Part shown: positions 1 to 64,000 of the stretch, piece by piece
Layout: every line of letters starts with the position of its first letter
Position numbering within the stretch: the first letter of the stretch is position 1
NCBI RefSeq assembly: GCF_036588685.1
Contig: NC_086381.1
Location: forward strand, 15,314,001-15,378,000
Direction: 5' to 3'
DNA length: 64,000 nucleotides
Origin: Mytilus trossulus
Lineage: Eukaryota
The notes under the pieces: model-generated
Told to the model about the DNA's origin: nothing
The model's database searches: none
Seen by the model: the letters and a program-made list of their open reading frames with translations, nothing else
Program-made: the position numbers and the translations under genes

Positions 1-325
1 TACTGCCACAACATCTCACCTGTTAGTTATAAAGCACTTGCGGCAGCACGATCTGTTCGTGAAATGTCCTAAATATTCACCTATTTTGGTATATATTTCA
101 CAGCTGGATGGCTTTAGGCGCGATAAAACCCCGTTCGCATCTCTAACTTTGTTTTATTAGTATCATGTATTTCTGAACATATACATTTTAACTAATTTTC
201 TTCATTTTCTTCAAAAATTTAAAAAGGTTCGTCTGTTTATTTATCATTCTACATTAGACATTTATGACATATACAGTAAAAATGATATTTTAGGATCCGC
301 ACTTTACATACACTGCTTATTATAA

Positions 326-387
326 TCAGGAAAAAAATTTCCTATATACCTTATTATAATAAGGTATATAGGAATTTTTTTTTCTGA
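326..387. repeat. ~60-bp near-perfect palindrome
   Basis: tcagg-aaaaaaatttcctatatacc-ttattataataa-ggtatataggaattttttttt-ctga folds back on itself around ttattataataa (351-362). Confidence 0.7.
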
Positions 388-1222
388 GACAAGTGTCACA
401 AGTGCCTGTGCGTGAACACTTGAAAACGCGTGATCTTAATAATTATGTTTAATTAAATTTAAGATGTAACATTTTTTAATATTGTAAATGAATGCATTCA
501 TTTAACTTTTAATGTTGGCTATATAAATTGCATTTGAGTGAGGCAGGGACAAAAATATATATATAACTAGAATCTATGTCTTTTCTCGTTTTCCGTTTAC
601 TGTCATGTCATGGACATTTTCCGACGATAATTAATCAAATCTGACAAGTTTGATTAAAAACGGAAAATACGCCCGTAAACGATTTAACGTTACCGTACCC
701 TCTTTACTTGTCGCATGTCGGCATCTTCAAATGGCAAATTTATTTTACACAAATTCGTTGACATGCCATGATGGTAGATGGACACTACAGCACAATATAA
801 GCTGAGCTGGAAATTACAATTGGTGAGTAGAAATGAATAATATTTTAAAACATGCCTATCAGACATGAGAATAATCATTGATCCGGCCAAGAGTTTGAAG
901 GAAAGATGTTTACATTTGTGCATACAGGTATGAATTGACTTTCTAATACACCACATTCTTGTACAGTAACTTGTTCAAAGGCAAAGTAAGAATTTGGGCT
1001 TGTAAAAAAAATTATTCCTGTGATTGGACCCCCCCCCCCCTTTTGGAAGATCAATGCAAGATTTGAAAAAGGTACATATAAACTATGGTTTAAATCCTCC
1101 CTTTTAAAAAGGGCTGGATACACACCTGTTTATTGCCTAAACCATTGTGTGTATTCACAATGGTTTGGTTGTGGGGGGGAGGGGGGCCTATTACCAGACC
1201 TAACCCCCTGATGGAGTAACCC

Positions 1223-1354
1223 TAGTCCAAATAATTATGACGTCTGGCAAGGCTATTTTATTTTTTTTCTGGGACGCCTTCCTAGGACGTTGTAGGAAGG
1301 CGTCCCAGAATTTTTTTTAAATAGCCTTGCCAAACGTCATAATTATTTGGACTA
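1223..1354. mobile_element. 132-bp palindromic MITE, TAG..CTA ends, 9-bp TSD
   Basis: Arms tagtccaaataattatgacgtctggcaaggctattt..ttctgggacgccttccta and taggaaggcgtcccagaa..aaatagccttgccaaacgtcataattatttggacta. The direct repeat GAGTAACCC sits at 1214-1222 and 1355-1363. Confidence 0.85.
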
Positions 1355-1751
1355 GAGTAACCCTACATATTCATATTTATTGTATGTTTAATAATGTATT
1401 GATAACTGTCACGTCCTAAAATTTGCATGAAATATCTGTCACTGGATTTTTTTATAACTCATAACCAATCAATCTTCACATGTATGTTATAATGATGATG
1501 CACCTATTTATATAGCCACTGGTGGGTGATGTACAATAATTATAATTTATCACATATTTGTTATGAATACCTTCAAGGCTTGGGTTTGCATATGCAATAA
1601 CTTCTAAATTGCCGGGGGCAAAAAAAAAGAGTATATTGATATTGTGCCCTGATTCCAAATGATGTGACAGCATTGCGTCCTTAACGACAATTTTTTACAC
1701 TTTTGTGATAAGAAATTTAAGATAATTTTCCAGGCATGTTTCATTAAATTG

Positions 1752-1883
1752 CAGGTGCGGATCCAGAGGGGGGTTCCAGGGGTTGGAACCCTTTCTCTTT
1801 TTGAGGATCAATGCATTTGAATTGGGACATGTAATTGGAACCCCCCTTTGTCCTGGTTTTCAAAATGGCTGGACTCGCCCCTG
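1752..1883. mobile_element. small GC-ended MITE-like element (CAGGTGCGGATCCAG...CTGGACTCGCCCCTG)
   Basis: Imperfect terminal inverted repeats with G/C runs. Similar degenerate copies occur near 1020-1128 and 13038-13181. Confidence 0.5.
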
Positions 1884-2078
1884 AATTGTTATCAATGATT
1901 TGTTTTGCTCTAAATTTTGTAGAACTTAAATATAACATGTTATTATATATGCATACCATTGCTTTGTCATGTATGTAGTAATATTCTACAAATTCTATTT
2001 TGAAATAAAAAAGTATTATTAAAAGAATCTGTTGAATTATTATTACTACAAATATCACAAATCAAATACATGTAGTTA

Positions 2079-2282
2079 CTGTAAATTCAGAAATTATTGC
2101 TTGCAGATTATTGTGAATTTTTCACTTTAGACTTAAATGCGATTTTAATTTTTATGATTTTGTGAAAAATCCTGTTTAATTCATATAAAATATCACAAAA
2201 TGTGCGTTTAAATTATTGCGTTTACAACTCAGTTGCATTTTTCGCAATAATAAAAACCTCACATTAATTTCTGAATTGACAG
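2079..2282. mobile_element. MITE with TA target-site duplication (Tc1/mariner-type)
   Basis: TA|ctgtaaattcagaaatta ... taatttctgaattgacag|TA. Confidence 0.75.
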
Positions 2283-2989
2283 TAGTGTATAAAATAGTAT
2301 TAATGCTATTGATTTATTTAATTTTATACATGTTATAGAAGTCGCATGTAATACAAGTTATAAATACTTAATTCTTAATGTAAATTTTTTTTGTAGATAA
2401 GATATCACATTGGTTTGAGCATGATTCCCAGCAAGATTATGAAGGGGCATATATATCATATATACATAGGAAATATATAGTGTCACTAAATTACTCTCAT
2501 ACGGTACCTCACCTCTGTAGCTGTAAATTGCGAAACGGTGGATTCATTCATAAATCTCTTTTAGTTTATCTATATATATATATATTTTAAATTCAAAAAT
2601 TTAATTTAAGTGCACATTTCTTTATGTGTATGCATATTTCTTCTATTAATATGTAAATGCTTATAAACAAACTGCAGTAAAACTCTAAGGTGCTAATCAT
2701 ATTCCTGCAATTGTCAAAAAAATATAATTATATACATAAATATCTAGTAATTGGTTGCTGTGTGTACATGGGAGAAAAATACCCTTATATCTAATCAGTT
2801 GGGGCTGCATATCATTTGTATGCAACTCAAAACACCATATCTGTTTAAAGGGGAATAATCCTTACAGAAATTGATTGATTGTCTCCCATATTACTTTCTA
2901 TTCCATGTGCATGCAATAACTGTTCAGAGTTCTATTGTCATGTATTTCATTTTATTATTTCATTGTTATAACAAATCATTGTAATCATT

Positions 2990-3060
2990 GTATGAAATTT
3001 AAAACCCGCAAGGGTCCATAATTGGATTAATAAAGTATTCTTATTCTTATTCTTATTCTT
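2990..3060 (+). mobile_element. probable 3' tail of a non-LTR retroelement: AATAAA plus (TATTCT)4
   Basis: ttaataaag is followed by tattct x4 and abuts the nAChR-like reading frame. The 5' extent is not defined. Confidence 0.4.
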
Positions 3061-3954
3061 ATACACGATGTGTGGGTTCCAAAAATAGTAATCGGTAACA
3101 CGGTTGGTTACCATTCATTATATAAAATGGACAATTATTTTGACAGTAAAATGACGTATGTGACATTCACAAACGATGGATCAGCCTTTTTTGAAAGTTC
3201 CGGTGTTTGGCAGACGATATGTAACGTTGACGTCACGGATTTCCCTTTTGATGTCCACGAATGTGATATACTGCTGAAAGCAATGCATCCGTCCATGGAT
3301 GTTAAACTGATGTCAATTACTGATTACGTTCACACTAATTCCACATTAATGCATAGCGAGTTTAAAATACAGAATACTTATATAAAAACAGGACAACTAA
3401 ATGCAAATGACACTTGGTCCATGCTAGCCTATACAATCAATTTAGGTCGAAGACCGCTTTTCATGACGATGAACCTTGTGGTCCCAGTTTTTCTCATAAG
3501 TTTTGCAAATGTTTTTGTTTTTCTTCTACCATTGGATTCTCCTGATCGAGTTGGATATGCTGTTACAATGGTCCTCACCTTCACGGTCTTTATGACTATG
3601 GTCTCTGAACTACTTCCGGCTACGGACCCATTATCAAATTTCAACATACTGTTACTACTACAATTAGCTTTCAGTACTGTCGTTACTTTGGGTGTGTTGT
3701 TAGTCCATTTCATTTACAACAAAAATCCTTCAGACAACGTTCCGCATTGTCTACGATACGTATGCTTACGAAAAACAAACCAACAAGAGGATCCTATCTG
3801 CATAAAAGGTAAAGAAAAACCGTATCCATGGAGTGATTGTGACAGCAGAAGTTGGAAACACGTGGCAGGAATAATTAACAAATGCATTTTGTTCGTGTCA
3901 ATTGTCATCATTACAATCGAGATCATTGTTTTCTATAGCTTAATTTGCACATGA
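3061..3954 (+). pseudogene. intronless, 5'-truncated nicotinic acetylcholine receptor-like Cys-loop channel subunit (non-alpha); could instead be the last exon of a gene starting outside the window
   Basis: WVPKIVIGN (WxPD-like), Cys-loop CNVDVTDFPFDVHEC, pre-M1 RRPLF, M1-M3 (M2 DRVGYAVTMVLTFTVFMTMVSE), and M4 after WKHVAGIINK. There is no vicinal CC in loop C and no signal peptide or N-terminal part of the ligand-binding domain. An in-frame TAA lies at 3031-3033 and no convincing splice acceptor precedes the frame. AATAAA follows at 3956. Confidence 0.75.
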
Positions 3955-5703
3955 GAATAAAAGCTTATAAACATTATGTTTATTGACTTGATGAACCGAT
4001 AAATCGGAATCTCTGCGCCGCATTCTGTCATTTGTAATTTACATTTGCTGTATTCCAATTTCCGTATAATTTTCTTGTTTGCGCATGGTACGTTTCTAAT
4101 TTGCCACTGTTTTTTTTCTAAATAATTAAAGATCGTTTTTAAACTGGTTATTTCCTGTTTTTGTTTTTGTTTTGGTGCATTTGATTTGGTTCTATAAAAA
4201 AGATTTAGTGTGTACAACAAATTTAATATTCAAGACTTTTCGGCGTACTGGACAGTTACAAAAGACGTTTGGTAGGGGACAATGTGGCTCCCCCCCCCCC
4301 CCCCCCGAACGTTTGTAATTCATTAAGGTTTTATGTTCACAAAAAATACAAGAACTATTTACAAAAACGCTTTTCAAATTATTCAGCTATAAATTAAAAT
4401 TTTATATTACTCGAAAGTCCTGTATATTAGCTTCTGTTGAAAAAAGAAAAGTTAAACGATATATATAGTTTCCAATATGAAAATAAAACATATGCTTTTA
4501 AAAAAGAATCAACTATTTTTTGTTACGAATAGTCGCACAAATAACAAGGTATATGATTTCCAATGACACGGCTATTCACTGGAGACCAAATAACGTTAAA
4601 GTAAGCAACTATAGGCCACACACATTCCATCAGTAAACAGATAATATACGAGACAGAGAAATTTTAAGATATTTTCCAACATTACACCTATCAAAACTGA
4701 AACATTTCAGCAAGACCAAATCTTAAGAGGGCGAGCAAATGAGCATATCTCGTGGTTAAACTATGATTTTTAATACTCAACAACTCATTCTCAGTCTGGC
4801 ATACAACAACATAAACATAGAAAAAAATACTTGGTTGTATTGATCATTAGTCCTTCGGATTCTGATTTCCATTCTCTTTTGTAAGGTATACGTATGACCT
4901 GTTTACACCTTTGAGAACCTGCTTTGGTGACTGTTGGTACAAGTATAAATAGTTACTTTTTCATAGGTTGCACAATGCCATGTTTTCTCTGACTGTTAAT
5001 GAAGTGTTGTAGTGTTACACATCTGTCCCAGGTTAAAGGGATGGTTTGGCACAAGAAAAAGATGTTATCACTTTGGTGGATAGTTGTCTCATTGGCAATC
5101 ATACCATATTTCCGCATCTTTATATTAACCCTGCTACAGTATGAATGTGCCTGTAACAAGCCATGTAATTTAGTTGCTGTTCTTTGTTGCTGTTTTTATA
5201 TTTTTTCAATCATTTTTGTCCATAAATCAGGCCGTTAGATGTCTCGTTTGATTGCTTTTGATAAATGTCCTTTCGGGGTCTTTTAAAACTGACCATGTGG
5301 TATGGGTTTTACTCCATGCTGAAGACCATACGGTGACCTGTTGTTGCAAACTTCTATGTTCTATCGTTTTTGATAAAGAGTTGGTTGTCTCATTTGTAAT
5401 CAATCGATCTAGATCTTATTCAGTATCATTTCTGAAAACATATTGAAAGTACATAATACGGCGACAAAAATAATTATAACACTGTCTGAACGGTTTCTAA
5501 CATAATATTAAACGAAATAAGTTATGCCATCAAATATTGAATGATGTGCTTCAGATTTTATTACAAAACACACACAAAAACGAACGTAGTCAACATTACA
5601 GATAAATCGATATACACATGTAATAATAAAAATAATTTGTTTTGGAATATCAAATTCGTATGAGTATCAATGTTTTACAAGGTGTGCTAAAGTGAATTTC
5701 TGT

Positions 5704-8495
5704 TCAAAGATACACATTATTAATCAGTATCTGGATGACAAGTATGTAAATTAAACACCAAGAGAAATTTTGGACGTGGTAGGAAGTTGCATGGTTAAAG
5801 TTGTCGGTAGCAGAATATCCTGATGCAGGAGAAATAGCTATGTCGGCGCATCCATAAAACTGTTCCTGGGGACCGCATCCAATACAACAGTTGTTATCTT
5901 TATCACAGCCGTACGAATTACCTGTAATAATAATAAAAAATAATATGTCAGATGCCCATAAACTAAATTTATTGAAATAAGAATGTAATTGAGATGTTTC
6001 GAGGGACCTGGATGGCTGAGTTCGGAAAACTTATTATTTTAGTTAATTTTCTAAATCCAAGGACTATAACTCTGCATAAACTCATCAGACCGGAACAACA
6101 TTCGAACTTGATCTGTCAATTGTCATGATGAAACAAATTAACAATACTTCAAAAATCAAATCAATATCTTCAAGAAGAAAAATGGTGTCGAAAACTGATT
6201 TGCCGGACTGAAGGTTGGACAGACAAGACAGACAGTCACAGACAGACCGACAGACAGACAGACAGACGGACGGAGTGCAAACAAGTTAAGTCGCTTTAGA
6301 TTTCGTCGGTAGACTGGGGGACTAATAATCTAGCCTATTGGAAACTGAAAATGAATAATCTTTTCAAACACTGAATGAAAATGAATACTCTGCAATGCTA
6401 TGGAATACAACCATTTGCAGCACATACTTTGTGTAGAAATAAGGAAAATTACCAAAGATGTAAATTAACCCCCCCCCCCCCCCCCCCTCCCCCCGAAATG
6501 TCTATCCTGTTGAATTGTGAATGAGATAATACTGCTAGTAAATGTAAAAATATATTGAAATACAAATTGTATGCACTATTTTAGTGGAGATATTGACATG
6601 ACATTTTTCATTTCAAAATATCTGCAATGTCACGTGATAATGACTTTGTAATATACGTTTTACCTGTATTCCATATCCATTGTAGCACACATTGTGTACA
6701 TGATACATCTCGAGGAAGAACAAGTGTTACTGCATATGTCCCAACAGCGCCAGGCTCATCAAATTTTGTTTGCCCGTTTGGTTGCTGGAGTATATGTGCA
6801 TCAAAGCATGATTGAGTGGCGCGGACACTCGGGTTATTAACAGGACAAATACGAAATTCGTGAAAACCTTTATGAGAAGCTGTTATTTCTAGTTTCACTT
6901 CCATTGTGTTTCCGGCACTATAATTTCCTGCTATAGTGCCAGTCGCATATTTTCCTCCAGCCTCGTTCTCACGTTTTTCGTCCCAGGGATCACCACATAG
7001 TCCACACTTTCCTTTGTTTAAAGTCCATTGTTTCTGAAAGTACCATTTTATGTAAATTTATACGTTAAACTTTTGCTTAAATTACAATGCAGTTGGTTCA
7101 TTTAAAATTGTTATAAAGACCGCCAAATGTTTTGGCTCTATTCATCTCATACGGTAATATCCTTCCGAATTATTTAAGATACTGTGTTTCTTGGTTGCCA
7201 AATTTTGTATTACAGTTTTAGTACTTAACAGCCGAAACTCGGACATTTTATTGAAACATTTACTATAATAGGGGTTGGTATCTAAAAAACTTCATTTAAC
7301 CTAGTATTTATTTTAAAAGGCTGTTTCAAAGTAAAAAAATACTACAGTTGTTTTCCATTCGGGTCTTTGGATGATACAGTCTAACGTTTGATTGTGGCAG
7401 GGTTTATAGACCTCCCCCTTTTTGAATTAACCTCTGAATCGATATTTTTATTAATATTTATTTGCATTCATTAACGACTTATAGAGCCAACAAGTTATTT
7501 AGGCTAACGATATTCTGCATTAAAATGAAATATCGCGGGAAATACCCAAATATCAAGATACGTTTTTATCTGTAAACGTTTCGAGCTACCGAAGAGAGAC
7601 ACAGGGATAGATAACTGATGTCGTGTTGTCGTCGTCCGCGTCAAAATTTGCTTTAAAAATTAATTCATAAAAGTCATAGATTTATTAATATGTTCACAAG
7701 GCCTTGGTTGTTACACATTTGAAGTTAATTCCGAAAATTATCGATTTAATTATAAAAAAAAACAAAATATTATACATGTAGCTTTAAGACTTTATGAAGA
7801 TGACATCAAATCTTTGGCTTGCATGACTTATTTAGATTCTATTTGCCCAACTATGGAAACATAAACAAAAACAAATAAAAAATTGTGTTTCGATGTTCTT
7901 CATTGGGTTTTGTAACACATAATTCTAATTTCATATTCAGAAATAATCTATTAATCGAAACATATTACTACATAAATTATTCAAACAAAGAAAATAAATC
8001 TTAACGTACAAGTGAAACTCGACTTAAAATCCAGTATAACGATGACTTATTATTTTTTACACTACAGGCAACACCTCACAGTTACAAACCTTAAACACAA
8101 AAGTTAGTATCTATAGGTTTATATACCGTGGCAGGGAGGATTTTGAGAAAGATTGACAATGCTAACATTGACGTGTGTTTGGTGTTTCAAACAGTGAATT
8201 TTGGCTTTGCCAAATTTTACGTCGCTATAAAACTACAGAAAGAATCACTGAATAACAAAAATTAAATGCTAAATTAAAAAAAATGAAATATAGAATAGAC
8301 AACCAGAGATATATCAAGTATACATACGTAAAAGCCGCCACATGAAACTTGGTTGTCGTTATAATTCTTAGGAGTGTTATATCCAAGCCGCCACATGGTG
8401 GATCTACCGGGAGGTAAAATAAGTCTTCCATGCCCATAAGTACAGGCAAATAACGATGCTAGAGTAAAAATTGTGATCATCATTCTGCTCCACAT
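5704..8495 (-). CDS. LPMO1: AA15-family lytic polysaccharide monooxygenase (chitin-binding type-4 fold), ~251 aa, with hydrophobic C-terminal tail; exons 8495-8328, 7033-6664, 5921-5704
   Basis: GT-AG introns in phases 0 and 1. Signal peptide MWSRMMITIFTLASLFACTYG, then His1 (HGRLILPPGRSTMWR), CGGF, GKCGLCGDPW, EAGGKY, TASHKGFHEFRIC, CVLQWIWNTGN and CGPQEQFYGCADI. Ends FSWCLIYILVIQILINNVYL*. Minus-strand AATAAA at 5557-5562. Confidence 0.92.
5978..6328 (-). mobile_element. Helentron/HINE-like non-autonomous element with (GACA)n microsatellite, in the last intron of LPMO1
   Basis: Core ataactct..gaacttgatctg, a gaca/gacg microsatellite at ~6215-6273, and the end ggggactaataa. This layout is typical of bivalve HINEs. 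Boundaries are approximate. Confidence 0.55.
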
Positions 8496-9825
8496 AAACT
8501 GCATATGAAAAAACAAAATAGAAGATAACTTATGTATTTGAAATAGATTTAAGTGGGGCTCAAACACTGAGTTTAACTGAAATAGTAAATTATTCAACTT
8601 GAACATGACTACATCGGTATGGTTATGGTATTTTCTTTTCCTTAAATTACACGCACTATCTTGTTCATAAAAAAATAATAATTTCATACAATGAAAGGGA
8701 TATGACAAAGGAATAAAGCAAATGATACAAGCAAACAACATCCCCACTGTCAAACAAAAATTGTTAAGCTTATGAATTGTATACCATTTTTTAATGGACA
8801 AGTCATTTCCACGGGTGTCATTCTGTTTATCGAGAGAAATGAGCGTGAAAGAATATCTAACGGCGGTCAAGTATTGAGCGACGATCGTGAAAGTTCTGGT
8901 AACAGATCGTGAAAGACATTTAATCGAGAAGAAATATAAAAGGTCAATACATATTATAATTTTATTAATTACACAGACAAATTTACGACAAAATAAAACT
9001 GTCTGTCAAAATGGTTCAACATTATGATTAGTATGTGAGAATATCGAGTTTTAAAAGTACATAGTTATTACAAAACAACAAAAGGCAGATTGCTTCTCGA
9101 CATTTCAATGACATAAAAAATGTAAACAAACATGATTTTTTTCACGAATTCGACTAGAAAACCTAGTTTAATACGAATAAGGGCATTCTATTTGAATTAA
9201 TCAAATGGTTCTCATAGTTATTTTGCATAAACATAATCTGAAACTTGGTAAATAAAGAACTATTTACACAAAAATGGATTTTTTGGATCGTGAAAGATCA
9301 CGTACCGTATTTTTGAAGATCGTGAAAAGGATCGCGAAAGATCCGATGCTACGAAGACGTTCAAATTATTCTTCAATTATATCATAGTTAATATTTGTTA
9401 TTGGTATTGAGAAAAGCTATATAGTTCAACATCCTCAATAGGTTTAGCTTTTCAAAGTATAAATATTTTCAGAAAATGAAATGTAAAATAGTTGGATGAT
9501 TGTAGGATGAAGCTTTTTATTGTCATGTGAAGTACTCACTTATCACGAGTTATAGGATACCCACATTTGGTATATTGGATCCTATAAACTACATGTCCGC
9601 CAGACAGGATTCACCTGACCCCGAATTTGCCTTATTTCATGGATGAAGATTCATTTTTGTGGTCAAGTCCGTATCGCGGATTCGTTAAGCTTTAGGATAA
9701 GTGTCTGTTGTTATGATTGTGAGGTGTACATTTTCGACTTCTGCAAGGTTTCAACTGAAATTGAACCCATTGTCATACATCATTCGTCAATGCTCGTTTT
9801 ATGTTGTCTAGCCTTTGGATATATA

Positions 9826-10675
9826 CAGTGGAGATCACTTCTAACCTCTCATTAAATCTGTCAGGAGAACTGTTCTAGAACAGTACGTAGAACTGTCAGC
9901 CTGACACCTTTTAGTCAGTTCTAGGTTAGAACTGTTCTAACTAGAACTGATTTGGTCAGCTCTACTTAGAACTGATTTGGACAGTTCTACCTAGAACTGA
10001 TCCTGACAGTTCTACTCTAGAACAGTTTTTATAAATTCTACGGCCAGAATTAATTTATAAATTCTACGGCTACATTGATTTATAAATTCTACAGCTAGAC
10101 ATGCTAGAGTTGATTTATAAGTTTTAAGAACTTAATATAAAGGCTTGGGTAAAATATAACTCGAATAATTCAAGCCCTTACCGTCTCCGATTCTCCCCAC
10201 CTTTCGATGAGTTGGATAATCTTCCATCGACTTAGATATTTGTACATGTAAAGTTATATCTATTCATTAAAAAATATAGAAAATCTGATATTAGATAGCA
10301 AAGTAATTGGAAGTGATTTATTTCTTCTAAATTCTAAAGTGCCCTTACTGCAGTTACGTCATTTAGAACTGTTCTACAGTCCTGCCTGATTTAGTCAGTT
10401 CTGCTGACTGTTCTACGCTTAGAACTGATTTGGACAGTTCAACCTAGAACTGATTTAGACAGTTCTACCCTAGAACTGGTCCTGACAGTTCTACCTAGAA
10501 CTGATTTAGTCAGTTCTGCCTAGAACTGATTCTGACAGTTCTACTTAGAACAGTTCTACTTAGAACAGTTCTAGGGTAGAACTGTTCTAGGTAGAACTGT
10601 TCTGGGACAGGCTAGAATAGTTTTATGACAGATATTCTGACAGTTCTTATGAGAGATTAGAAGTGATCTCTACTG
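9826..10675. mobile_element. 850-bp MITE with TA TSD carrying arrays of short CTAGAACTG/CAGTTCTA repeats, nested in the Transib-like element
   Basis: TA|cagtggagatcacttctaacctctcat ... atgagagattagaagtgatctctactg|TA (27-bp TIR, 2 mismatches). Internal units such as tagaactgatttggacagttctacc occur at ~9865-10030 and 10360-10620. Confidence 0.85.
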
Positions 10676-11009
10676 TACCTGTATGCTATAGCGCCATGGT
10701 ATTTCGTGTAAAGTGTACATGTCTGTTTGCATGTTTCATAAATGACCATAATGACGTCAAATGTATTTGATATATTGAATGATAGTAAGATGTCTATGTC
10801 TCGCTGTCGGTCAGGGTTCATATACTTTTGACCTTATGTTTCGAATTAATTGGCCAAGCATAACTTTTATATTTGTCAGTTTCTAAAGCGCTGTAAGGAT
10901 CGGAACACATTTATTTGGTCTACGGGATATTTGCAGAGATCTGTATGTCACGGTTCATCTGACCTTGCACTCTTTTTATTAACCATTGACAATAATAATT
11001 TTAAAAAAA

Positions 11010-11420
11010 ATGTGAAAGAGACAACTATCCACAAGAGACCAATGTGACACAGACATTAACAACTATAGGTCACCGTACGGCCTTCAACAATGAGCAAAGC
11101 CCATACCGCATAGTCAGCTATAAAAGCCCCCCATAGTGACAATGTAAAACAATTCAAACGGGAAAACTAACGGCCTTATTTGTATACAAAAAAATGAACG
11201 AAAACCAAATATGTAACGCATAGATAACAATCAACAACCACTGAATTGCAGGCGCCTGACTTTGGACAGGCACATACATTAACAATGTGGCGGGGTTAGA
11301 CACGTTAGCGGGATCCCAACCCTCCCCTGAATCTGGGACAGTGGTATAACTGTACAACATAAGAACGAACTATAAAAATAAATGAAAAAGGCTTAATTCA
11401 TCAGATGGACAAAAATACAT
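11010..11420 (-). repeat. copy of a very abundant interspersed repeat family (core gagagttgtctcattggcaatcataccacatct / ttgaaggccgtacggtgacctatagttg)
   Basis: Other recognisable copies lie near 4550, 5075-5400, 12540-12690, 19200-19270, 39025-39215, 41440-41680, 51221-51380, 53340-53460, 53905-54175, 62860-63000 and 63530-63700. Confidence 0.75.
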
Positions 11421-13754
11421 TAAGCGCATTAAGCGCATTTGACACTTCTAGTAAAACCCTTGATATTATAGACGTTCCATAAAATTAACTATCATAAGTA
11501 AAGCAGACGAGACATTACAGCATTTGCGATCTGGTATTCTATAGTCTGTAGTATATAGTTAAATCAATCCACATCTGCGTTGTATATACAGAACTTAAGA
11601 AAGTATTGTTGCACAAAATGTTGGTTATCGTCCAATCTCAAATTACTCATGAAAGATGCTGTTTTGCCGTAATTTTTTGTTTGATGGATATTATTTTGGT
11701 TTAAACGTTGCATATCCATATTATAGGCTATTAGTTAATAGTGTCAGTCTGCCTGAATTGCTCTTGACCGATTCTCAGAGCTGAATCTTTCAAACTTATT
11801 TAGAGATGTTTAGTTGTTGTTCTTTTAACTTTCGAGGTAAAGCGTTGAATAAAAAAAAATTAGTTTTAATGTTCATCCTTATCAAAATATATAGTTACAG
11901 GCTTCAACCAGTTGCAGGTTTATCAAATGGTAAAAGAAATACTGATTTCTGATTACTGGTAATAAGTCTGGTCACGCATTATCTTTCACGATCAAAATAA
12001 TGCGTTGCCTGATCTTTCACGATCAAGTTTGATGGATATTCAACAAATTCAAGGTTTTCATATACAAATTAATGCTTTTAAGAGAAGAACATACCTTAAA
12101 TTTACTGTACTATCAGATTCACCAAAGATTAAATTTCAAATATATCACGATGAACTGAAACATGACCATTATAGTAACAAAAAGCGTGTTATTTGTAATT
12201 AATTTCACAGATATGCATTGCGCCTTTTGTGTTTTTTTCATAAAGTACTGCATATTTTCTCTTTCTTATTTCACAGTAATGTTTGGGAAGTTAAACCATT
12301 TTGACAGACATATTTTTTTGTTCGGATTTGTTCCGCGTTTTGAAAACTAAGCGATTTTTTAAAAGATTCTGACCTAGAATTTCCATTAAATGTCTTTCAC
12401 GATCCGTTACCAGAGCTTTCACGATCGTCGCTCAATACTTGACCGCCGTTAGATATTCTTTCACGCTCATTTCCCTCGATAAACCGAATGACACCCGTGA
12501 TTTCTAGCTTAGAAGATTCTCGTCACTGCTAATCATATTTGTTGTTTAACCGTTATTTTGTTTTGTTCATAAATCATGCCTTTTAATTTATTTGTTTGAA
12601 TTGTTCACTACGATTTGCCATTTCAGGGCCTTCTGTAAATGGTCTACATGATGGGGTTTTCTCATTGTTGAAGACCGTATAGTGACCTATATGCCTCGGT
12701 GTTTAGATCCTCGCTCGGATTATATACATGCTGTTTAATTTCAACTGGATATCCGTCAACGGATACAGCTTTTATTCTTGATTTTCATATAAATTTTCAA
12801 ATAATTTTTATAATGAATAAAAATGCACCTATATACATCAATAATATAATTTATTTTTAATCTATGTTTGTACGATAAAGAGCCGAAAGAAGGACAAATA
12901 TGGTCCTATCCCTTGTCCCTAAGTAATACACACGTATGTGTACTTGAACCAAGTCAGGCAAGCAGGTCATATAAAATTGTATGTCTTTTTTTGGTTTGTA
13001 CTTCTATTATTTCTTTTAATAACACTTCAGTTATAATCAGGGGTTGATCCATGATTTTTGAAAAGGAGGACGTATTATAAGAAAACGTTATTTACTTTTT
13101 TGACAATTTTATATAAAACAATGACATTTTTTTCTATTTGATGTGTGTTACAAGGCTCCTCGGAATTCGGATCCCTCCATGGTTTTGAGTATGGATATCC
13201 GGTGTGCTATACATTCCTCCATTTCTTTTTTATTCAACATATATTCCTCATTGACGTTTTACGGTCGTGTTATTGTTTACGGCTATAACAAGTCACATGG
13301 AATTTCATTGAAATAGTATTTGCGACAGCGTTATCTTAAAAATATAAACAGAAACATTTCCATAAAAAGAGGCACATAATCCGAAAGTTATTTAAAAAGA
13401 CCATAAACGGAAACACGTAATTTGTCATTATTTTCATATTTCAGACGGAATTTCGATATACAAAATTCGAATTACACCTTGATAACAGGAGAGGGGCAAA
13501 AGATACCAGAGGGACGGTCGCAAATTATATTGTTAAGTTAAATGCATCAGAAAGGATTGAAAATAACTGATAAGATGCATTAAATAACATTTATTTTATT
13601 TTCTGAATAAATTATTCTTTATATATCAACCTGATACTACAGCGCATTATTATTTATACAAGAATTGTACTACACTTACTACACACTCGACGACAATTGT
13701 TTTTATATTGTTACTTTCCTTTCCTTGATTGGGATGTTCAGCCCCCTTTTTTTT

Positions 13755-14354
13755 TTAGCTCACCTGGTCCGAAGGACCAAGTGAGCTTTTCTCATCACTT
13801 GGCGTACGTCGTCCGTCGTCGTCGTCGTAAACTTTTAACATTTTGAAATTCTTCTAGAGAACCACTAAATGGAATGAAACTAAACATGGCATGAGTGTTC
13901 CCTGTGAGGTGCTGACCAAGTGTTGTTTCTTTGTAGCCAATCCATTATCCAAGATGGCCGCAAGCGGGGGACTTAGTTTAGCATAGGACCCTTTGGGAAA
14001 TACATACACCATTCTTCTTTTAGAGAGCCTCTGAATGGAATGAAACCAAACATAGCATGAATGTTCCTGGTGAGATGCTGACCAAGTGTTGTTACTTAGT
14101 AGCCAATCCATCATCCAAGATGACCACCAGCGAGGGGCTTAGTTTGACATAGGACCCTATTGGAAATACATAAAAGTCGTTTTCTAGAGAACCACTGAAT
14201 GGAATGAAACCAAAAATAGCATGAATGCCCCTTTCCTAATCAGGTGCTGGCCAAAAGTTGTTAATTTGCAGCCTGATTTTTTTTTTTTTTTTGATGATTT
14301 CAAAACCCCAAGTAGAGTCAGGTGAGCGATACAGGCTCTTAAGAGCCTCTAGTT
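13755..14354 (+). mobile_element. Helentron-associated (HINE/DINE-1-like) element with ~165-bp internal tandem repeats
   Basis: 5' T-run plus TAGCTCACCTG, a hairpin, a (GTC)n tract, and repeat starts at ~13854, 14021 and 14184 (agagaaccactgaatggaatgaaaccaaacatagcatg). The 3' end has the inverted CAGGTGAGCGA, the palindrome aggctcttaagagcct and TT. Confidence 0.85.
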
Positions 14355-15936
14355 CATTTCTCAGTTGTTAAGATTATGTGATATCTAAAATTTCATTTCA
14401 CGTAACAGTTTTATTACTGAAAAACATTAACACTTAAATGTTTCACCCAACCCCTAAACCATTTGCGGATATTGAACACCATTCATTGGCTTCTAGATGT
14501 ACATAGTCAAATATATTAAAAAAGTGGTAAAGCCAATACAAAAAGTCAGCAAAAAGAGTAAAATAAATAGATTTTCAGCTCCAAATTATATAAACAAAAT
14601 ACAAAAAAACATTATTTGAATATAAAATATTTTACAAATTAATAAAAGGAAATTCTTACTTGTTTGTTCCTCTAACGCGTGTTGCTGTTTAATATTCTTG
14701 TGAAAACCAAGATAAATATGTTGACTCTTCTGAATCAGATATAGTAAAATAACAATGTTACTGAGGTATGATTATAAATAACTGATATAATTACGTATCT
14801 TCCGTATCTTAATATTGTTTATAATTTGTCTTGGGGACACTGGATAATAAACCATTCCTTCCATTTGATAAAATATTATAACTACTGTATTAAAAGATTT
14901 AATTTGTTTGTTTATATAACGACACCAAAAATGACGATGATAGTTTCGGAGGTATGTAAACGGTCGTGAATCCTCAAACCAAATGTAACATAGTTTTGTA
15001 AAGAGAAAAAAATCATTATTTTGAATTAAATAGATGATATTAATTTAAGAAGGCGTTGTTGGTAAAAACACAGCGTTGACTAGATGTTGATATTGTAAAA
15101 GTATGCATTGATAAGAAATATGAGTGTACCCATTTTTAAACCTTACATATTTGAATGTAGATTTCATTTATAAATATATATATATTCGAATTTGAATGCG
15201 AGTGTATTAAAACTCGAATGAAACAGTTACGTTTTGAACCCACTGAGACACAAATCCAAGTTGATGTGTTTTAGTTACCATTACTGACAAATATAATTTC
15301 CCACAGTTTTAAAAATCTCTTAATGGGTCTTAATGGAAACGAAATGATAAAACTCAAGTTTACATTTGTTTATTTGTGAAGTACTGTCGTTTAGCTAGGT
15401 ATAAATATAGAAGTGACAATTATCAAAAGTCGAAGAAAAGCTAACATTGCCATTGCGAAAACGGAAAAAAGAAGAAAATATCAAAAGCCTATACACGGTT
15501 AGTTGGTGCTCTGACATTGTGCTTTCGAACAACATGATGTGTTATTACACCATATCCTGTTTTTTTTATATACATATAAACCTGTACATCTAAAAAAAGT
15601 TTGCTTCATTATTACTCAAGACGTCGACACAAGTGCCTCTGGTAATCAAATATAAAAGCAAGACAAAGTAACGCTCACGTGTTTTATGAGAGATTAGTCC
15701 AGAAACACTAAGAAACACGAATTCGGGTGTTTCTGAAATAATCATATTATATCATGATTAAAACATTAAACACTGACTAATTTCAAACCGTTTTAACCTC
15801 AGCTTTGCTTAAAATGCCAGTAGGAACGTCTCAATCTTGCAGTAAGGTGAAAGTTTTTATCCTGTTACTCTGTGTTAAAGACCTTACAGTGACTTTGAGA
15901 TATAGAACAATAATGAAGTGTTGTTTCTTTGCTTTC

Positions 15937-16007
15937 TGTGTGTTTATTTTGTTTTGCATGTACTGATTTTGTGTGTTTATTTTGTTTTGCATGTACTGAT
16001 TTTGTGT
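15937..16007. repeat. 33-bp perfect tandem duplication
   Basis: tgtgtgtttattttgttttgcatgtactgattt x2, plus a partial third unit. Confidence 0.8.
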
Positions 16008-18743
16008 CATGGTCCTCATAGATGATTAGCCCGTACAGAAAAAACCCAATTAATTTGTGAGCAAAACAACAACTTCAAAATCGGAAGTGAATTTAGATAT
16101 TAAATGAAGAAGTTTTCTCTGTTGAAGACACACAATGAGTGCTGGACTTCGCCTGTTTTTTGCCCTCTGGTTGTGTTGTTTTTCTATGAAACATTTCCCT
16201 TTTCTCAATGTAATTTTTGAAAAAGATTGTATTCAGGCTTTGGCAAACAGATGAAATCAAAAAATGATTTTCCCTCATTGATTGGTGGCAAATGAATTAT
16301 TGCACAGTATTAACTTTTTTAAGTTTCGACAAAGCAAGTGAAAAAAATTATATATACCCTACCTGTTTTAGTGTTTTAGTAATGAGAAAGATTTGTGTCC
16401 CTTTATCCTCTAAAATGAATGAATATATCTTTACTGCATGAACAGTGCTTTCGTACTGAATTGTACGGAAACAGAGGTTGCCCCATATTGTAATTTTATG
16501 ATTCATTTTCAGAAGGTGTAATCAAAGTTAAGGGTATATTTAATTATCAAATGACTGACAGGAAATCTGTACTCTTATAAAGATGTTCTACTTACAATTG
16601 ATCTTCTCCTACATATTTTAACTAGTCCACCTGAAAGTTTATAATTAGCAAATATGAAATTTCACAAAAAAGTGGAAAATTGAAATAAAAACCGGGAAGA
16701 TTTAAAGATACTTTGTAATTCGTCTATTGTATAAAAAACCTCGTGAAGTGAGGCGGAAATATTTCCTTCAATTAGACATAAGATTCATTTATATTTCATT
16801 TAACCGTAATATAGCGTGTTGTCTACATATTAAAGGCACATTGTATTTAAACATTTGTTGTGTGCATTTCAGTGTGAAGTTTAAAGTTAAAACGTACCGA
16901 AACTGATATATGGTGGTTAATGAACATATTTACTCGTCTTTCTTTCTAATGAATACCAACTATATCTGATTAGTGTGCAAGTTGCTTTTTTTTATTAATT
17001 TAAGCATTTTTTTTTTATGTCAACCAAATATCATCCCGAACAACTAATGTCATAAAAAGTCTTTGTCATACGGTCGTCATTCAAAATAAAATAAGTGCCC
17101 ACAATGCATACATGCATATCAATCTCTGAATTGCCCCTGATATCATCTCGTGAATGAAAACAGTACATACCATACACTTGCCATACATTTGAGCACCAAA
17201 TGTTTTAGAATAGACAGAATACAAAGGAATAACAATTAGTTGTGAGATTCCCGACTTTAGACACAAGCAAGTTCTTTTGACGGAGTTTTACGTAATTAGC
17301 TAAATCATTGTAAAAAAGACAACGAAAACGTAGATTAAAACCGTAAGAAGAAAGCTACTTCAAATTAGATTATGGAATAGCATTAGTGGCAAAATTGGCC
17401 TAATAACAATATATTATGTTTGACTTGAGCCATAGGTTTGACGCCCCGGGTCCTGGGTTTTGAAGTTAGGATATATTTTAACAAGTGCTAAAGACGGACG
17501 TTTTTTCTGAGTTTTGTTAGATGTCTTTACGATACACCGCCGAACAGGGTAAGAATAAGGACTACACAGAAATTGAAACACTCATTGCACATGTTTAAAA
17601 GAAAATCATTTTTTTCATCTTAGTCGACTTTTATGGCAGAGCCTGCTTGTTAGTTTTGTTAATTGCTCTCGTCTTGATTATGCATGTTATATTTGCCGTT
17701 TCGGCATTAATCAAATATCAAGCAAACAACCGATGAAATGAACCGGTCGCTGTTTCTTCGAAATGTATTTTAAATACCGATGTTATCCATTTTGTCTTTA
17801 TCTAAGAAAACACGATGTATTGCAAATTGAATATTTCATCTATGTCTTCGAATTGTTTTGGTGTGGGTGTTTCTAATAAATGTAAATCAAGAAAAGCGCT
17901 TTGATCGCACGCTTTTTGTCATGTGTTATTTTCATTTAGAGAAAGAATTAACACCCATGAATCTTCAAGCAAAACTTTGTAAATGAGTTGATATGCATTG
18001 TAGCAAAAAAATAGAATGCCAAATAATAGCTGCCTTAATCTACAAATAAACCTGTTTAAAGGAAAAGGAAAAGTTTGAAAGTTTTACAAATAGTTCGTTC
18101 CTTCGACTCTTATATGCTATTGCACAGAGGAAGAAAGAAAATAACGTTTGCAGATACCAATCTTCATAAAAAAAAAGAGTCAGATACTCATTGCCATCAA
18201 GAAAAGAAGAAGGAAAATAACAGGAAATAATAAATGTCGTTTCATTTGTCACACTGTTGGAAACTTCCTTTAAAAGCTCTTACTTGGTGTTTTCCGTGTT
18301 TTCCGTGTTTCAAGTTTTTTTTTTATGTTTCTTGTTTTTAATGGGAATCAATCATGCAATGACTATGATCAAGATTATATATCATAAAATGTACTATTTA
18401 GGTTCTCTCTTAGATAGTTTCGTACTTTGTTATTCCGGAGTCTTTTTATAGCTTACTATACAGTTTTGGGTTTTCTCATGGCTGATGCCACATTATAAAT
18501 CGTAGTTGATTATATCCTTGTACTTCGGGCTTTAGTCGCATTGGTGATCATATCACATCTTATCATCGTTTTATGTATAACATGGTATCCAACTCATAGT
18601 TTCTAAAAGCTGTATTTATTATAAAAATGAACAAAAAATATTATGCAAAACAGTAAAAATATGTAGATAAATATAAATGTAAAAAACAAATCATTAAATA
18701 TAGCAGTAAAGCTCAGAGTATGCAAAGTTTTGTTCATAACAAA

Positions 18744-20528
18744 TTAATGTTTTCTACAAGCATCCGTGCAGTATGTACTTGGTGGACATTTATTCTGGTT
18801 GCATAGAGAAACACAGTATTGGTCGGCATACGGATTACGTCTTTTAAACAGTGGAGTTGCTTTGCATGTACCAATAGCATGTCCTAAAATTGGTAGGAAG
18901 CTAAATGGGCGTCCTTGTTGAACACCGGTACCAGTACCAGAAGACTGACTGGTTCCTGACGATGCAATAGCTATATCTGCACAGCCATAAAACTGTTCTT
19001 GTGGTCCGCAGCCAATACAACATTTATGGTTGTTATCACAATTATATGAATTCCCTGTAAAATATTAGTTAAAATTTGAATTCCAATTTATCCTATTATT
19101 TTAATAAAAATGTACAACATTGTTCATGATAATTTGTTTTAAAAACCAACCAAAAACAAACCCCTGTGTAACAAATTGACCAAAGGCCTTTCTGTTTTCT
19201 CCTCTTTGGTCGTGTTGTTGTCTCTTTGACGCAATTCCCATTACTATGCTCAATTTTATTACTGCGCTTCGTAACACAGAAATATTGGAAATATACAAAC
19301 CAAAAGTAAAGACTGTTGTTCGTCATTATGATCAGATGCCTATAACGGATAGGTGCATATTGTCCTTATTTGTTCGATTTAAACAGTGAGTTATTAACGA
19401 TTTGAAAAAATAAAAGAAGATATGGTATGATTGGTAATGAAAAAGTCTATTCAAAGACATTTGCTAAAGTTGCATTTTCAAGGTAGTAATATTAGAGAAT
19501 GTCTTACCCGTATTCCATTTCCATTGTAAAACGCACTGCTTGCATGACAACCCTTGAGGGAGTACCAAATGAACTGTATATGTACCAATTGCACCTGGTT
19601 CGTAAAACTTAGTCTGACCACTAGGTTGTTGCAGTACATATCTATCTAGACATGCTTGTGTAGCTGGTTGACGTGGATTATTTACTGGACAAAGACGGAA
19701 CTCAAAGTATCCAAGATGAGTAGCAGTGACTTGGACTTTGACCTCAATTGTCTGTCCTGATTTATAGTGTCCAGTAACAATACCGTTTGCATATTTCCCT
19801 CCAGCCTCGTTATCATGCGCTTCATTCCAAGGGTCTCCACATACTCCACATTTTCCACCATTCACTGCCCATTGTGTCTAAAAATGATGAGTACGTGGTA
19901 CATGTTTTACTTCGTATTTAAAATATATAGATAGCGCACATATGCAAGCATTCATTAACCTATTTATTCAAATTAACAAAAATATTTAAATGTGACATTG
20001 TCTTATTTGTTCTATACAAAAAACAACGAGCGAAATTATAAAAATACTAAATGGCATAGTAATTTTGCCTTATTGGAGGACATGCACATCTAACAACCGG
20101 GTGCCCTTCTCCTACTTCCTAAAACATACCCGTACACAATTTTCATAAAGATATCAAAAGCTTCTATTAAACTCAGTATACCTTTAAAATAGCCGAGTGC
20201 TAATGGTAAACACGGTAACGATCCAAAAAGATATCTTATATAACTCAGGTGCTACATGTATAATAGTTAAACACGATATTAAGCATTTAGTTTGTACTGC
20301 TTAATTATTTCACTCGAATTTTTTTTGGTACTTATTATTGCATACTTTTGATATATTTATCTTGATACTTACATTGAAGCCACCACAATATAATTGGTTG
20401 TCGTTGTAATTTTTAGGTGTTTTGTATCCATAACGCCACATCGTAGATCTACCGGGAGGAGAAACAAGTCTTCCGTGTCCGAACACAGATGCAATTATTG
20501 CTACCAGAACTGTTATTTGCAGCAACAT
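18744..20528 (-). CDS. LPMO2: AA15-family LPMO, ~278 aa, with C-terminal 6-Cys module; exons 20528-20373, 19877-19508, 19054-18744
   Basis: Signal MLLQITVLVAIIASVFG|HGRLVSPPGRSTMWR, then TATHLGYFEFRLC, CVLQWKWNTGN and QEQFYGCADI. Tail CKATPLFKRRNPYADQYCVSLCNQNKCPPSTYCTDACRKH*. GT-AG introns; the middle exon is 370 bp as in all four copies. Confidence 0.93.
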
Positions 20529-20802
20529 AATGATATCCTGAAGAAAACCAAGCAGAAGTAATTTTTTTTTCATATTTTGTGAAAAATTTCTGTACAAGTT
20601 CACTGTTAAGATAATTAACAACTGTTGACAATGTCAATACCTTTTCTTAGGTATTCACTGGTCTACATGTCTTGCGAATAAGCAAACGTTTTCGTTTTAT
20701 TATTTAGAAGTTATAATTATTACTATCAAATGTTTTAAATAAATGTATTTTTTTTTGAACAAAATAGTGTTTGAAAAAAACAAAAAGTATATATTTTTAC
20801 TT

Positions 20803-20965
20803 ACTTTTGTTAAATGCTGAATATTGCCACTTTTTTCTGTTTGTATACAATGTTCCATGTGCTTCCGTATTTATAGTACAAGACACGGATATTCAAGATA
20901 ATCAGTGAAGATTAATTAGTTTACTTTAAGATAATCCATACTTTAATCTCTTCGAAACGTACGTA
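20803..20965 (-). promoter_or_regulatory. LPMO2 TATA core promoter and short non-coding first exon
   Basis: Minus strand reads tacgtacgtttcgaagagatt..aatatccgt..cTATAAATAcggaagcacat..ttgtatacaaaca..GTAAGT (TATA 20868-20875, donor ~20803). It is homologous to the blocks upstream of LPMO3 and LPMO4. An acceptor sits just before the ATG at 20538-20539. Confidence 0.7.
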
Positions 20966-21289
20966 TTTTTGAGAAAATAATTGATTGAACTTTTTTAGTG
21001 ATCTGCACTTATACTTTTCGAGGTGAAAAGTATCTCGGGCCATTATAATGGCGTATGTGACGTCCCATGCTTTGTGTTAACTTGAAACCATTACGTTCAT
21101 CGTATCACTGAACGTCACAAAACAAGGGATTTGCAATACCCTTCAAAAATTGAAAATAAGAAAAGGAAAACGTTAAAGAAACACTCGGTTCAATTATATC
21201 ATTTTAACTTTACTTTCCACTTTATATAGATAATGTTCTAGCTCTTACTAAAGAATCAAAAATTTGGTGACTATGTTATACTCTTCCAT

Positions 21290-21620
21290 GCCATCGAACT
21301 AGAGATAAAAGATACAACAGGCCTACATACAGTTATCATATCTTGACTTACATCTATATATTGACAATGAGGGTTGGTTGTAAAAAAAAGCTGTACGAAA
21401 AACGAGATAATTTAAGCTTCCCAATTGTGAACTTTACATTTCTATGTAGCAACATTCGAGCAGTTTCTGCATACGGAGTATATATCTCCCAATTGGTACA
21501 CTATTCCTGCGCTTGTATTTCCTATCACGATTAACTTGATAGAGGTTTGTTTCTCACAAGGAAACTTTTAAACCAAGAGTTCCAAATGATAAAATTGAAA
21601 TCATACCTTCCTAAATTGAC
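21290..21620 (+). mobile_element. decayed Penelope-like retroelement reverse transcriptase fragment
   Basis: Translates to LYEKRDNLSFPIVNFTFLCSNIRAVSAYGVYISQLVHYSCACISYHD*LDRGLFLTRKLLNQEF. This matches the recalled Penelope-type pattern LYDKRDDFxFxIVNFPxLxSNIP..AYGVYISQL and contains an internal stop. Confidence 0.7.
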
Positions 21621-21974
21621 ATTCACATATGACCTGAAAATATGTGTTTGCATTTTAACAGTATTTTTATAAAACCGTCCGTACATTTTTAATTGTGAAT
21701 TTTTTTCTTTGAGTGTAGCGAACTTTCCAGGATCACTTGTATATCGAGTATAAAACTCCTTGTTAATACAATTTACCATTTTTCGCTATTTTCGTCGTTT
21801 TTGTTTTCCCTTTCCTAAATGAACTCTTATTGCCTTTTGATGATATATTTTTTATTTAGAAATTAGTTGTTTGTCACAATTCCCTCACGAGTAGGTTACA
21901 GTAGCAACTAAGGGGTCATCATCAACAACTATTTAAGAGAACAATTCATATATGTACTCAAAAAGAAGATATAT

Positions 21975-22386
21975 AGATTCTTACACTGCAACAAGTGTAT
22001 TACGATATAACTCCACTCGAGACAGTTACATTTTATTATTTAAAGCGCGAGGCTTGCCGAGCCCTTTAAATAATAAAATGTAACTGTCGAGAGTGGAGAA
22101 ATATCGTAATACACGAGTTATAGTTTCGGAATCTGTTTCTCTAATGCTTTTTATCGTTCTTTTTCAAAGATTTTCAGAAAATTGTGCTCTTTATATGCGA
22201 CGTCATCAGGCAAGGTCGCCTTTTTTCATGACGTCACAATAGGGAAATTGAGAAGAAAACAAAACATTTTGACTTCATAATCAAATTCGACTAATCATTT
22301 GCCGAGAACAGATTTTTCACTAGTGAGGAGAAATATTTTTCTCACACCGGTCAGGAAATGTGAAAATAGCACAAAAATTAGAGAAA
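21975..22386. mobile_element. non-autonomous element with a long hairpin (Crypton-like architecture)
   Basis: Arms gtgtattacgatat..ctccactc..gacagttacattttattatttaaag and ctttaaataataaaatgtaactgtc..gagtggag..atatcgtaatacac (21995-22114) surround the loop cgcgaggcttgccgagcc. A further inverted pair is ttctctaat (~22137) / attagagaa (~22377). The family call is from memory only. Confidence 0.55.
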
Positions 22387-24435
22387 ATATTTTCCCCACT
22401 TGTATTGTTTTCTTTAGAATTGACGTTTTCTTAGTGATACGATTACCGATACTTTACCATACAAATCTTAATCATATATCTGCAATAGCTCGATATCTAA
22501 TAAATTCAATTTTCTGTCTAAATTGAAACATAATTTAAAACTCCTTTGATAACAATAGAAAAGAAAGACAAACGGAAAGATAAACAAAATATAAAATTAC
22601 TTCGAAAGACTAAGTTATCAAACACCATAATTTATTAACCGAACAAATGATTCAATTAATGACTGATAATCGCTTGTTTCATATTGTCTAAAAGAAAGGG
22701 AACTAGATTGTTTCTTGTGATCTGACCAGGATTAGGAAGTAAAATATGTACAAATCGCAAACAAGATAATAACAATTATCTCCTAATGATTTCTTCGCTC
22801 GTAGTCATAAAGTTGTGTTTAAAACATGTCTGGATATGAAGAAATGAGGAAGTAATGTCCGACTTCTCGTTGAAATTTGAGACCAGAGAATTTTGAGACC
22901 TTCTTTATTTTACTTTTCTGCTCTAAATCGTTATAAATAAACTCACCATAGATACCAGGCGTCACGGTCATAAAGCAAGATGTTTGTACTCAGACTCGAA
23001 TATCAACCAATCAAATTGCTGGATTTCATGTTTCGAGCATGATTTTTGTGCGCAGAGTAATGAGCAAAGTTCTATGCCCTCAAGGCTAGGATTACATTTT
23101 GTATCTACGCAAGACGCGCGTTTCGTCTACAAAAGACTCATCCGGTAACAAAATTGTTCAGCGTAAATTGGCATGAATATCTTCTATTGCAATAGCATGA
23201 TGCATTTGTTCGAAGAGGATAGTTATTCGGCAAAATAATGATTCTTACTACCAGTCTTTCCTTTAAAACCCACCAGTGCTCTGCCAAATGAAGAAAATAT
23301 CCAATGACTAGATGTTAACCGACAGTCAAACAAAAAGCACCGAATTGACCTTATAGAATATCAACACACAACAAACATTATCACCAGATAAAAAAACCTT
23401 TCACTTATCAATAATAACATCAGGTGTAAGATGAACGCTCTGACCTTCAGATCAATGAGTAATGCATGCAGACAATAAATCATCTGGGAAACAACGGAAC
23501 TATGTTGCTTTGTGGATGATGCTAACAGGATTTGGAAGTACTTGTAACAATTCATCTTTATCTAAGAGTATACAAACTTTACTCTGAATCATTCAAAATT
23601 TGCACCAAGACAAGTTCACCTTGTACCTAGATAAATCTCTCAATACATCCAATATACATTATTTTAAGTAGTGCAAAGGCCTATAGGCGTATTCAGTGCG
23701 GGGGCTGGTCGAGGAAAAAAATGGTTTATTATATAGGGAATCATCCACTGAAATGATGTTCCATGTATGAAAAAATTATACGAATAACCTCGTTTCATCG
23801 ACTATTTTATTTTTCAACATTTATTGATATATAAGCTGAATGTTTATGTTTATTGTCAACAAAGTGCAACATGATAGGTGCAGCATAACTGTTCAGAACA
23901 TTATCAATCCAATTTTTAATTAACATTTTGTTTTACAGGTTGCTTTTTCATATGAAATGTTGACAAAAACCACTTCATACCAATTATATGCTGTGTTTCC
24001 TGACTAAAAGGTTATAAAAATAAGTCAAATCATATGTTGAAATCAAAAGTAATAAAAAGTAGAGGTCAATAGGGCTTACTCTGCGTTATTATAATATCAG
24101 GCCTGTTACGTCCAGACATTGATCAATGTGTTATTTTATAAACATATCGTCCTAAATATGAATGAGATAATTGCAATTGGACATTAAATAAGCAGCAGCA
24201 TTTAAATTAATTTACCTCTTATTTCTCTTGTTGGGGCACCCAAAGCAGCGGAAGTATTTATTTCCCTGAACTAACATCCTTAGAGTATTCCCTCTCACAT
24301 CATAAGTCAGAAAAAATATTTTACTGAAGAATATTAAATCATTTTATTGTTTAACCTTAGTAGTATTTAGCCAATCCTGTTTCATGTCTTTTTAGGGCAC
24401 ACAGCTCCTTACGTGTTCAAGTATATAGTATACAT

Positions 24436-25150
24436 AAAAGCAACAGTGGTATACCGCTGTTCAAAACTCAAAAAACAAAATCGGGGTAACAAACTAAAAT
24501 CGAGGGAAACGTATTAAATATAAGAGAAGAACAACGACAGAACACTAAAATGTAACACACACAGAAACGGACCAAGTATTAGACAAAATCCCACGAGAAT
24601 AACAAATATAACAACAAAACCAAATACATGAATTTGGGATAGACAAGTACCGTGACACGTCTTATCGCAATGCAAATCTACATTCAAAAATAAGAGAAAA
24701 CAAACGACGCAACGTTGAAATGTAACACACACAGAAACGAACAATTATATAACAATGGCCATATTCCTGACTTGGTACAGGACATTTTTAAAGAAAAAAT
24801 GGTGGGTTGAAGCTTGTTTTGTGGTATGCCAAACCTCGCACTTTAATGGCAATGTTAAATATAACATTGAAATGACAACATAATTACAGGAGTACAATAC
24901 AAATAAATAGGAGAACGTATAAGACAAAGAAACACATGATTAATAGATAACAAAAAGTATCAAGTTTAAAATTCAATACGCCAAAAACGCGTCTAGTCCA
25001 CACAAGACTCACCAGTGACGCCCCAGATATAAAAGATTGAAAATGAAGAAAAGTACAAATGCAATTGCACAGCACTGAAGATCAAAAGATGAAAAAGGTT
25101 GTGTCAAATACGGCTATTTTTTTATGCTTGGGATAAGAACATCCTTATTA
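24436..25150 (-). repeat. interspersed repeat; an inverted-orientation copy lies at ~30060-30700
   Basis: aacagtggtataccgctgttcaaaa..ttgtggtatgccaaacctcgcactttaatggca is the reverse complement of tgccattaaagcgggaggtttggcatgccacaa..gaacaacggtatactactgtt. Confidence 0.7.
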
Positions 25151-26550
25151 TACAGAACAGCCTTGCCTTTCACATGTTTGAGTTCGAGTGATCCCGATGA
25201 AAGGAAAACCACCAATGCAGCTGTAACGCCACGAATATACAAATTGTTTTACATTTTCTAGCACTTAACATGTAAATACAGCTGCAATATGACTGCTAGT
25301 TTCAGACGGTATAATCGACTAGGAAGTCAATGCTTTACAAATATGATTGATAAAATTTGTATTTTTTATCCTTCCTTTTTGAGTTGAGTATCTTTCCTCA
25401 TTCAAAGTTTAACACATATTGATTTTGGTTACCTGTTCATGTCCCTTTTTGACACATCGCTTCTAAAGTATTCAAGAACCTATAAATCTGTATACATTTT
25501 TATGTAAATGGCATTAACATTTTATAATTTTGAGCGTTTGGATGAAGGTTTATCAAGAAAGCTCTTCGGATTAACTAAATTTATAAAGTATTGTTTTCAT
25601 TTTATTTAATCAGGATGATGATATACTTTCATTTCACATATATGATTCGATGTTTAACACAACTGTTTTAGTTTTTCAAAAGGAGTGCCAGTTTGTTTGG
25701 GTAAACATCAGTTTACAACATAGACCTGTTATATCAACTGAAAATTCAGAGATAAACTGCTGTACCCCTATTTTTGATATTTTCACCTATTATGTTTTGT
25801 TAGCGTATCGTTGTCAATATAGAGGAATTTGAGGCGACTGCCATACAAGTGAGAGGTTTATATAGCTATAAAACCAGGTTCATTCCTCTATTTTCTAGGT
25901 AAGAAAATGCCTGTACCAAGTTAGGAATATGACAGTTGTTCAAACCGAGTCAGTTACCGTATTGACAACACTACATTTTTTTCTTCTAGAAAGACATTTA
26001 TATTGTATGCTCGAAATAAACATTTTGAAAATACATAATTATATGAAGTATTACAATGACCTATTGAAATCGAAAAGCTAAAACATGCATCTGTTCAATT
26101 TTGCGTTAGAAAGTTGAATGAATATACATTTTAAATATTATCAGTCAGTTATCACTCAATGAACCTTGTTTTACAATTCTTCTTCCACTTATATCATTTG
26201 ATGTTATGACCATATTTGTAAATCTTATTTACAATTTAAATGTTACGATAAGACACTGAATGGTTGGAAAATCAAACAACACATTGCAATTTTCATGTGA
26301 AATTGATAAAGATAAAATAATGTAAATAATAAAACAAACAATAAAAACAATGGAAGTTGTATGAACCATGTTAGTTTTCTTTTTGTATTCAAAGCCTTTT
26401 GCGTATTTTCGCAATCATAATACAATGAAATGAAGGCGAACCAACGTCATACACCTGATGGTCAACGACAGGGACTACCCTTTTACACCATTGTGGGATT
26501 AACAGATGTTTAGGTCACTTATCAATATTCAACGCAGTTTTACATTTTAA

Positions 26551-26700
26551 ATACGTATGTTGCGAAGAGATTACAGAATGTGTTATCTTATAGTAAACTT
26601 ATTAATCCGCGTGTATTCACTGATATATCCGTCCCTTTTCCTATAAATATGGAAGCACATGTAAGATTGTATACAAACAAAAGCACGTGGAGAACTAGGT
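26551..26700 (+). promoter_or_regulatory. LPMO3 TATA core promoter and short non-coding first exon
   Basis: atacgtatgttgcgaagaga..atatccgt..ccTATAAATAtggaagcacat..aaacaaaagcacgtggagaa..ag|GTAAG (TATA 26642-26649, donor 26699). The acceptor at 27420-27421 lies just before the ATG. Confidence 0.72.
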
Positions 26701-27430
26701 AAGCAATAATAAGTTGGTTTGCCTCTTAGCTTTATATATTACAATATAACATGTATTGTCATACTACAAGATCAAAAACTATATATTATGTAAATCATTT
26801 TTGTTCTATATGTACGCATTTTTCGCAAAACGATGATATAAAGAAACTGGCATCTACGAATTAATCAAATTTATTTGTGTAATTTAGTTGACAAAATATT
26901 TATGTGAACAACACATTATTAATAATATTTTATATACAGGTTAAGTATGCTTCGTATAGCTGCAACTTTCACTCAATCTTTGATCTTCAAAATTAGCTGA
27001 TATCTTTCCCAGTATTGATGTAGACGAGGAAACATAGAGCCCGTAATGTTGTAATATTGACACATGTATAATCTTAAGGCCGTCCCATTATTGCATGACA
27101 CACATGATTTTTTTTCATCATTGTTCTAATTAGGGCCAACATTGGCTCAAGGTTCAATCCTCATTTTATCATTTTGCTCCACATAATTAGCTCCGGCCTC
27201 CTTTGAGCAATGCATTTATTCCGGGTTCTAACAATAAGGTTTTGGGCTACAGATATTGCGATGATGCTTTGAGCTCCTAGGCAACCATGTAACTAGTGCC
27301 TTGCCAATAATATAATTATCTTGTATTGATTGCTTACTTGTTGTTAAAACAACTAAAACTTGATATATTTATTTCTATAATGAATATGTAAGCACTTTTA
27401 TTTATCATTTGTACTTTACAGGAAAAGAAT

Positions 27431-29156
27431 ATGTTGACACAGATTTATACAGTATGCACATTTGTTGCTGTCGTCAACGGCCACGGCAGACTTATCTCCC
27501 CTCCTGGAAGATCCACAATGTGGCGCTATGGATACAACACACCTAAAAATTACAACGATAACCAGATGTCTTGTGGAGGGTTTTATGTAAGTTGTTATAG
27601 ATATCAAACTATTTTTTAACTAGAAATTAACAAATATTTTAACAAAGAATTTATAAAGTTTATTGCTACAATATATATAAAAGAAAGGTATTCCCTTTTC
27701 AATTATAATAAGAAAAATGTGCATCATTGATAAACTAGTATTATAATAGCTTCTGTATAATGTTTATCATCCTTGTCCTTATACCATGCATTTAATATAA
27801 CAGTATTTCTTTCTTTCAGAAACAATGGACACTAAATGGAGGAAAATGTGGCGTATGTGGTGACCCTTGGAACGAGGCTCATGACAACGAGGCTGGAAGA
27901 AAATATGCAACAGGCACCATTGTTAGTCAATATAACACAGGACAAAATATTCAGGTTAAAGTTCAAATCACTGCTACCCATCGTGGATATTTTGAGTTCC
28001 GTCTTTGCCCGGTTAACAATCCACGTCAGCCAGCCACTCAAGCCTGTCTAGATAGAAATGTACTAAAGCAATCAAATGGACAGTCCAAATTCTATGAACC
28101 AGGAGCAATCGGAACATATACAGTTGATCTTATTCTACCGCAAGGTTTAACCTGTACGCAATGTGTATTACAGTGGAAATGGAATACTGGTAAGATAATC
28201 TGATTGAATTTGTGCACAGTTGTCTGATACATATACATTCACTTTTTAATTTGATAATCACTATGTTACACTCAAAATTGAGAATGTATGTCATTTAAAG
28301 TTTTAACAATATTTTGATATATAAGGTCACATATTCATTAACGCAAAAAGACAGGCTTGAACTCACATGTCTTACAGGTTTTGCCAAATTTTAGTAATTA
28401 TCTATCTCTTTAATATATATGAAGAACAACGTCAATCGATATAAAATGCTATTGGAGCCCATTTTAACGACTCAATTAAAGCATTAGGTATTTATTTGCC
28501 TTTTAATAACGTTATATTTATATATAAGCTTGTATGTGAAACACAAATATCTTTGTCTTAATAATCCACAGCTGGTACATATATATCGATGAAGAGAGAA
28601 TGTTTGCCTTTGTATTATGATATTTTGTTTCTGCAAATTCGGGCTTTTGGGTTTTATTACTATTTTTAAGTATGCAACAATACTTATCAGAAAATATGTA
28701 GAATCATTAATAACACACAGAACTAATTAGTTACGTTATGCTATCAATTACAATTATCTGGCATACTCAATTTTATTTTATAATGTGTTCAGAACAATAG
28801 GATATGAAAATTGTTGTAATACTTTAACAAGTATTTATTTTCTTTTTGCAGGGAATTCATATAACTGTGATAACAATCATAAATGTTGTATTGGTTGTGG
28901 ACCACAAGAACAGTTTTATGGGTGTGCAGATATAGCTATTTCATCGTCTGGGACAAGTCAGTTTTTAAATACTGGTGTTCACCAAGGACGCCCAGTGGGG
29001 TTTTTACCCATTTCAGGACAAAACGTTGGAACATGCCAGGCAACCCCACTGTTCAAAAGTCGTTATAGATATGCCGATCAATATTGTGTATCTCAATGCA
29101 AACAGAACAAATGTCCACCACGCATATACTGCACCGATGCTTGTAGATCTCACTAA
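27431..29156 (+). CDS. LPMO3: AA15-family LPMO, ~276 aa, with C-terminal 6-Cys module; exons 27431-27586, 27820-28189, 28852-29156
   Basis: Signal MLTQIYTVCTFVAVVNG|HGRLISPPGRSTMWR, then TATHRGYFEFRLC, CVLQWKWNTGN and QEQFYGCADI. Tail CQATPLFKSRYRYADQYCVSQCKQNKCPPRIYCTDACRSH*. All splice sites are GT-AG and in frame. Confidence 0.94.
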
Positions 29157-30059
29157 AATCTCTTTTTGCAAAATCTATACTCATTTTACTCGAATGTTAT
29201 TTGATACAAACTATTTTTTTTATAATTGTATCTATTTCTATACATATATTTATTTATTGTTATTGCATAATTATTGTTTGTGGTTTTGTTTTATATTAAA
29301 ATCATTATTTTATAAACGCATCGTCTTTTTATATACTTTTTGCATACATATTGCTATTTACTAGTAAGTACATTGTATTGTCATCCATGAGAGTGGTGAG
29401 ATAAGAGAGACACAACTACAGTTCAATTCATATATTAACAACACATGTATTTTACATTTAAATGTAAGTGTGTCAGAAATCGTATCTGATATTCTTACTC
29501 AGTCATAATAACCTTCCGTCATTACAGAACTGAACATAGAAATAACACGACGGGTGCTGTAAGCTGTTCAGGAAATGCTTACCCTTCCTGAGCACCTGAA
29601 CTCACTCCCGGTTTTTAGATCGTGTTGTTTCTGATTTATTATTTATAAGTGTTGACGTAAATGTCCCTTGGCTTTGTGAGCCCTTGTTTACTTCTTGGTT
29701 TTGATTGTTATTGTCTAACTACCGATTTCGTCAGATAGAATACGAAAAAAATAATCCAAATTTACAAAACCTTTTCGTGATGACTTTTTTTGTCATGACG
29801 AAATATACATTGAAACCATAAGATATAACAATGAAAGCAATGTTTTGTCCTCTAGGATATACGACAAATATATTTGTTTATGTAATAACATAAGGGATCA
29901 TATAGATAAAAGTATAATATTCATCTACATATATAAACAACAACTGTAAATTCGTGCAACGTTTATTCAAAATATTGATAGAACATATCCTATAATTTAT
30001 ATGAGACGTCACTTTGGAAATTGCATTGACTATGTCTACCAGGGCTGTGATTTTGTAAT

Positions 30060-30700
30060 GTATTGGTTTTTTATTCCATAGCTAGTCACCACTTCAGTTA
30101 AATCATGTATATCTACTATATAATCAATTTTTAAAATTTACTGTTTGCAAAACTATGTCTTATTCTTGATAATAATGATTTTTTTGTCCCAGGCGGATAA
30201 CCCTGGCCTTACAACGTTTTGGAACTTTTGGTCCTCGACGATCCGTAACTTGGTAGTTGTTTTTTTTTACATCTGAGCATAGTTTTGGCGTCTGGCGTAT
30301 AAAAATATTTTTAACCTGTTACCTTTGGATGGCTATTATTCGTTGTTTCTCTGTCCTATATTTTCTCCCATTTCTCTGTTTATGTATTGTTACCCTGTCG
30401 TGTAATGGTGTCATGTTAATGTTGAAATTAAGACTGCCATTAAAGCGGGAGGTTTGGCATGCCACAAAATCAGGTTCCACCCACCATTTTTTCATAAAAT
30501 GCCTTGTACCAAGTCAGAAAAATGGCCATTGTTACATTATAGTTCGTTTCTCTCTGTGTTACGTTTCGGTGTTGTGTCTCTGTTGTGTCGTAGTTCTCTT
30601 ATATTTGATACGTTTCCCTCAGTTTTAGTTTGTAACCCGGATTTTTTTCCCCTATCGATTTATGAATTTTGAACAACGGTATACTACTGTTCCTTTATCT
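30060..30700 (+). repeat. interspersed repeat (same family as 24436-25150)
   Basis: Reverse-complement similarity to 24436-25150; boundaries are approximate. Confidence 0.65.
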
Positions 30701-33326
30701 ATAATAACATAGTAAATGGATTAAAATATGTCTGACTGATTTAAATATCGAATAAGGAAATTTGGATTAAATCAGTTATAAAGTACTAATTTAAAGTGTA
30801 TCCAAATGTTTTTATTAAGACATCACCCATTATGCGAATATATACATAAGTGAAAGTTTACAATAACACGAAATCACAACGATGGCCACCGTAAAACTAA
30901 TTAGTAAGGATTGCAATCATTTGACCCTTTTACTGAAGTACACATAGTGGTTGTATGCATGAGGGTAGCGTATTTTGATTAATAAACTTCATGCTGAAAA
31001 ATGGAAAGTTCATAAACTTGTATCAAAAAGAGCCATGGCCAATTTGTCGGCGATTTGTTTCATTCGATTAGATAGGTAAATCATGCTTTAAATAGCCCGA
31101 TAGATGTTAAATATAGTACATGATAATACGTCACGTCATCTATTTTCATACCTTGAACAGGTATTCCTACATAAACAAGGCCAAGACTATTGATTTTTTA
31201 ATATTGATTTTATTTTATTATTAACATCCTTTATGCAAGGTGCCATACCACGTAACATGCCAAGGAGCCAAATAACACGGAACAAATTCAAATCTTGATT
31301 GTCTCATTCTAAATATATGTATATCTGTACTTTTCCTGGTCTTTTAAGGTGTTATCGTCTATAAGATAAGATACTACATGTTTATATTTTAACCCGAGAA
31401 CATCTTTAATACCGTCAGTAAGTCATAGATCACCCTGTGTTACTGACACATGTTATATTGCCTTTTCTGTCATTTTAACAAATCGGACCTTCGTTGTGAT
31501 ACAGATACAACAGCTTCTTGATGTTTTACCTACAATCACGATTTGTAGTGTAATTGATTGTTCTGTTGTGTTGTTTTATTTTCTGATGACTGAAGTACCT
31601 GTGTAGGGACGGTGGTAAACATTTCAGAACTAGTATCTAAACAGTTTGTGAATTGGCGACAAAGTTGTTGTTGACTGCATTTGTTACATATGATACCATG
31701 TTCAAAAAAGGTTTCGAAAAATAGTTTGTGTTGTTTTGAAACTTGTATACAATGGCCTTATTGTAAGTTGTGTGTATATAACCCCCGCAACATGTAGGTT
31801 TCATTGCTATAGAATTAATTCTCGTGTTATTGGTTATCAGTTTGACGGCAGTTGGTCCTTGGATATATGTAATAAATGTAACCACATTAATAGAAAGTAA
31901 GTCAAGAGTATGGATAGTCTAGGAATGCACACAATAAGCAATACATTTTTTTTCTTTGATACATGTAAAATGATAAACTAGTAAACTATATAGTCAAAAT
32001 GAACCAGAATGACTCTATGAATTAAGCAAACATCCGAAAAAATATGATAGAAATATTAAAATTTAATATAACAATACAAAAAATGCAAATATTCTGAGCG
32101 AGATTCGAACCCTTTCTTTAAAACCATCATTTATTAGTAGTTCTGTGCTCTACTAATGGAGCTACGGCTTATACATATCTCTCTTATTAAGAATCTATAT
32201 CGGTACAATTTATCGATGTTACATTTTTTTCTTTAAAAAGTAGTTTTTTATGTAATAAGGACACTCTAAACCAATTTCATTTTTGAGGGAACAAGTTGTA
32301 TGAATAACAACAGTCATAAAAAGTATAACTTTTTTTTGGTTTGAAATGTCCTTCTTAGGGGATTCCATGTTTTTCTCACCTAAAAACACCTGAAAATCCG
32401 CATATTGGACTTTCATCCTTTTTTAGGGTCAAATTAACTTTTGATCACACATGTCATAATATATGTAAATCTAGATATTGATCAAAAAGCATTTTTAATT
32501 TTTGTTTTTATAGTAAATTTTATTCTTTCGGCACTTTTTGAAATTGGCCCTTCTGTGAAAAAAATCATCGATAAATTGGCCCTACCTCTTTAAGTTTTAT
32601 TAGATTTTCGTTTGAAATCGTAAATCTGTGTCCATTACGAGGAAAACATCAAGATTCTAGTTTCGGTAATATTTGTAATGTCAAGTTCACGGGGATATAT
32701 GAGATGCAATCATTTAACTAAAGCGTGCACTTACTATTCCCCATGCGTCATACACGATATTAAGCTCCAACAATTTAAAAACAACTAATTTCAATTTTAA
32801 CCAAACTTTTCAAATGATTACAAAATTAGCATATTCTATAGAGTATATAGTAAACTTATTTCACAAACCTACAATTCAACTGTACAGCTGAAACTTATCT
32901 CCGCTTAAACAAAGTGTACTCTCATTAAAATGTAGCTACGGACAAACCACTGTGTAGTGAACAAATAAAACGTAATAAAAGTTTATTTTTAATTTTTATC
33001 ATTTTTAAATAAAAATCGCACAAACGCTTGTCGATACGATATTACTTCAAACAAATAAATTAATCAGACAAAATTTGGTTTTAAGTTAATATTTTTATCC
33101 GTCTCGATAGATGGTGTTCAGCTATATAGTTGTCATAATTAAATGTTAAAACCAAAATAGTCTAAATTGATAATAAAAAGAACAATAGTAGTCAAATTCA
33201 CGTCCTTGTATAATCTATTTTTAGCGTATTGAATTATAAAGGCAGCAATATTCTTAAAAGTTTAAAGTTAATACATGGTCGGAGTAACAAACAGTTTGTG
33301 TAAAAAATATTAAAAAGGTGATCAGT

Positions 33327-35840
33327 ATGGATTGCTCATTTCTTCTGCTTGTGACATTTTGCATAATTAGCAAACTTGCATATGCAGATATATGTGAACT
33401 CAGTGCTTTATTTGCAAACTGCTCAAAACGTGGATTGGCGAAAGTTCCTCAGAATCTGCCGGATTATATTACTAATCTCGAATTATCAGAAAATAACATT
33501 ACAAAGATAGAACCAAATGCATTCAAACAATATGGTAAGCTAGTAGTTTTACACTTAGAACACAACAAAATAAGTATCTTAGACAGTGATGCATTTATGG
33601 GCTTATGCGAATTGAAGGTGCTTTTTCTAACAGGAAATCGATTGGATCATACAAAATATCCGAACAATGTTTTCCGTCCGCTAAAGAACATACAAGAACT
33701 TTATCTGAATCGAAACATGAGACGTGCACCTCCGTCTGAGCAAGAACAAACTTGTAAATATTCCGACACAGCCTTCAGCTGGATGACTTATCTAAAAATT
33801 CTGTCAATTGATCTATGTGGAAGCTCAGATTTTGGCATCGGATTTCTCAAGTTGATACATTTGCAGAATCTTACATTTGATTATTGTCTAGCTTACAATT
33901 TTACTCGACAAACCTTTAGTAATTTTAGAAATTCTAACGTCACTGTGCTGAACCTCAGTCGATGTGAACTGTATGAAATGAGTGAATCTATTGACGCTGG
34001 AATTTTATATCCTTTTTCAAATGTGACAAGTCTGGATTTATCAAACTCATATTTTAGCCTAAAGCACGCCCTGAAGTTTTTGTTGCCATTCCGTAATAAG
34101 AAAATGGATATGATAAATCTTCATCGTGTAAGTCGGAATGATAGAAGCAGTCCAGATAATCCATTCAAAATTGTTATAACAAGTGAAATGATGCAGTTTC
34201 TTAGAACCATCTGTGTGAAAACTCTTATTCTGTCATACAATGGAATTGTAGATGCAAAACCCAACTCATTATTTGTTTTTGATCACCCGGAGTGCTTTGA
34301 AAATATTATAGGATCAGCAAATAGTATTTGGTTGGAATACCCTCTCCAATACATCGAGGTTCAAAAATTATTAAGTACCATGATTAATCTTCGACTATTC
34401 GATTATTCATACGTCCCGCATAAGTTTGCAGAAATGAACTTTATACTCCCGTCAAATTCATTGATCATAAACAATCACATGTTATATACAGATAGAACCC
34501 TAACCAATATAACGTTGTATCTTCCACCTAAACTGGAACATGTACGATTTAGTCATGTAATGGCGGCGTCCAAACTGTTCAGCGTGATAATTAAGAATAC
34601 ACTGGCACTGAAAATTTTAGATTTATCGTATGTTTCCTTCAAAGAATTTCCTGATATTTTCATGCCTGAAGGTAACTTTATAGAACTCCTAGATTTATCA
34701 GGAATAGATTCAAGGTTATATGTTGATAAAGGAGTTACTGAATTAATGGGAGAAGTAAATACTCTCCTCATACGTGATGCCAAATTAGATCTAACATTTA
34801 GAAAACGAAAAAATGTCTTTAAATATTTAAGAAATCGAACAATTAGTATTGATATTTCTCATAATCATCTTTGGGCCCTTCCAAAATCTGTTCGTGTCAT
34901 GACCAATTTAGAACACATTGATTTGTCTTATAACTCATTCCGAAAATTTCCGAAGATATTGACATCGTTATATAATCTCAAAAGAGTAGACCTAAGATTT
35001 AACAAGTTACTAACCTTAGACAAAAAAGTTACACAATGGGCTGACGATGTTTGCAAAACACACAATTTTACATTACTTTTCGTCGGGAATGAATTTGCTT
35101 GTAGCTGTGAAAATCGACACTTTTTGTGGTGGCTTACACAAACCAAGGTTTTATTGGACAGAGACGGGCATTATCATTGTCGATTTCCTAATGGAACAAG
35201 GACAAATATTACTGATGTTATGGAACAATTCCATGATACATTTTCAGATTGCGATGCTATCGTTTGGTTACGTATAGGTGTCATTTGCATCGTTTCGTCC
35301 TTTGTCGTCATTTGTTTATCAGCTATACTTTATCAGTTTAGATGGAGAATGGCATATTTTTTCTATCGAAAACTGAAAATGAACTATGTAATTGAATCGG
35401 ACGATGTTGAATTCAGGTATGACATCTTTGTTGCATATGCATCTGATAGTTGCGAATGGCTTAAAGGTTCATTAATACCGATACTTGAACGAGAATGGAA
35501 ATTGAGTGTTTGTGTGAAAGATCGTGATTTTCCGGTAGGAGAAGACCGAGCAGATACTGTCATCAATAGCATGAGAAATAGTAAATTTATAATTTTTATA
35601 ATTACACCAAAATTTATCAAAAGAAAATGGGGAAAATTCGAAATCGAAATAGCTAAATATGAAATGTTTGAACAAAGAAAACAGAAACACATTATTGTCA
35701 TAATGAAAGACGGCACATCAAAGGAGGACGTTCCTATTGAATTTAGTCTTATATGGAAAGATGTCATAATGATCGAATGGCCAAGCGATGATATGAATAC
35801 CGAAAATGTGTTGTATGATCTAAAGTTACAATTGAGTTGA
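33327..35840 (+). CDS. TLR-A: intronless Toll-like receptor (signal, LRRNT, LRRs, single LRRCT, TM, TIR), 837 aa
   Basis: First ATG at 33327. LRRNT CSKRGLAKVPQNLP, multiple LxxLxLxxN repeats, LRRCT NEFACSC..C..C, TM WLRIGVICIVSSFVVICLSAILY, TIR box1 YDIFVAY and box2 DRDFPVG. AATAAA at 35871. Confidence 0.95.
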   Translation: MDCSFLLLVTFCIISKLAYADICELSALFANCSKRGLAKVPQNLPDYITNLELSENNITKIEPNAFKQYGKLVVLHLEHNKISILDSDAFMGLCELKVLFLTGNRLDHTKYPNNVFRPLKNIQELYLNRNMRRAPPSEQEQTCKYSDTAFSWMTYLKILSIDLCGSSDFGIGFLKLIHLQNLTFDYCLAYNFTRQTFSNFRNSNVTVLNLSRCELYEMSESIDAGILYPFSNVTSLDLSNSYFSLKHALKFLLPFRNKKMDMINLHRVSRNDRSSPDNPFKIVITSEMMQFLRTICVKTLILSYNGIVDAKPNSLFVFDHPECFENIIGSANSIWLEYPLQYIEVQKLLSTMINLRLFDYSYVPHKFAEMNFILPSNSLIINNHMLYTDRTLTNITLYLPPKLEHVRFSHVMAASKLFSVIIKNTLALKILDLSYVSFKEFPDIFMPEGNFIELLDLSGIDSRLYVDKGVTELMGEVNTLLIRDAKLDLTFRKRKNVFKYLRNRTISIDISHNHLWALPKSVRVMTNLEHIDLSYNSFRKFPKILTSLYNLKRVDLRFNKLLTLDKKVTQWADDVCKTHNFTLLFVGNEFACSCENRHFLWWLTQTKVLLDRDGHYHCRFPNGTRTNITDVMEQFHDTFSDCDAIVWLRIGVICIVSSFVVICLSAILYQFRWRMAYFFYRKLKMNYVIESDDVEFRYDIFVAYASDSCEWLKGSLIPILEREWKLSVCVKDRDFPVGEDRADTVINSMRNSKFIIFIITPKFIKRKWGKFEIEIAKYEMFEQRKQKHIIVIMKDGTSKEDVPIEFSLIWKDVIMIEWPSDDMNTENVLYDLKLQLS

Positions 35841-36989
35841 AATTGTGGTATCACTTTTAGGAAGTGGTGTAATAAACTGTAAGTTTGATAGAGCTATCTT
35901 GCTAACATGTTCATATATCAATGAAGAGTTTTTAAAATTGACATAAAGAGACGTTCAATTTACGTTTTGTCCTAACTTGACTTGAACATTTGTACATAAT
36001 TGAATTTATCTTTTGTTTTGCAAAACAATTGGGATATGTTTTCCTTCGATTAACTCTTTAAAAAAGAGAGACGAAAGATACCAAAGACACATTCAAACTC
36101 GTAGATCGAAAATAAACTGACAACGACATGGATAATACGAAAAAGAATGACTTAAAAATAATAGTACACAAGACACAAAAGGGCAACCTATATAGACTAA
36201 GCAACCCCGTCAAACACTCGGGGGGAGGGGGGTCTCGTAATGATCGATAAACTTGTCGACAAACCTGAGTATGCTTTATTTGAATATAAAGTATGTGCAT
36301 GTGAAAAATTGCAAAGTTCTCTTTTAAATATTTAATTTTAAATAATTGTGTTTCCTGTTTATTGTGACTATTGTCACTACATATATTTTTTACATGTTAT
36401 TAAGCTATAGCGTTACAATAGATTATGCATTCATTTATTAAGTCATTCAATTCATGATTATCGGTCAATCCAGTCATGTTAATTATAGCTTTGGTGCATT
36501 ATGTATGTAAATATACAATACAATATTGAAGACATTTAAAAAAACCCACAATAAGTGTGCATTGTATCAACATTTAAAGACATTGTATAAGATGTGACAT
36601 GTGCATACAATTGCAAATGTATATCAATTTTTTTTTCATTTATAACTTATGTAATGTCGTATTGTATGATGTGTTCCATTGACCTTGGGTATAAACAGCG
36701 ATGTATATATTCTAGTTCCATACCGATAGCAGATCCATAACTCCTAGCTATCAATATATAACTCAGTTCCCATAACTTCCAAAAGAAAAAAAATGTTGAG
36801 CACCAGAACTTTAGGAATATATACAGTATTGAGATGTACAACTACGATTATTGATCGAGGATTACAAGACAACTTACTTATCAACTTGACAATACATGAA
36901 AATAACACATTTGTAATCAGCAGTGCAAATTTGACTTTTATTCATGCAAATAATAATCGTATGAGTATATGTAAAATGGAAATATTTTA

Positions 36990-37300
36990 CTAAAGGGAGG
37001 ACGAAAGATACAAAAGGGACAGTCAAACTCACAAATCCAAAATAAACTGACAACGCCATGGCTGAAAATGAAAAAGACAAACAGACAAACAATAGAACAC
37101 ATGACACAACATAGAAAAAACTAAAGAATAAACAACACGAACCCCACTAAAAACTAGGGGTGATCTCAGTACTCCGGAATTGATTAGATCCTGCTCCACA
37201 TGTGGCACCCGTCGTGTTGCTTATGTGATAACAAATCCGGTAAATTCAGTAAGGTCACATTCATGAAAGGGAAGGGGATTGCAGTTACGACGTAAGAAAC
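36990..37300 (+). repeat. interspersed repeat family (gggacgaaagataccagagggacagtcaaactc...gatcctgctccacatgtggcacccgtcgtgttg)
   Basis: Further copies at ~13490, 36060-36240 and 45220-45510 (LPMO4 intron), and an inverted partial copy at ~29545-29620. Confidence 0.7.
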
Positions 37301-40300
37301 ATATCCGATTTAATAATGATCTCGTCGCACCAGAAAACCACAAAAAAAAAACAGTTAAAAGGTCATACTACACTGAAATTTTCATCGAATTATATCGTTT
37401 TTCATATAAAGGAGAATGTAGGTTACATAACTACATGTACAAGTATGCTTTTCATAGTACACACAGATATTTGTAAGTGTACGTAAATAAGTGTTAACAT
37501 ATGTATTGGTATACAGGTATAATGAATAAAAACACAAAAGATTAACGGGTAAGATATTACATGAAATAATTGATTATTGGTCAATATTGAATTATTAAGC
37601 AAGAAATGAGCTAAAAGGTAAAATATTGCCGCATAATATCAATATCAACTGATATAAAAACACATGTATTTGTTTGAAATGTGGTATAAATAGTATCCAC
37701 GATTACCATTAATATCGTATATCCACCTAAACTATCTATTCGTGAAAAATTATAAGTATCAACTCAAAATCTACTTATGTATATATATGGCACAATAAGA
37801 CAATTACTCACTAGTTCCGTTACAACATTCAACCCCCACTTATAACTGTCGTATCCGTATCGTGGGAAATTATAAGTATCCACCTTGAGATATTTATTAT
37901 ATTATAAGTTCATATCAATATATACCAAAATTTCTTTATATTTCCAATAACCAAAAAAGATAAGCATTAGGTGTTTTAAATTTCCGAATGCCATGTTTGC
38001 TTAAAATTGATCTGAGAGTCCATATTTTACCGCTGCAACTAATCCGTTGGGATCGTCACCATTCTGAAGTAGGGAAATATTTGATAATCCACATTCATTT
38101 AATATGCCATTTACATTTAACACCTAAAAATGGGCCATAGTATGTCTAGAATGATTGGCTGTAGATGACATTTACAATGCTGTGTATTGTCCGTCGCATC
38201 GTAGATAGTCCGTGTTCAAAACAGATACAACACTTTAACTACTATAATTCGCAGCAAAACATTATGTTATTGTTCTGCAAAAAAGAAATATATATATCTA
38301 TAGTCTATTTTCAGATTTCTGTCATTACTCTCTCTGTTGTGTATTTATGATTATAAGCATTTGTTTTTTAAGTATACACGTCTTGCAAATATAGTTACTT
38401 GTTTCGTGTTAAAAGTCGGATAATATATAAATTTAAAACGTTATAAATAAAACTGTTAAATTTTCAACTATTGTTGTGCATCATAACTTGTTTTCTTATA
38501 GTTTTGAAAGTCTTATATATCAAAGTGTTTGATTTTGTAAACAATGCGCCGAATGCTTCTGTATTACGTTTTGTGAAAGTAAGTAACGCAAATTCAAGAT
38601 AATACTTTAGATATGATGATTGGTTAGTTTGTTTGTAGGTGTGTCATACCTATATCTCTATGGCACATATATATTTTAGAATAAATAATTGATTTATCTT
38701 CGCTTGTGATCTGAACATATTACGTCTATAAGTATGTTAGATCAATATCTAGTCCTAGCCATTCTGTATGTGTCGTTGCGTAGTGTGTGTGAATTGGACT
38801 TAGTTCCGTTCTTTATCCTAAACAAAAATCAAAAGTAAAGGACTAACATTACCGTGCAAAGCAAATGATCATCTATGCGGGAGGAAATTTTCAAAACTTA
38901 TTTATTAATATCAAATGGGTGTTAAAGAATATCTCCCGTAATGTTTTTTCGCACATTCTGACTAAAAAGTACTCGAGTACAAGAAAGGCTAGCGCTAAAA
39001 TCTCTTAATTATATAAAATAAAAAATATGTGGTATGATTGCCAATGATACAACTTTCCACAAGACACCAAAATGACAGAGACATTAATAACTATAGGTCA
39101 CCATAAGGCCATCAACAATGAGCAGAGCCCATATCGTATAGTCAGCTATATAAGGTCCCGATATGACAATGTAAAACAATTCAAACGAGAAAACTAACGG
39201 CCTTATTATATAAAAAGAACGACAATCAAATATTAAAAATACTCGAATTAAGAAATAATCTATCAGTTTGGAAATAAACAAAATATTATGATTGATATTA
39301 TTGATATTATTGATATTTTAATCAAACATCTTAATACTCTAAAGTATGAAAAGCTGCAATGGTTCTGTATACAATTCGTTCCCATGTCTAATTAGTTTGA
39401 CGCTGAATGGAGAATGGTCTAGCCGTCTAGGTAACAAATATAGAAACTCCACATAGTTAGAAAGAAAAATTATTGAAATTCTAAGGATTGATAACATTAA
39501 CACCATAAACGAACCAAATCAAACCACCAAATAATTACTCGAAGACTTTCAAAATTGTTCAATTTTACATTATAAACGTTCACAAATACAAATCAGTATT
39601 GTAGTGGAGAATATTAAGCGCATGCACTATTTTATCTAGAAGAATAGGAACTATGGTCAGGATTAGGAAGTATATCATATAAATACAAACCATGGACAAT
39701 TGTTTTTTCTTCATTTCTGTTTTGCTGTAATAGATAATTTGAACATTTCCTCTTGAAACTTGTCTATGTTTGTGACATGAAAAAAGAAAAAAAAAAACAG
39801 TTGATTTTCACAATGAGATTATGTTTAAAACATATGCATTATGAAAATGATGTAAAATGAAATGGTAGCAAAAACTGTAAACCCAATTCTGATCCAAACT
39901 ACTTATTGATAGCTTTTAACTTAAATATGATTGTTATCACTATTCTGCAGAGAAACACCTTTCCGGTGCTAATTCTTATTACACACATTCTACTGTGGAA
40001 GATATAATAAGATGAACTCTGTAACCTTCAATAATTCGGTGACTAGTACTAGCAAATATCATTTCATCTGGGAAACTGGGGAACACGTGCTTTGTTGTGA
40101 TGCAACCCGGATATGAAAGTAGATCATACGACAAAAGGAAATAATTATCCAGTATCTTATAATATATTTACTTAACTCTGAATAATTACCAAACAATCTA
40201 CGATAAGTACATCTCAGTGTACATTGTTTTTGTTTTTATCATAACCTCCAATATAAGGAATACTTATTAAATAAATATGGCTGTCCTGTATACCTTTATA

Positions 40301-43094
40301 GGCCATATTACATACCAAACAAACGATTTGAATATTTTGATGTAGTGTGTATTTGCCAGACGGGGTATTAATTTTTCCAGAGGCACTTGATAGACATCCT
40401 ATTAGTTTCATGGTTCACGAATGGTTGACCGATACGATTAGCCATCACATGTTTTTGCGGTCTAAAATCTTTCGATTTTTTGATCCCAGTCATATAATAT
40501 GTAAATTTAACCATCGTTAAAAATTCACAGGATACATACATAGATATTGTGAACAAAAATGATTTCACATGGCCAGTAACGCATGCATAACAGGAGACGC
40601 GTAGCCTGTCGAAGCACCATGTTTGGGTTCGTTTAATTACCTCAGTTTTTGTTTTTATCTTGATGGTGGATTTATAACATTTCAATATCAGTAAACTACT
40701 ATTTTTGCTTATCATAACATTTCCCTTAGTAGTATATTAAAATACTACTGGTTTGTTCGGTTTGTTTCAAGTATTCAGAAATATAACAGCTTGGTCTGGT
40801 GTAGCCTGTACCTTTATTCTAAGGTGTTGGATGCATTCTATAAAAAAGTTTTGGCACACAACCTTCTATATGAACCACAAATGATTCCTTTATTAGTAAA
40901 ATTCGTACATGTATGTAGATAGTTATCAAAGGTACCAGGATTATAATTCAATACGCCAAACACGCGTTTCGTATACATAAGACTCATCAGTGACGCTCTC
41001 AGATCAAAAATGTTACCAAGCTAAACAAGTAAAAAGTTGAAGAGCATTAACGACTAAACATTCTAAAAAAAACTGTGCCGAATACAGCTAAAATAATCTA
41101 TTCATGTGATAATAAAATCCTTAGTGTTTCGAAAAAAAAGATGACCTTTAATTGATAGTCATGTCAACACCGAAGTGCTGACTACTGGGCTAGTGATACT
41201 CTAGATCTTGGGGACGAAACGTCCACCAGCAGTGGTGTCGACCTAGTGGTAAGTGCATATAGAAAAAAAACACCATACCGCTACATATTATTTGTGCATG
41301 TTCCTAGCCAGGAGCTTGTACTTTTTGCTGTTTCTCATAATTTGTTAATGGCTTATTGTTTTACATTGTTTGTTCTTTCTTTTTTTGTGTCGTTACATCC
41401 CTGTCCCAATTTTAAAGGGGAGTGTTTGGTGTCAAAATACTAGTTTACTTCGTCGTATTCTCTATGTGCATTTTTAAAGTCAGGAACCTATTTTTCAATG
41501 GTTGTCGTTTGTAGCTGTTTTACGTATTTGCTTTTCGTTCATTATATTTTACATAAACTAGGCCGTTATTTTTGTCTGGTTTGAATTCTTTTCCATTTGT
41601 TGGCCCTTAGTTGTTATTTTGTTTGTCATTAAGTCTTGAGGAGAGTTGCTTCATTGGCAATCATACCACTCTTCTTTTTAAATGTACAGGTATAACTTAT
41701 ACAGGCTATATCATCTATTGGATACTTTCCATGAAAACATCCAATCCTGGTATTCATGATGAGTTTATTCACCCTTAAGTTTAAATATGATTACACAAGT
41801 ATTGCTCTAGAAACTATCATTTCAATAGAACAGGTTCCAAACTGACAGTCTATCAACAGAGGTAACGACCCAATAATATACCAGATTATAGTCTACTTTC
41901 AGCAGGAAGGATCCAGTGGTGTGTACCGGACCCATAGTTCTTCAGAAGTATACCTTGTAAATGATACGTATCGAACATATAGTTCATCAGCTACAGTAAC
42001 GACCCAAAGATTTACCGAACTAAAAGGCCACAAGAAAAAGTATCGACCGATAGTATACTGATCTGAATATCAGAATGCAATGATACCGAACAATGTTAGA
42101 TTGACCATACATCGATTAAATTGCATACTCCATGTGGTTCTAAAATAATTTTTATCAGTTGCAGTAGAGATTAAAACTTTTAACAACTAAACATTGAAAA
42201 ACCAAATGGTCCTTTATAGATAGGCTAGATCAGTTTTTATGTAATATAGAGTTGAAATGATACTATAAGAATACTATTGCATAATGAATAATTAATTTCT
42301 AGACAAAATTTATATGTATCATCAGTAATATCAGTTGTTAAAACATTAAGTACCGATTTTAGGATGCACATAGTCCACCAGGAACAGTTTTGAATCAGTG
42401 GTAGAAATTTTATGAACTGTACATTTTCAAGTAAAAACATCATTACAATGAGTACTAGTAAATCAATTTAAGATCAATTTTGAAAGATGAAATATTATTT
42501 TTTAAATATGTCCTTTGAAAAATTGATTCATTACTTTTTGTCGACTTTTGTTAAGCCATATTTCTTAATATGATTAAATAAAAAATGATTGATCGAACAA
42601 CGAGAAAACACTTCGATCTAATTATTACTAAAAATATTGTGAAAGACTAGGGACTTTGTATCTAAGGAATAGACTATTTGCAGAACATTACGGAAATTTT
42701 AGTCCTCAATGCTCTTCAATTTCGTACTTTATTTGGTATTTTTGACCTTACATTCGAGCGTCATTGATAAGTCACGCGTCTGGTGAGAAAAAATTAAATC
42801 TTTGTAAGAAGAATGGGTTTAATAAACAAATTGATAAAGCTGACTTAATGTTTATGATAAACACAACATTCATAACAATGTACCTTTTAACCACGTAAAA
42901 GTTTGTTATTTTTCGTAACCTTTTGCGTATTTCTTTAAACGAAAAACAAAGGAAGTAAAAAATATGGAGGCGAACAAACGTCATAAAAGTCATGGTCATC
43001 GGCTGGTAATTCCCTTTTTAAGAATAGCCGGATTATCATATGTTCAGACATTTTTCACTTATCAAAACAACATTCGAATTATTACAAACGAATC

Positions 43095-43255
43095 ATACGT
43101 ATGTTGCGAAGAGATAAAAGAATGTGTTATCTAAATGTAAACTTAATAATCCTAGTCCATTCATTGTAATATCCGTAACTTCTCCTATAAATATGGAAGC
43201 ACATTTACAATTGTATATAAACAAAAGCACGTGGAGAAACAACTTCAAAATATGT
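43095..43255 (+). promoter_or_regulatory. LPMO4 TATA core promoter and short non-coding first exon
   Basis: atacgtatgttgcgaagaga..atatccgt..ccTATAAATAtggaagcacat..aaacaaaagcacgtggagaa..GTAAG (TATA 43186-43193, donor 43254). Highly similar to 26551-26700. Confidence 0.72.
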
Positions 43256-43687
43256 AAGAAATATTAGTAATTATTCACCGTAGCTAAATCTATAGACATA
43301 TACATTTTTGTCATAATATTTAAAAGTTTTGATATAAATTCTTAAGATTTTTCGGCATCAATTGCATCAAAATTTTATATTTGGGTAGTGTGCTTTGGGT
43401 GTGCAATTGAAAATAATTGCGTTATTTGGAAAATTAAGCATTGCTTGTAGACCTTCAATTGTCTCTTTCCAATATATATTTAGACTCATTGGTTGATATA
43501 TATCAAAAAAGGGGTATAGACACCTATATATTGTTGATGTATAATTTTCCCATCTTCTTAACCAGAACTGCTAAATTCTCAATTGTTGCAAAATCAAATA
43601 TTGATATTTTACTTTACGTGTATATAAACTAATTACTTAATTTACCATTCTTTATAAGACATTATTTGTAATTCACAGGAAAACAAT

Positions 43688-46056
43688 ATGTTGACACAGA
43701 TTTATACAGTATGCACATTTATTGCCATGGTCTTCGCGCACGGTAGACTTATATCTCCTCCTGGTAGATCCACAATGTGGCGCTATGGGTACAACACACC
43801 TAAGAATTACAACGATAACCAGATGTCTTGTGGAGGATTTTATGTAAGTCTTCATACACACCTTAGTTTTAATTAACAAAGGTTTCAAGTTGAATCAATG
43901 AAAACATAATGGTGTCTTGTACGACTAGATCTTAGAAACTGAGAACTGTCATTTACATTACAAGAAGGTAATAAATCTGCATCTTTAATATACTCGAGTA
44001 TATGTTTAATTTACTACTTCATAAATGTTTGAAATTTTCATACTTATATCATTTGTTTTTCGTACACATCACAGCGCAAAGCTATGTGTTTCATTCGATT
44101 TGCAAGCTATTTTGAATTAACAAATTCTGTAGACCAGCTAATTGTTAGAGCGATTTATTTTTCGCAAATTTCAGAAGTAAAAAATACAACGCGGATATAA
44201 ATTGTTGCGAGTATGTCATCTAAATAAAATAAATGTGAAAAACGCGAATTTAAAAAACTTTGAAAAAGGCAAGAAATAGCTCAACGCGATATAGTATCCA
44301 AGAAAAAAGTTTGTTTACAGTATAATTTCTGAGAGTCTGCCTCATGATTTTGCTAACGTTCTTTTTTTTTTTATTAAGATTTGAATTGGTACAGGTTTAG
44401 GATAGAAGATATTAAATAAGTACATTAATGATACAGTATGGGTAATTCAAACCCGATAAACAACATAAGCTTCATGTTTACGTAGTTTGTGAATCAAATA
44501 CTGCAAATGATTTTTGAAAAAGATTACATTTGAATGTATCATATTTTTCAGAAACAATGGACACTTAATGGAGGAAAATGTGGCGTATGTGGTGACCCAT
44601 GGAACGAGGCTCATGATAACGAGGCTGGAGGAAAATATGCAACAGGAACCATTGTTAGTCAATACAAGACAGGACAAAACATTCAGGTTAAAGTTCAGAT
44701 CACTGCTACTCATCGTGGATATTTTGAGTTCCGTCTTTGTCCGGTTAACAATCCCCGTCAGCCAGCCACTCAAGCTTGTCTAGATAGGAACCTTCTTAAA
44801 CAACATAATGGTCAGTCGAAGTTCTATGAACCAGGGGCAATCGGAACATATACAGTTGATCTTGTTCTTCCTCAAGGTTTAACATGTACACAGTGTGTAT
44901 TACAGTGGAAATGGAATACTGGTAAGATAAATTTATCTTATTTCAATCTATACAAATTACTAGAGATAAACAATTTTACAACTTTTATTGATTACCATAG
45001 AAATAATATAAAATTGAGAATGGATGGGGAATGTGTCAACCCGACCATAAAGCAGACAACAGGCGAAGTCCACTAGTGGGTCTTCAATGTAGCGAGAAAC
45101 TCAATAAGTATGAAAATAATTTGCATTATTCAGAAAAAATTGTCTCCGTATATCAATGCTGGTCTTTATCCACCTTTAAAAATGAAATGCCACACTTTCC
45201 TTATATATATTGTAGCCTTAAAAGAGGGACGAAAGATACCAGAGGGACAGTCAAACTCATAAATAAAATAAAAAACTGACAATGCCATGGCTAAAAATTA
45301 TCAGGACAAACAGACAAACAATAGTACACGCGACAGAACATCGAAAACTAAAGAATATACAGCACGAACCCCACCAAAAACTAAGGGTGATCTCAGGTGC
45401 TCCGAATGGGTAAGCAGATCCTGTTCCACATGTGGCACGCGTCGTGTTGTTTATGAGTTATCAAATCCGGTAAATAGTCTAATTCGGAAGGACACATTTA
45501 TGAAAGGGCTTAACTGCTCATGTGAAATGATCTAAAATATTGATTCCGGTCAATGTCACATATTTTCAACCATTCACGTAATAGATAATTATTATTGGAT
45601 GTATATATTGAGTTATTCGTATCACCAGGAACTAATAACGTACCTACTTATATCAATTACAATAAGTTTGTCATATGTCTTCTGAACAGTTAAAAGCTTA
45701 CTATGCTTGTTTATTATGTCTATTGTTATCTGATATTATTAACTCTTTCAGGGAACTCATACAACTGTGATAATAACCATAACTGCTGTATTGGTTGTGG
45801 ACCACAAGAACAGTTCTATGGGTGTTCAGATATAGCTATTTTGTCGTCTGGGACAAGTCAGTTTTCTCATACTGGTGTTCAACAAGAACACCCAGTCGGA
45901 TTTTTACCCATTTCAGGACATAATGTTAGAACATGCCAGGCAACCCCACTGTTCAAAAGTCGGTATCCTTATGCAGACAGATATTGTTTATTACAATGCA
46001 ACCAGAATAAATGTCCACCAAGTACATACTGCACTGATGCTTGTAGAATCCACTAA
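43688..46056 (+). CDS. LPMO4: AA15-family LPMO, ~276 aa, with C-terminal 6-Cys module; exons 43688-43843, 44552-44921, 45752-46056
   Basis: Signal MLTQIYTVCTFIAMVFA|HGRL. Exon sizes equal those of LPMO3 (156/370/305). Motifs TATHRGYFEFRLC and QEQFYGCSDI; tail CQATPLFKSRYPYADRYCLLQCNQNKCPPSTYCTDACRIH*. AATAAA at 46180. Confidence 0.94.
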
Positions 46057-48464
46057 ATGTGGACACACTTTACAAAATGTATACTCATTTACTTGCCTTT
46101 TATTTGATACAAACTTTATTTTGTTTACAATGTTTTTATAAATGTATTTATTGTTATTGCATAATTATCGTTTTTTATAAATAAAATCGTTTATTGATAG
46201 ATTTTTTTCCCAAATACAAACAACTAAGTAACGGTCTGCAGAGGTGATAAAGGGCTATGAATTTGACAAAAGTTTAAATGGTAGTAGTAATACACCTATC
46301 AATGAATATATAATGCTGTAAAGAACGTTTTGTAACATTTCCATCGAAATTGATTAAAGTGCCCATATATTTGTAGAAATTGCACAAAAGGAACTAAAAA
46401 ATTAACAGCATGCATGTGTTAATTGTTTAAAGATTTGAATAAAGAAAAAATATTTATAACACATAATTGGGGTGGAAATTGGGGTCTCTCCCAATCATTT
46501 CCTTTTGGGAGGAAATGCTAGTTTCTAATCAAGTGTAATTAATTGAACAATTAAATTCACTTCTCGTCAGTTTTGTGCATTGTATGCATTTTCAACTTGA
46601 TCATGTGCAAAATTTGTTAACATTTAGACTTTCAATAATCACCTCTTCTCTCAAAGTTAATTTGCAATTCGTTAGATGTGTTTTATCATTAAGTTTTGTC
46701 GTTTTGATTTTCCTCGGAGTTCAGTATTTCTGTGATTTTACTTTTTTGTCATCAATGTAGTTATCTTATATTCGACCATAATAACTATTTTACTTTTGAA
46801 TTTACAAATGATAGAAGAATAAGAAAATTTTAAATCTATAGTTAGTTTGTTTTTATATTCAATCCGATGTTGTGTTGCTTAAGTTGTTTTGAGTGGTATA
46901 CAGTCGAATTGTAGGTTAACTTATTTTGTTACAGCTGATCAACAAGATTTCTAATTTACAACCCATCGGGGTTGAAGTGTGTTACTACCTTAAATTGATA
47001 CGGCAATTTTGTGTATAATGAACGTACAATACGTTAATACGATAAAATAAAGAAGCATGAGTAAAGGTCCCGCTTCGGTTCAAACAAAATGCGTTTGTTT
47101 AAATTAAATGTACATGGAATCAGTTGTTCTAACCCGATATAACTCCTATTTGATATTTGAATGAGATTATCACTAGCCGATTTGTCAGATTTATACACGT
47201 ATCTATCTATTTGATACCATCAAAAGCAATATGTATGAAAAAAAATTCGATTAATATACACGTATGCATCAACACTCAAGTACTGCCTTCGATACTGACA
47301 GTTTACTAAGCTAGATTAGTTTTGATAAGAACAAAATAATGAAACATAAATCAACTAACTTATCAAATAATAAAGTGGGTGGGTTTTGATATAGCCTGTC
47401 CGATAAAAAGTTGTGTATCCAAGAGGTATTTGCTTAAATTATTTATCAGGTTAGTAATAAGGAAATCGTTTTATCTCATTTGTTTCCAAACAAGGTTATA
47501 TCTAAATAGTTCAGAGATGGAGAAGGTCAATGCTCTTTAACCTAAGTGTGGTATCTTGTTATTACGGATTTAAATACAGAAAACTCGAAATCTTCTTGCA
47601 TGATGAATTATGTGAAGTCTTTGAACTTCATTGGTTATGTCAAAAGATTCGAACAAGAAAGACAAGATTTCAGTTACTTATGAGTAATGCATATATATTT
47701 AATGGTGCAAAAAGTAAAATCACAAAAATGAACTCCGAGGAAAATTAAAAACCAATCCCTAGTCAAATGTCAAAATAAAAACTCAGACACATAAAACGAA
47801 TGGATAGCAACTGTCATGTTCATGACTTAGTACAAAAAAGGTGGATTGAATATAAAATAAAGAGGTGTGGTATGCTACCTATGAGAAAATTAACCCCTCA
47901 GAAATTGCACATGCAACTAAAAACATTTAAAAAAATCAATGAAAAAATAGAAGAAAGAGAGAAATCAACGAAAAAAATAAATACTAGGCTGCTGGCTTTA
48001 GCTTTTGTGGAAAAGGCGTATAAAGAATGTGATGAGGTTAAACATGTTTAAGATCAGTAAAACCATTTATCCTTTAACCAAGTCTTGCCTAATGGAATTC
48101 TCCTTTATAGCCTCAACTACGACAAACTGAAAAATTAAAAAATCAAACCCAGAAGAACCCTAGTCTAATTCAAATCCATTCAAACTGTCAGGAAATTATT
48201 TGTTGAACTTTTATCATTTTTCTATGTTGTCTTAAAAATGAGATATAGAGAGGAACTGTCTCAACAGGCTAGTTCATATTTTCAAAGTGAATGCTTAGAG
48301 GTAAATATTTGGATGACTGTAATATTTCTTTTTATTTTGGCAGCTTTTGTTTTTATGTCAGAATTCCTTCGTTTGGACATAAATGTTAATTTTGCATGTT
48401 TTGCCAGATGAGCAATTGAGTCCTGAATTATGGAACGCCAACACTGTCTTATTATGCCCATTTT

Positions 48465-49035
48465 TCATTATATGTTGTGCATTTACATTTATATGATGTG
48501 CATTTACCTTTATATGATGTGCACTTGTCATCATATGATGTGCAAACACCTTTATATGATGTGCAAATATCCTTATATGATGTGCGAACATCCTTATATG
48601 ATGTGCAAACATCATAATATGATGTGCAAACATACTTATATGATGCGCATATATACTTATATGATGTGCAAACATCATAATATGATGTGCAAACATACTT
48701 ATATGATGCGCATATATACTTATATGATGTGCAAATGTACGTATATGATGTGCAAACAATCTTATATGATGTGAAAATATACTTATATTATGTTGAAAGA
48801 TCCTTATATGATGTGCAAATATACTTATATGCTGTGCAAATATACCTATATGCTGTGCAAATATACTTATATGATATGTACATATCATTATATGATGTGC
48901 CGTTTCCCTTATATTCTGTGCAAACATCTTTATATGCTGTGCTTGTGTCATTATATTATGTGCTTGTAATCTTATATTATGTGGTTTTATTTACTTCATT
49001 ATATGATGTCGAAACGTCATTATATGATGTGCTTT
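48465..49035 (+). repeat. 21-bp minisatellite array (consensus ~TTATATGATGTGCAAACATAC) in the left TIR
   Basis: tatatgatgtgc recurs every 21 bp. This explains the repetitive HHI/MMCK/YDVQ ORFs in the track. Confidence 0.92.
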
Positions 49036-50714
49036 CATCGTCGTTATGGTCAATGAACATGATTACGATTAGAATGATTACTGTCTAAGTCATAACTGAT
49101 TCCGATCTGCTTCTGCGGAGTAACCGTTACTACTAATTAGGATCAAATCTGTAGCTACCGTTTAGAAAATGGTTGAGACTTGAGATAAACCTTGCCATGT
49201 TAGTACCTCGTTTTAAGATGCAAAAAATCACATCTGATATTGTTGGAAAATTGTAAAAATATATATGAATTGCAAAGTTTGGTTTAAATGACGGGTCTTT
49301 AATAATAAACATATTCATACGAAGTCTACAATACGGTTAAGGTTATTAAATTTAATAGATAATTCTTTTATGTCATGCTCTATGAACGTTTTAACGAGGG
49401 AAGGCATTATATTTGTCAATTTCAGTTTACCTAACGTAAGCATTTTTTCTATATTTTTAAAAGATAATACACGATTTTAAGTATTGTCATTTATGTAAAT
49501 ATTCAATTTGCCTTTCTGATCATTTTAGCTGTTCTTCTATATATTCTCAAGATAGACACAAACAATTGGGAAAAAATGGACTCTGGTAGAGTAATGGTTC
49601 ATATAAGGAACCGGTCATTTGAAAAAAAAAGAGGGGATAGGAAAAAATAAAGGGGGCCTTTCATTTTATCATTTTTGGAATGGAAAAATGACATTCAATT
49701 TTATATAGTTATAAATTTGCCGCGGTATAATGTTATGGCGAATTCTTCGTCAACCGTAGGCATCAATCTTTACGCCTCGTTTCGCTCACCTGAATTGTTA
49801 AAACCTGAAAATTTAGTTTCAACAATTTCTTATCAGAGAATTTTTCGTCTGTAGCTATTATTGAATGAAGGCGTGGTAAAAATTAATAAAACCACAAACG
49901 GCAAATTCAAACTAAGTTCCCTGAAGTCGCAAACAACTTTCATACTTCAGTACTTTGATTATATATGTTCTTGTCTATACCTTGTAAGAAAAGGTGTCTC
50001 TATTATTAGTTATCAAGATAATAGCCAATAAGACAATACAACTCTGAAAAGCAAAAATTGCCCAAAAAGAACCTTTACTATAGAGTATAATTGAGACACA
50101 TTGCACTATTTGTTTTTTTTTTAAATCTATTATGTTTCCAGGGTAAACACAAAATATTAAAATATTAAAAGCCGCTGCCGTAAATCTTCACTTTGAAAAA
50201 TTCAAAACACCACTCTCTATTTGTAAGAGAACAACAGGTCTCAGTAAAAAATAAATAAATGCAGTGTTTTAAGTTCATTTAGACACCAGATTTAAAACGC
50301 TCAATTCTCCGGTTTTGTTGGATAGATACACACCTTCAAAAATTTGAAGGCTGAAATTTCATTGGCTGATGTAATATATACAAGGACAGAAAATAAAATG
50401 ACGTGTTGTCAGATCTCTGTATTCAAAGCTTCAACAGATGATCTGTACATTATATATTAATAAGTAAATGTGGTAGACACCGACTCTAGTTTTAGGGAAG
50501 GAGCACGTGTATTCCTTGTTCGAAATTAATAAACACAAAAAAAAAAACAAAAAAAAACATGGTTTATTTTTTTTTTTAAGTTTCATCATTGTTTTATTTT
50601 TTCCTCATTTTAAATGGAAACAAACTATTTCGCTTCCCTTCTGAAATAGATAAAATCTCTTTCAAGAAATTTAGAATCAAACATTTACAAAACAACTTGC
50701 CCCCCCCCCCTTTT

Positions 50715-51060
50715 CGTCGTAGCATGTTCGCCTTGAGTGAGAGAGGTCGTGGGTTCGAACCCCGGCCGGGTCAAAACCAAAGACTTAAAACTTCATATTT
50801 ACATGCTGCTTCCCAGCTAATTATATATAGTATGCGGAATTAAGGATTAAGAGCAAAAGCTGGTTGGCTCGGAAGCAGAAAAATGTGTCCGGGTAAGGTG
50901 ATTTAACGTCTTCCTTCGAAATGCTACCTTTTGAACTAGCATGTTAAAAAATCCGGCTCAGGGTGTCGGTCTAGTACAAAACAAGGTTAATATGCATATC
51001 ACATTAACATGTTCTTGTACGAATATGCATATATCAATTTGCCGCTGGACCTCAGGAATC
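50715..51060 (+). mobile_element. tRNA-derived SINE
   Basis: B-box-like ggtcgtgggttcgaacccc, followed by the SINE body ggtcaaaaccaaagact..ttaagagcaaaagctggttggctcgg..aatgtgtccg. Confidence 0.6.
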
Positions 51061-51197
51061 CACCCATAATCATCTATACATGTAGTTGAAACTGTGAAAT
51101 ATATGCACAAAACATGACAAAAAGCTGCACGTAAATGTAATGCACCGAGTTCAGCTTCATTCCATATCTACTTTAATCAATTTCGGGTGAAAGTGAT

Positions 51198-51610
51198 GGG
51201 CGCTCGGTGGTCGAGTGGTTACATTGTCATTTCGGGGCCTTTTATAGCTGAATATGCGTAATGGGCTTTGATCATTGTTGAAGGCCGTACGGTGACCTAT
51301 AATTGTTAATTTCTGTGTCATTTTGACCTCTTGTGGAGAGTTGTCTCTTTAGCAGTCATACCACATCTTCTTTTTTATAAGTAGTCGAACTGCTGTATCA
51401 CTAACATGTCAACACTTAGGTGTGCGATTTCAAATTCCGCACGTGGCAGGTAAGCTCGATTCAATCTTAATTGACCAGAATTGTCTGTTTTCCAAACGAA
51501 GGTCAGGGGGTCTCTCCGGGCACTTCGGCTTTCTCCACCAATATAAACTCACCGCCACGAAATAGCATAAAAGTGTTGAAAGTGGCGCTAAATAACAGTC
51601 AATCAATAAT
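51198..51610 (+). mobile_element. tRNA-derived SINE with V-domain-like core, interrupted by a nested repeat (~51221-51380)
   Basis: A-box-like ctcggtggtcgagtggtt, core tctctccgggcacttcggctttctccaccaat, and tail ttgaaagtggcgctaaat..caatcaat. Confidence 0.6.
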
Positions 51611-51854
51611 CCATACCGGTATACTTATGGCCTCAAAATCTATTTATTTGGTCTCACAAAGTCAATGTATGACATCAGTATACAGAGATAAAAATAATAA
51701 CTATTTACAGTATATACAAAACAAGAGAGAGAGGTTTCAAAATTACTGAGTCAGCTGGAGGACAAACACACGTGTTTATATTTTTTTTTATAAACGAACA
51801 AGCTGAAGTTGATATTTTACAGAAATCTTATACATCCTTCCTGTTTTCAAGTTT

Positions 51855-52290
51855 TCGTACATGGCTTAAAGCCTTATCGGATAAATGTTTTTTGTCATAT
51901 TAAAATTTCCCGTTTTAGTAACAACAATTCCCAAATACTTTTATTGTTTTATCATCTCAATGTTAGTATCATTGTAAGAAAAAACAAAAAAAAACACAAA
52001 GACTTTAATTTTGTCAACTTTCCTTTCAAGTTCCAAGCCTTACAATAATCATGGAAAGCATTGAGTTGAGTCTGCAGGTCCTGTGCTGTTTCAGCCAACA
52101 ACACCGTGTCTTCTGCAAACAATATAACAAAACACTTAAGATATATTTCTAATTCTCTTTCCAGATCTTCTGTTATAGTTCTTTTAGTCCTGTAATATTT
52201 TTAGTCACTAAGAAACTAATTTAGTCAATCAAAAGTAAATAAAATAGGAAAGGTGATAAGTTTTCTCCTTGTCGAACACCATTGTCACAA
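51855..52290 (-). mobile_element. decayed LINE reverse transcriptase fragment
   Basis: Minus-strand translation gives GVRQGENLSPFLF..*, ILFAEDTVLLAETAQDLQTQLNAFHDYCKAWNLK (degenerate YADD) and KYLGIVV, with stops and frameshifts. Confidence 0.8.
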
Positions 52291-54439
52291 GCGGGCAAAG
52301 TATTCCGAATTATAAGTACTACCGTGTATCATCGGCACAGCGGATATAGCTTTATAGGTACTTCGAAGCGTGAAAAACTATATACCGTACATTCATTTAA
52401 CTATGCACCGTACAGAAGGATTCATTTGGTCAGCTAAACACAACGCTTCTTGTCGGAATAAAATATCAAAAAATAACTTATGTACAAAATATTTCAATGC
52501 CAATTATTGAAACAGCTATACTTATTACGCACAAACAGTGGCCTTCTATCAGAAAAAGAGTTGCAATGAATATTGAATCATATCGGATGAGACGAGCGCC
52601 AACTTCTTTGACAAGTATGTGCACATATTTTAGTAAGGGTTCTTGTTTTGGGCGATAGTGAGACTTCTCTATTCACCACCCTACGACCAAATCATATCTT
52701 TAAACAACAAATACGTTTAGATTGAAGTACACATTGATATAATGTAAACAAAACAAAGATTTTCGTACCGTGTCAGACGAAAAACCGATCACGCCCCCTT
52801 GGTAAGTACCTATATCCGCTGTACCGATGATACACGTAGATTCCAGCGAGTGGGCAAGTGTTGAAACAAAGAGTGATGACACAGTAATAAGGTGGACACA
52901 GTAATGACAAAGTTAATCCTTTTTATTCTATTTTTGTAAGGAGACGAAAAAGAGGAACAAAATGCAAAAGACGGGCGTCACCCCATTCATCTTTGTTGGA
53001 AAATAAAAATATTAAATAACCTAAATTGGAAAAAGTGTGGCAAAATGTGATTTTCAGTGGGTTTTTTCCCCCTTTTAACTCAATAACTGTATCGTCTACG
53101 TAAAATCCGTTGCCATTATACCGAAAAGGATCAAAATAAGTACCACAATGGGGAAAATCTGATGTAATCGGACGAAAAATTAAATCTAAAACACTTCATC
53201 AGGAATCAACCCCTTGTCTCTCAGAAATCGTTGTCGCTACTCCAAATCTGTCGACATACTAGTACTCATGTTTCAGAATTTTATTAGCAATTAAAAAAAT
53301 CTCCATTAAAATAAGATGAAAATAAACAATCTGTATATGCCAATATGTGCTCATTGTTGAAGACCGTATGGTGACCTATAGTTATTAATTTCTGTGTCAT
53401 TTGGTCTATTGTAGGGAGTTGTCTCTTAGCAAAGATACCACTTTTTCTTTTCTTATAATTACCCACATAGCCATTTCGCATTTCGCGGGCACTACGTCGA
53501 CTAAGCTTGCAATCTTCGAAATTGGATATTTTCTCACATAATTGGCGTTTTCTGTGGTAAAAGATAAGTTCAAAGACAAGTTAAATGTAAAAAACACTAC
53601 ATGTAAACGTCATATCACAAATATTTCCGACTTGGTATGGTTTTAGAGGAGTTGCGGCTCAATGGAATCGGTCTCTTCCTTTAGTGGCATAGATGATATG
53701 ATATACTAGATTAATATCATTGTACATATCCAATACTACATTTTGCATCTTACCATTTACAGATTAATATTATTCAATAACATTTTATGAAACAAACCAT
53801 CTCGCCATATTATTTATCAGTAGATAATTTTATAGCTATTGTTATGAAATATATATTTTTGAAACAGACTGTGATTTCAATCTTGTCTTTTGCAATGAAT
53901 AGAAATAAGCAGATGTGGTATGAGAGACAACTCTCCATCTAAGTTATAATTTGTAAGAGGAAACAATCATATACCTGTATCAAGTCAGGAATATGACAGT
54001 TGTTATCCATTCGTTTGATGTGTTTGGACTTTTGATTTTGCCTTTTGAATTTGGACTTTCCTTTTTGAATTTTCCTCGGAGTTCAGTATTTTTGTGTTTT
54101 TACTTTTTATAGGTCATAGTACGATCTTCAACACGGAGCCTATGCTCAAACTGGATAGCAAGCTATAAAAGGCTCTTACATTTGTTATCATTTTCTCCAC
54201 AGCCGGGAATTTCTTCAACTAGCTCCTGTATTAACTGATCTTAATCTTCAACCGAAATGTTTGAAACGTTGATTTTGTTCAATTGCTTTGTCTCATTTTC
54301 CCTATAAATTGCACATTCTCTAGCGATAGATACATATTTGAGCCGGGTTAATAGTTTACAGAAGCAGATCGGAATCAGTTATGACGTAGACAGTAATCAT
54401 TCTAATCGTAATCATGTTCATTGACCATAACGACGATGA

Positions 54440-54970
54440 AAGCACATCATATAATGACGTTTCGACATCATATATAATGAAGTAAACCTAACCACATAAT
54501 ATAAGATTACAAGCACATAATATAATGACACAACCACATCATATAAAGATGTTTGCACGTAATATAAAGAAAACTGCACATCATATAATGATATGTACAC
54601 ACCATATAATGATCTTTGTACATCATATAAGGATCTTTGTACATAATATAAGTACATTTGCACATCATATAATAATGTTTGCACATCATATAAGAATGTT
54701 TGCACATCATATAAGTACATTTGCACATCATATAAGTATACTTGCACATCATATAAGTATATATGCACATCATATAAGTATGTTTGCACATAACATAATG
54801 ATTTTTGCACATCATATAAGGATATTTGTACATCATATTAGGATATGTGCACATTATATAAAGATATTTGCACATCATATAAAGGTGTTTGCACATCATA
54901 TAATGACAAGTGCACATCATATAAAGGTAAAAGCACATCATATAAAGGTAAATGCACATCATATAATGAA
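54440..54970 (-). repeat. 21-bp minisatellite array in the right TIR (reverse complement of 48465-49035)
   Basis: gcacatcatata recurs every 21 bp. Confidence 0.92.
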
Positions 54971-55376
54971 AATGGTCATAACAAGACAGTGTTGGCGTTC
55001 CATACTGAATGGTTAAATTACTCATCCTTCTACAATGTTCTAAGCTGAACATAACTTTTACTTCTTACGATCACGTCTGAAAATACAATTTTTGTACATA
55101 CAATTTAGAATTGTCTTAAAGCTTTTGCTGGATGCGACTCTAAATTGAAAAAAAATCCACTTCAATATATTGATGTCATATGTATTTCAATCCGTTTAAA
55201 TAAGAGATGAGATTCACCAAAGAGGTGTAGAATAGTAGGATGCAATTATTGTATTTAGATTTGTATTTATTAAATATGTTTAACAAAAACATTTAAGAAA
55301 AGAAATTTAAAGCAACAATGAATTTTAATAGCATCACAGGTCAATTGTCTTTGGTCTATTTTTTTTGCATATTGTA

Positions 55377-55565
55377 CCGTATAGCGGGTTATTTTCGCGG
55401 GGTGTAAATTTTCGCTTATTTTCGCGGAAAGAACAAAATCGCCAAAATAAATTCCGCCAATTTAAAAGTGTACATGCAAAGGTTATGTTAAAAATGTTGA
55501 ATCCGCCAAAATAATAACCGCCAAATATTGAAATTTTACACCCGCGATAATAACCCGCTATACGG
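55377..55565. mobile_element. MITE with TA TSD, ~460 bp upstream of TLR-B
   Basis: TA|ccgtatagcgggttattttcgcggggtgtaaattt ... aattttacacccgcgataataacccgctatacgg|TA. Confidence 0.85.
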
Positions 55566-56024
55566 TATTTCCTTAATTTGATTGGCAGATTATTCGTATC
55601 GTTTTGGGCATACATCCTTTAAATTTAATAAAAATCATTAATTACACCTTTCATTTCTAACAAAACAATTTAATTATTTCCTGATAGATAATTACTATAC
55701 TGAGAACTAAAAGTAAAATTTCAATTGATAAGAGTGTTCGGACATTATCTACATCAATTGTTCAACGTTTGATGATATAGATTTTTTTACAACGTAAACA
55801 AGAACTTTAATACATATTTCAATTGCCAAGATAAAATATTACTACGCAAGCTTAAAATAATATCCTAAACTGATCGTAGATAAAACTGTAGTACTTACAC
55901 TGGTGTCCTAAAATAGGCTATTTTAAGTGAGGTGACATGCGATCAGAATATTCTAAAATAATTGAGTGTAAATATAGTGAGGATGTAGTTTCCTGCTGTT
56001 GTAGTATCAAATAACTCTAGGAGT

Positions 56025-58562
56025 ATGGATGGGAGATTGTATCTAATTGTGACAGTGACATTTTATATGAAAGCAAAATTGGCATTTGCTCAAGATTGTG
56101 ATATACGTGATTTGTTTGCCAATTGCTCAAAGCGTGATTTATCAAACATTCCTCAGAATCTTCCTAAAAATATAACAGAACTGGACTTATCGGAAAATTT
56201 CATAACCGAAATAGGAGCCAAAACATTCCACAGATATCGTAAGCTAATTCATTTAAACCTTGCAAACAACAAAATAAACTCATTGAACAGTGATGCTTTT
56301 TCGGGCTTAAACGAAACAAAGGTGCTTATTCTAACAGAAAATCGATTAAATCATACAAAATATCCAAACAATGTTTTTCGTCCACTGAAGAACTTGCAAG
56401 AACTTTACCTAAATCGCAACATGAGGAAACCTTCCCCGTTCGAACCATTTTGTCATGGTAAACCTTGCAGATATTCCGATAAAGCTTTTAGCTGGCTGGT
56501 CAATCTGAATGTTCTGTCAATAGATTTGTGTGAAAATCCAGACTTCGGCGATGGTTTTCTAAATATGAAAAAATTGCAAAAGCTTACTTTTGATTATTGC
56601 TTAGTTTGTGAATTAAGTAATATAACATTTAGAAACTTTAAACATTCAAACGTCACTGTATTGAACCTTAGTAGATGCGAACTATATAAAATGAGTGCAA
56701 CTATTGAAGCTGGAATATTCAATCCGTTTTCAAATGTTACAAGTCTAGATTTATCAAACTCGTACTTCAGCTTGAAGCACGCCCTGAAGCTCTTGTTTCC
56801 ATTCCGCAATAAAACAATGGACATGATAAATTTCCATCGTGTAAGTCGAGGTTCTAGAACTATTCCAGAAAATCCATTTAAAATTGTTATTACAAGTGAT
56901 ATGATACAATATTTAAAAACTATATGTGTGAAAACTATTATCTTGTCATACAATGGAATTGTTGATGTTAAACCTAACTCACTATTTGTTCATGATCACC
57001 CACAGTGCTTTGAAAATATCATAATGTCAGCGAATAGTTTTTCAGTGGAATATAATCAGCAATATATGGAGGTTATTAAATTATCAAACGCCGTCATAAA
57101 TCTGCGTCTCTTCGATTATTCGTACGTCCCGCTTCAGTTTTCAGACATGAAATTTATTCTCCCGCCAAATTCAATGATCGTAAACAATCATTTTCCGTCA
57201 CTGTATTCAGAAACAAGACACCCAACTAATATGACGTTTAAACTGCCACCCAAACTGGAAATTTTACGTTTCAGTTATGTTATGACAGGGTCCAGGCTGT
57301 TTAGTTTGATATTAAAAAATACTAAAGCTCTGAAATACTTAGATTTATCACACTTTGCCTTTCAAGAATTTCCTGATATTTTTATGTCCGAAGGTAACGT
57401 GTTAGAACACGTAGATTTTTCAGGAATAGATTCAAGACTTTATGTTGATAAGGGAGTTATTGAACTAATGCGAGACGTAAAAACTATCCTCTTACGTGAC
57501 GCAAACTTAGATCTCACATTCAGAGAAAGGAAAAATGTCTTCAAGTATTTTGGAAACAGTACAACTAGTATTGATATTTCTTATAATCATCTAGTGACCC
57601 TTCCGAGGACATTTGGTGTGATATCGAATTTAGAACACCTTAATTTATCTTTCAACTCATTTCGAAATTTTCCGAAGTCTTTGACATCACTATCTAATCT
57701 CAAAATAGTAGACCTGAGATTTAATCAGTTGCTCACTCTCAACAAAATGGTTACACAATGGGCGGACAAGGTTTTCCAGAAAACAAATTTATCAGTACTG
57801 TTAAAAGGAAATGAATTTGCTTGCTCTTGTGATAACCGGGACTTTTTGAAATGGTTAACGCAAACAAAGGTTGTGTTGGATACAAATAGAACTTATTATT
57901 GCCAATTTGCCAATGGAACGAGAACCACCACTAGTTTCGTTGTAGAACGATTCCATGATACGTTTTCAGATTGCGATGCAATCGCTTGGTTACGTATAGG
58001 TGTCATTTGCATCGTTTCGTCCTTTGTCATCATTTGTTTATCGGCTGTAATTTATCAATTTCGATGGAGAATGGCATATTTTTTCTATAGAAAACTAAAA
58101 ATGAACTATTCAGTCGAATCGAACGACGTTGAATTTCAATATGACATCTTCGTTGCATATGCATCCGATTGCTGTGAATGGCTCATAGGTTCACTCCTAC
58201 CAATAATAGAAGAGAAATGGAAATTGAGTGTTTGTGTTAAAGATCGTGACTTCCCAGTTGGGGTAGACCGAGCAGATACTGTCATCAATAGTATGCGAAA
58301 TAGTAAATTTATCATTTTTATAATTACACCAGGCTTCATCAAAAGGAAATGGGGAAAGTTCGAGATTGAAATGGCTAAATATGAAATGTTCGAGCAAAGA
58401 AAACAAAAGCGTATCATTGTCCTAATGAAAGATGGCACGTCAAAAGAAGACGTTCCTATTGAATTTAGTATTATGTGGAAAGATGTAATTATGATCGAAT
58501 GGCCTGGTGATGATATGAACACAGAGAATGTGTGGTATGATTTAAAATTGCAATTAGGTTGA
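56025..58562 (+). CDS. TLR-B: intronless Toll-like receptor, 845 aa, paralogue of TLR-A
   Basis: Same architecture as TLR-A: LRRNT CSKRDLSNIPQNLP, LRRs, NEFACSC, TM WLRIGVICIVSSFVIICLSAVIY, and TIR motifs YDIFVAY / DRDFPVG / KWGKFE. Confidence 0.95.
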   Translation: MDGRLYLIVTVTFYMKAKLAFAQDCDIRDLFANCSKRDLSNIPQNLPKNITELDLSENFITEIGAKTFHRYRKLIHLNLANNKINSLNSDAFSGLNETKVLILTENRLNHTKYPNNVFRPLKNLQELYLNRNMRKPSPFEPFCHGKPCRYSDKAFSWLVNLNVLSIDLCENPDFGDGFLNMKKLQKLTFDYCLVCELSNITFRNFKHSNVTVLNLSRCELYKMSATIEAGIFNPFSNVTSLDLSNSYFSLKHALKLLFPFRNKTMDMINFHRVSRGSRTIPENPFKIVITSDMIQYLKTICVKTIILSYNGIVDVKPNSLFVHDHPQCFENIIMSANSFSVEYNQQYMEVIKLSNAVINLRLFDYSYVPLQFSDMKFILPPNSMIVNNHFPSLYSETRHPTNMTFKLPPKLEILRFSYVMTGSRLFSLILKNTKALKYLDLSHFAFQEFPDIFMSEGNVLEHVDFSGIDSRLYVDKGVIELMRDVKTILLRDANLDLTFRERKNVFKYFGNSTTSIDISYNHLVTLPRTFGVISNLEHLNLSFNSFRNFPKSLTSLSNLKIVDLRFNQLLTLNKMVTQWADKVFQKTNLSVLLKGNEFACSCDNRDFLKWLTQTKVVLDTNRTYYCQFANGTRTTTSFVVERFHDTFSDCDAIAWLRIGVICIVSSFVIICLSAVIYQFRWRMAYFFYRKLKMNYSVESNDVEFQYDIFVAYASDCCEWLIGSLLPIIEEKWKLSVCVKDRDFPVGVDRADTVINSMRNSKFIIFIITPGFIKRKWGKFEIEMAKYEMFEQRKQKRIIVLMKDGTSKEDVPIEFSIMWKDVIMIEWPGDDMNTENVWYDLKLQLG

Positions 58563-60129
58563 GTGTAGTACTAGATTTTTAACACCTGTTGAAAATGTAT
58601 CTGTACATTTAACTGTTAGCATGTAGATACTCTATCAGAAGTGTGGATTTTGACGCTTAAACAGAAGGTTACAGACGAATTATTATATTTTCTAATTTAA
58701 ACTGGTTTAAAAACATAAGTCACTAGTTCATTACAAATGGGATTTTTACTTATGAATGATTATCAGATGAATGATAATTGATTTTACCTTCGAGAGGTAA
58801 ATACTGTTAAATAAAAGAATGCTATTTCTTCTTATTGCACTATCATTAACCTTATGATCATTACATGAGAAAAGCAAAATATGAGAAGAGTTAGTCCTTG
58901 AAAATTAAATCAAATCTCAAAAGTTGTTATTGCCATGTCTCCTCGTTTCTTAGTTAAATTTGACCAAGTTCTTATTTGCCAAACTTTAATTTATCCTTCG
59001 CTTAATATTACTCCCAGTGTTAACTACTATGCTAAGGGTATATTTTCTTTCAAGAATACGTATTTCAGAAATGTATGACACTTGCTAATCCACCTTTTCA
59101 CTTTCTTGACACGTGGTATTTTTCTGAGACATTTGTTTGCTAAAAAAATATTTGACATCAGAATTTAAATCGCTTAATGATGTTGTGACCATAGCTTTAA
59201 ATCCGTTTGAGTCTTTTTAACTCCGACAGGTGGTCAAAAGTGGTGAGTTATTGCTCAATAGTATTGCCCACAAACTGTGTTATCATTTAATGGTCTCATG
59301 AAAGAGACTGTTACTATGACCTTCCACCTTCTTGCAAATTATTTCTAGGAATCTTGTTCTTCAAATGGTATTATCAAACTAAATTTGGTCATGGCTAATT
59401 CTATTGTTAAAAATATATCATCTGAAATGATTTAGTTTGGCCTCAATGTTAGTCTATCAACTGCTGACATTGATTAACCTTCATCTGAACGCTCAAAATC
59501 GACTATTTTACCTTTTCGATCAAGTGCCTCTTAATCAAAGTTAGTTTGGTAAAATAATCTAAGATAAAAAATTTAGTTTTGGAAAAGAGAATGATGTACA
59601 GTGAGCATTTATCATATAATTAAAAGCAAATATTCGTCTAAAAATAGGCTACAAGTACAATTACTCTCATGATAAGTCAATTTTCAATTTATATACATCC
59701 ATGGTCAATGCAACAATTTTTTTTACTCGTTTATTAATTATCAATGAAAACATATATCTATCAAGAAGAAAGAAATTGAAATGCGGTGAAAATCACTCTT
59801 ATATTTATTAAATAAAATATGAACACATTAAAACATGGCATCACATAAGCTATTCCTGACATATATAAAAAAAAATACAAAATGTCAATCCAATGTTGCA
59901 TTATTTTAATACATAATTATATAAATGAACAATTAATTCACCAACAAAATTAACAAAAAGACTTGAGAAATTAAAAACCAATTGTTAAGAGTTCAATTGA
60001 ATAACATTAACAGTATCAATTTTCCTGCATCAGATGCACATTTCGACAATACATGTCTCTTCAGTGATGCTCGTGAACAAAATATTTGAAATCCAAAGCT
60101 TATATAAAAGATGAAGAGCTATAATCCAA

Positions 60130-60900
60130 AAGGTCTTTTCACGTCAACTTTAAAAATTGTTGATGAGAGCTACTTTCTGTTTTCTCAAAATTGCCATTGG
60201 CGTCCAATCATAGTTTTTCTTCATGCTGATTTAATAAAAAAAAATGTTTCTATATATTTTTGCCTGAAATAAGGGAGATAATTGTCAACTTCCGGTTTTA
60301 AAATGTCACTTCCAGTCTTGCATAATAGCTTTATCTACACTAATTACAAAAATATATGGTTTCTATTTACTTTTGCCTGTGTAATAATGGAAATATTAGG
60401 TACCTCCAGTTTATTCAATTTTGGTCTTATTTGACCTTTGACCTTGACCTAGTTTTCTATACTTTGGACCAAGGATCTCAAATCAACAGACCCTAGATCT
60501 CTATCACTTATGGTTTTCCAGTTTCAAATGCATATCATTTATTTCGAATGCTTATGGGGAAATAAGGCACATGGATTCTTGGTAACGACTTCCCTTAAAA
60601 TTGGACAAAAAATCCTTTAGGTTTAGGGAGCAATTTGGTTATAAATTTGTCGGTTATTTTTATGGTTTATGAGGAGATCTCACCACAAAGAAAACAGTGT
60701 TTGGGGAGATAACTGTTAAAATAAAAAGTCTTCAACTAAACAAGTTCAATCTCAAAAGCACAATAAATGTTCGATATCAAATGCAGAAAAAAAACTACTT
60801 GCAAACCACAAACAGGTCAAGAAACAAATTTGGCAGAGAAGGGGAAAAAATCAGAACAAATACAATAGGGATTTCCACACAATAGTGGAAAGACCTAATA
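60130..60900. mobile_element. probable Helentron-like element
   Basis: Inverted pair aggtcttttcac (~60131) / gtggaaagacctaat (~60885), with internal acttccggt and tgaccttgacct motifs. Boundaries are approximate. Confidence 0.45.
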
Positions 60901-63900
60901 ACACAAAAATCTTGTGTTGAACAGGGATATATTGCAGCTAGACTATACAACTTTTACCAAACGTCACCAAGATAATTTTTCATTAAAATAGGTTGAATAA
61001 ATAACCCCATGGTTTACATTATAACCAATTAGAATACCTATAAATACAAAAACTGTTTTTTTACTCTCCTAACAACAACAAAATTTTGTGACATTTTTTT
61101 TTTAATTTGTGATCAACTCATCATGACAAACAGTTTGAAACACAATTTTTTCCTGAATGTTTTTCATCTCACATCTAACACTTAATTTTGAAAAAAATCT
61201 GTGCTTCTGTCAAAATAATATTACAAAAAAATTTAGCTATTTCATATTGTGTAAATCTACAAACATGACAAAATAATCAAATCTTTAGAAAGATACATTG
61301 CCTATACATTGGAACCATTGTTTTCAAATTAAAATAATTTTCATGAATTTGGTATGTAGAAACAATAAAATATTAGAGAAATCACAAAATATATATATAC
61401 AATTGCACTGAAAGGAGCAAGTTTTAAAACATAATGAATCATTGAACATTTATATAAAACGATAAAAATACTATACATTTGAAATTTTAAAAAGCCTAAT
61501 TTTAAAATCTTCCCATCATAATAATTCTATTTTGACCTTGTGTAACCTCTAATGGAATTTCCATATCAATCAGTATCAAGTACGACAGTCATTATCTAAT
61601 CACTCACTGTCTATATTTAGACAAGATGGTTTCCTTTGAATTTTGACACTGTAAAATTGGTTATGTCGAAACTAAATAAGTAATGAATAGAAAGAGAATT
61701 AAAAGCAGGAAATGAAATATAAATATACTTTAAATGGCAAAAAAATGAATCAAAAGTCTACAATGCTCTTCAACTTTGTACTTTATTTGACCCTTATATA
61801 ACTTTTTGATTCAAGTGTCAACCAAACACAAAATTTCAATGCTGGTATCTATGAAGAGATAATTTGGAATCATACCTTATCTCCTGATTTTATAGATTCA
61901 ATATTCAATATTTTATTATAGTCTCATATAAGATATAATATTTATAAAAACTATCATAAAATAGTAACATAAACATATCATGTATCTTTATATAGGGTGT
62001 TGCAAGTAGGTGCTATAAATACATAAAGAAAAACATGTCAATACCACCTACCAATGAACATAATTAATCTGCAATACATCGAAATAGATATAGGAAGAAG
62101 TGGTATGGGTGCCAATGAGACAACTTTGCATGTTTTGTTCTTTTTAACTTTTTCATAAATATCCTTTCAGAAAAGTAGTCCTGAGATTGCTTACAATACA
62201 GATTTTCATAATTTTCTATTTTCAAGAGGCACAACTCTTGTAATAAACCATGTCAAAAAAAATGCCAATTGCTGAGTTGGACTTTTATCTGCACATACTA
62301 TAGCTACTCTTGCACTGCTGATCAGTTTTGAATTTTACATATTTAACATAGCTCATATAGTTTTCACAACAATATGAGAAAAAAAATAATTCAAGGGCAA
62401 CAACTCCAAAACAAGTAAACAGTTTTCCACAATTTCTTTAGATAGATACAGCTTGTCATAATGATCATTTTTTGCATTTTTGATCTGCCACAGAAAAAAA
62501 GAAGTATTGTAAAAGTATTTTATTTTCACGCAATTTTAAATTTTGCAAGTTGTGGTTCAATACTTGTTCACAAAGATCTAACTTTCATTTTTTTTCTTGT
62601 ATATGATTGAATCTTCTTTCCATAACAACAATGAACAAGGGAATAATTTCATGAATTTCTCTTAATAGCTTAATTATTGTAAATAAACCCTGAATTTACA
62701 GTAATTGTTGAATTGTGGCCAAAAAATTGCCTAAAATTTCTGGCCAATTATGTACAACTCAAAGAACTGTTGAAAATTCTTTAACTACCATATACCATGA
62801 CATTCTCTTTACTGAGTGTAGATTAGATTGGTAGTTTTCTAGTTTGAATGGTTTTACCATAATAATTTTCTGGGCCCATTATAGCTTGCTATTCAGTGTG
62901 AGCCAAAGCTCTGTACCTTGACCTATAATGGTTTACTTTATACCTTGTTATTTGGATGGAGAGTTGTCTCATTGGCACTCATACCACATCTTCCTATATT
63001 TATAGACACACACATCCCCTCTGAATAAATACCTCAGTCAACTTTTTTGAAAATCATTTAACAATTTAAATGAGTAATGTCTTCATTAAGAAAAGTTACA
63101 TCACCTTACATTCTGATGTGTTGCTTTAACATTATTTAATAAAATACATGAGTTGAATTAGGACATAATCAAATTTTCGTTATGTTTAATATAGATCAAA
63201 GTGACCATTTCTTTTTGAAGCTATCACGCTAAAAACACATCTTTGAAACATGTGACATGTACCAGTATGTTTAAAAACTAATCAAAGCCACAAAACTATG
63301 CATCTTTTACATTGGTTATGTTAATTTTCACCATCTGACAGGTATCTGATAATCTTTCAAAGATGCTGAAAACCTATTGCCTTCCATACATGTGTATGTG
63401 GACATGGATGGCTAGGAGCACCCCAATATTTAATATCAACTTCATTGAGAGAGGGAACTATAGAATTATTATGGAGGTATATGATTAAATGGCTGAGCCA
63501 GACTCATAGTTTTCTTATTAATTAAGCCTTGGTTTTCTCAATTGAGTTGTTTCATTTAACGGCCTTTCATAGCGGACTATAATGTATGGGTTTTTCTCAT
63601 AGTTGAAAGCTGTACGGTTTCCTATAACTTCTTACATTCACTTCATTTGAACTTTGTCAGATTGTTGTTTCATTTGAATTCATACCATATCTCCTTATTT
63701 CTATATTTATCATATATTTAACAATATGATACATGATTTTTTGGCATGCAATCTCTCAAAGTTATAGTTTGCTGAGAGTACTGTCACTCCATCCAGACAT
63801 ATCTTTCTCATTCTGAGTTTTATATAAGTTTTTGCTATTACGTCTTAATACAGCATGCTCATCACAGACGCATAAATAAATTTTGGCCTTTGGTAAGACC

Positions 63901-64000
63901 AGGCCACAGAAACTGTTGTAATGATGATACAAAATAAACATAATCATTGAATTCAACTCTATAAAACTATGGCACAGACATTACAATATAGCACAGACAT

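What the first reader, a model, noticed from the sequence alone, without database searches (positions are those of the whole stretch)
5704..46056. Four-gene cluster of intact AA15 LPMOs hidden from the ORF track
Seen: four genes share the same intron positions and phases, and the middle exon is exactly 370 bp in each. Each has His directly after the signal peptide, a second His in T-A-x-H, and the Q-E-Q-F motif. Established: these positions correspond to the histidine brace, the adjacent Ala, the second-shell Glu and the axial aromatic residue (Phe here) of AA15 enzymes. Inference: this is a local expansion of catalytically competent oxidative glycan-cleaving enzymes in a mollusc-like genome. 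Characterised AA15s come mostly from arthropods, and possible roles here include shell or gut chitin remodelling, digestion or defence.
Basis: partly seen in the sequence, partly recalled or inferred. Interest (0 to 1): 0.7.

Follow-up and report, generated by a model that had tools for sequence, protein, structure and literature searches.

The report
Mussel cluster of four AA15 LPMOs
Four neighbouring mussel genes encode intact copper-site enzymes of a known family that likely cut chitin by oxidation; three carry a small likely chitin-gripping tail and one a predicted membrane anchor, and three are already in public gene catalogues.

Summary
Four three-exon genes (A, B on minus; C, D on plus) splice at GT-AG introns into open frames with His1, Ala87, His89, Glu178 and Phe180, matching the Thermobia AA15 structure 5MSZ by sequence (E 4e-60) and fold (rmsd 1.3 A). 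Contigs of public runs (RNA by guess) show both introns of A, B and C; none was listed for D. dN/dS is 0.04-0.08, and the four form one Mytilus clade. They are not hidden from annotation: A, B and C are identical to RefSeq Mytilus trossulus proteins, the cluster recurs in four other Mytilus species, and the genome holds at least 23 AA15-like exons, many with the same intron positions. Added here: B-D end in a six-cysteine module with no Pfam or PDB match, of the kind described on insect group I LPMO15 and also found on GH18 chitinases, while A ends in a GPI-like hydrophobic tail. Most likely these are chitin-oxidising enzymes that remodel the mussel's own chitin; activity and tissue are untested. 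Verdict: new members of a known family, modest interest.

The parts
5704..8495 (-). Gene A, AA15 LPMO with hydrophobic tail. Coding exons 8328-8495 (ATG at 8495 as in RefSeq, or 8483 as in orthologues; His1 8430-8432), 6664-7033 (His89 6872-6874), 5704-5921 (QEQF from 5868)
   Evidence: Model; Pfam; 230/230 identical to P0298 (M. trossulus LOC134685196); both introns in contigs
5707..5760 (-). Gene A C-terminal hydrophobic stretch (residues 213-230), predicted GPI-type anchor signal after a short Ser/Ala/Thr-rich spacer
   Evidence: Mean hydropathy of the last 18 residues 1.92 against -1.0 to -1.5 in B-D; kept in orthologues from four other Mytilus species; covered by a spliced contig. No GPI predictor was available
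18744..20528 (-). Gene B, secreted AA15 LPMO with six-cysteine tail. Coding exons 20373-20528 (His1 20475-20477), 19508-19877, 18744-19054
   Evidence: 261/261 identical to P0002 (LOC134684322); junctions in run X8; fold
18756..18866 (-). Gene B six-cysteine module (Cys222-Cys258, spacing 16-3-4-5-3)
20804..20875 (-). Gene B non-coding first exon and TATA-like box (TATAAA 20870-20875); similar stretch upstream of C (about 26549-26697) and D (about 43100-43250)
   Evidence: 267-base GT-AG intron 20536-20804 in run X8; sequence; similarity among B, C and D upstream regions
27431..29156 (+). Gene C, secreted AA15 LPMO with six-cysteine tail. Coding exons 27431-27586 (His1 27482-27484), 27820-28189, 28852-29156
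   Evidence: 259/259 identical to P0283 (LOC134683622); one 866-base contig spans all three exons
29034..29144 (+). Gene C six-cysteine module (Cys220-Cys256)
43688..46056 (+). Gene D, secreted AA15 LPMO with six-cysteine tail. Coding exons 43688-43843 (His1 43739-43741), 44552-44921, 45752-46056
   Evidence: dN/dS 0.044 against C; closest records from M. edulis (240/247), M. galloprovincialis, M. californianus, M. coruscus. No junction of its own listed
45934..46044 (+). Gene D six-cysteine module (Cys220-Cys256)

Best explanation
The window holds four intact, spliced AA15-family LPMO genes that form a Mytilus-wide tandem cluster and likely encode copper enzymes that oxidatively cut crystalline chitin, probably the mussel's own. 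Shown: gene structure, brace residues, AA15 fold, purifying selection, splicing of A-C. Inferred from characterised AA15s: the leader is removed to free His1; His1 and His89 bind one copper; after reduction to Cu(I) the enzyme uses H2O2 or O2 to hydroxylate C1 of a beta-1,4 bond, nicking chitin fibres so that GH18 chitinases can act. B, C and D are predicted to be secreted and held on chitin by the six-cysteine tail; A appears to have lost that tail and is predicted to be held at the cell surface by a GPI-type anchor. The likeliest role is turnover of endogenous chitin (shell organic matrix or gut lining).
For: Only PDB sequence hit 5MSZ, E 4e-60, with H1/A87/H89/E178/F180 aligned to H1/A89/H91/E182/Y184; Foldseek E 4.5e-26, rmsd 1.3 A against 8e-7 for the next LPMO family. 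dN/dS 0.044-0.076 in 4 of 6 pairs, the other 2 saturated at silent sites. Junctions. Clade support 100/95. Phe-axial AA15s tested so far were chitin-specific: TdAA15B, OfLPMO15-1, AaAA15A (passages). Of 95 module-bearing proteins scanned, 18 carry LPMO_10 and 4 GH18, and none a cellulase family; 34 of 150 hits hold the exact insect group I motif. PF03067 proteins are listed in Tridacna and oyster shell proteomes; endogenous AA15 is very low in the shipworm gut.
Against: No activity, copper-binding or tissue data for these genes. The axial Phe is nearly universal in the homologues (122 of 126), so it says little about these four. The chitin-binding role of the tail is untested, and 72 of the 95 module proteins have no Pfam family at all. 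D has no listed junction and no identical database record. The M. galloprovincialis shell proteome paper gave no hit for the LPMO domain name searched. Signal and GPI cleavage rest on hydropathy only.
Confidence: 0.68

Rival explanations
1. Digestive enzymes: the cluster expanded to attack dietary crystalline glycans (diatom beta-chitin, algal cellulose), as with the midgut AA15s of Thermobia.
For: Thermobia expanded AA15 for digestion, and TdAA15A cuts both cellulose and chitin. Insect group III genes are midgut-specific and multi-copy.
Against: The cellulose-active TdAA15A has an axial Tyr; these have Phe. The tail matches the cuticle-turnover group I, not the tail-less midgut group III. Shipworm AA15 is very low in the gut.
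Confidence: 0.2
2. Defence proteins: secreted into mucus or haemolymph to attack chitinous fungi or parasites, or to make oxidants, alongside the neighbouring Toll-like receptors.
For: Two intronless TLR genes are interleaved with C and D.
Against: Strong purifying selection rather than immune-type divergence. TLR pair dS 0.81 against 0.43 for C-D, so LPMO and TLR do not look like one duplicated unit, unless gene conversion lowered C-D. Neighbourhood in animal genomes rarely implies shared function (own knowledge).
Confidence: 0.08
3. Non-catalytic copper- or chitin-binding proteins with an LPMO fold (like X325), or D an unexpressed duplicate.
For: Activity is untested; brace proteins without LPMO activity exist (X325 named). 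D lacks listed junctions.
Against: All five active-site positions match characterised AA15s. D is under purifying selection and has counterparts in four other species.
Confidence: 0.04

Closest known systems
CAZy AA15, Thermobia domestica TdAA15A (PDB 5MSZ) and TdAA15B
   Same: 48% identity over 194 columns, same fold, His1/His brace, Ala two residues before the second His, Glu-x-aromatic motif, signal peptide before His1
   Different: Axial Phe as in TdAA15B, not Tyr184; 12 cysteines in the catalytic domain against the ten called conserved; C-terminal extensions that the Thermobia enzymes lack
Insect group I LPMO15-1 (Tribolium, Locusta, Ostrinia; PMC9156745)
   Same: Phe-axial AA15 followed by a six-cysteine repeat; a profile of the mussel module retrieves 34 of 150 proteins with the exact published motif
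   Different: One module, not two; spacing 16-3-4-5-3 against 15-3-(6-9)-4-1; insect genes are single-copy. No named insect group I sequence was aligned here
Insect group II LPMO15-2 and GPI-anchored AA15s
   Same: Membrane-tethered AA15; GPI anchors in AA15 are mentioned in PMC8615602; 8 other homologues of 126 end in a hydrophobic tail
   Different: Gene A's tail is terminal, with no cytoplasmic part, and A nests with B-D, far from the insect proteins in the tree, so the anchor looks independently gained
RefSeq/UniRef 'chitin-binding type-4 domain' proteins of Mytilus (LOC134685196, LOC134684322, LOC134683622; M. galloprovincialis LOC143082581-583)
   Same: A, B and C are identical to the first three; consecutive locus numbers in other species show the same cluster
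   Different: Labelled uncharacterised; no AA15 name, tail or anchor is given; no identical record for D among the 35 cluster members listed
Oomycete X473 module on Aphanomyces AA15s (PMC8393829)
   Same: Short six-cysteine tail on AA15 and on chitinases, proposed to bind chitin
   Different: Reported only in Saprolegniales; homology to the mussel module was not tested

Membership tests
AA15 LPMO | Match to an LPMO profile (Pfam LPMO_10, PF03067) | tested here: met
   Exon 2 above cut-off in 4 of 4; full-length P0001, P0002 and P0121 cover positions 1-183 of 183
AA15 LPMO | Match to the CAZy/dbCAN AA15 HMM | not testable with these tools
   No CAZy library on hand; the stand-in tests in the next row were passed
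AA15 LPMO | Closer to AA15 than to AA10 or other LPMO families | tested here: met
   5MSZ is the only PDB sequence hit at E up to 0.01; fold E 4.5e-26 and 48% identity against 8e-7 or weaker and 20% or less for AA13/AA10/AA9/AA11 (model of B)
AA15 LPMO | Histidine brace (His1 plus second His) with adjacent Ala | tested here: met
   His1, Ala87, His89 in 4 of 4, aligned to His1, Ala89, His91 of 5MSZ; geometry in the model was not measured
AA15 LPMO | Axial aromatic residue and preceding Glu | tested here: met
   Glu178 and Phe180 in 4 of 4 align with Glu182 and Tyr184 (counted); the second-shell role of the Glu is from my own knowledge
AA15 LPMO | Signal peptide cleaved directly before His1 | tested here: inconclusive
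   17-residue hydrophobic leaders with small residues at -3/-1 (T-Y-G, V-F-G, V-N-G, V-F-A), kept in orthologues; SignalP not available
AA15 LPMO | Conserved cysteines | tested here: met
   12 Cys at identical positions in all four catalytic domains
AA15 LPMO | Copper-dependent oxidative cleavage of chitin or cellulose | not testable with these tools
   Needs an enzyme assay
Insect group I LPMO15-1 architecture | Two repeats of C-X15-C-X3-C-X6-9-C-X4-C-X1-C | tested here: not met
   B-D have one module spaced 16-3-4-5-3 and A has none; related, not a member
Known carbohydrate-binding module (CBM14, CBM1, CBM18 and others) | Profile or structural match for the tail | tested here: not met
   No Pfam hit, no PDB sequence hit, no Foldseek hit at E up to 0.001, no VIA match at Z 2 or more; a 46-residue model is a weak query
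GPI-anchored protein (gene A) | Small-residue omega site, polar spacer, terminal hydrophobic stretch | tested here: inconclusive
   Pattern present by eye and by hydropathy, conserved in orthologues; no predictor run

The most novel reading that the evidence does not exclude
Within mussels, a secreted chitin-tethered LPMO gave rise to a GPI-anchored cell-surface LPMO by swapping its tail, so that one locus supplies both a fibre-bound and a membrane-bound chitin oxidase for building shell or gut matrix; and the six-cysteine tail is an unclassified chitin-binding module with no solved structure, shared by AA15s from cnidarians, annelids, molluscs and chelicerates, by GH18 chitinases, and by repeat proteins with up to 22 copies.
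Probability: 0.4. Interest if true: 0.5.

Novelty: new member of a known kind. Interest (0 to 1): 0.3.

Why it matters
My searches found no biochemically characterised molluscan AA15, though proteins with this domain turn up in shell proteomes labelled only as chitin-binding. These four paralogues are a compact test set: near-identical catalytic domains with and without a tail or anchor. An assay would show whether oxidative chitin cleavage is part of shell or gut matrix turnover in bivalves, and would give a function to a common animal module that Pfam and the PDB do not cover. The family, its presence in molluscs and paralogue expansions are already known, so surprise is low.

Tried and rejected
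Pseudogene or assembly duplicate: rejected; no stops, dN/dS under 0.08, and C-D dS 0.43 with unalignable introns. LPMO plus TLR as one duplicated unit: not supported (dS 0.43 against 0.81). A larger cluster: no further match on the same contig for exon 2, the QEQF stretch or the module (these searches give lower bounds). Identity of the tail: Pfam, PDB sequences, Foldseek, VIA-align and the Atlas (on the oyster homologue P0011) gave nothing; none of this shows a new fold. Tissue of expression: runs are coded and are contigs, so no tissue or level could be read; missing D junctions prove nothing, as runs were picked with gene C and 21 joints were not shown. A joint from C exon 1 to D exon 2 in run X3 (47 bases on the short side) is read as an allele or cross-mapping, not trans-splicing. 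Earlier findings of this scan: none. No complex prediction was run, as no binding claim needed it. Supplements of papers were not read; CAZy X-module lists or tissue tables there could name the tail or these genes.
Full report
Observation. A six-frame motif scan found the HGRL start, T-A-x-H and Q-E-Q-F motifs together at four places. Splice sites read from the sequence give three coding exons per gene; joined by coordinates they translate without internal stops to mature chains of 230 (A), 261 (B), 259 (C) and 259 (D) residues. All 8 coding introns are GT-AG, phase 0 then phase 1, and exon 2 is 370 bp in 4 of 4. His1, Ala87, His89, Glu178, Phe180 and 12 cysteines fall at identical positions. 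Each His1 follows a hydrophobic leader of 17 residues (A has four in-frame ATGs giving 16-24).

Family. Exon 2 passes the Pfam LPMO_10 cut-off in 4 of 4; the 8 first and third exons match nothing alone. The database protein identical to B has one PDB sequence hit, Thermobia AA15 5MSZ (E 4e-60), with the five site residues aligned to His1, Ala89, His91, Glu182 and Tyr184 (Glu182 numbered by counting that alignment, its second-shell role recalled). An AlphaFold2 model from 60 sequences (mean pLDDT 86) matches 5MSZ at E 4.5e-26, rmsd 1.3 A, 48% identity; the next LPMO families score 8e-7 or weaker. No CAZy AA15 HMM or SignalP was available.

Expression. Logan contigs of five coded runs, RNA by the tool's guess, were laid. 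For C, intron 1 is skipped in 3 of 4 runs and intron 2 in 2 of 4, and one 866-base contig spans all three exons. For A, intron 2 is skipped in 3 of 4 runs and intron 1 in 2 of 4, with one contig spanning all three exons; for B, run X8 (1 of 4) shows intron 2, intron 1 (listed as 497 skipped with 2 letters between, net 495) and a 267-base 5' UTR intron. No joint for D's own introns was listed; only short exon pieces in X3, with 21 joints not shown. Runs were chosen with gene C, and the contigs differ from the genome by a few percent, so they come from other individuals or species. Tissue and level cannot be read.

Selection and history. Over 188 catalytic-domain codons dN/dS is 0.044 (C-D), 0.068 (B-D), 0.076 (B-C) and 0.056 (A-C, dS about 3); A-B and A-D are saturated. 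In a tree of 53 catalytic domains (4 window genes and 49 of the 126 homologues then held; 3 more chosen rows were dropped by my trimming pattern; the 19 other loci of this genome were not included) the four group with three Mytilus records at 100/95 as (A,(B,(C,D))); scallop and oyster paralogues form their own clades. A, B and C are identical to RefSeq M. trossulus LOC134685196, LOC134684322 and LOC134683622; D has no identical record among the 35 cluster members listed, but has counterparts in M. edulis, M. galloprovincialis, M. californianus and M. coruscus. The cluster therefore predates the split of these species. The genome has 23 exon-2 matches among 28 candidates scored, 4 of them in the window. 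Of the 19 others, 12 have the same acceptor, 13 the same donor and 9 both, with lengths 358-385 bp: the intron positions are ancestral, and the exact 370 bp reflects close kinship.

B, C and D end in a linker and a six-cysteine module spaced 16-3-4-5-3. A profile finds it in 70 of 126 homologues (58 by a stricter pattern). It is predicted to fold (pLDDT 80, two short helices) but has no Pfam, PDB-sequence, Foldseek or VIA match. A profile search of 1.84 billion proteins gave 313 hits at E up to 0.001. I scanned 95 of the best 150 (mostly those over 200 aa) against Pfam: 18 LPMO_10, 4 GH18 (2 with CBM1), 1 LDLa, 72 nothing. Named carriers include an annelid, gastropods and Nematostella and two chelicerates. 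34 of the 150 contain the exact motif published for insect group I LPMO15-1 (motif from PMC9156745). Chitin binding is inferred from these partners. A instead ends in a short polar spacer and 18 hydrophobic residues, kept in orthologues from four other species, as expected of a GPI signal. Scallop, oyster and Potamilus relatives carry the module, so A likely lost it; this polarity rests on a midpoint-rooted tree.

Mechanism. Shown: intact genes, splicing of A-C, AA15 fold and site, purifying selection. Inferred from characterised AA15s: secretion with His1 exposed, one copper in the brace, reduction and use of H2O2 or O2 (recalled general LPMO chemistry, also stated in PMC8615602), C1 oxidation of crystalline chitin and synergy with GH18. 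Phe-axial TdAA15B and OfLPMO15-1 are chitin-specific, but Phe is found in 122 of 126 homologues, and two termite enzymes were both chitin-only, so the axial residue is a weak guide. I put remodelling of endogenous chitin first (0.68) because the tail matches the cuticle-turnover group, proteins with this domain are listed in Tridacna and oyster shell proteomes, and shipworm AA15 is very low in the gut. Digestion (0.2), defence (0.08) and non-catalytic binding (0.04) follow.

Literature seen. PMC5823890: passages and the whole section on phylogeny; it names molluscs as AA15 carriers. Passages only: PMC8615602 (GPI anchors in AA15), PMC9156745, PMC8393829, PMC8561940, PMC11464482, PMC8217771, PMC5400390 (PF03067 used as a shell-related domain), PMC4517812 (no hit for the domain name), bioRxiv 10.64898/2026.07.25.740686 (no AA15). 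Eight searches, read as listings, showed no characterised molluscan AA15 and no paper on this cluster; the library lacks most subscription journals and no supplements were read.

Verdict. Real, correctly read, and ordinary in kind: new, partly annotated members of AA15 in a genus-wide tandem cluster. The tail-versus-anchor split and the unclassified module are the parts worth a bench test. Interest 0.3.

Noticed in passing
window 33327-35840 (+) and 56025-58562 (+): Two intronless Toll-like receptor genes (LRR plus TIR; 837 and 845 aa, 72% identical, dS 0.81, dN/dS 0.21), each downstream of an LPMO gene.
   Followed up: partly
window 3034-3954 (+): Large exon of a Cys-loop ligand-gated ion channel (Neur_chan_LBD and Neur_chan_memb). 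An M. edulis model (P0122) joins a helicase-like part, gene A exons and the antisense frame of this exon: likely a misprediction, but it shows the same gene order.
   Followed up: partly
L013, L014, L020, L021, L023: 5 of the 23 AA15-like loci of this genome lack the second brace His at the aligned position (read by eye); they may be non-catalytic or use another copper site.
   Followed up: no
window 20856-20875 (-): The 22-residue N-terminal extension of the RefSeq model of B starts at an ATG only 17 bases after a TATA-like box, so it may lie upstream of the transcription start; the second ATG (20528) gives the usual 17-residue leader.
   Followed up: partly
window 48407-49171 and 54314-55026: Inverted pair (81% identical) of low-complexity tandem repeats that give stop-free His/Ile-rich or Met/Cys/Tyr-rich frames; probably satellite or mobile-element DNA.
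   Followed up: no
P0127, P0128, P0129, P0131, P0134: Proteins with 4 to 22 matches to the six-cysteine module and no Pfam family; possible structural chitin-binding proteins.
   Followed up: no
P0289, P0292: M. coruscus and M. californianus each list a second B-like protein, suggesting a fifth cluster member in those species.
   Followed up: no
window 13849-14273; 11015-11212, 39006-39233, 51219-51383, 53348-53461: A tandem repeat of about 165 bases and a dispersed short repeat family, the laid copies very abundant in the contigs.
   Followed up: no

What the first reader, a model, noticed from the sequence alone, without database searches (positions are those of the whole stretch)
5704..5850. 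LPMO1 replaces the Cys-rich module with a GPI-anchor-like tail: a cell-surface LPMO paralogue
Seen: after ..GCADIAI, LPMO1 reads SPASGYSATDNFNHATSYHVQNFSWCLIYILVIQILINNVYL*. This is a small-residue-rich spacer followed by a ~20-aa terminal hydrophobic stretch with no cytoplasmic tail. The other three copies carry a 6-Cys module at the same point of the homologous exon. Established: an N-terminal signal plus omega site, spacer and hydrophobic C-terminus is the GPI-attachment layout. Inference: one membrane-tethered and three secreted LPMOs suggest a division of labour, and a tethered enzyme could share a surface with the TLRs.
Basis: partly seen in the sequence, partly recalled or inferred. Interest (0 to 1): 0.7.

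Follow-up and report, generated by a model that had tools for sequence, protein, structure and literature searches.

The report
Frameshift-born anchor tail on mussel LPMO
One of four neighbouring copper enzymes that likely cut chitin in a mussel ends in a conserved greasy tail predicted to pin it to the cell surface by a GPI lipid anchor; such tethered enzymes are already known, but this tail likely arose when a frameshift re-read the DNA of the cysteine-rich module that its sister copies still make.

Summary
LPMO1 is a spliced 251-aa AA15 LPMO, identical to Mytilus trossulus LOC134685196; transcript contigs of four studies run through the tail and its stop. Its 42-aa tail fits the published GPI layout (omega candidate Asn222, hydrophobic run from omega+10) and is kept in five Mytilus species. 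No GPI predictor or experiment was available, so anchoring is a prediction (about 0.7). Tethered AA15s are not new: GPI-anchored AA15s and insect group II AA15s with a membrane span are in print, 14 of 118 other hits pass my GPI rule, and this genome holds a second hydrophobic-tailed AA15. LPMO1 nests with its 6-Cys paralogues (100/98), and its tail end plus 3'UTR aligns with their module-coding DNA in a shifted frame (5 of 1000 shuffles, 1 of 724 window segments; other tests weaker, two not significant). So the module was likely not swapped out but frameshifted into the anchor signal. The proposed link with the TLRs has no support. Verdict: new variant of a known kind, moderate interest.

The parts
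8328..8495 (-). LPMO1 coding exon 1: 21-aa signal peptide, His22 (first residue of the mature enzyme)
   Evidence: splice 8328/7033 seen in 4 of 4 runs
6664..7033 (-). LPMO1 coding exon 2: core of the AA15 domain with Ala108 and His110
   Evidence: Pfam LPMO_10 E 8.4e-11; alignment to 5MSZ; residues
5704..5921 (-). LPMO1 coding exon 3: end of the domain (axial Phe201), 42-aa tail, stop
5788..5796 (-). Predicted omega region, Asn222-His223-Ala224 (alternative omega Ala224)
   Evidence: own rule; Asn and Ala kept in all five species; omega residues per PMC2571997; inferred
5707..5766 (-). Terminal hydrophobic stretch Phe232-Leu251, no basic residue and no cytoplasmic tail behind it
   Evidence: helix 234-250 in the model
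5656..5749 (-). Likely remnant of the 6-Cys module DNA: last 14 tail codons, stop and first ~50 nt of 3'UTR, aligned to the paralogue module in a shifted frame
5557..5562 (-). Poly(A) signal-like hexamer; two contigs end about 30 nt behind it (5525, 5526)
18744..20528 (-). LPMO2, AA15 with one 6-Cys module (contained in M. trossulus LOC134684322)
27431..29156 (+). LPMO3, AA15 with one 6-Cys module (identical to LOC134683622); its module's +1 frame is open and hydrophobic
43688..46056 (+). LPMO4, AA15 with one 6-Cys module; 181 of 188 domain residues identical to LPMO3

Best explanation
LPMO1 is a transcribed mussel AA15 copper monooxygenase whose conserved hydrophobic tail is predicted to be cut off and exchanged for a GPI anchor, and that tail likely arose by a frameshift of the 6-Cys module DNA after a gene duplication in the mussel lineage. 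Shown: gene model, splicing, tail, conservation in five Mytilus species, AA15 fold and brace residues, nesting among 6-Cys paralogues. Inferred, from standard GPI biology: the signal peptide takes the protein into the ER and frees His22; the transamidase cleaves after Asn222 (or Ala224); the enzyme then sits on the outer membrane face on a 12-residue linker and oxidises chitin within reach of the cell, while the 6-Cys sister copies are secreted. Inferred for the origin: deletions summing to about 25 nt behind the omega region moved the reading into the +1 frame of the module, whose raw translation is already hydrophobic in LPMO3; a new stop then left the rest of the module as 3'UTR.
For: Layout: omega candidate Asn222, Ala at omega+2, polar spacer, hydrophobic run starting at omega+10, matching PMC2571997; the linker 215-231 is low-confidence and unstructured in the model. 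Conservation: 10 of 10 complete orthologue tails pass my rule; domain 174-182 of 188 and tail 27-37 of 42 identical, the only indel keeps the frame, the stop is equally placed, 0-1 charged residues in the last 20. Transcripts. A plain sum on a translocon scale (values recalled) gives +1.4 to +4.4 for five orthologues, a poor membrane helix, with no basic flank. Tree: LPMO1 plus Mytilus 6-Cys copies 100/98; LPMO1 plus older tailed AA15s rejected at p-AU 0.005 on 36 rows. Frameshift: the alignment of exon 3 is colinear with net -25 nt; the 45-nt tail-end block is 28, 29 and 24 of 45 identical to L2, L3, L4 without gaps; read in the old frame LPMO1 gives D**CVSL against DQYCVSL of L2; four-sequence DNA profile reached by 5 of 1000 shuffles and 1 of 724 window segments; Mytilus protein profile 2 of 300 and 8 of 590, best hit in the predicted frame; 5'-anchored global test 17, 49 and 99 of 2000. 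M. californianus has Gln at omega+1, as L2 and L4 have at the aligned codon.
Against: No GPI or membrane predictor and no experiment; my rule was fitted after seeing the tail and passes about 2% of random AT-rich ends. Within the M. edulis group the 3'UTR frame is about as conserved as the tail (P0001), so only M. coruscus and M. californianus add weight; no orthologous exon 3 outside Mytilus was found. Frameshift tests were chosen after I saw the likeness and are not independent; pairwise local scores were reached by 20, 20 and 236 of 1000 shuffles; a non-Mytilus module profile was not significant (155 of 300); the L001 module alone gave its best ungapped match elsewhere (21 of 45); UTR-to-UTR columns already reach 44-56% identity; the codon-position pattern (1/11, 1/5, 5/11 mismatches) has Fisher p 0.15. 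On 110 rows the AU test did not reject joining LPMO1 to the older tailed group (p 0.07), and joining it to Pinctada P0096, alone or with Pecten P0047, was not rejected (p 0.088, 0.056). Three GenBank or assembly-derived proteins lack this tail end: P0003 and P0017 (chimeric models) and P0001 (TGA read as Trp). Activity on chitin was not tested.
Confidence: 0.58

Rival explanations
1. The tail is a true GPI signal but did not come from the module DNA: it is an older tail shared with tailed AA15s of pearl oyster and scallop, or came from unrelated sequence, and the catalytic exons were homogenised with the neighbours by gene conversion.
For: AU tests do not reject LPMO1 + Pinctada P0096 (p 0.088) or + Pecten P0047 (p 0.056); P0096 has a tail of similar length that passes my rule; several frameshift tests are weak.
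Against: Old-frame match with stops at the expected place; profile tests 5 of 1000 and 1 of 724; LPMO1 is 100/98 with the Mytilus 6-Cys copies.
Confidence: 0.17
2. The tail is an uncleaved C-terminal membrane helix, as predicted for insect group II LPMO15-2; the enzyme is tethered but not by GPI.
For: 20 mostly apolar residues, modelled as a helix 234-250; precedent in PMC9156745.
Against: Gln and Asn-Asn inside the stretch, unfavourable summed insertion energy, no basic residue or tail behind it; omega motif at the textbook distance.
Confidence: 0.1
3. The tail is a tolerated by-product of module loss: hydrophobic because AT-rich frames are, with no anchoring role, and the enzyme is secreted or retained in the ER.
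For: 58 of 900 non-coding frame ends reach a hydrophobicity of 2.2 and 19 of 900 pass the rule; the +1 frame of the LPMO3 module is as hydrophobic without selection for it (1.82 over 12 residues).
Against: Frame, length, stop position, Asn-x-Ala and apolar character are kept across five species while 5-15 of 42 residues differ.
Confidence: 0.13
4. The tail is an annotation artefact and the real transcript splices to another last exon.
For: Two GenBank M. edulis models (P0003, P0017) leave the exon early.
Against: 4 of 4 runs have one contig through both joints and the stop; two of four more runs cover tail and stop, one reaches 5748, one covers only the domain part, and no loose end lies at the candidate donors; P0003 continues into the antisense strand of the neighbouring ion-channel gene. 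Contigs drop rare variants.
Confidence: 0.02

Closest known systems
AA15 LPMO family, TdAA15A (PDB 5MSZ; PMC5823890)
   Same: E 4.9e-62 by sequence; Foldseek E 8.1e-25, 1.2 A rmsd, 51% identity; signal peptide, His1, second His and the nearby Ala kept.
   Different: Axial residue is Phe, not Tyr (Phe also in AaAA15A, PMC8393829); TdAA15A has no C-terminal extension.
GPI-anchored AA15 in CAZy (PMC8615602) and insect group II LPMO15-2 with a predicted C-terminal membrane span (PMC9156745)
   Same: Signal peptide, AA15 domain and terminal hydrophobic anchor; sister groups with 6-Cys repeats exist there too (group I).
   Different: LPMO1 does not descend from them as far as the tree shows; linker is only about 12 residues; tail appears derived from the 6-Cys module DNA.
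Older mollusc AA15 group with hydrophobic tails (21 rows; 17 labelled hydrophobic; bivalves, snails, chiton)
   Same: Same predicted anchoring; a likely member is in this genome (L037, resembling P0129 by eye).
   Different: Longer tails (65-140 aa), often Cys-rich before the anchor; joining with LPMO1 rejected on 36 rows (p 0.005) but not on 110 rows (p 0.07). The group itself is unresolved in the 36-row tree.
Gain of GPI signals in CEACAM genes (PMC2832619) and C-terminal frameshifts after duplication (PMC8872073)
   Same: A duplicate gains a new C-terminus or a GPI signal through small deletions and a new stop.
   Different: CEACAM signals came from an exon that already coded a membrane helix; here the source would be a soluble disulfide-rich module read in another frame.

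Membership tests
AA15 LPMO | Signal peptide leaving an N-terminal His | tested here: met
   Residues 1-21 hydrophobic leader, His22 aligns with His1 of 5MSZ; cleavage site inferred by homology, no SignalP run
AA15 LPMO | Second brace His and nearby Ala (His91, Ala89 in TdAA15A) | tested here: met
   His110 and Ala108
AA15 LPMO | Axial aromatic residue (Tyr184 or Phe) | tested here: met
   Phe201; Phe occurs in AaAA15A
AA15 LPMO | AA15 fold and family profile | tested here: met
   Pfam LPMO_10; model pLDDT 87 and 5MSZ top hit
AA15 LPMO | Copper-dependent oxidative cleavage of chitin or cellulose | not testable with these tools
   needs an enzyme assay
GPI-anchored protein | N-terminal ER signal | tested here: met
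   (by homology)
GPI-anchored protein | Unstructured linker of about 11 residues before omega | tested here: met
   residues 210-221; no secondary structure, pLDDT under 50 at 215-226
GPI-anchored protein | Omega in C, D, G, N or S with small residues from omega-1 to omega+2 | tested here: inconclusive
   Asn222 and Ala224 fit, but omega-1 is Phe and omega+1 is His here (Gln in M. californianus); Ala224-Thr-Ser is all small but Ala is not in the paper's list
GPI-anchored protein | Spacer omega+3 to +9, then hydrophobic tail from omega+10 to the end | tested here: met
   spacer 225-231, hydrophobic from Phe232
GPI-anchored protein | Positive call by NetGPI, PredGPI or big-PI | not testable with these tools
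GPI-anchored protein | Cleavage, glycolipid addition, PI-PLC release | not testable with these tools
   needs an experiment
Older mollusc hydrophobic-tailed AA15 group | Catalytic domain falls inside that group | tested here: not met
   nests with Mytilus 6-Cys copies 100/98; p-AU 0.005 on 36 rows, 0.07 on 110 rows
Duplicate with C-terminal frameshift | New C-terminus homologous at DNA level to the paralogue's coding DNA in another frame | tested here: inconclusive
   favoured: 5 of 1000, 1 of 724, 2 of 300, 17-99 of 2000; against: 236 of 1000 for L4, 155 of 300 for non-Mytilus profile

The most novel reading that the evidence does not exclude
A working GPI-attachment signal was born from the out-of-frame reading of a soluble disulfide-rich module: the 6-Cys module of bivalve AA15s carries a latent hydrophobic +1 frame, so a short deletion turns a secreted chitin oxidase into a cell-surface one. 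Mussels would then hold two independently made tethered LPMOs, and the tailed copies beside 6-Cys clusters in pearl oyster and scallop may be repeats of the same route.
Probability: 0.45. Interest if true: 0.62.

Novelty: new variant of a known kind. Interest (0 to 1): 0.42.

Why it matters
If right, it is a traceable case of a targeting signal made from a frameshift, with donor paralogues next door and the dead module still readable in the 3'UTR, so the steps can be dated and tested. It also says that mussels gained a surface-bound AA15 twice, which points to a repeated need for chitin oxidation at the cell membrane (shell, gut lining or defence; tissue unknown). The bare fact of an anchored AA15 is ordinary.

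Tried and rejected
Plus-strand frames over 5500-5900 hold nothing like the peptide. Single-sequence fold failed (pLDDT 40); the 67-sequence fold worked. Looking for an orthologous exon 3 outside Mytilus failed: 3 hits, none with the tail; 36 metagenome loci, none an LPMO1 orthologue. Three Logan proteins (P0265, P0299, P0300) group with LPMO1 on exon 2 (99/96) but have no exon 3, so the age of the tail is open. P0001's long tail is TGA read as Trp at both places where the window has TGA, so not a natural read-through. Protein-level alignment of the tails is meaningless and was dropped. Pairwise protein test of the tail against nine paralogue frames: best was L3 frame +1, reached by 29 of 500 shuffles. 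Two AU tests on 110 rows did not finish and were rerun on 36 rows. Of 19 genome matches outside the window, 14 stretches were fetched; 7 held the domain-end exon; 1 of 7 ends hydrophobic and it fails my omega rule. No complex prediction with the TLRs was run: neighbourhood alone gives no reason. Contig depth was not used to compare expression. Three look-ups in earlier scan findings returned nothing. Ten paper searches showed no paper on Mytilus AA15 tails or on a GPI signal from a frameshifted soluble module; the library lacks most subscription papers.

Full report
Observation. The peptide is on the minus strand. Splicing exons 8495-8328, 7033-6664 and 5921-5704 gives 251 aa, identical to P0016, named by its source Mytilus trossulus LOC134685196. 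The domain ends at residue 209; a 42-aa tail follows with one Cys and a best 15-residue hydropathy mean of 2.46. The three other copies in the window have 71-73-aa tails with six Cys in the same exon. Domain identity of LPMO1 to them is 132-138 of 188, against 158-181 among themselves.

Is it the real last exon? In 4 of 4 runs laid (four studies; one on record as RNA, two guessed, one unknown) one contig crosses both introns as modelled and runs past the stop, two of them to 5525-5526, about 30 nt behind an AATAAA at 5562. Four more runs from two other coded organisms all show the exon 2-3 joint; two cover tail and stop, one reaches 5748, one only the domain part. Contigs drop rare variants, so a minor isoform is not excluded. 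Two GenBank M. edulis models that leave the exon early are chimeras; one runs on into the antisense strand of the neighbouring ion-channel gene.

Family. Exon 2 hits Pfam LPMO_10. The only solved relative by sequence is TdAA15A, 5MSZ (E 4.9e-62), also the top fold match (1.2 A) for a model of mean pLDDT 87. His22, Ala108, His110 and Phe201 correspond to His1, Ala89, His91 and Tyr184 (passages of PMC5823890). An axial Phe was suggested to go with chitin degradation (one passage of PMC8393829). Activity is inferred, not shown.

GPI layout. PMC2571997 (passages) gives: linker of about 11 residues, small residues around omega (C, D, G, N, S), spacer omega+3 to +9, hydrophobic tail from omega+10. 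With omega at Asn222 the linker is 12 residues, omega+2 is Ala and the hydrophobic run starts at Phe232, omega+10; omega-1 (Phe) and omega+1 (His) are not small. No predictor was at hand, so I wrote a rule after seeing the tail. It passes 10 of 10 complete orthologue tails (P0003, P0017, P0001 and two exon-2 fragments left out), none of the four other proteins checked beside them (three 6-Cys paralogues and Pecten P0047), and about 2% of three nulls: 19 of 900, 99 of 5000, 103 of 5000. Across M. trossulus, edulis, galloprovincialis, coruscus and californianus the tail keeps 27-37 of 42 residues, the one indel is in frame and upstream of Asn222, and Asn-x-Ala and the stop distance are invariant. 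Within the edulis group the UTR is about as conserved, so only the last two species count. A plain insertion-energy sum (recalled scale) is unfavourable and there is no basic flank, which suits a GPI signal better than a permanent helix.

Is a tethered AA15 new? No. PMC8615602 lists GPI anchors in AA15 (passages); PMC9156745 describes insect group II with a predicted C-terminal membrane span and group I with 6-Cys repeats (passages). Among 119 other hits, 118 had the domain end and 14 pass my rule; among 137 new hits, 4 of 131 pass. Most of the tailed mollusc proteins form one group of 21 rows in the 110-row tree (SH-aLRT 91), unresolved in the 36-row tree. The window's own genome has at least 23 exon-2 matches; of 14 stretches fetched, 7 showed the last exon, and one on another chromosome ends in a hydrophobic run (2.66; fails my omega rule) and resembles that group by eye.

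Origin of this tail. On the catalytic domain LPMO1 groups with the Mytilus 6-Cys copies (97; 100/98). Forcing it with the older tailed group is rejected on 36 rows (p-AU 0.005) but not on 110 rows (0.07); forcing it with Pinctada P0096, or with P0096 and Pecten P0047, is not rejected (0.088, 0.056). The DNA of exon 3 aligns along its length with the paralogues, in frame through the omega region and then with gaps summing to 25 nt, a +1 shift. The last 14 tail codons match the module DNA without gaps at 28, 29 and 24 of 45 bases. In the new frame LPMO3's module reads VIDMPINIVYL against VIQILINNVYL; in the old frame LPMO1 reads D**CVSL against DQYCVSL, and traces run on into the UTR. Tests: four-sequence DNA profile 5 of 1000 shuffles and 1 of 724 window segments; Mytilus protein profile 2 of 300 and 8 of 590; anchored global score 17, 49, 99 of 2000 as more of the linker is skipped; pairwise 20, 20, 236 of 1000. 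Not significant: non-Mytilus profile 155 of 300, codon-position skew p 0.15; the outgroup module L001 alone matched best elsewhere. The tests were chosen after I saw the likeness and share data, so I put the frameshift origin at about 0.7. The raw +1 frame is already hydrophobic in LPMO3 (1.82 over 12 residues, LPMO1 1.79), less so in L2 and L4 (0.58, 1.03). Three unnamed exon-2 proteins group with LPMO1 (99/96), so the gene lineage is likely older than Mytilus; their last exon was not found.

Mechanism. Likely: ER entry, His22 freed, copper bound, tail exchanged for GPI at Asn222 or Ala224, enzyme held about 12 residues from the membrane, where it would nick chitin that the cell lays down or meets; the sister copies would be secreted and carry the 6-Cys module, whose role is not established here. 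All steps after the sequence anatomy are inference from standard GPI and LPMO biology (my own knowledge plus the papers cited). The TLR genes (33327-35840, 56025-58562; 602 of 845 aligned positions identical) follow LPMO3 and LPMO4, consistent with a tandem duplication; nothing ties them to LPMO1.

Comparison and verdict. C-terminal frameshifts after duplication are known (abstract of PMC8872073), and GPI signals arose repeatedly in CEACAMs from a membrane exon (passages of PMC2832619). A GPI signal from a soluble module read out of frame did not turn up, and no paper on Mytilus AA15 tails or 78 (listings only, apart from the papers named; bioRxiv 10.64898/2026.07.25.740686 was checked by passages and has no AA15 or GPI mention). 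No supplements were read; the CAZy-based lists in the supplements of PMC8615602 could already hold this protein as GPI-annotated. New variant of a known kind; interest 0.42.

Noticed in passing
window 3034-3954 (+): Long exon of a ligand-gated ion-channel subunit (Pfam Neur_chan_LBD and Neur_chan_memb), converging on LPMO1; a GenBank M. edulis model (P0003) fuses a helicase piece, LPMO1 and this gene's antisense strand.
   Followed up: partly
window 33327-35840 and 56025-58562 (+): Two single-exon Toll-like receptor ORFs (837 and 845 aa, 78% DNA identity), each downstream of LPMO3 or LPMO4; looks like a tandem LPMO-TLR duplication.
   Followed up: partly
window 48407-49171 and 54314-55026: Two inverted copies (81% alike) of an imperfect tandem repeat, open in several frames, flanking about 5 kb before the second TLR.
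   Followed up: no
L037 (G000:C7:54378000-54381500): Second AA15 of this genome with a terminal hydrophobic run, preceded by a Cys-rich stretch; exons 2 and 3 appear fused in one open frame.
   Followed up: partly
P0096 (Pinctada) and P0047 (Pecten): Each is a non-6-Cys copy with a hydrophobic or partly hydrophobic end that sits next to its lineage's 6-Cys copies in the 110-row tree; possible repeats of the same switch.
   Followed up: partly
P0265, P0299, P0300: Unnamed exon-2 proteins, 69% identical over the match, sister to the LPMO1 clade (99/96); likely a distant mytilid orthologue whose last exon would date the tail.
   Followed up: partly
window upstream of 8498 (-): LPMO1 contigs carry 27-215 further bases 5' of the first coding exon that do not lie on 5000-9000, so there is at least one non-coding upstream exon; not located.
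   Followed up: no
L051 (G000:C9:15306000-15314000, just left of the window): Broken integrase-like frames on the minus strand, probably a transposon remnant (family label from my own recall).
   Followed up: no

Follow-up and report, generated by a model that had tools for sequence, protein, structure and literature searches.

Interleaved AA15 LPMO and Toll-like receptor genes in Mytilus: a tandem cluster probably adjacent by descent

Introduction

Tandem gene arrays are subject to birth-and-death evolution, in which they change by unequal crossing-over. AA15 LPMO genes have already been reported in molluscs, and approximately one-third of AA15 members carry C-terminal extensions (Sabbadin et al. 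2018, PMC5823890). Mytilus also has an expanded repertoire of single-exon Toll-like receptor (TLR) genes, whose products exceed 800 aa and combine LRR, TM and TIR parts; tandem duplication of these genes has been studied, with species-specific tandem copies found within a subfamily, and the ectodomain is the more variable part (Saco et al. 2023, PMC10279657). Enzyme-made glycan fragments that feed pattern receptors are known from other systems: CHIT1 produces chitin oligomers for TLR2 (PMC11911531), and cello-oligosaccharides oxidised by AA9 enzymes trigger immunity in Arabidopsis (PMC8196058).

An initial annotation of 64,000 nt of Mytilus trossulus DNA (hereafter the window) proposed that an LPMO and a TLR had been duplicated as a cassette and retained as a unit, the TLR sensing products of the LPMO, and allowed accidental hitch-hiking as a fallback. 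We describe the genes of this locus, the ages of their duplications and the readings that these favour.

Genes and gene order

The window lies on a chromosome-scale contig and holds, in order, LPMO3(+), TLR-A(+), LPMO4(+) and TLR-B(+), all four intact; the order and open frames first annotated agree with gene models and with RefSeq identity. Upstream of LPMO3, on the minus strand, are two further AA15 genes. LPMO1 (5830-8483; tblastn exon matches 8483-8328, 7039-6653 and 5946-5830) is the oldest AA15 paralogue in the cluster, with dS saturated against the other copies. LPMO2 (18747-20858; exons mapping to RefSeq XP_063399680) stands head-to-head with LPMO3, at a dS of ~1.0 (0.75-1.5) from LPMO3/4. 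The NCBI annotation merges TLR-A, LPMO4 and TLR-B into a single 1936-aa model, of which read-through transcripts might be a source.

LPMO3 (27431-27586, 27820-28189 and 28852-29156, +) and LPMO4 (43688-43843, 44552-44921 and 45752-46056, +) each have exons of 156, 370 and 305 nt encoding 276 aa, identical to XP_063399002 and XP_063400764, respectively. Runs X3 and X8 have RNA contigs that show the LPMO3 exon 2-3 splice, and intron 2 of LPMO4 contains a repeat inserted at 45219-45508. The two genes are 89.4% identical in nucleotides and 90% in amino acids, and each is the other's closest copy genome-wide; the longest identical stretch of CDS is just 34 nt, so no conversion has joined them recently.

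The best PDB match is 5MSZ (TdAA15A; E 1.9e-36, 49% identity), and Pfam LPMO_10 covers residues 18-203 of LPMO3. In the alignment His18 falls on residue 1 of the mature chain, the histidine brace is His1/His106, and the GCGPQEQFYGCADIAI motif places a Phe (axial residue Phe197) at the position of Tyr184. An AlphaFold model (pLDDT 84) superposes on 5MSZ with a target-normalised TM of 0.94 and an rmsd of 1.2 Å. By brace, axial Phe197 and fit to 5MSZ, these are true AA15 family members: LPMO3 and LPMO4 are predicted secreted copper mono-oxygenases in which signal-peptide cleavage makes His18 residue 1. They resemble TdAA15A in that His1 comes after a signal peptide, and in having a second brace His, conserved cysteines and the same fold. 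They differ in the axial residue, where Phe197 in place of Tyr184 recalls the chitin-specific TdAA15B and the AA10s and suggests a chitin-type substrate, and in an extra Cys-rich C-terminal tail of 73 aa, which has no Pfam match; their activity is predicted from sequence and model. The catalytic domain has a dN/dS of 0.07.

TLR-A (33327-35840, +) is a single exon encoding 837 aa of LRR-TM-TIR architecture (Pfam LRR_8, LRR_1, TIR and TIR_2), and XP_063399681 carries the identical sequence over its first 836 residues. The TLR-A ATG is preceded by an AG acceptor 32 nt upstream. TLR-B (56025-58562, +), likewise a single exon with Pfam hits and LRR-TM-TIR architecture, encodes 845 aa and has 89% identity with M. 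californianus XP_052066215. Clustering and the tree both place it with M. galloprovincialis ‘Toll-like receptor d’ (AFU48616.1), and on these grounds it is the orthologue of MgTLR-d. Pfam and structure comparison thus sustain both family assignments of the initial annotation, AA15 LPMO and LRR-TIR TLR. As that annotation also had it, the two TLRs align end to end (71-72% aa, 78% nt); they are mutual closest copies genome-wide, the next TLR reaching just 37-38%. Both are predicted type I membrane receptors (LRR ectodomain, one TM helix, TIR), with MyD88 signalling presumed by homology. Like the described Mytilus repertoire (PMC10279657) they are single-exon LRR/TM/TIR genes with the more divergent part in the ectodomain (dN 0.20 versus 0.06 in TM plus TIR); they differ in forming an isolated pair, set among genes of a non-immune family and not within a pure TLR array.

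The order of accessions implies that M. edulis, M. galloprovincialis and M. coruscus share this LPMO/TLR arrangement and suggests as much for M. californianus, so that the AA15-TLR linkage, checked in related species, appears to extend to other Mytilus. Conservation of order within one genus is predicted by descent alone for genes 4-10 kb apart. Two LPMO4-like proteins occur in M. galloprovincialis and one extra LPMO4-like protein in M. californianus; since no matching extra TLR is listed for either species, LPMOs appear to duplicate alone here.

Flanks and spacers

Promoter and first (5′UTR) exon of LPMO3 lie in a block at 26300-26694 (+) with a TATA box, 72-76% identical to its LPMO4 counterpart at 42828-43238 (+); TATAAATA is conserved in both, with a GT donor downstream. 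The LPMO3 3′UTR block (29165-29279, +) is 88% identical to LPMO4 46069-46173. Common promoter, 3′UTR and exon sizes had been reported for this pair together with closest-copy status, and alignment and the genome-wide comparison agree. Homology stops at 29279, downstream of which no similarity between the LPMO3 and LPMO4 sides exceeds shuffles. LPMO2 and LPMO3 also have an upstream block of 142 nt in common (20827-20968 versus 26690-26549, 79%), and the LPMO2 block homologous to the LPMO3 promoter/first exon is part of the LPMO2 RefSeq transcript model.

Further upstream, local alignment finds patchy colinear homology between LPMO3 and LPMO4: 23427-23540 versus 40008-40121 (75% over 111 nt, scoring 41 where shuffles give 9±2) and 24943-25147 versus 40919-41123 (74% over 199 nt, well beyond the level of shuffles, and adjoining a repeat family). 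Among three upstream patches originally listed, 23427-23540/40008-40121 and 26364-26500/42889-43034 are real, while 22727-22750/39658-39681 is marginal (20 of 24 bases). At the TLRs the sole remaining flank homology is a 5′ patch, 33156-33273 (+) versus 55859-55974 (+), with 66% identity over 115 nt (score 27 against 15±2 in shuffles). Non-coding homology therefore survives around the LPMOs and barely at the TLR 5′ ends.

From LPMO stop to TLR ATG there are 4170 nt in copy A and 9968 nt in copy B, the latter ~3350 nt without a 6.6-kb element (48407-55026). The ends of this insertion are inverted repeats of tandem units (48407-49171 versus 55026-54314 inverted, 81%), and it has many internal shifted self-matches. 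Spacer A (29400-32800) is mostly high-copy repeats related to 24426-24983; in each of the four runs its summed contig depth ranges between hundreds and ~26000, with numerous variants, and is zero in unique stretches. Compared with each other, the two spacers show no similarity beyond that of shuffled controls. Similar net lengths, earlier given as ~3.2-3.5 kb for both, are uninformative, as spacer A itself is mostly high-copy repeat.

Duplication ages

dS is 0.40 (0.30-0.52) for LPMO3/4, uniform across exons, and 0.81 (0.67-0.96) for TLR-A/B, uniform including the TIR domain; the bootstrap intervals do not overlap, although synonymous rates may differ from gene to gene. Four-fold-site K gives the same ratio (0.28 versus 0.56). 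In protein trees the four genes fall into four separate five-species clades (support 100/100 for the TLR-A orthologues), which places both duplications before the Mytilus radiation. The LPMO stems measure 0.02 and 0.026 and the TLR stems 0.18 and 0.11, crown depths being similar; the stem-to-crown ratios, which normalise gene-specific rate, are 1.4 (LPMO) and 3.0 (TLR) crown depths. In a cruder comparison using RNA contigs, orthologue nucleotide divergence is 4.7% for LPMO3 and 5.8% for TLR-A, while paralogue divergence is 10.6% versus 22%. By these measures the age of the TLR blocks is roughly double that of the LPMO blocks.

A one-step duplication of an LPMO-TLR cassette would need the twofold gap to reflect gene-specific mutation or constraint, not age. 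The alternating order with all four genes on one strand, the precedence of both duplications over the same speciation events and the weak colinear 5′ patch at the TLRs would fit it. Disjoint dS intervals, however, with four-fold sites repeating their ratio, rate-normalised trees, and similar orthologue but twofold different paralogue divergence all argue for age, and neutral LPMO introns (~71% identical; upstream blocks 74-76%) agree with LPMO dS, not TLR dS. The LPMOs have a CpG observed/expected ratio of 0.48-0.61, and the TLRs one of 0.97-1.02. Under invertebrate gene-body methylation, CpG depletion predicts faster silent change, so the LPMOs should have diverged faster, not slower. We consider the one-step cassette, as originally formulated, unlikely: its synonymous-divergence check returned very different ages, and calibrated trees agree.

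The ages would also fit stepwise independent events, the TLRs duplicating first and a ~6-kb LPMO segment being copied between them about half as long ago, with no two-gene unit ever duplicated. The younger homology is indeed one contiguous colinear block (~23.4-29.3 kb versus 40.0-46.2 kb) ending sharply at the LPMO 3′UTR, and LPMO-only duplications appear to recur here in other species. The new copy must then land exactly between two TLRs and not beside its source, whereas unequal exchange in a two-unit array yields the same mosaic without that coincidence. Such a path is possible, if not the one we favour.

Expression and genomic background

Expression was read from assembled contigs of four runs, which show presence, not absence: X1 and X2 have TLR-A without LPMO3, X8 has LPMO3 without TLR-A, and X3 has both. 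The co-expression check thus gave discordant runs, and no joint linking LPMO3 to TLR-A occurs in the RNA contigs of the four runs. A first look at the genome gave 717 TLR-like and 499 TIR candidates. For the 19 other AA15 exon hits (~17 separate loci), no scored TIR/TLR lies within 50 kb, and one lies at 58 kb, among the ~200 of 500-700 candidates scored in the TIR census. No TLR relic was found beside LPMO1 or LPMO2.

These results bear on a functional module, in which the TLR recognises oligosaccharides oxidised by the LPMO and selection holds linkage and co-duplication. Precedents for enzyme-fed receptors (PMC11911531, PMC8196058), an axial Phe197 fitting chitin-type LPMOs (PMC5823890), a gene order implied genus-wide and purifying selection on both gene pairs are what it would lead one to expect. 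The two pairs nonetheless coalesce at different times, RNA presence is discordant with no common transcript joint, LPMO promoters are separate and CpG signatures differ by family. Nor is there a TLR relic at LPMO1/LPMO2 or, among the candidates scored, a recurrence of the pairing at other AA15 loci, and LPMO4 was re-duplicated in other species with no additional TLR listed. In animal genomes functionally coupled genes are rarely clustered. Our literature search met no paper describing an AA15 LPMO-TLR pairing, and none in animals was known to the initial annotation. Ages, discordant RNA and the lack of a second AA15-TLR locus among the scored candidates leave retention as a sensing unit very improbable.

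Discussion

The proposed sensing logic is like that of CHIT1-TLR2 and AA9-plant immunity, a secreted polysaccharide-cleaving enzyme freeing soluble fragments for detection by a leucine-rich-repeat receptor. In those systems binding and signalling assays showed the link, unlike the mussel case, which is one of gene adjacency alone. To our knowledge, the genes for their enzymes and receptors do not lie side by side.

Our preferred reading, at a probability of roughly 0.7, is a lineage-specific Mytilus tandem gene cluster reshaped by later local exchange, its adjacency due to descent, and not a demonstrated enzyme-receptor module; the hitch-hiking fallback was the better reading. The cluster comprises four AA15 LPMO paralogues with a single-exon TLR pair interleaved with the two youngest. 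Local segmental duplication, predating the split of the Mytilus species, would have given rise to the alternating order, and the two kinds of block coalesce at different times. Either an LPMO-TLR tandem array formed and unequal exchange renewed only its ~3-6 kb LPMO-bearing part, or a second local duplication was LPMO-only. Each LPMO has a TATA promoter and a 5′ exon of its own, and each TLR has its own 5′ acceptor, promoter evidence being confined to the LPMOs.

A counterpoint is that strict alternation is most simply made by duplication of a two-gene unit; with the order implied across Mytilus, a unit may have been duplicated in some form, and selection may have acted on the linkage. As a tandem cluster, the locus resembles birth-and-death arrays in its repeating units, mosaic block ages, species copy-number differences and transposon-filled spacers, and departs from them in that the repeating unit here consists of two unrelated gene families.

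Gene content

The window is 15314001-15378000 of contig C9 in a 1.3-Gb M. trossulus assembly. Within it, AA15 lytic polysaccharide monooxygenase (LPMO) genes were located by tblastn with the large LPMO exon as query, yielding four copies: LPMO1 (near 6.6-8.5 kb, minus strand), LPMO2 (near 18.7-20.9 kb, minus strand), LPMO3 (27.4-29.2 kb, plus strand) and LPMO4 (43.7-46.1 kb, plus strand). Interleaved with the last two are long open frames for two single-exon Toll-like receptor paralogues, TLR-A (33327-35840) and TLR-B (56025-58562). LPMO3 and LPMO4 have exon sizes of 156/370/305 nt in common and intact frames of 276 aa, with translations identical to M. trossulus RefSeq XP_063399002 and XP_063400764, respectively; both TLR sequences match stretches of M. 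trossulus XP_063399681 exactly. The copies, open frames and equal exon sizes confirm the order (LPMO3, TLR-A, LPMO4, TLR-B) and intactness reported in the initial annotation. At the left window edge is a Cys-loop receptor exon, an open frame at 3070-3954 (plus strand) with Pfam neurotransmitter-gated ion-channel ligand-binding and transmembrane domains.

The NCBI model XP_063399681.1 (1936 aa, ‘uncharacterized protein’) fuses TLR-A, most of LPMO4 and TLR-B across 33327-58562. Its first part is TLR-A minus the stop codon, using a GT just before that stop; the second enters at an AG near 43.66 kb and runs from 10 codons ahead of the LPMO4 ATG to a GT within its exon 3; the third uses an AG 36 nt ahead of the TLR-B ATG and begins 12 codons before it. 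We reject this model as a real protein: it puts an LPMO behind a cytoplasmic TIR domain with no free N-terminal His, which is impossible for an active LPMO because that residue must be freed by signal-peptide cleavage. It is probably a model artefact or a read-through RNA. Another fused public model is VDI46770.1 of M. galloprovincialis (768 aa), where LPMO2-like and LPMO1-like domains are joined by a stretch without LPMO similarity.

Identity of the enzymes and receptors

LPMO3 and LPMO4 are nearest in sequence and predicted fold to AA15, not to AA9, AA10, AA11 or AA13. His18 follows a hydrophobic leader and aligns, in exon 1, with residue 1 of mature TdAA15A, the Thermobia enzyme with reported active-site residues His1/His91/Tyr184 (Sabbadin et al., PMC5823890). 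The Pfam LPMO_10 match spans residues 18-203, residue 18 being profile position 1. The second brace His lies in ATH106RGYFEF, against APH91IGFFEF in TdAA15A, with the Ala two residues before the His kept. In exon 3 the GCGPQEQFYGCADIAI motif aligns and places Phe197 at the position of Tyr184, satisfying the GCGPQE-x-[YF] motif for the AA15 axial aromatic; H106 and F197 are conserved at ≥90% among 36 animal homologues. A PDB sequence search with exon 2 returned 5MSZ (Thermobia AA15) as sole match (E 1.9e-36). The AlphaFold model (pLDDT 84) superposes on 5MSZ with a target-normalised TM of 0.94 at 1.2 Å, and Foldseek ranks 5MSZ first (E 1e-25, rmsd 1.2 Å), followed by an AA13 structure (E 8e-7). 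The mussel LPMOs thus differ from TdAA15A in having Phe rather than Tyr as axial residue; axial Phe marks chitin-specific AA15 members, and molluscs were already among the known AA15 carriers (PMC5823890).

After the catalytic domain each of these LPMOs has a 73-aa C-terminal tail with six cysteines (28950-29153 and 45850-46053), for which a Pfam search gave no match. In the model the tail is a disordered linker (residues 211-232, pLDDT <50) and then a small helical module; it changes faster than the catalytic domain, with dN/dS of about 0.35 versus 0.07.

Both TLR-A and TLR-B match Pfam LRR_8, LRR_1 and LRR_4 together with TIR and TIR_2, and a hydrophobic stretch, WLRIGVICIVSSFV(V/I)ICLSA, lies between the LRR and TIR parts, so that an LRR ectodomain, a single transmembrane (TM) helix and a cytoplasmic TIR are found in one chain. 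By homology they would presumably signal in a ligand-dependent manner through MyD88 to NF-kB. Pfam, the PDB match and the active-site residues together bear out the family assignments made initially, AA15 LPMO and LRR-TIR TLR. The M. galloprovincialis “Toll-like receptor d” (MgTLR-d) is the TLR-B orthologue. Mussel TLRs are known to be single-exon, hugely expanded and present as species-specific tandem copies (Saco et al. 2023, PMC10279657). M. galloprovincialis MgTLR-v has 52% identity to TLR-A, unlike the best third TLR match in the M. trossulus assembly, at only 37-38%; the absence there of an MgTLR-v-like match may reflect presence/absence variation or an assembly gap.

Homology between the two halves

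Colinear blocks between the LPMO3/TLR-A half (copy A) and the LPMO4/TLR-B half (copy B) were found by BLAST of the window against itself, and further patches by more sensitive local alignments. Self-BLAST pairs the LPMO promoter and first exon (26300-26694 with 42828-43238, 72% identity), exon 1 (27404-27592 with 43661-43849, 90%), exon 2 (27814-28198 with 44546-44930, 92%), exon 3 plus 3′UTR (28835-29279 with 45736-46173, 82%) and the TLR coding sequences (33351-35840 with 56055-58562, 78%). Local alignment adds two upstream patches (23427-23540 with 40008-40121, 75%; 24943-25147 with 40919-41123, 74%) and a single patch just upstream of the TLRs (33156-33273 with 55859-55974, 66%). It also shows parts of both LPMO introns to be ~71% identical and the LPMO 3′UTRs 88%.

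The LPMO-to-TLR spacers of the two copies have no homology to each other above shuffled controls, and the 3′ flanks of the TLRs show none between copies over their first 600 nt; no TLR relics adjoin LPMO1 or LPMO2 at E<1. The initial annotation had pointed to the similar net lengths of the spacers. These are uninformative, since spacer A (LPMO3 to TLR-A) is mostly a high-copy repeat and spacer B (LPMO4 to TLR-B) contains a 6.6-kb inverted-repeat element, at 48407-55026. Inverted repeats with 81% identity, each some 750 bp long, bound this element; they are built of short tandem units and carry long stop-free frames. Another repeat family (~80% identical) occurs downstream of TLR-A (36057-36178 and 36991-37271) and in LPMO4 intron 2 (45219-45508), where it explains some of the disparity in intron length between the two LPMOs.

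Ages of the duplications

Synonymous divergence was estimated by the Nei-Gojobori method with bootstrap 95% intervals, exons having been joined in local scripts for dN/dS and trees; database searches were made with single exons, a region of an ORF or the identical database proteins. LPMO3/4 give a dS of 0.40 (0.30-0.52) and a four-fold-site K of 0.28, with 0.36, 0.41 and 0.40 for the three exons. TLR-A/B give a dS of 0.81 (0.67-0.96) and a four-fold-site K of 0.56, with 0.81 for the ectodomain and 0.79 for TM plus TIR. LPMO2 stands at a dS of about 1.0 (0.75-1.5; four-fold-site K 0.76-0.81) from LPMO3/4, and LPMO1 is saturated against the other LPMOs. Other divergence estimators agree. Recent gene conversion between LPMO3 and LPMO4 was considered and rejected: dS is even across the exons, and no identical run exceeds 34 nt.

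This apparent twofold age gap is independently supported by protein trees. Four separate clades correspond to LPMO3, LPMO4, TLR-A and TLR-B (support 95/86, 94/91, 100/100 and 99/99, respectively), containing in each case M. californianus, M. coruscus, M. trossulus, M. edulis and M. galloprovincialis, so both duplications are older than the Mytilus radiation and were not followed by concerted evolution. Stem lengths from duplication to speciation are 0.020 and 0.026 (LPMOs) and 0.18 and 0.11 (TLRs), at comparable crown depths; arithmetic on the branch lengths puts the duplications about 1.4 (LPMO) and 3.0 (TLR) crown depths back. A crude nucleotide check points in the same direction: relative to the window, contigs of a single related species diverge by 4.7% (LPMO3) and 5.8% (TLR-A), against 10.6% (LPMO) and 22% (TLR) between paralogues.

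The initial annotation had enzyme and receptor duplicated as a unit, a proposal that very different ages for the two pairs were to count against. The ages do differ, and a twofold difference robust across dS, four-fold-site K and trees weakens it. Two mosaic origins are possible. One is a two-unit LPMO-TLR array altered by later unequal exchange: a three-unit intermediate that lost one unit, for instance, would have renewed nothing but the inter-unit region and the LPMO as far as a spacer breakpoint, and such a breakpoint fits the abrupt end of homology at 29279/46173. The other is a second local duplication, of the LPMO only.

Linkage in other genomes

Gene order in other species was read from consecutive accession or locus numbers and shared contigs, not from DNA. 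In M. coruscus, CAC5395108, 110 and 111 are LPMOs, 112 and 113 a split TLR-A, 114 an LPMO and 115 TLR-B, all on one 1.56-Mb contig. M. edulis has the same order reversed in CAG2226626-630, on one 390-kb contig, and LPMO2, LPMO3, TLR-A, LPMO4 and TLR-B in XP_071120156-160; M. galloprovincialis VDI46767-770 again follow this order. In M. californianus the LPMOs (LOC127705899-905) and TLRs (XP_052066215/216) are on one chromosome record, and their numbers suggest the same neighbourhood without giving the order. The arrangement is shown by these records to be old and stable within the genus. Microsynteny among mytilids, expected under the initial proposal, is thus implied within Mytilus, the genus compared, for M. 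edulis, M. galloprovincialis and M. coruscus. All these species inherit one ancestral state, and over such times genes only 4-10 kb from each other would be expected to remain linked.

Extra LPMO4-like copies are also seen, as two proteins in M. galloprovincialis and a third fragment in M. californianus. No extra TLR to match them is listed among the Mytilus protein matches, so the LPMOs seem to duplicate alone at this locus.

Genome-wide there are 23 AA15 exon matches, 19 of them outside the window at about 17 separate loci, and a first look gives 717 TLR-like and 499 TIR candidates. Proximity was assessed from the coordinates of about 200 scored TIR/TLR places among these candidates; none of the scored places lies within 50 kb of any other AA15 locus. 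The nearest approach among the scored places is on contig C3, where an AA15 match (29856054-29856416) is 58-65 kb from two TLR open frames (29914123-29923845), which is about the chance level given 500-700 TIR/TLR candidates.

Promoters and expression

A conserved TATAAATA block accompanies each LPMO, together with a 5′ exon that lies some 750 nt upstream of the exon carrying the ATG, and the RefSeq model of LPMO2 includes its homologous promoter/5′ block. An AG acceptor precedes the ATG of each TLR by 32-36 nt. CpG observed/expected ratios are 0.48-0.61 for LPMO coding sequences and 0.97-1.02 for the TLRs, around a window average of 0.83. In invertebrates such a contrast is usually one between methylated genes with broad expression and inducible genes, and here it suggests that the neighbouring LPMOs and TLRs are under different germline methylation and expression regimes.

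Assembled contigs of four public RNA runs (X1, X2, X3 and X8) were viewed over 27800-33799 as presence-only data. The material behaves as RNA, with zero depth over introns and spacer wherever the sequence is unique. X3 and X8 contain the splice between LPMO3 exons 2 and 3 (GT..AG), which skips 662 nt. On presence alone, X1 and X2 have TLR-A and not LPMO3, X8 has LPMO3 and an LPMO4-like contig and no TLR-A, and X3 has both LPMO3 and TLR-A. No contig of the four runs joins LPMO3 to TLR-A.

Discussion

The initial annotation read the alternating genes as a candidate chitin-cleavage and sensing module. In its strongest form, selection would keep the alternation because LPMO3/4 oxidise insoluble chitin, which may come from fungi, food or shell matrix, to oligomers sensed by TLR-A/B. 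This would be an animal counterpart of plant LPMO-product sensing, with enzyme and receptor genes linked as a pair. Pattern receptors are indeed supplied with glycan fragments that enzymes release, CHIT1 products reaching TLR2 (PMC11911531) and AA9 products feeding pattern sensing in Arabidopsis (PMC8196058), so the idea is mechanistically conceivable. In a weaker variant, read-through from TLR-A to LPMO4 to TLR-B, as in the fused 1936-aa model, would couple their regulation. In our literature search, no paper linked an LPMO to a TLR in animals or dealt with MgTLR-d expression, and a search for molluscan AA15 in mantle, shell or digestive gland yielded nothing of use.

None of the tests run gave the sensing module any support. 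We give it roughly one chance in twenty, and rate the locus as an ordinary tandem cluster, specific to its lineage, in a genome rich in TLRs; functional linkage keeps a small residual probability.

As such a cluster, the locus is a clean example of a tandem array gaining blocks of different age, and its analysis corrects a fused gene model in public annotation. The two intact AA15 genes, predicted to be of chitin type, and the isolated TLR pair are convenient targets for expression and binding work. Should the functional reading hold, it would supply a first ligand-generation route among the hundreds of bivalve TLRs that are orphans, and a first physiological role for a molluscan AA15 enzyme.
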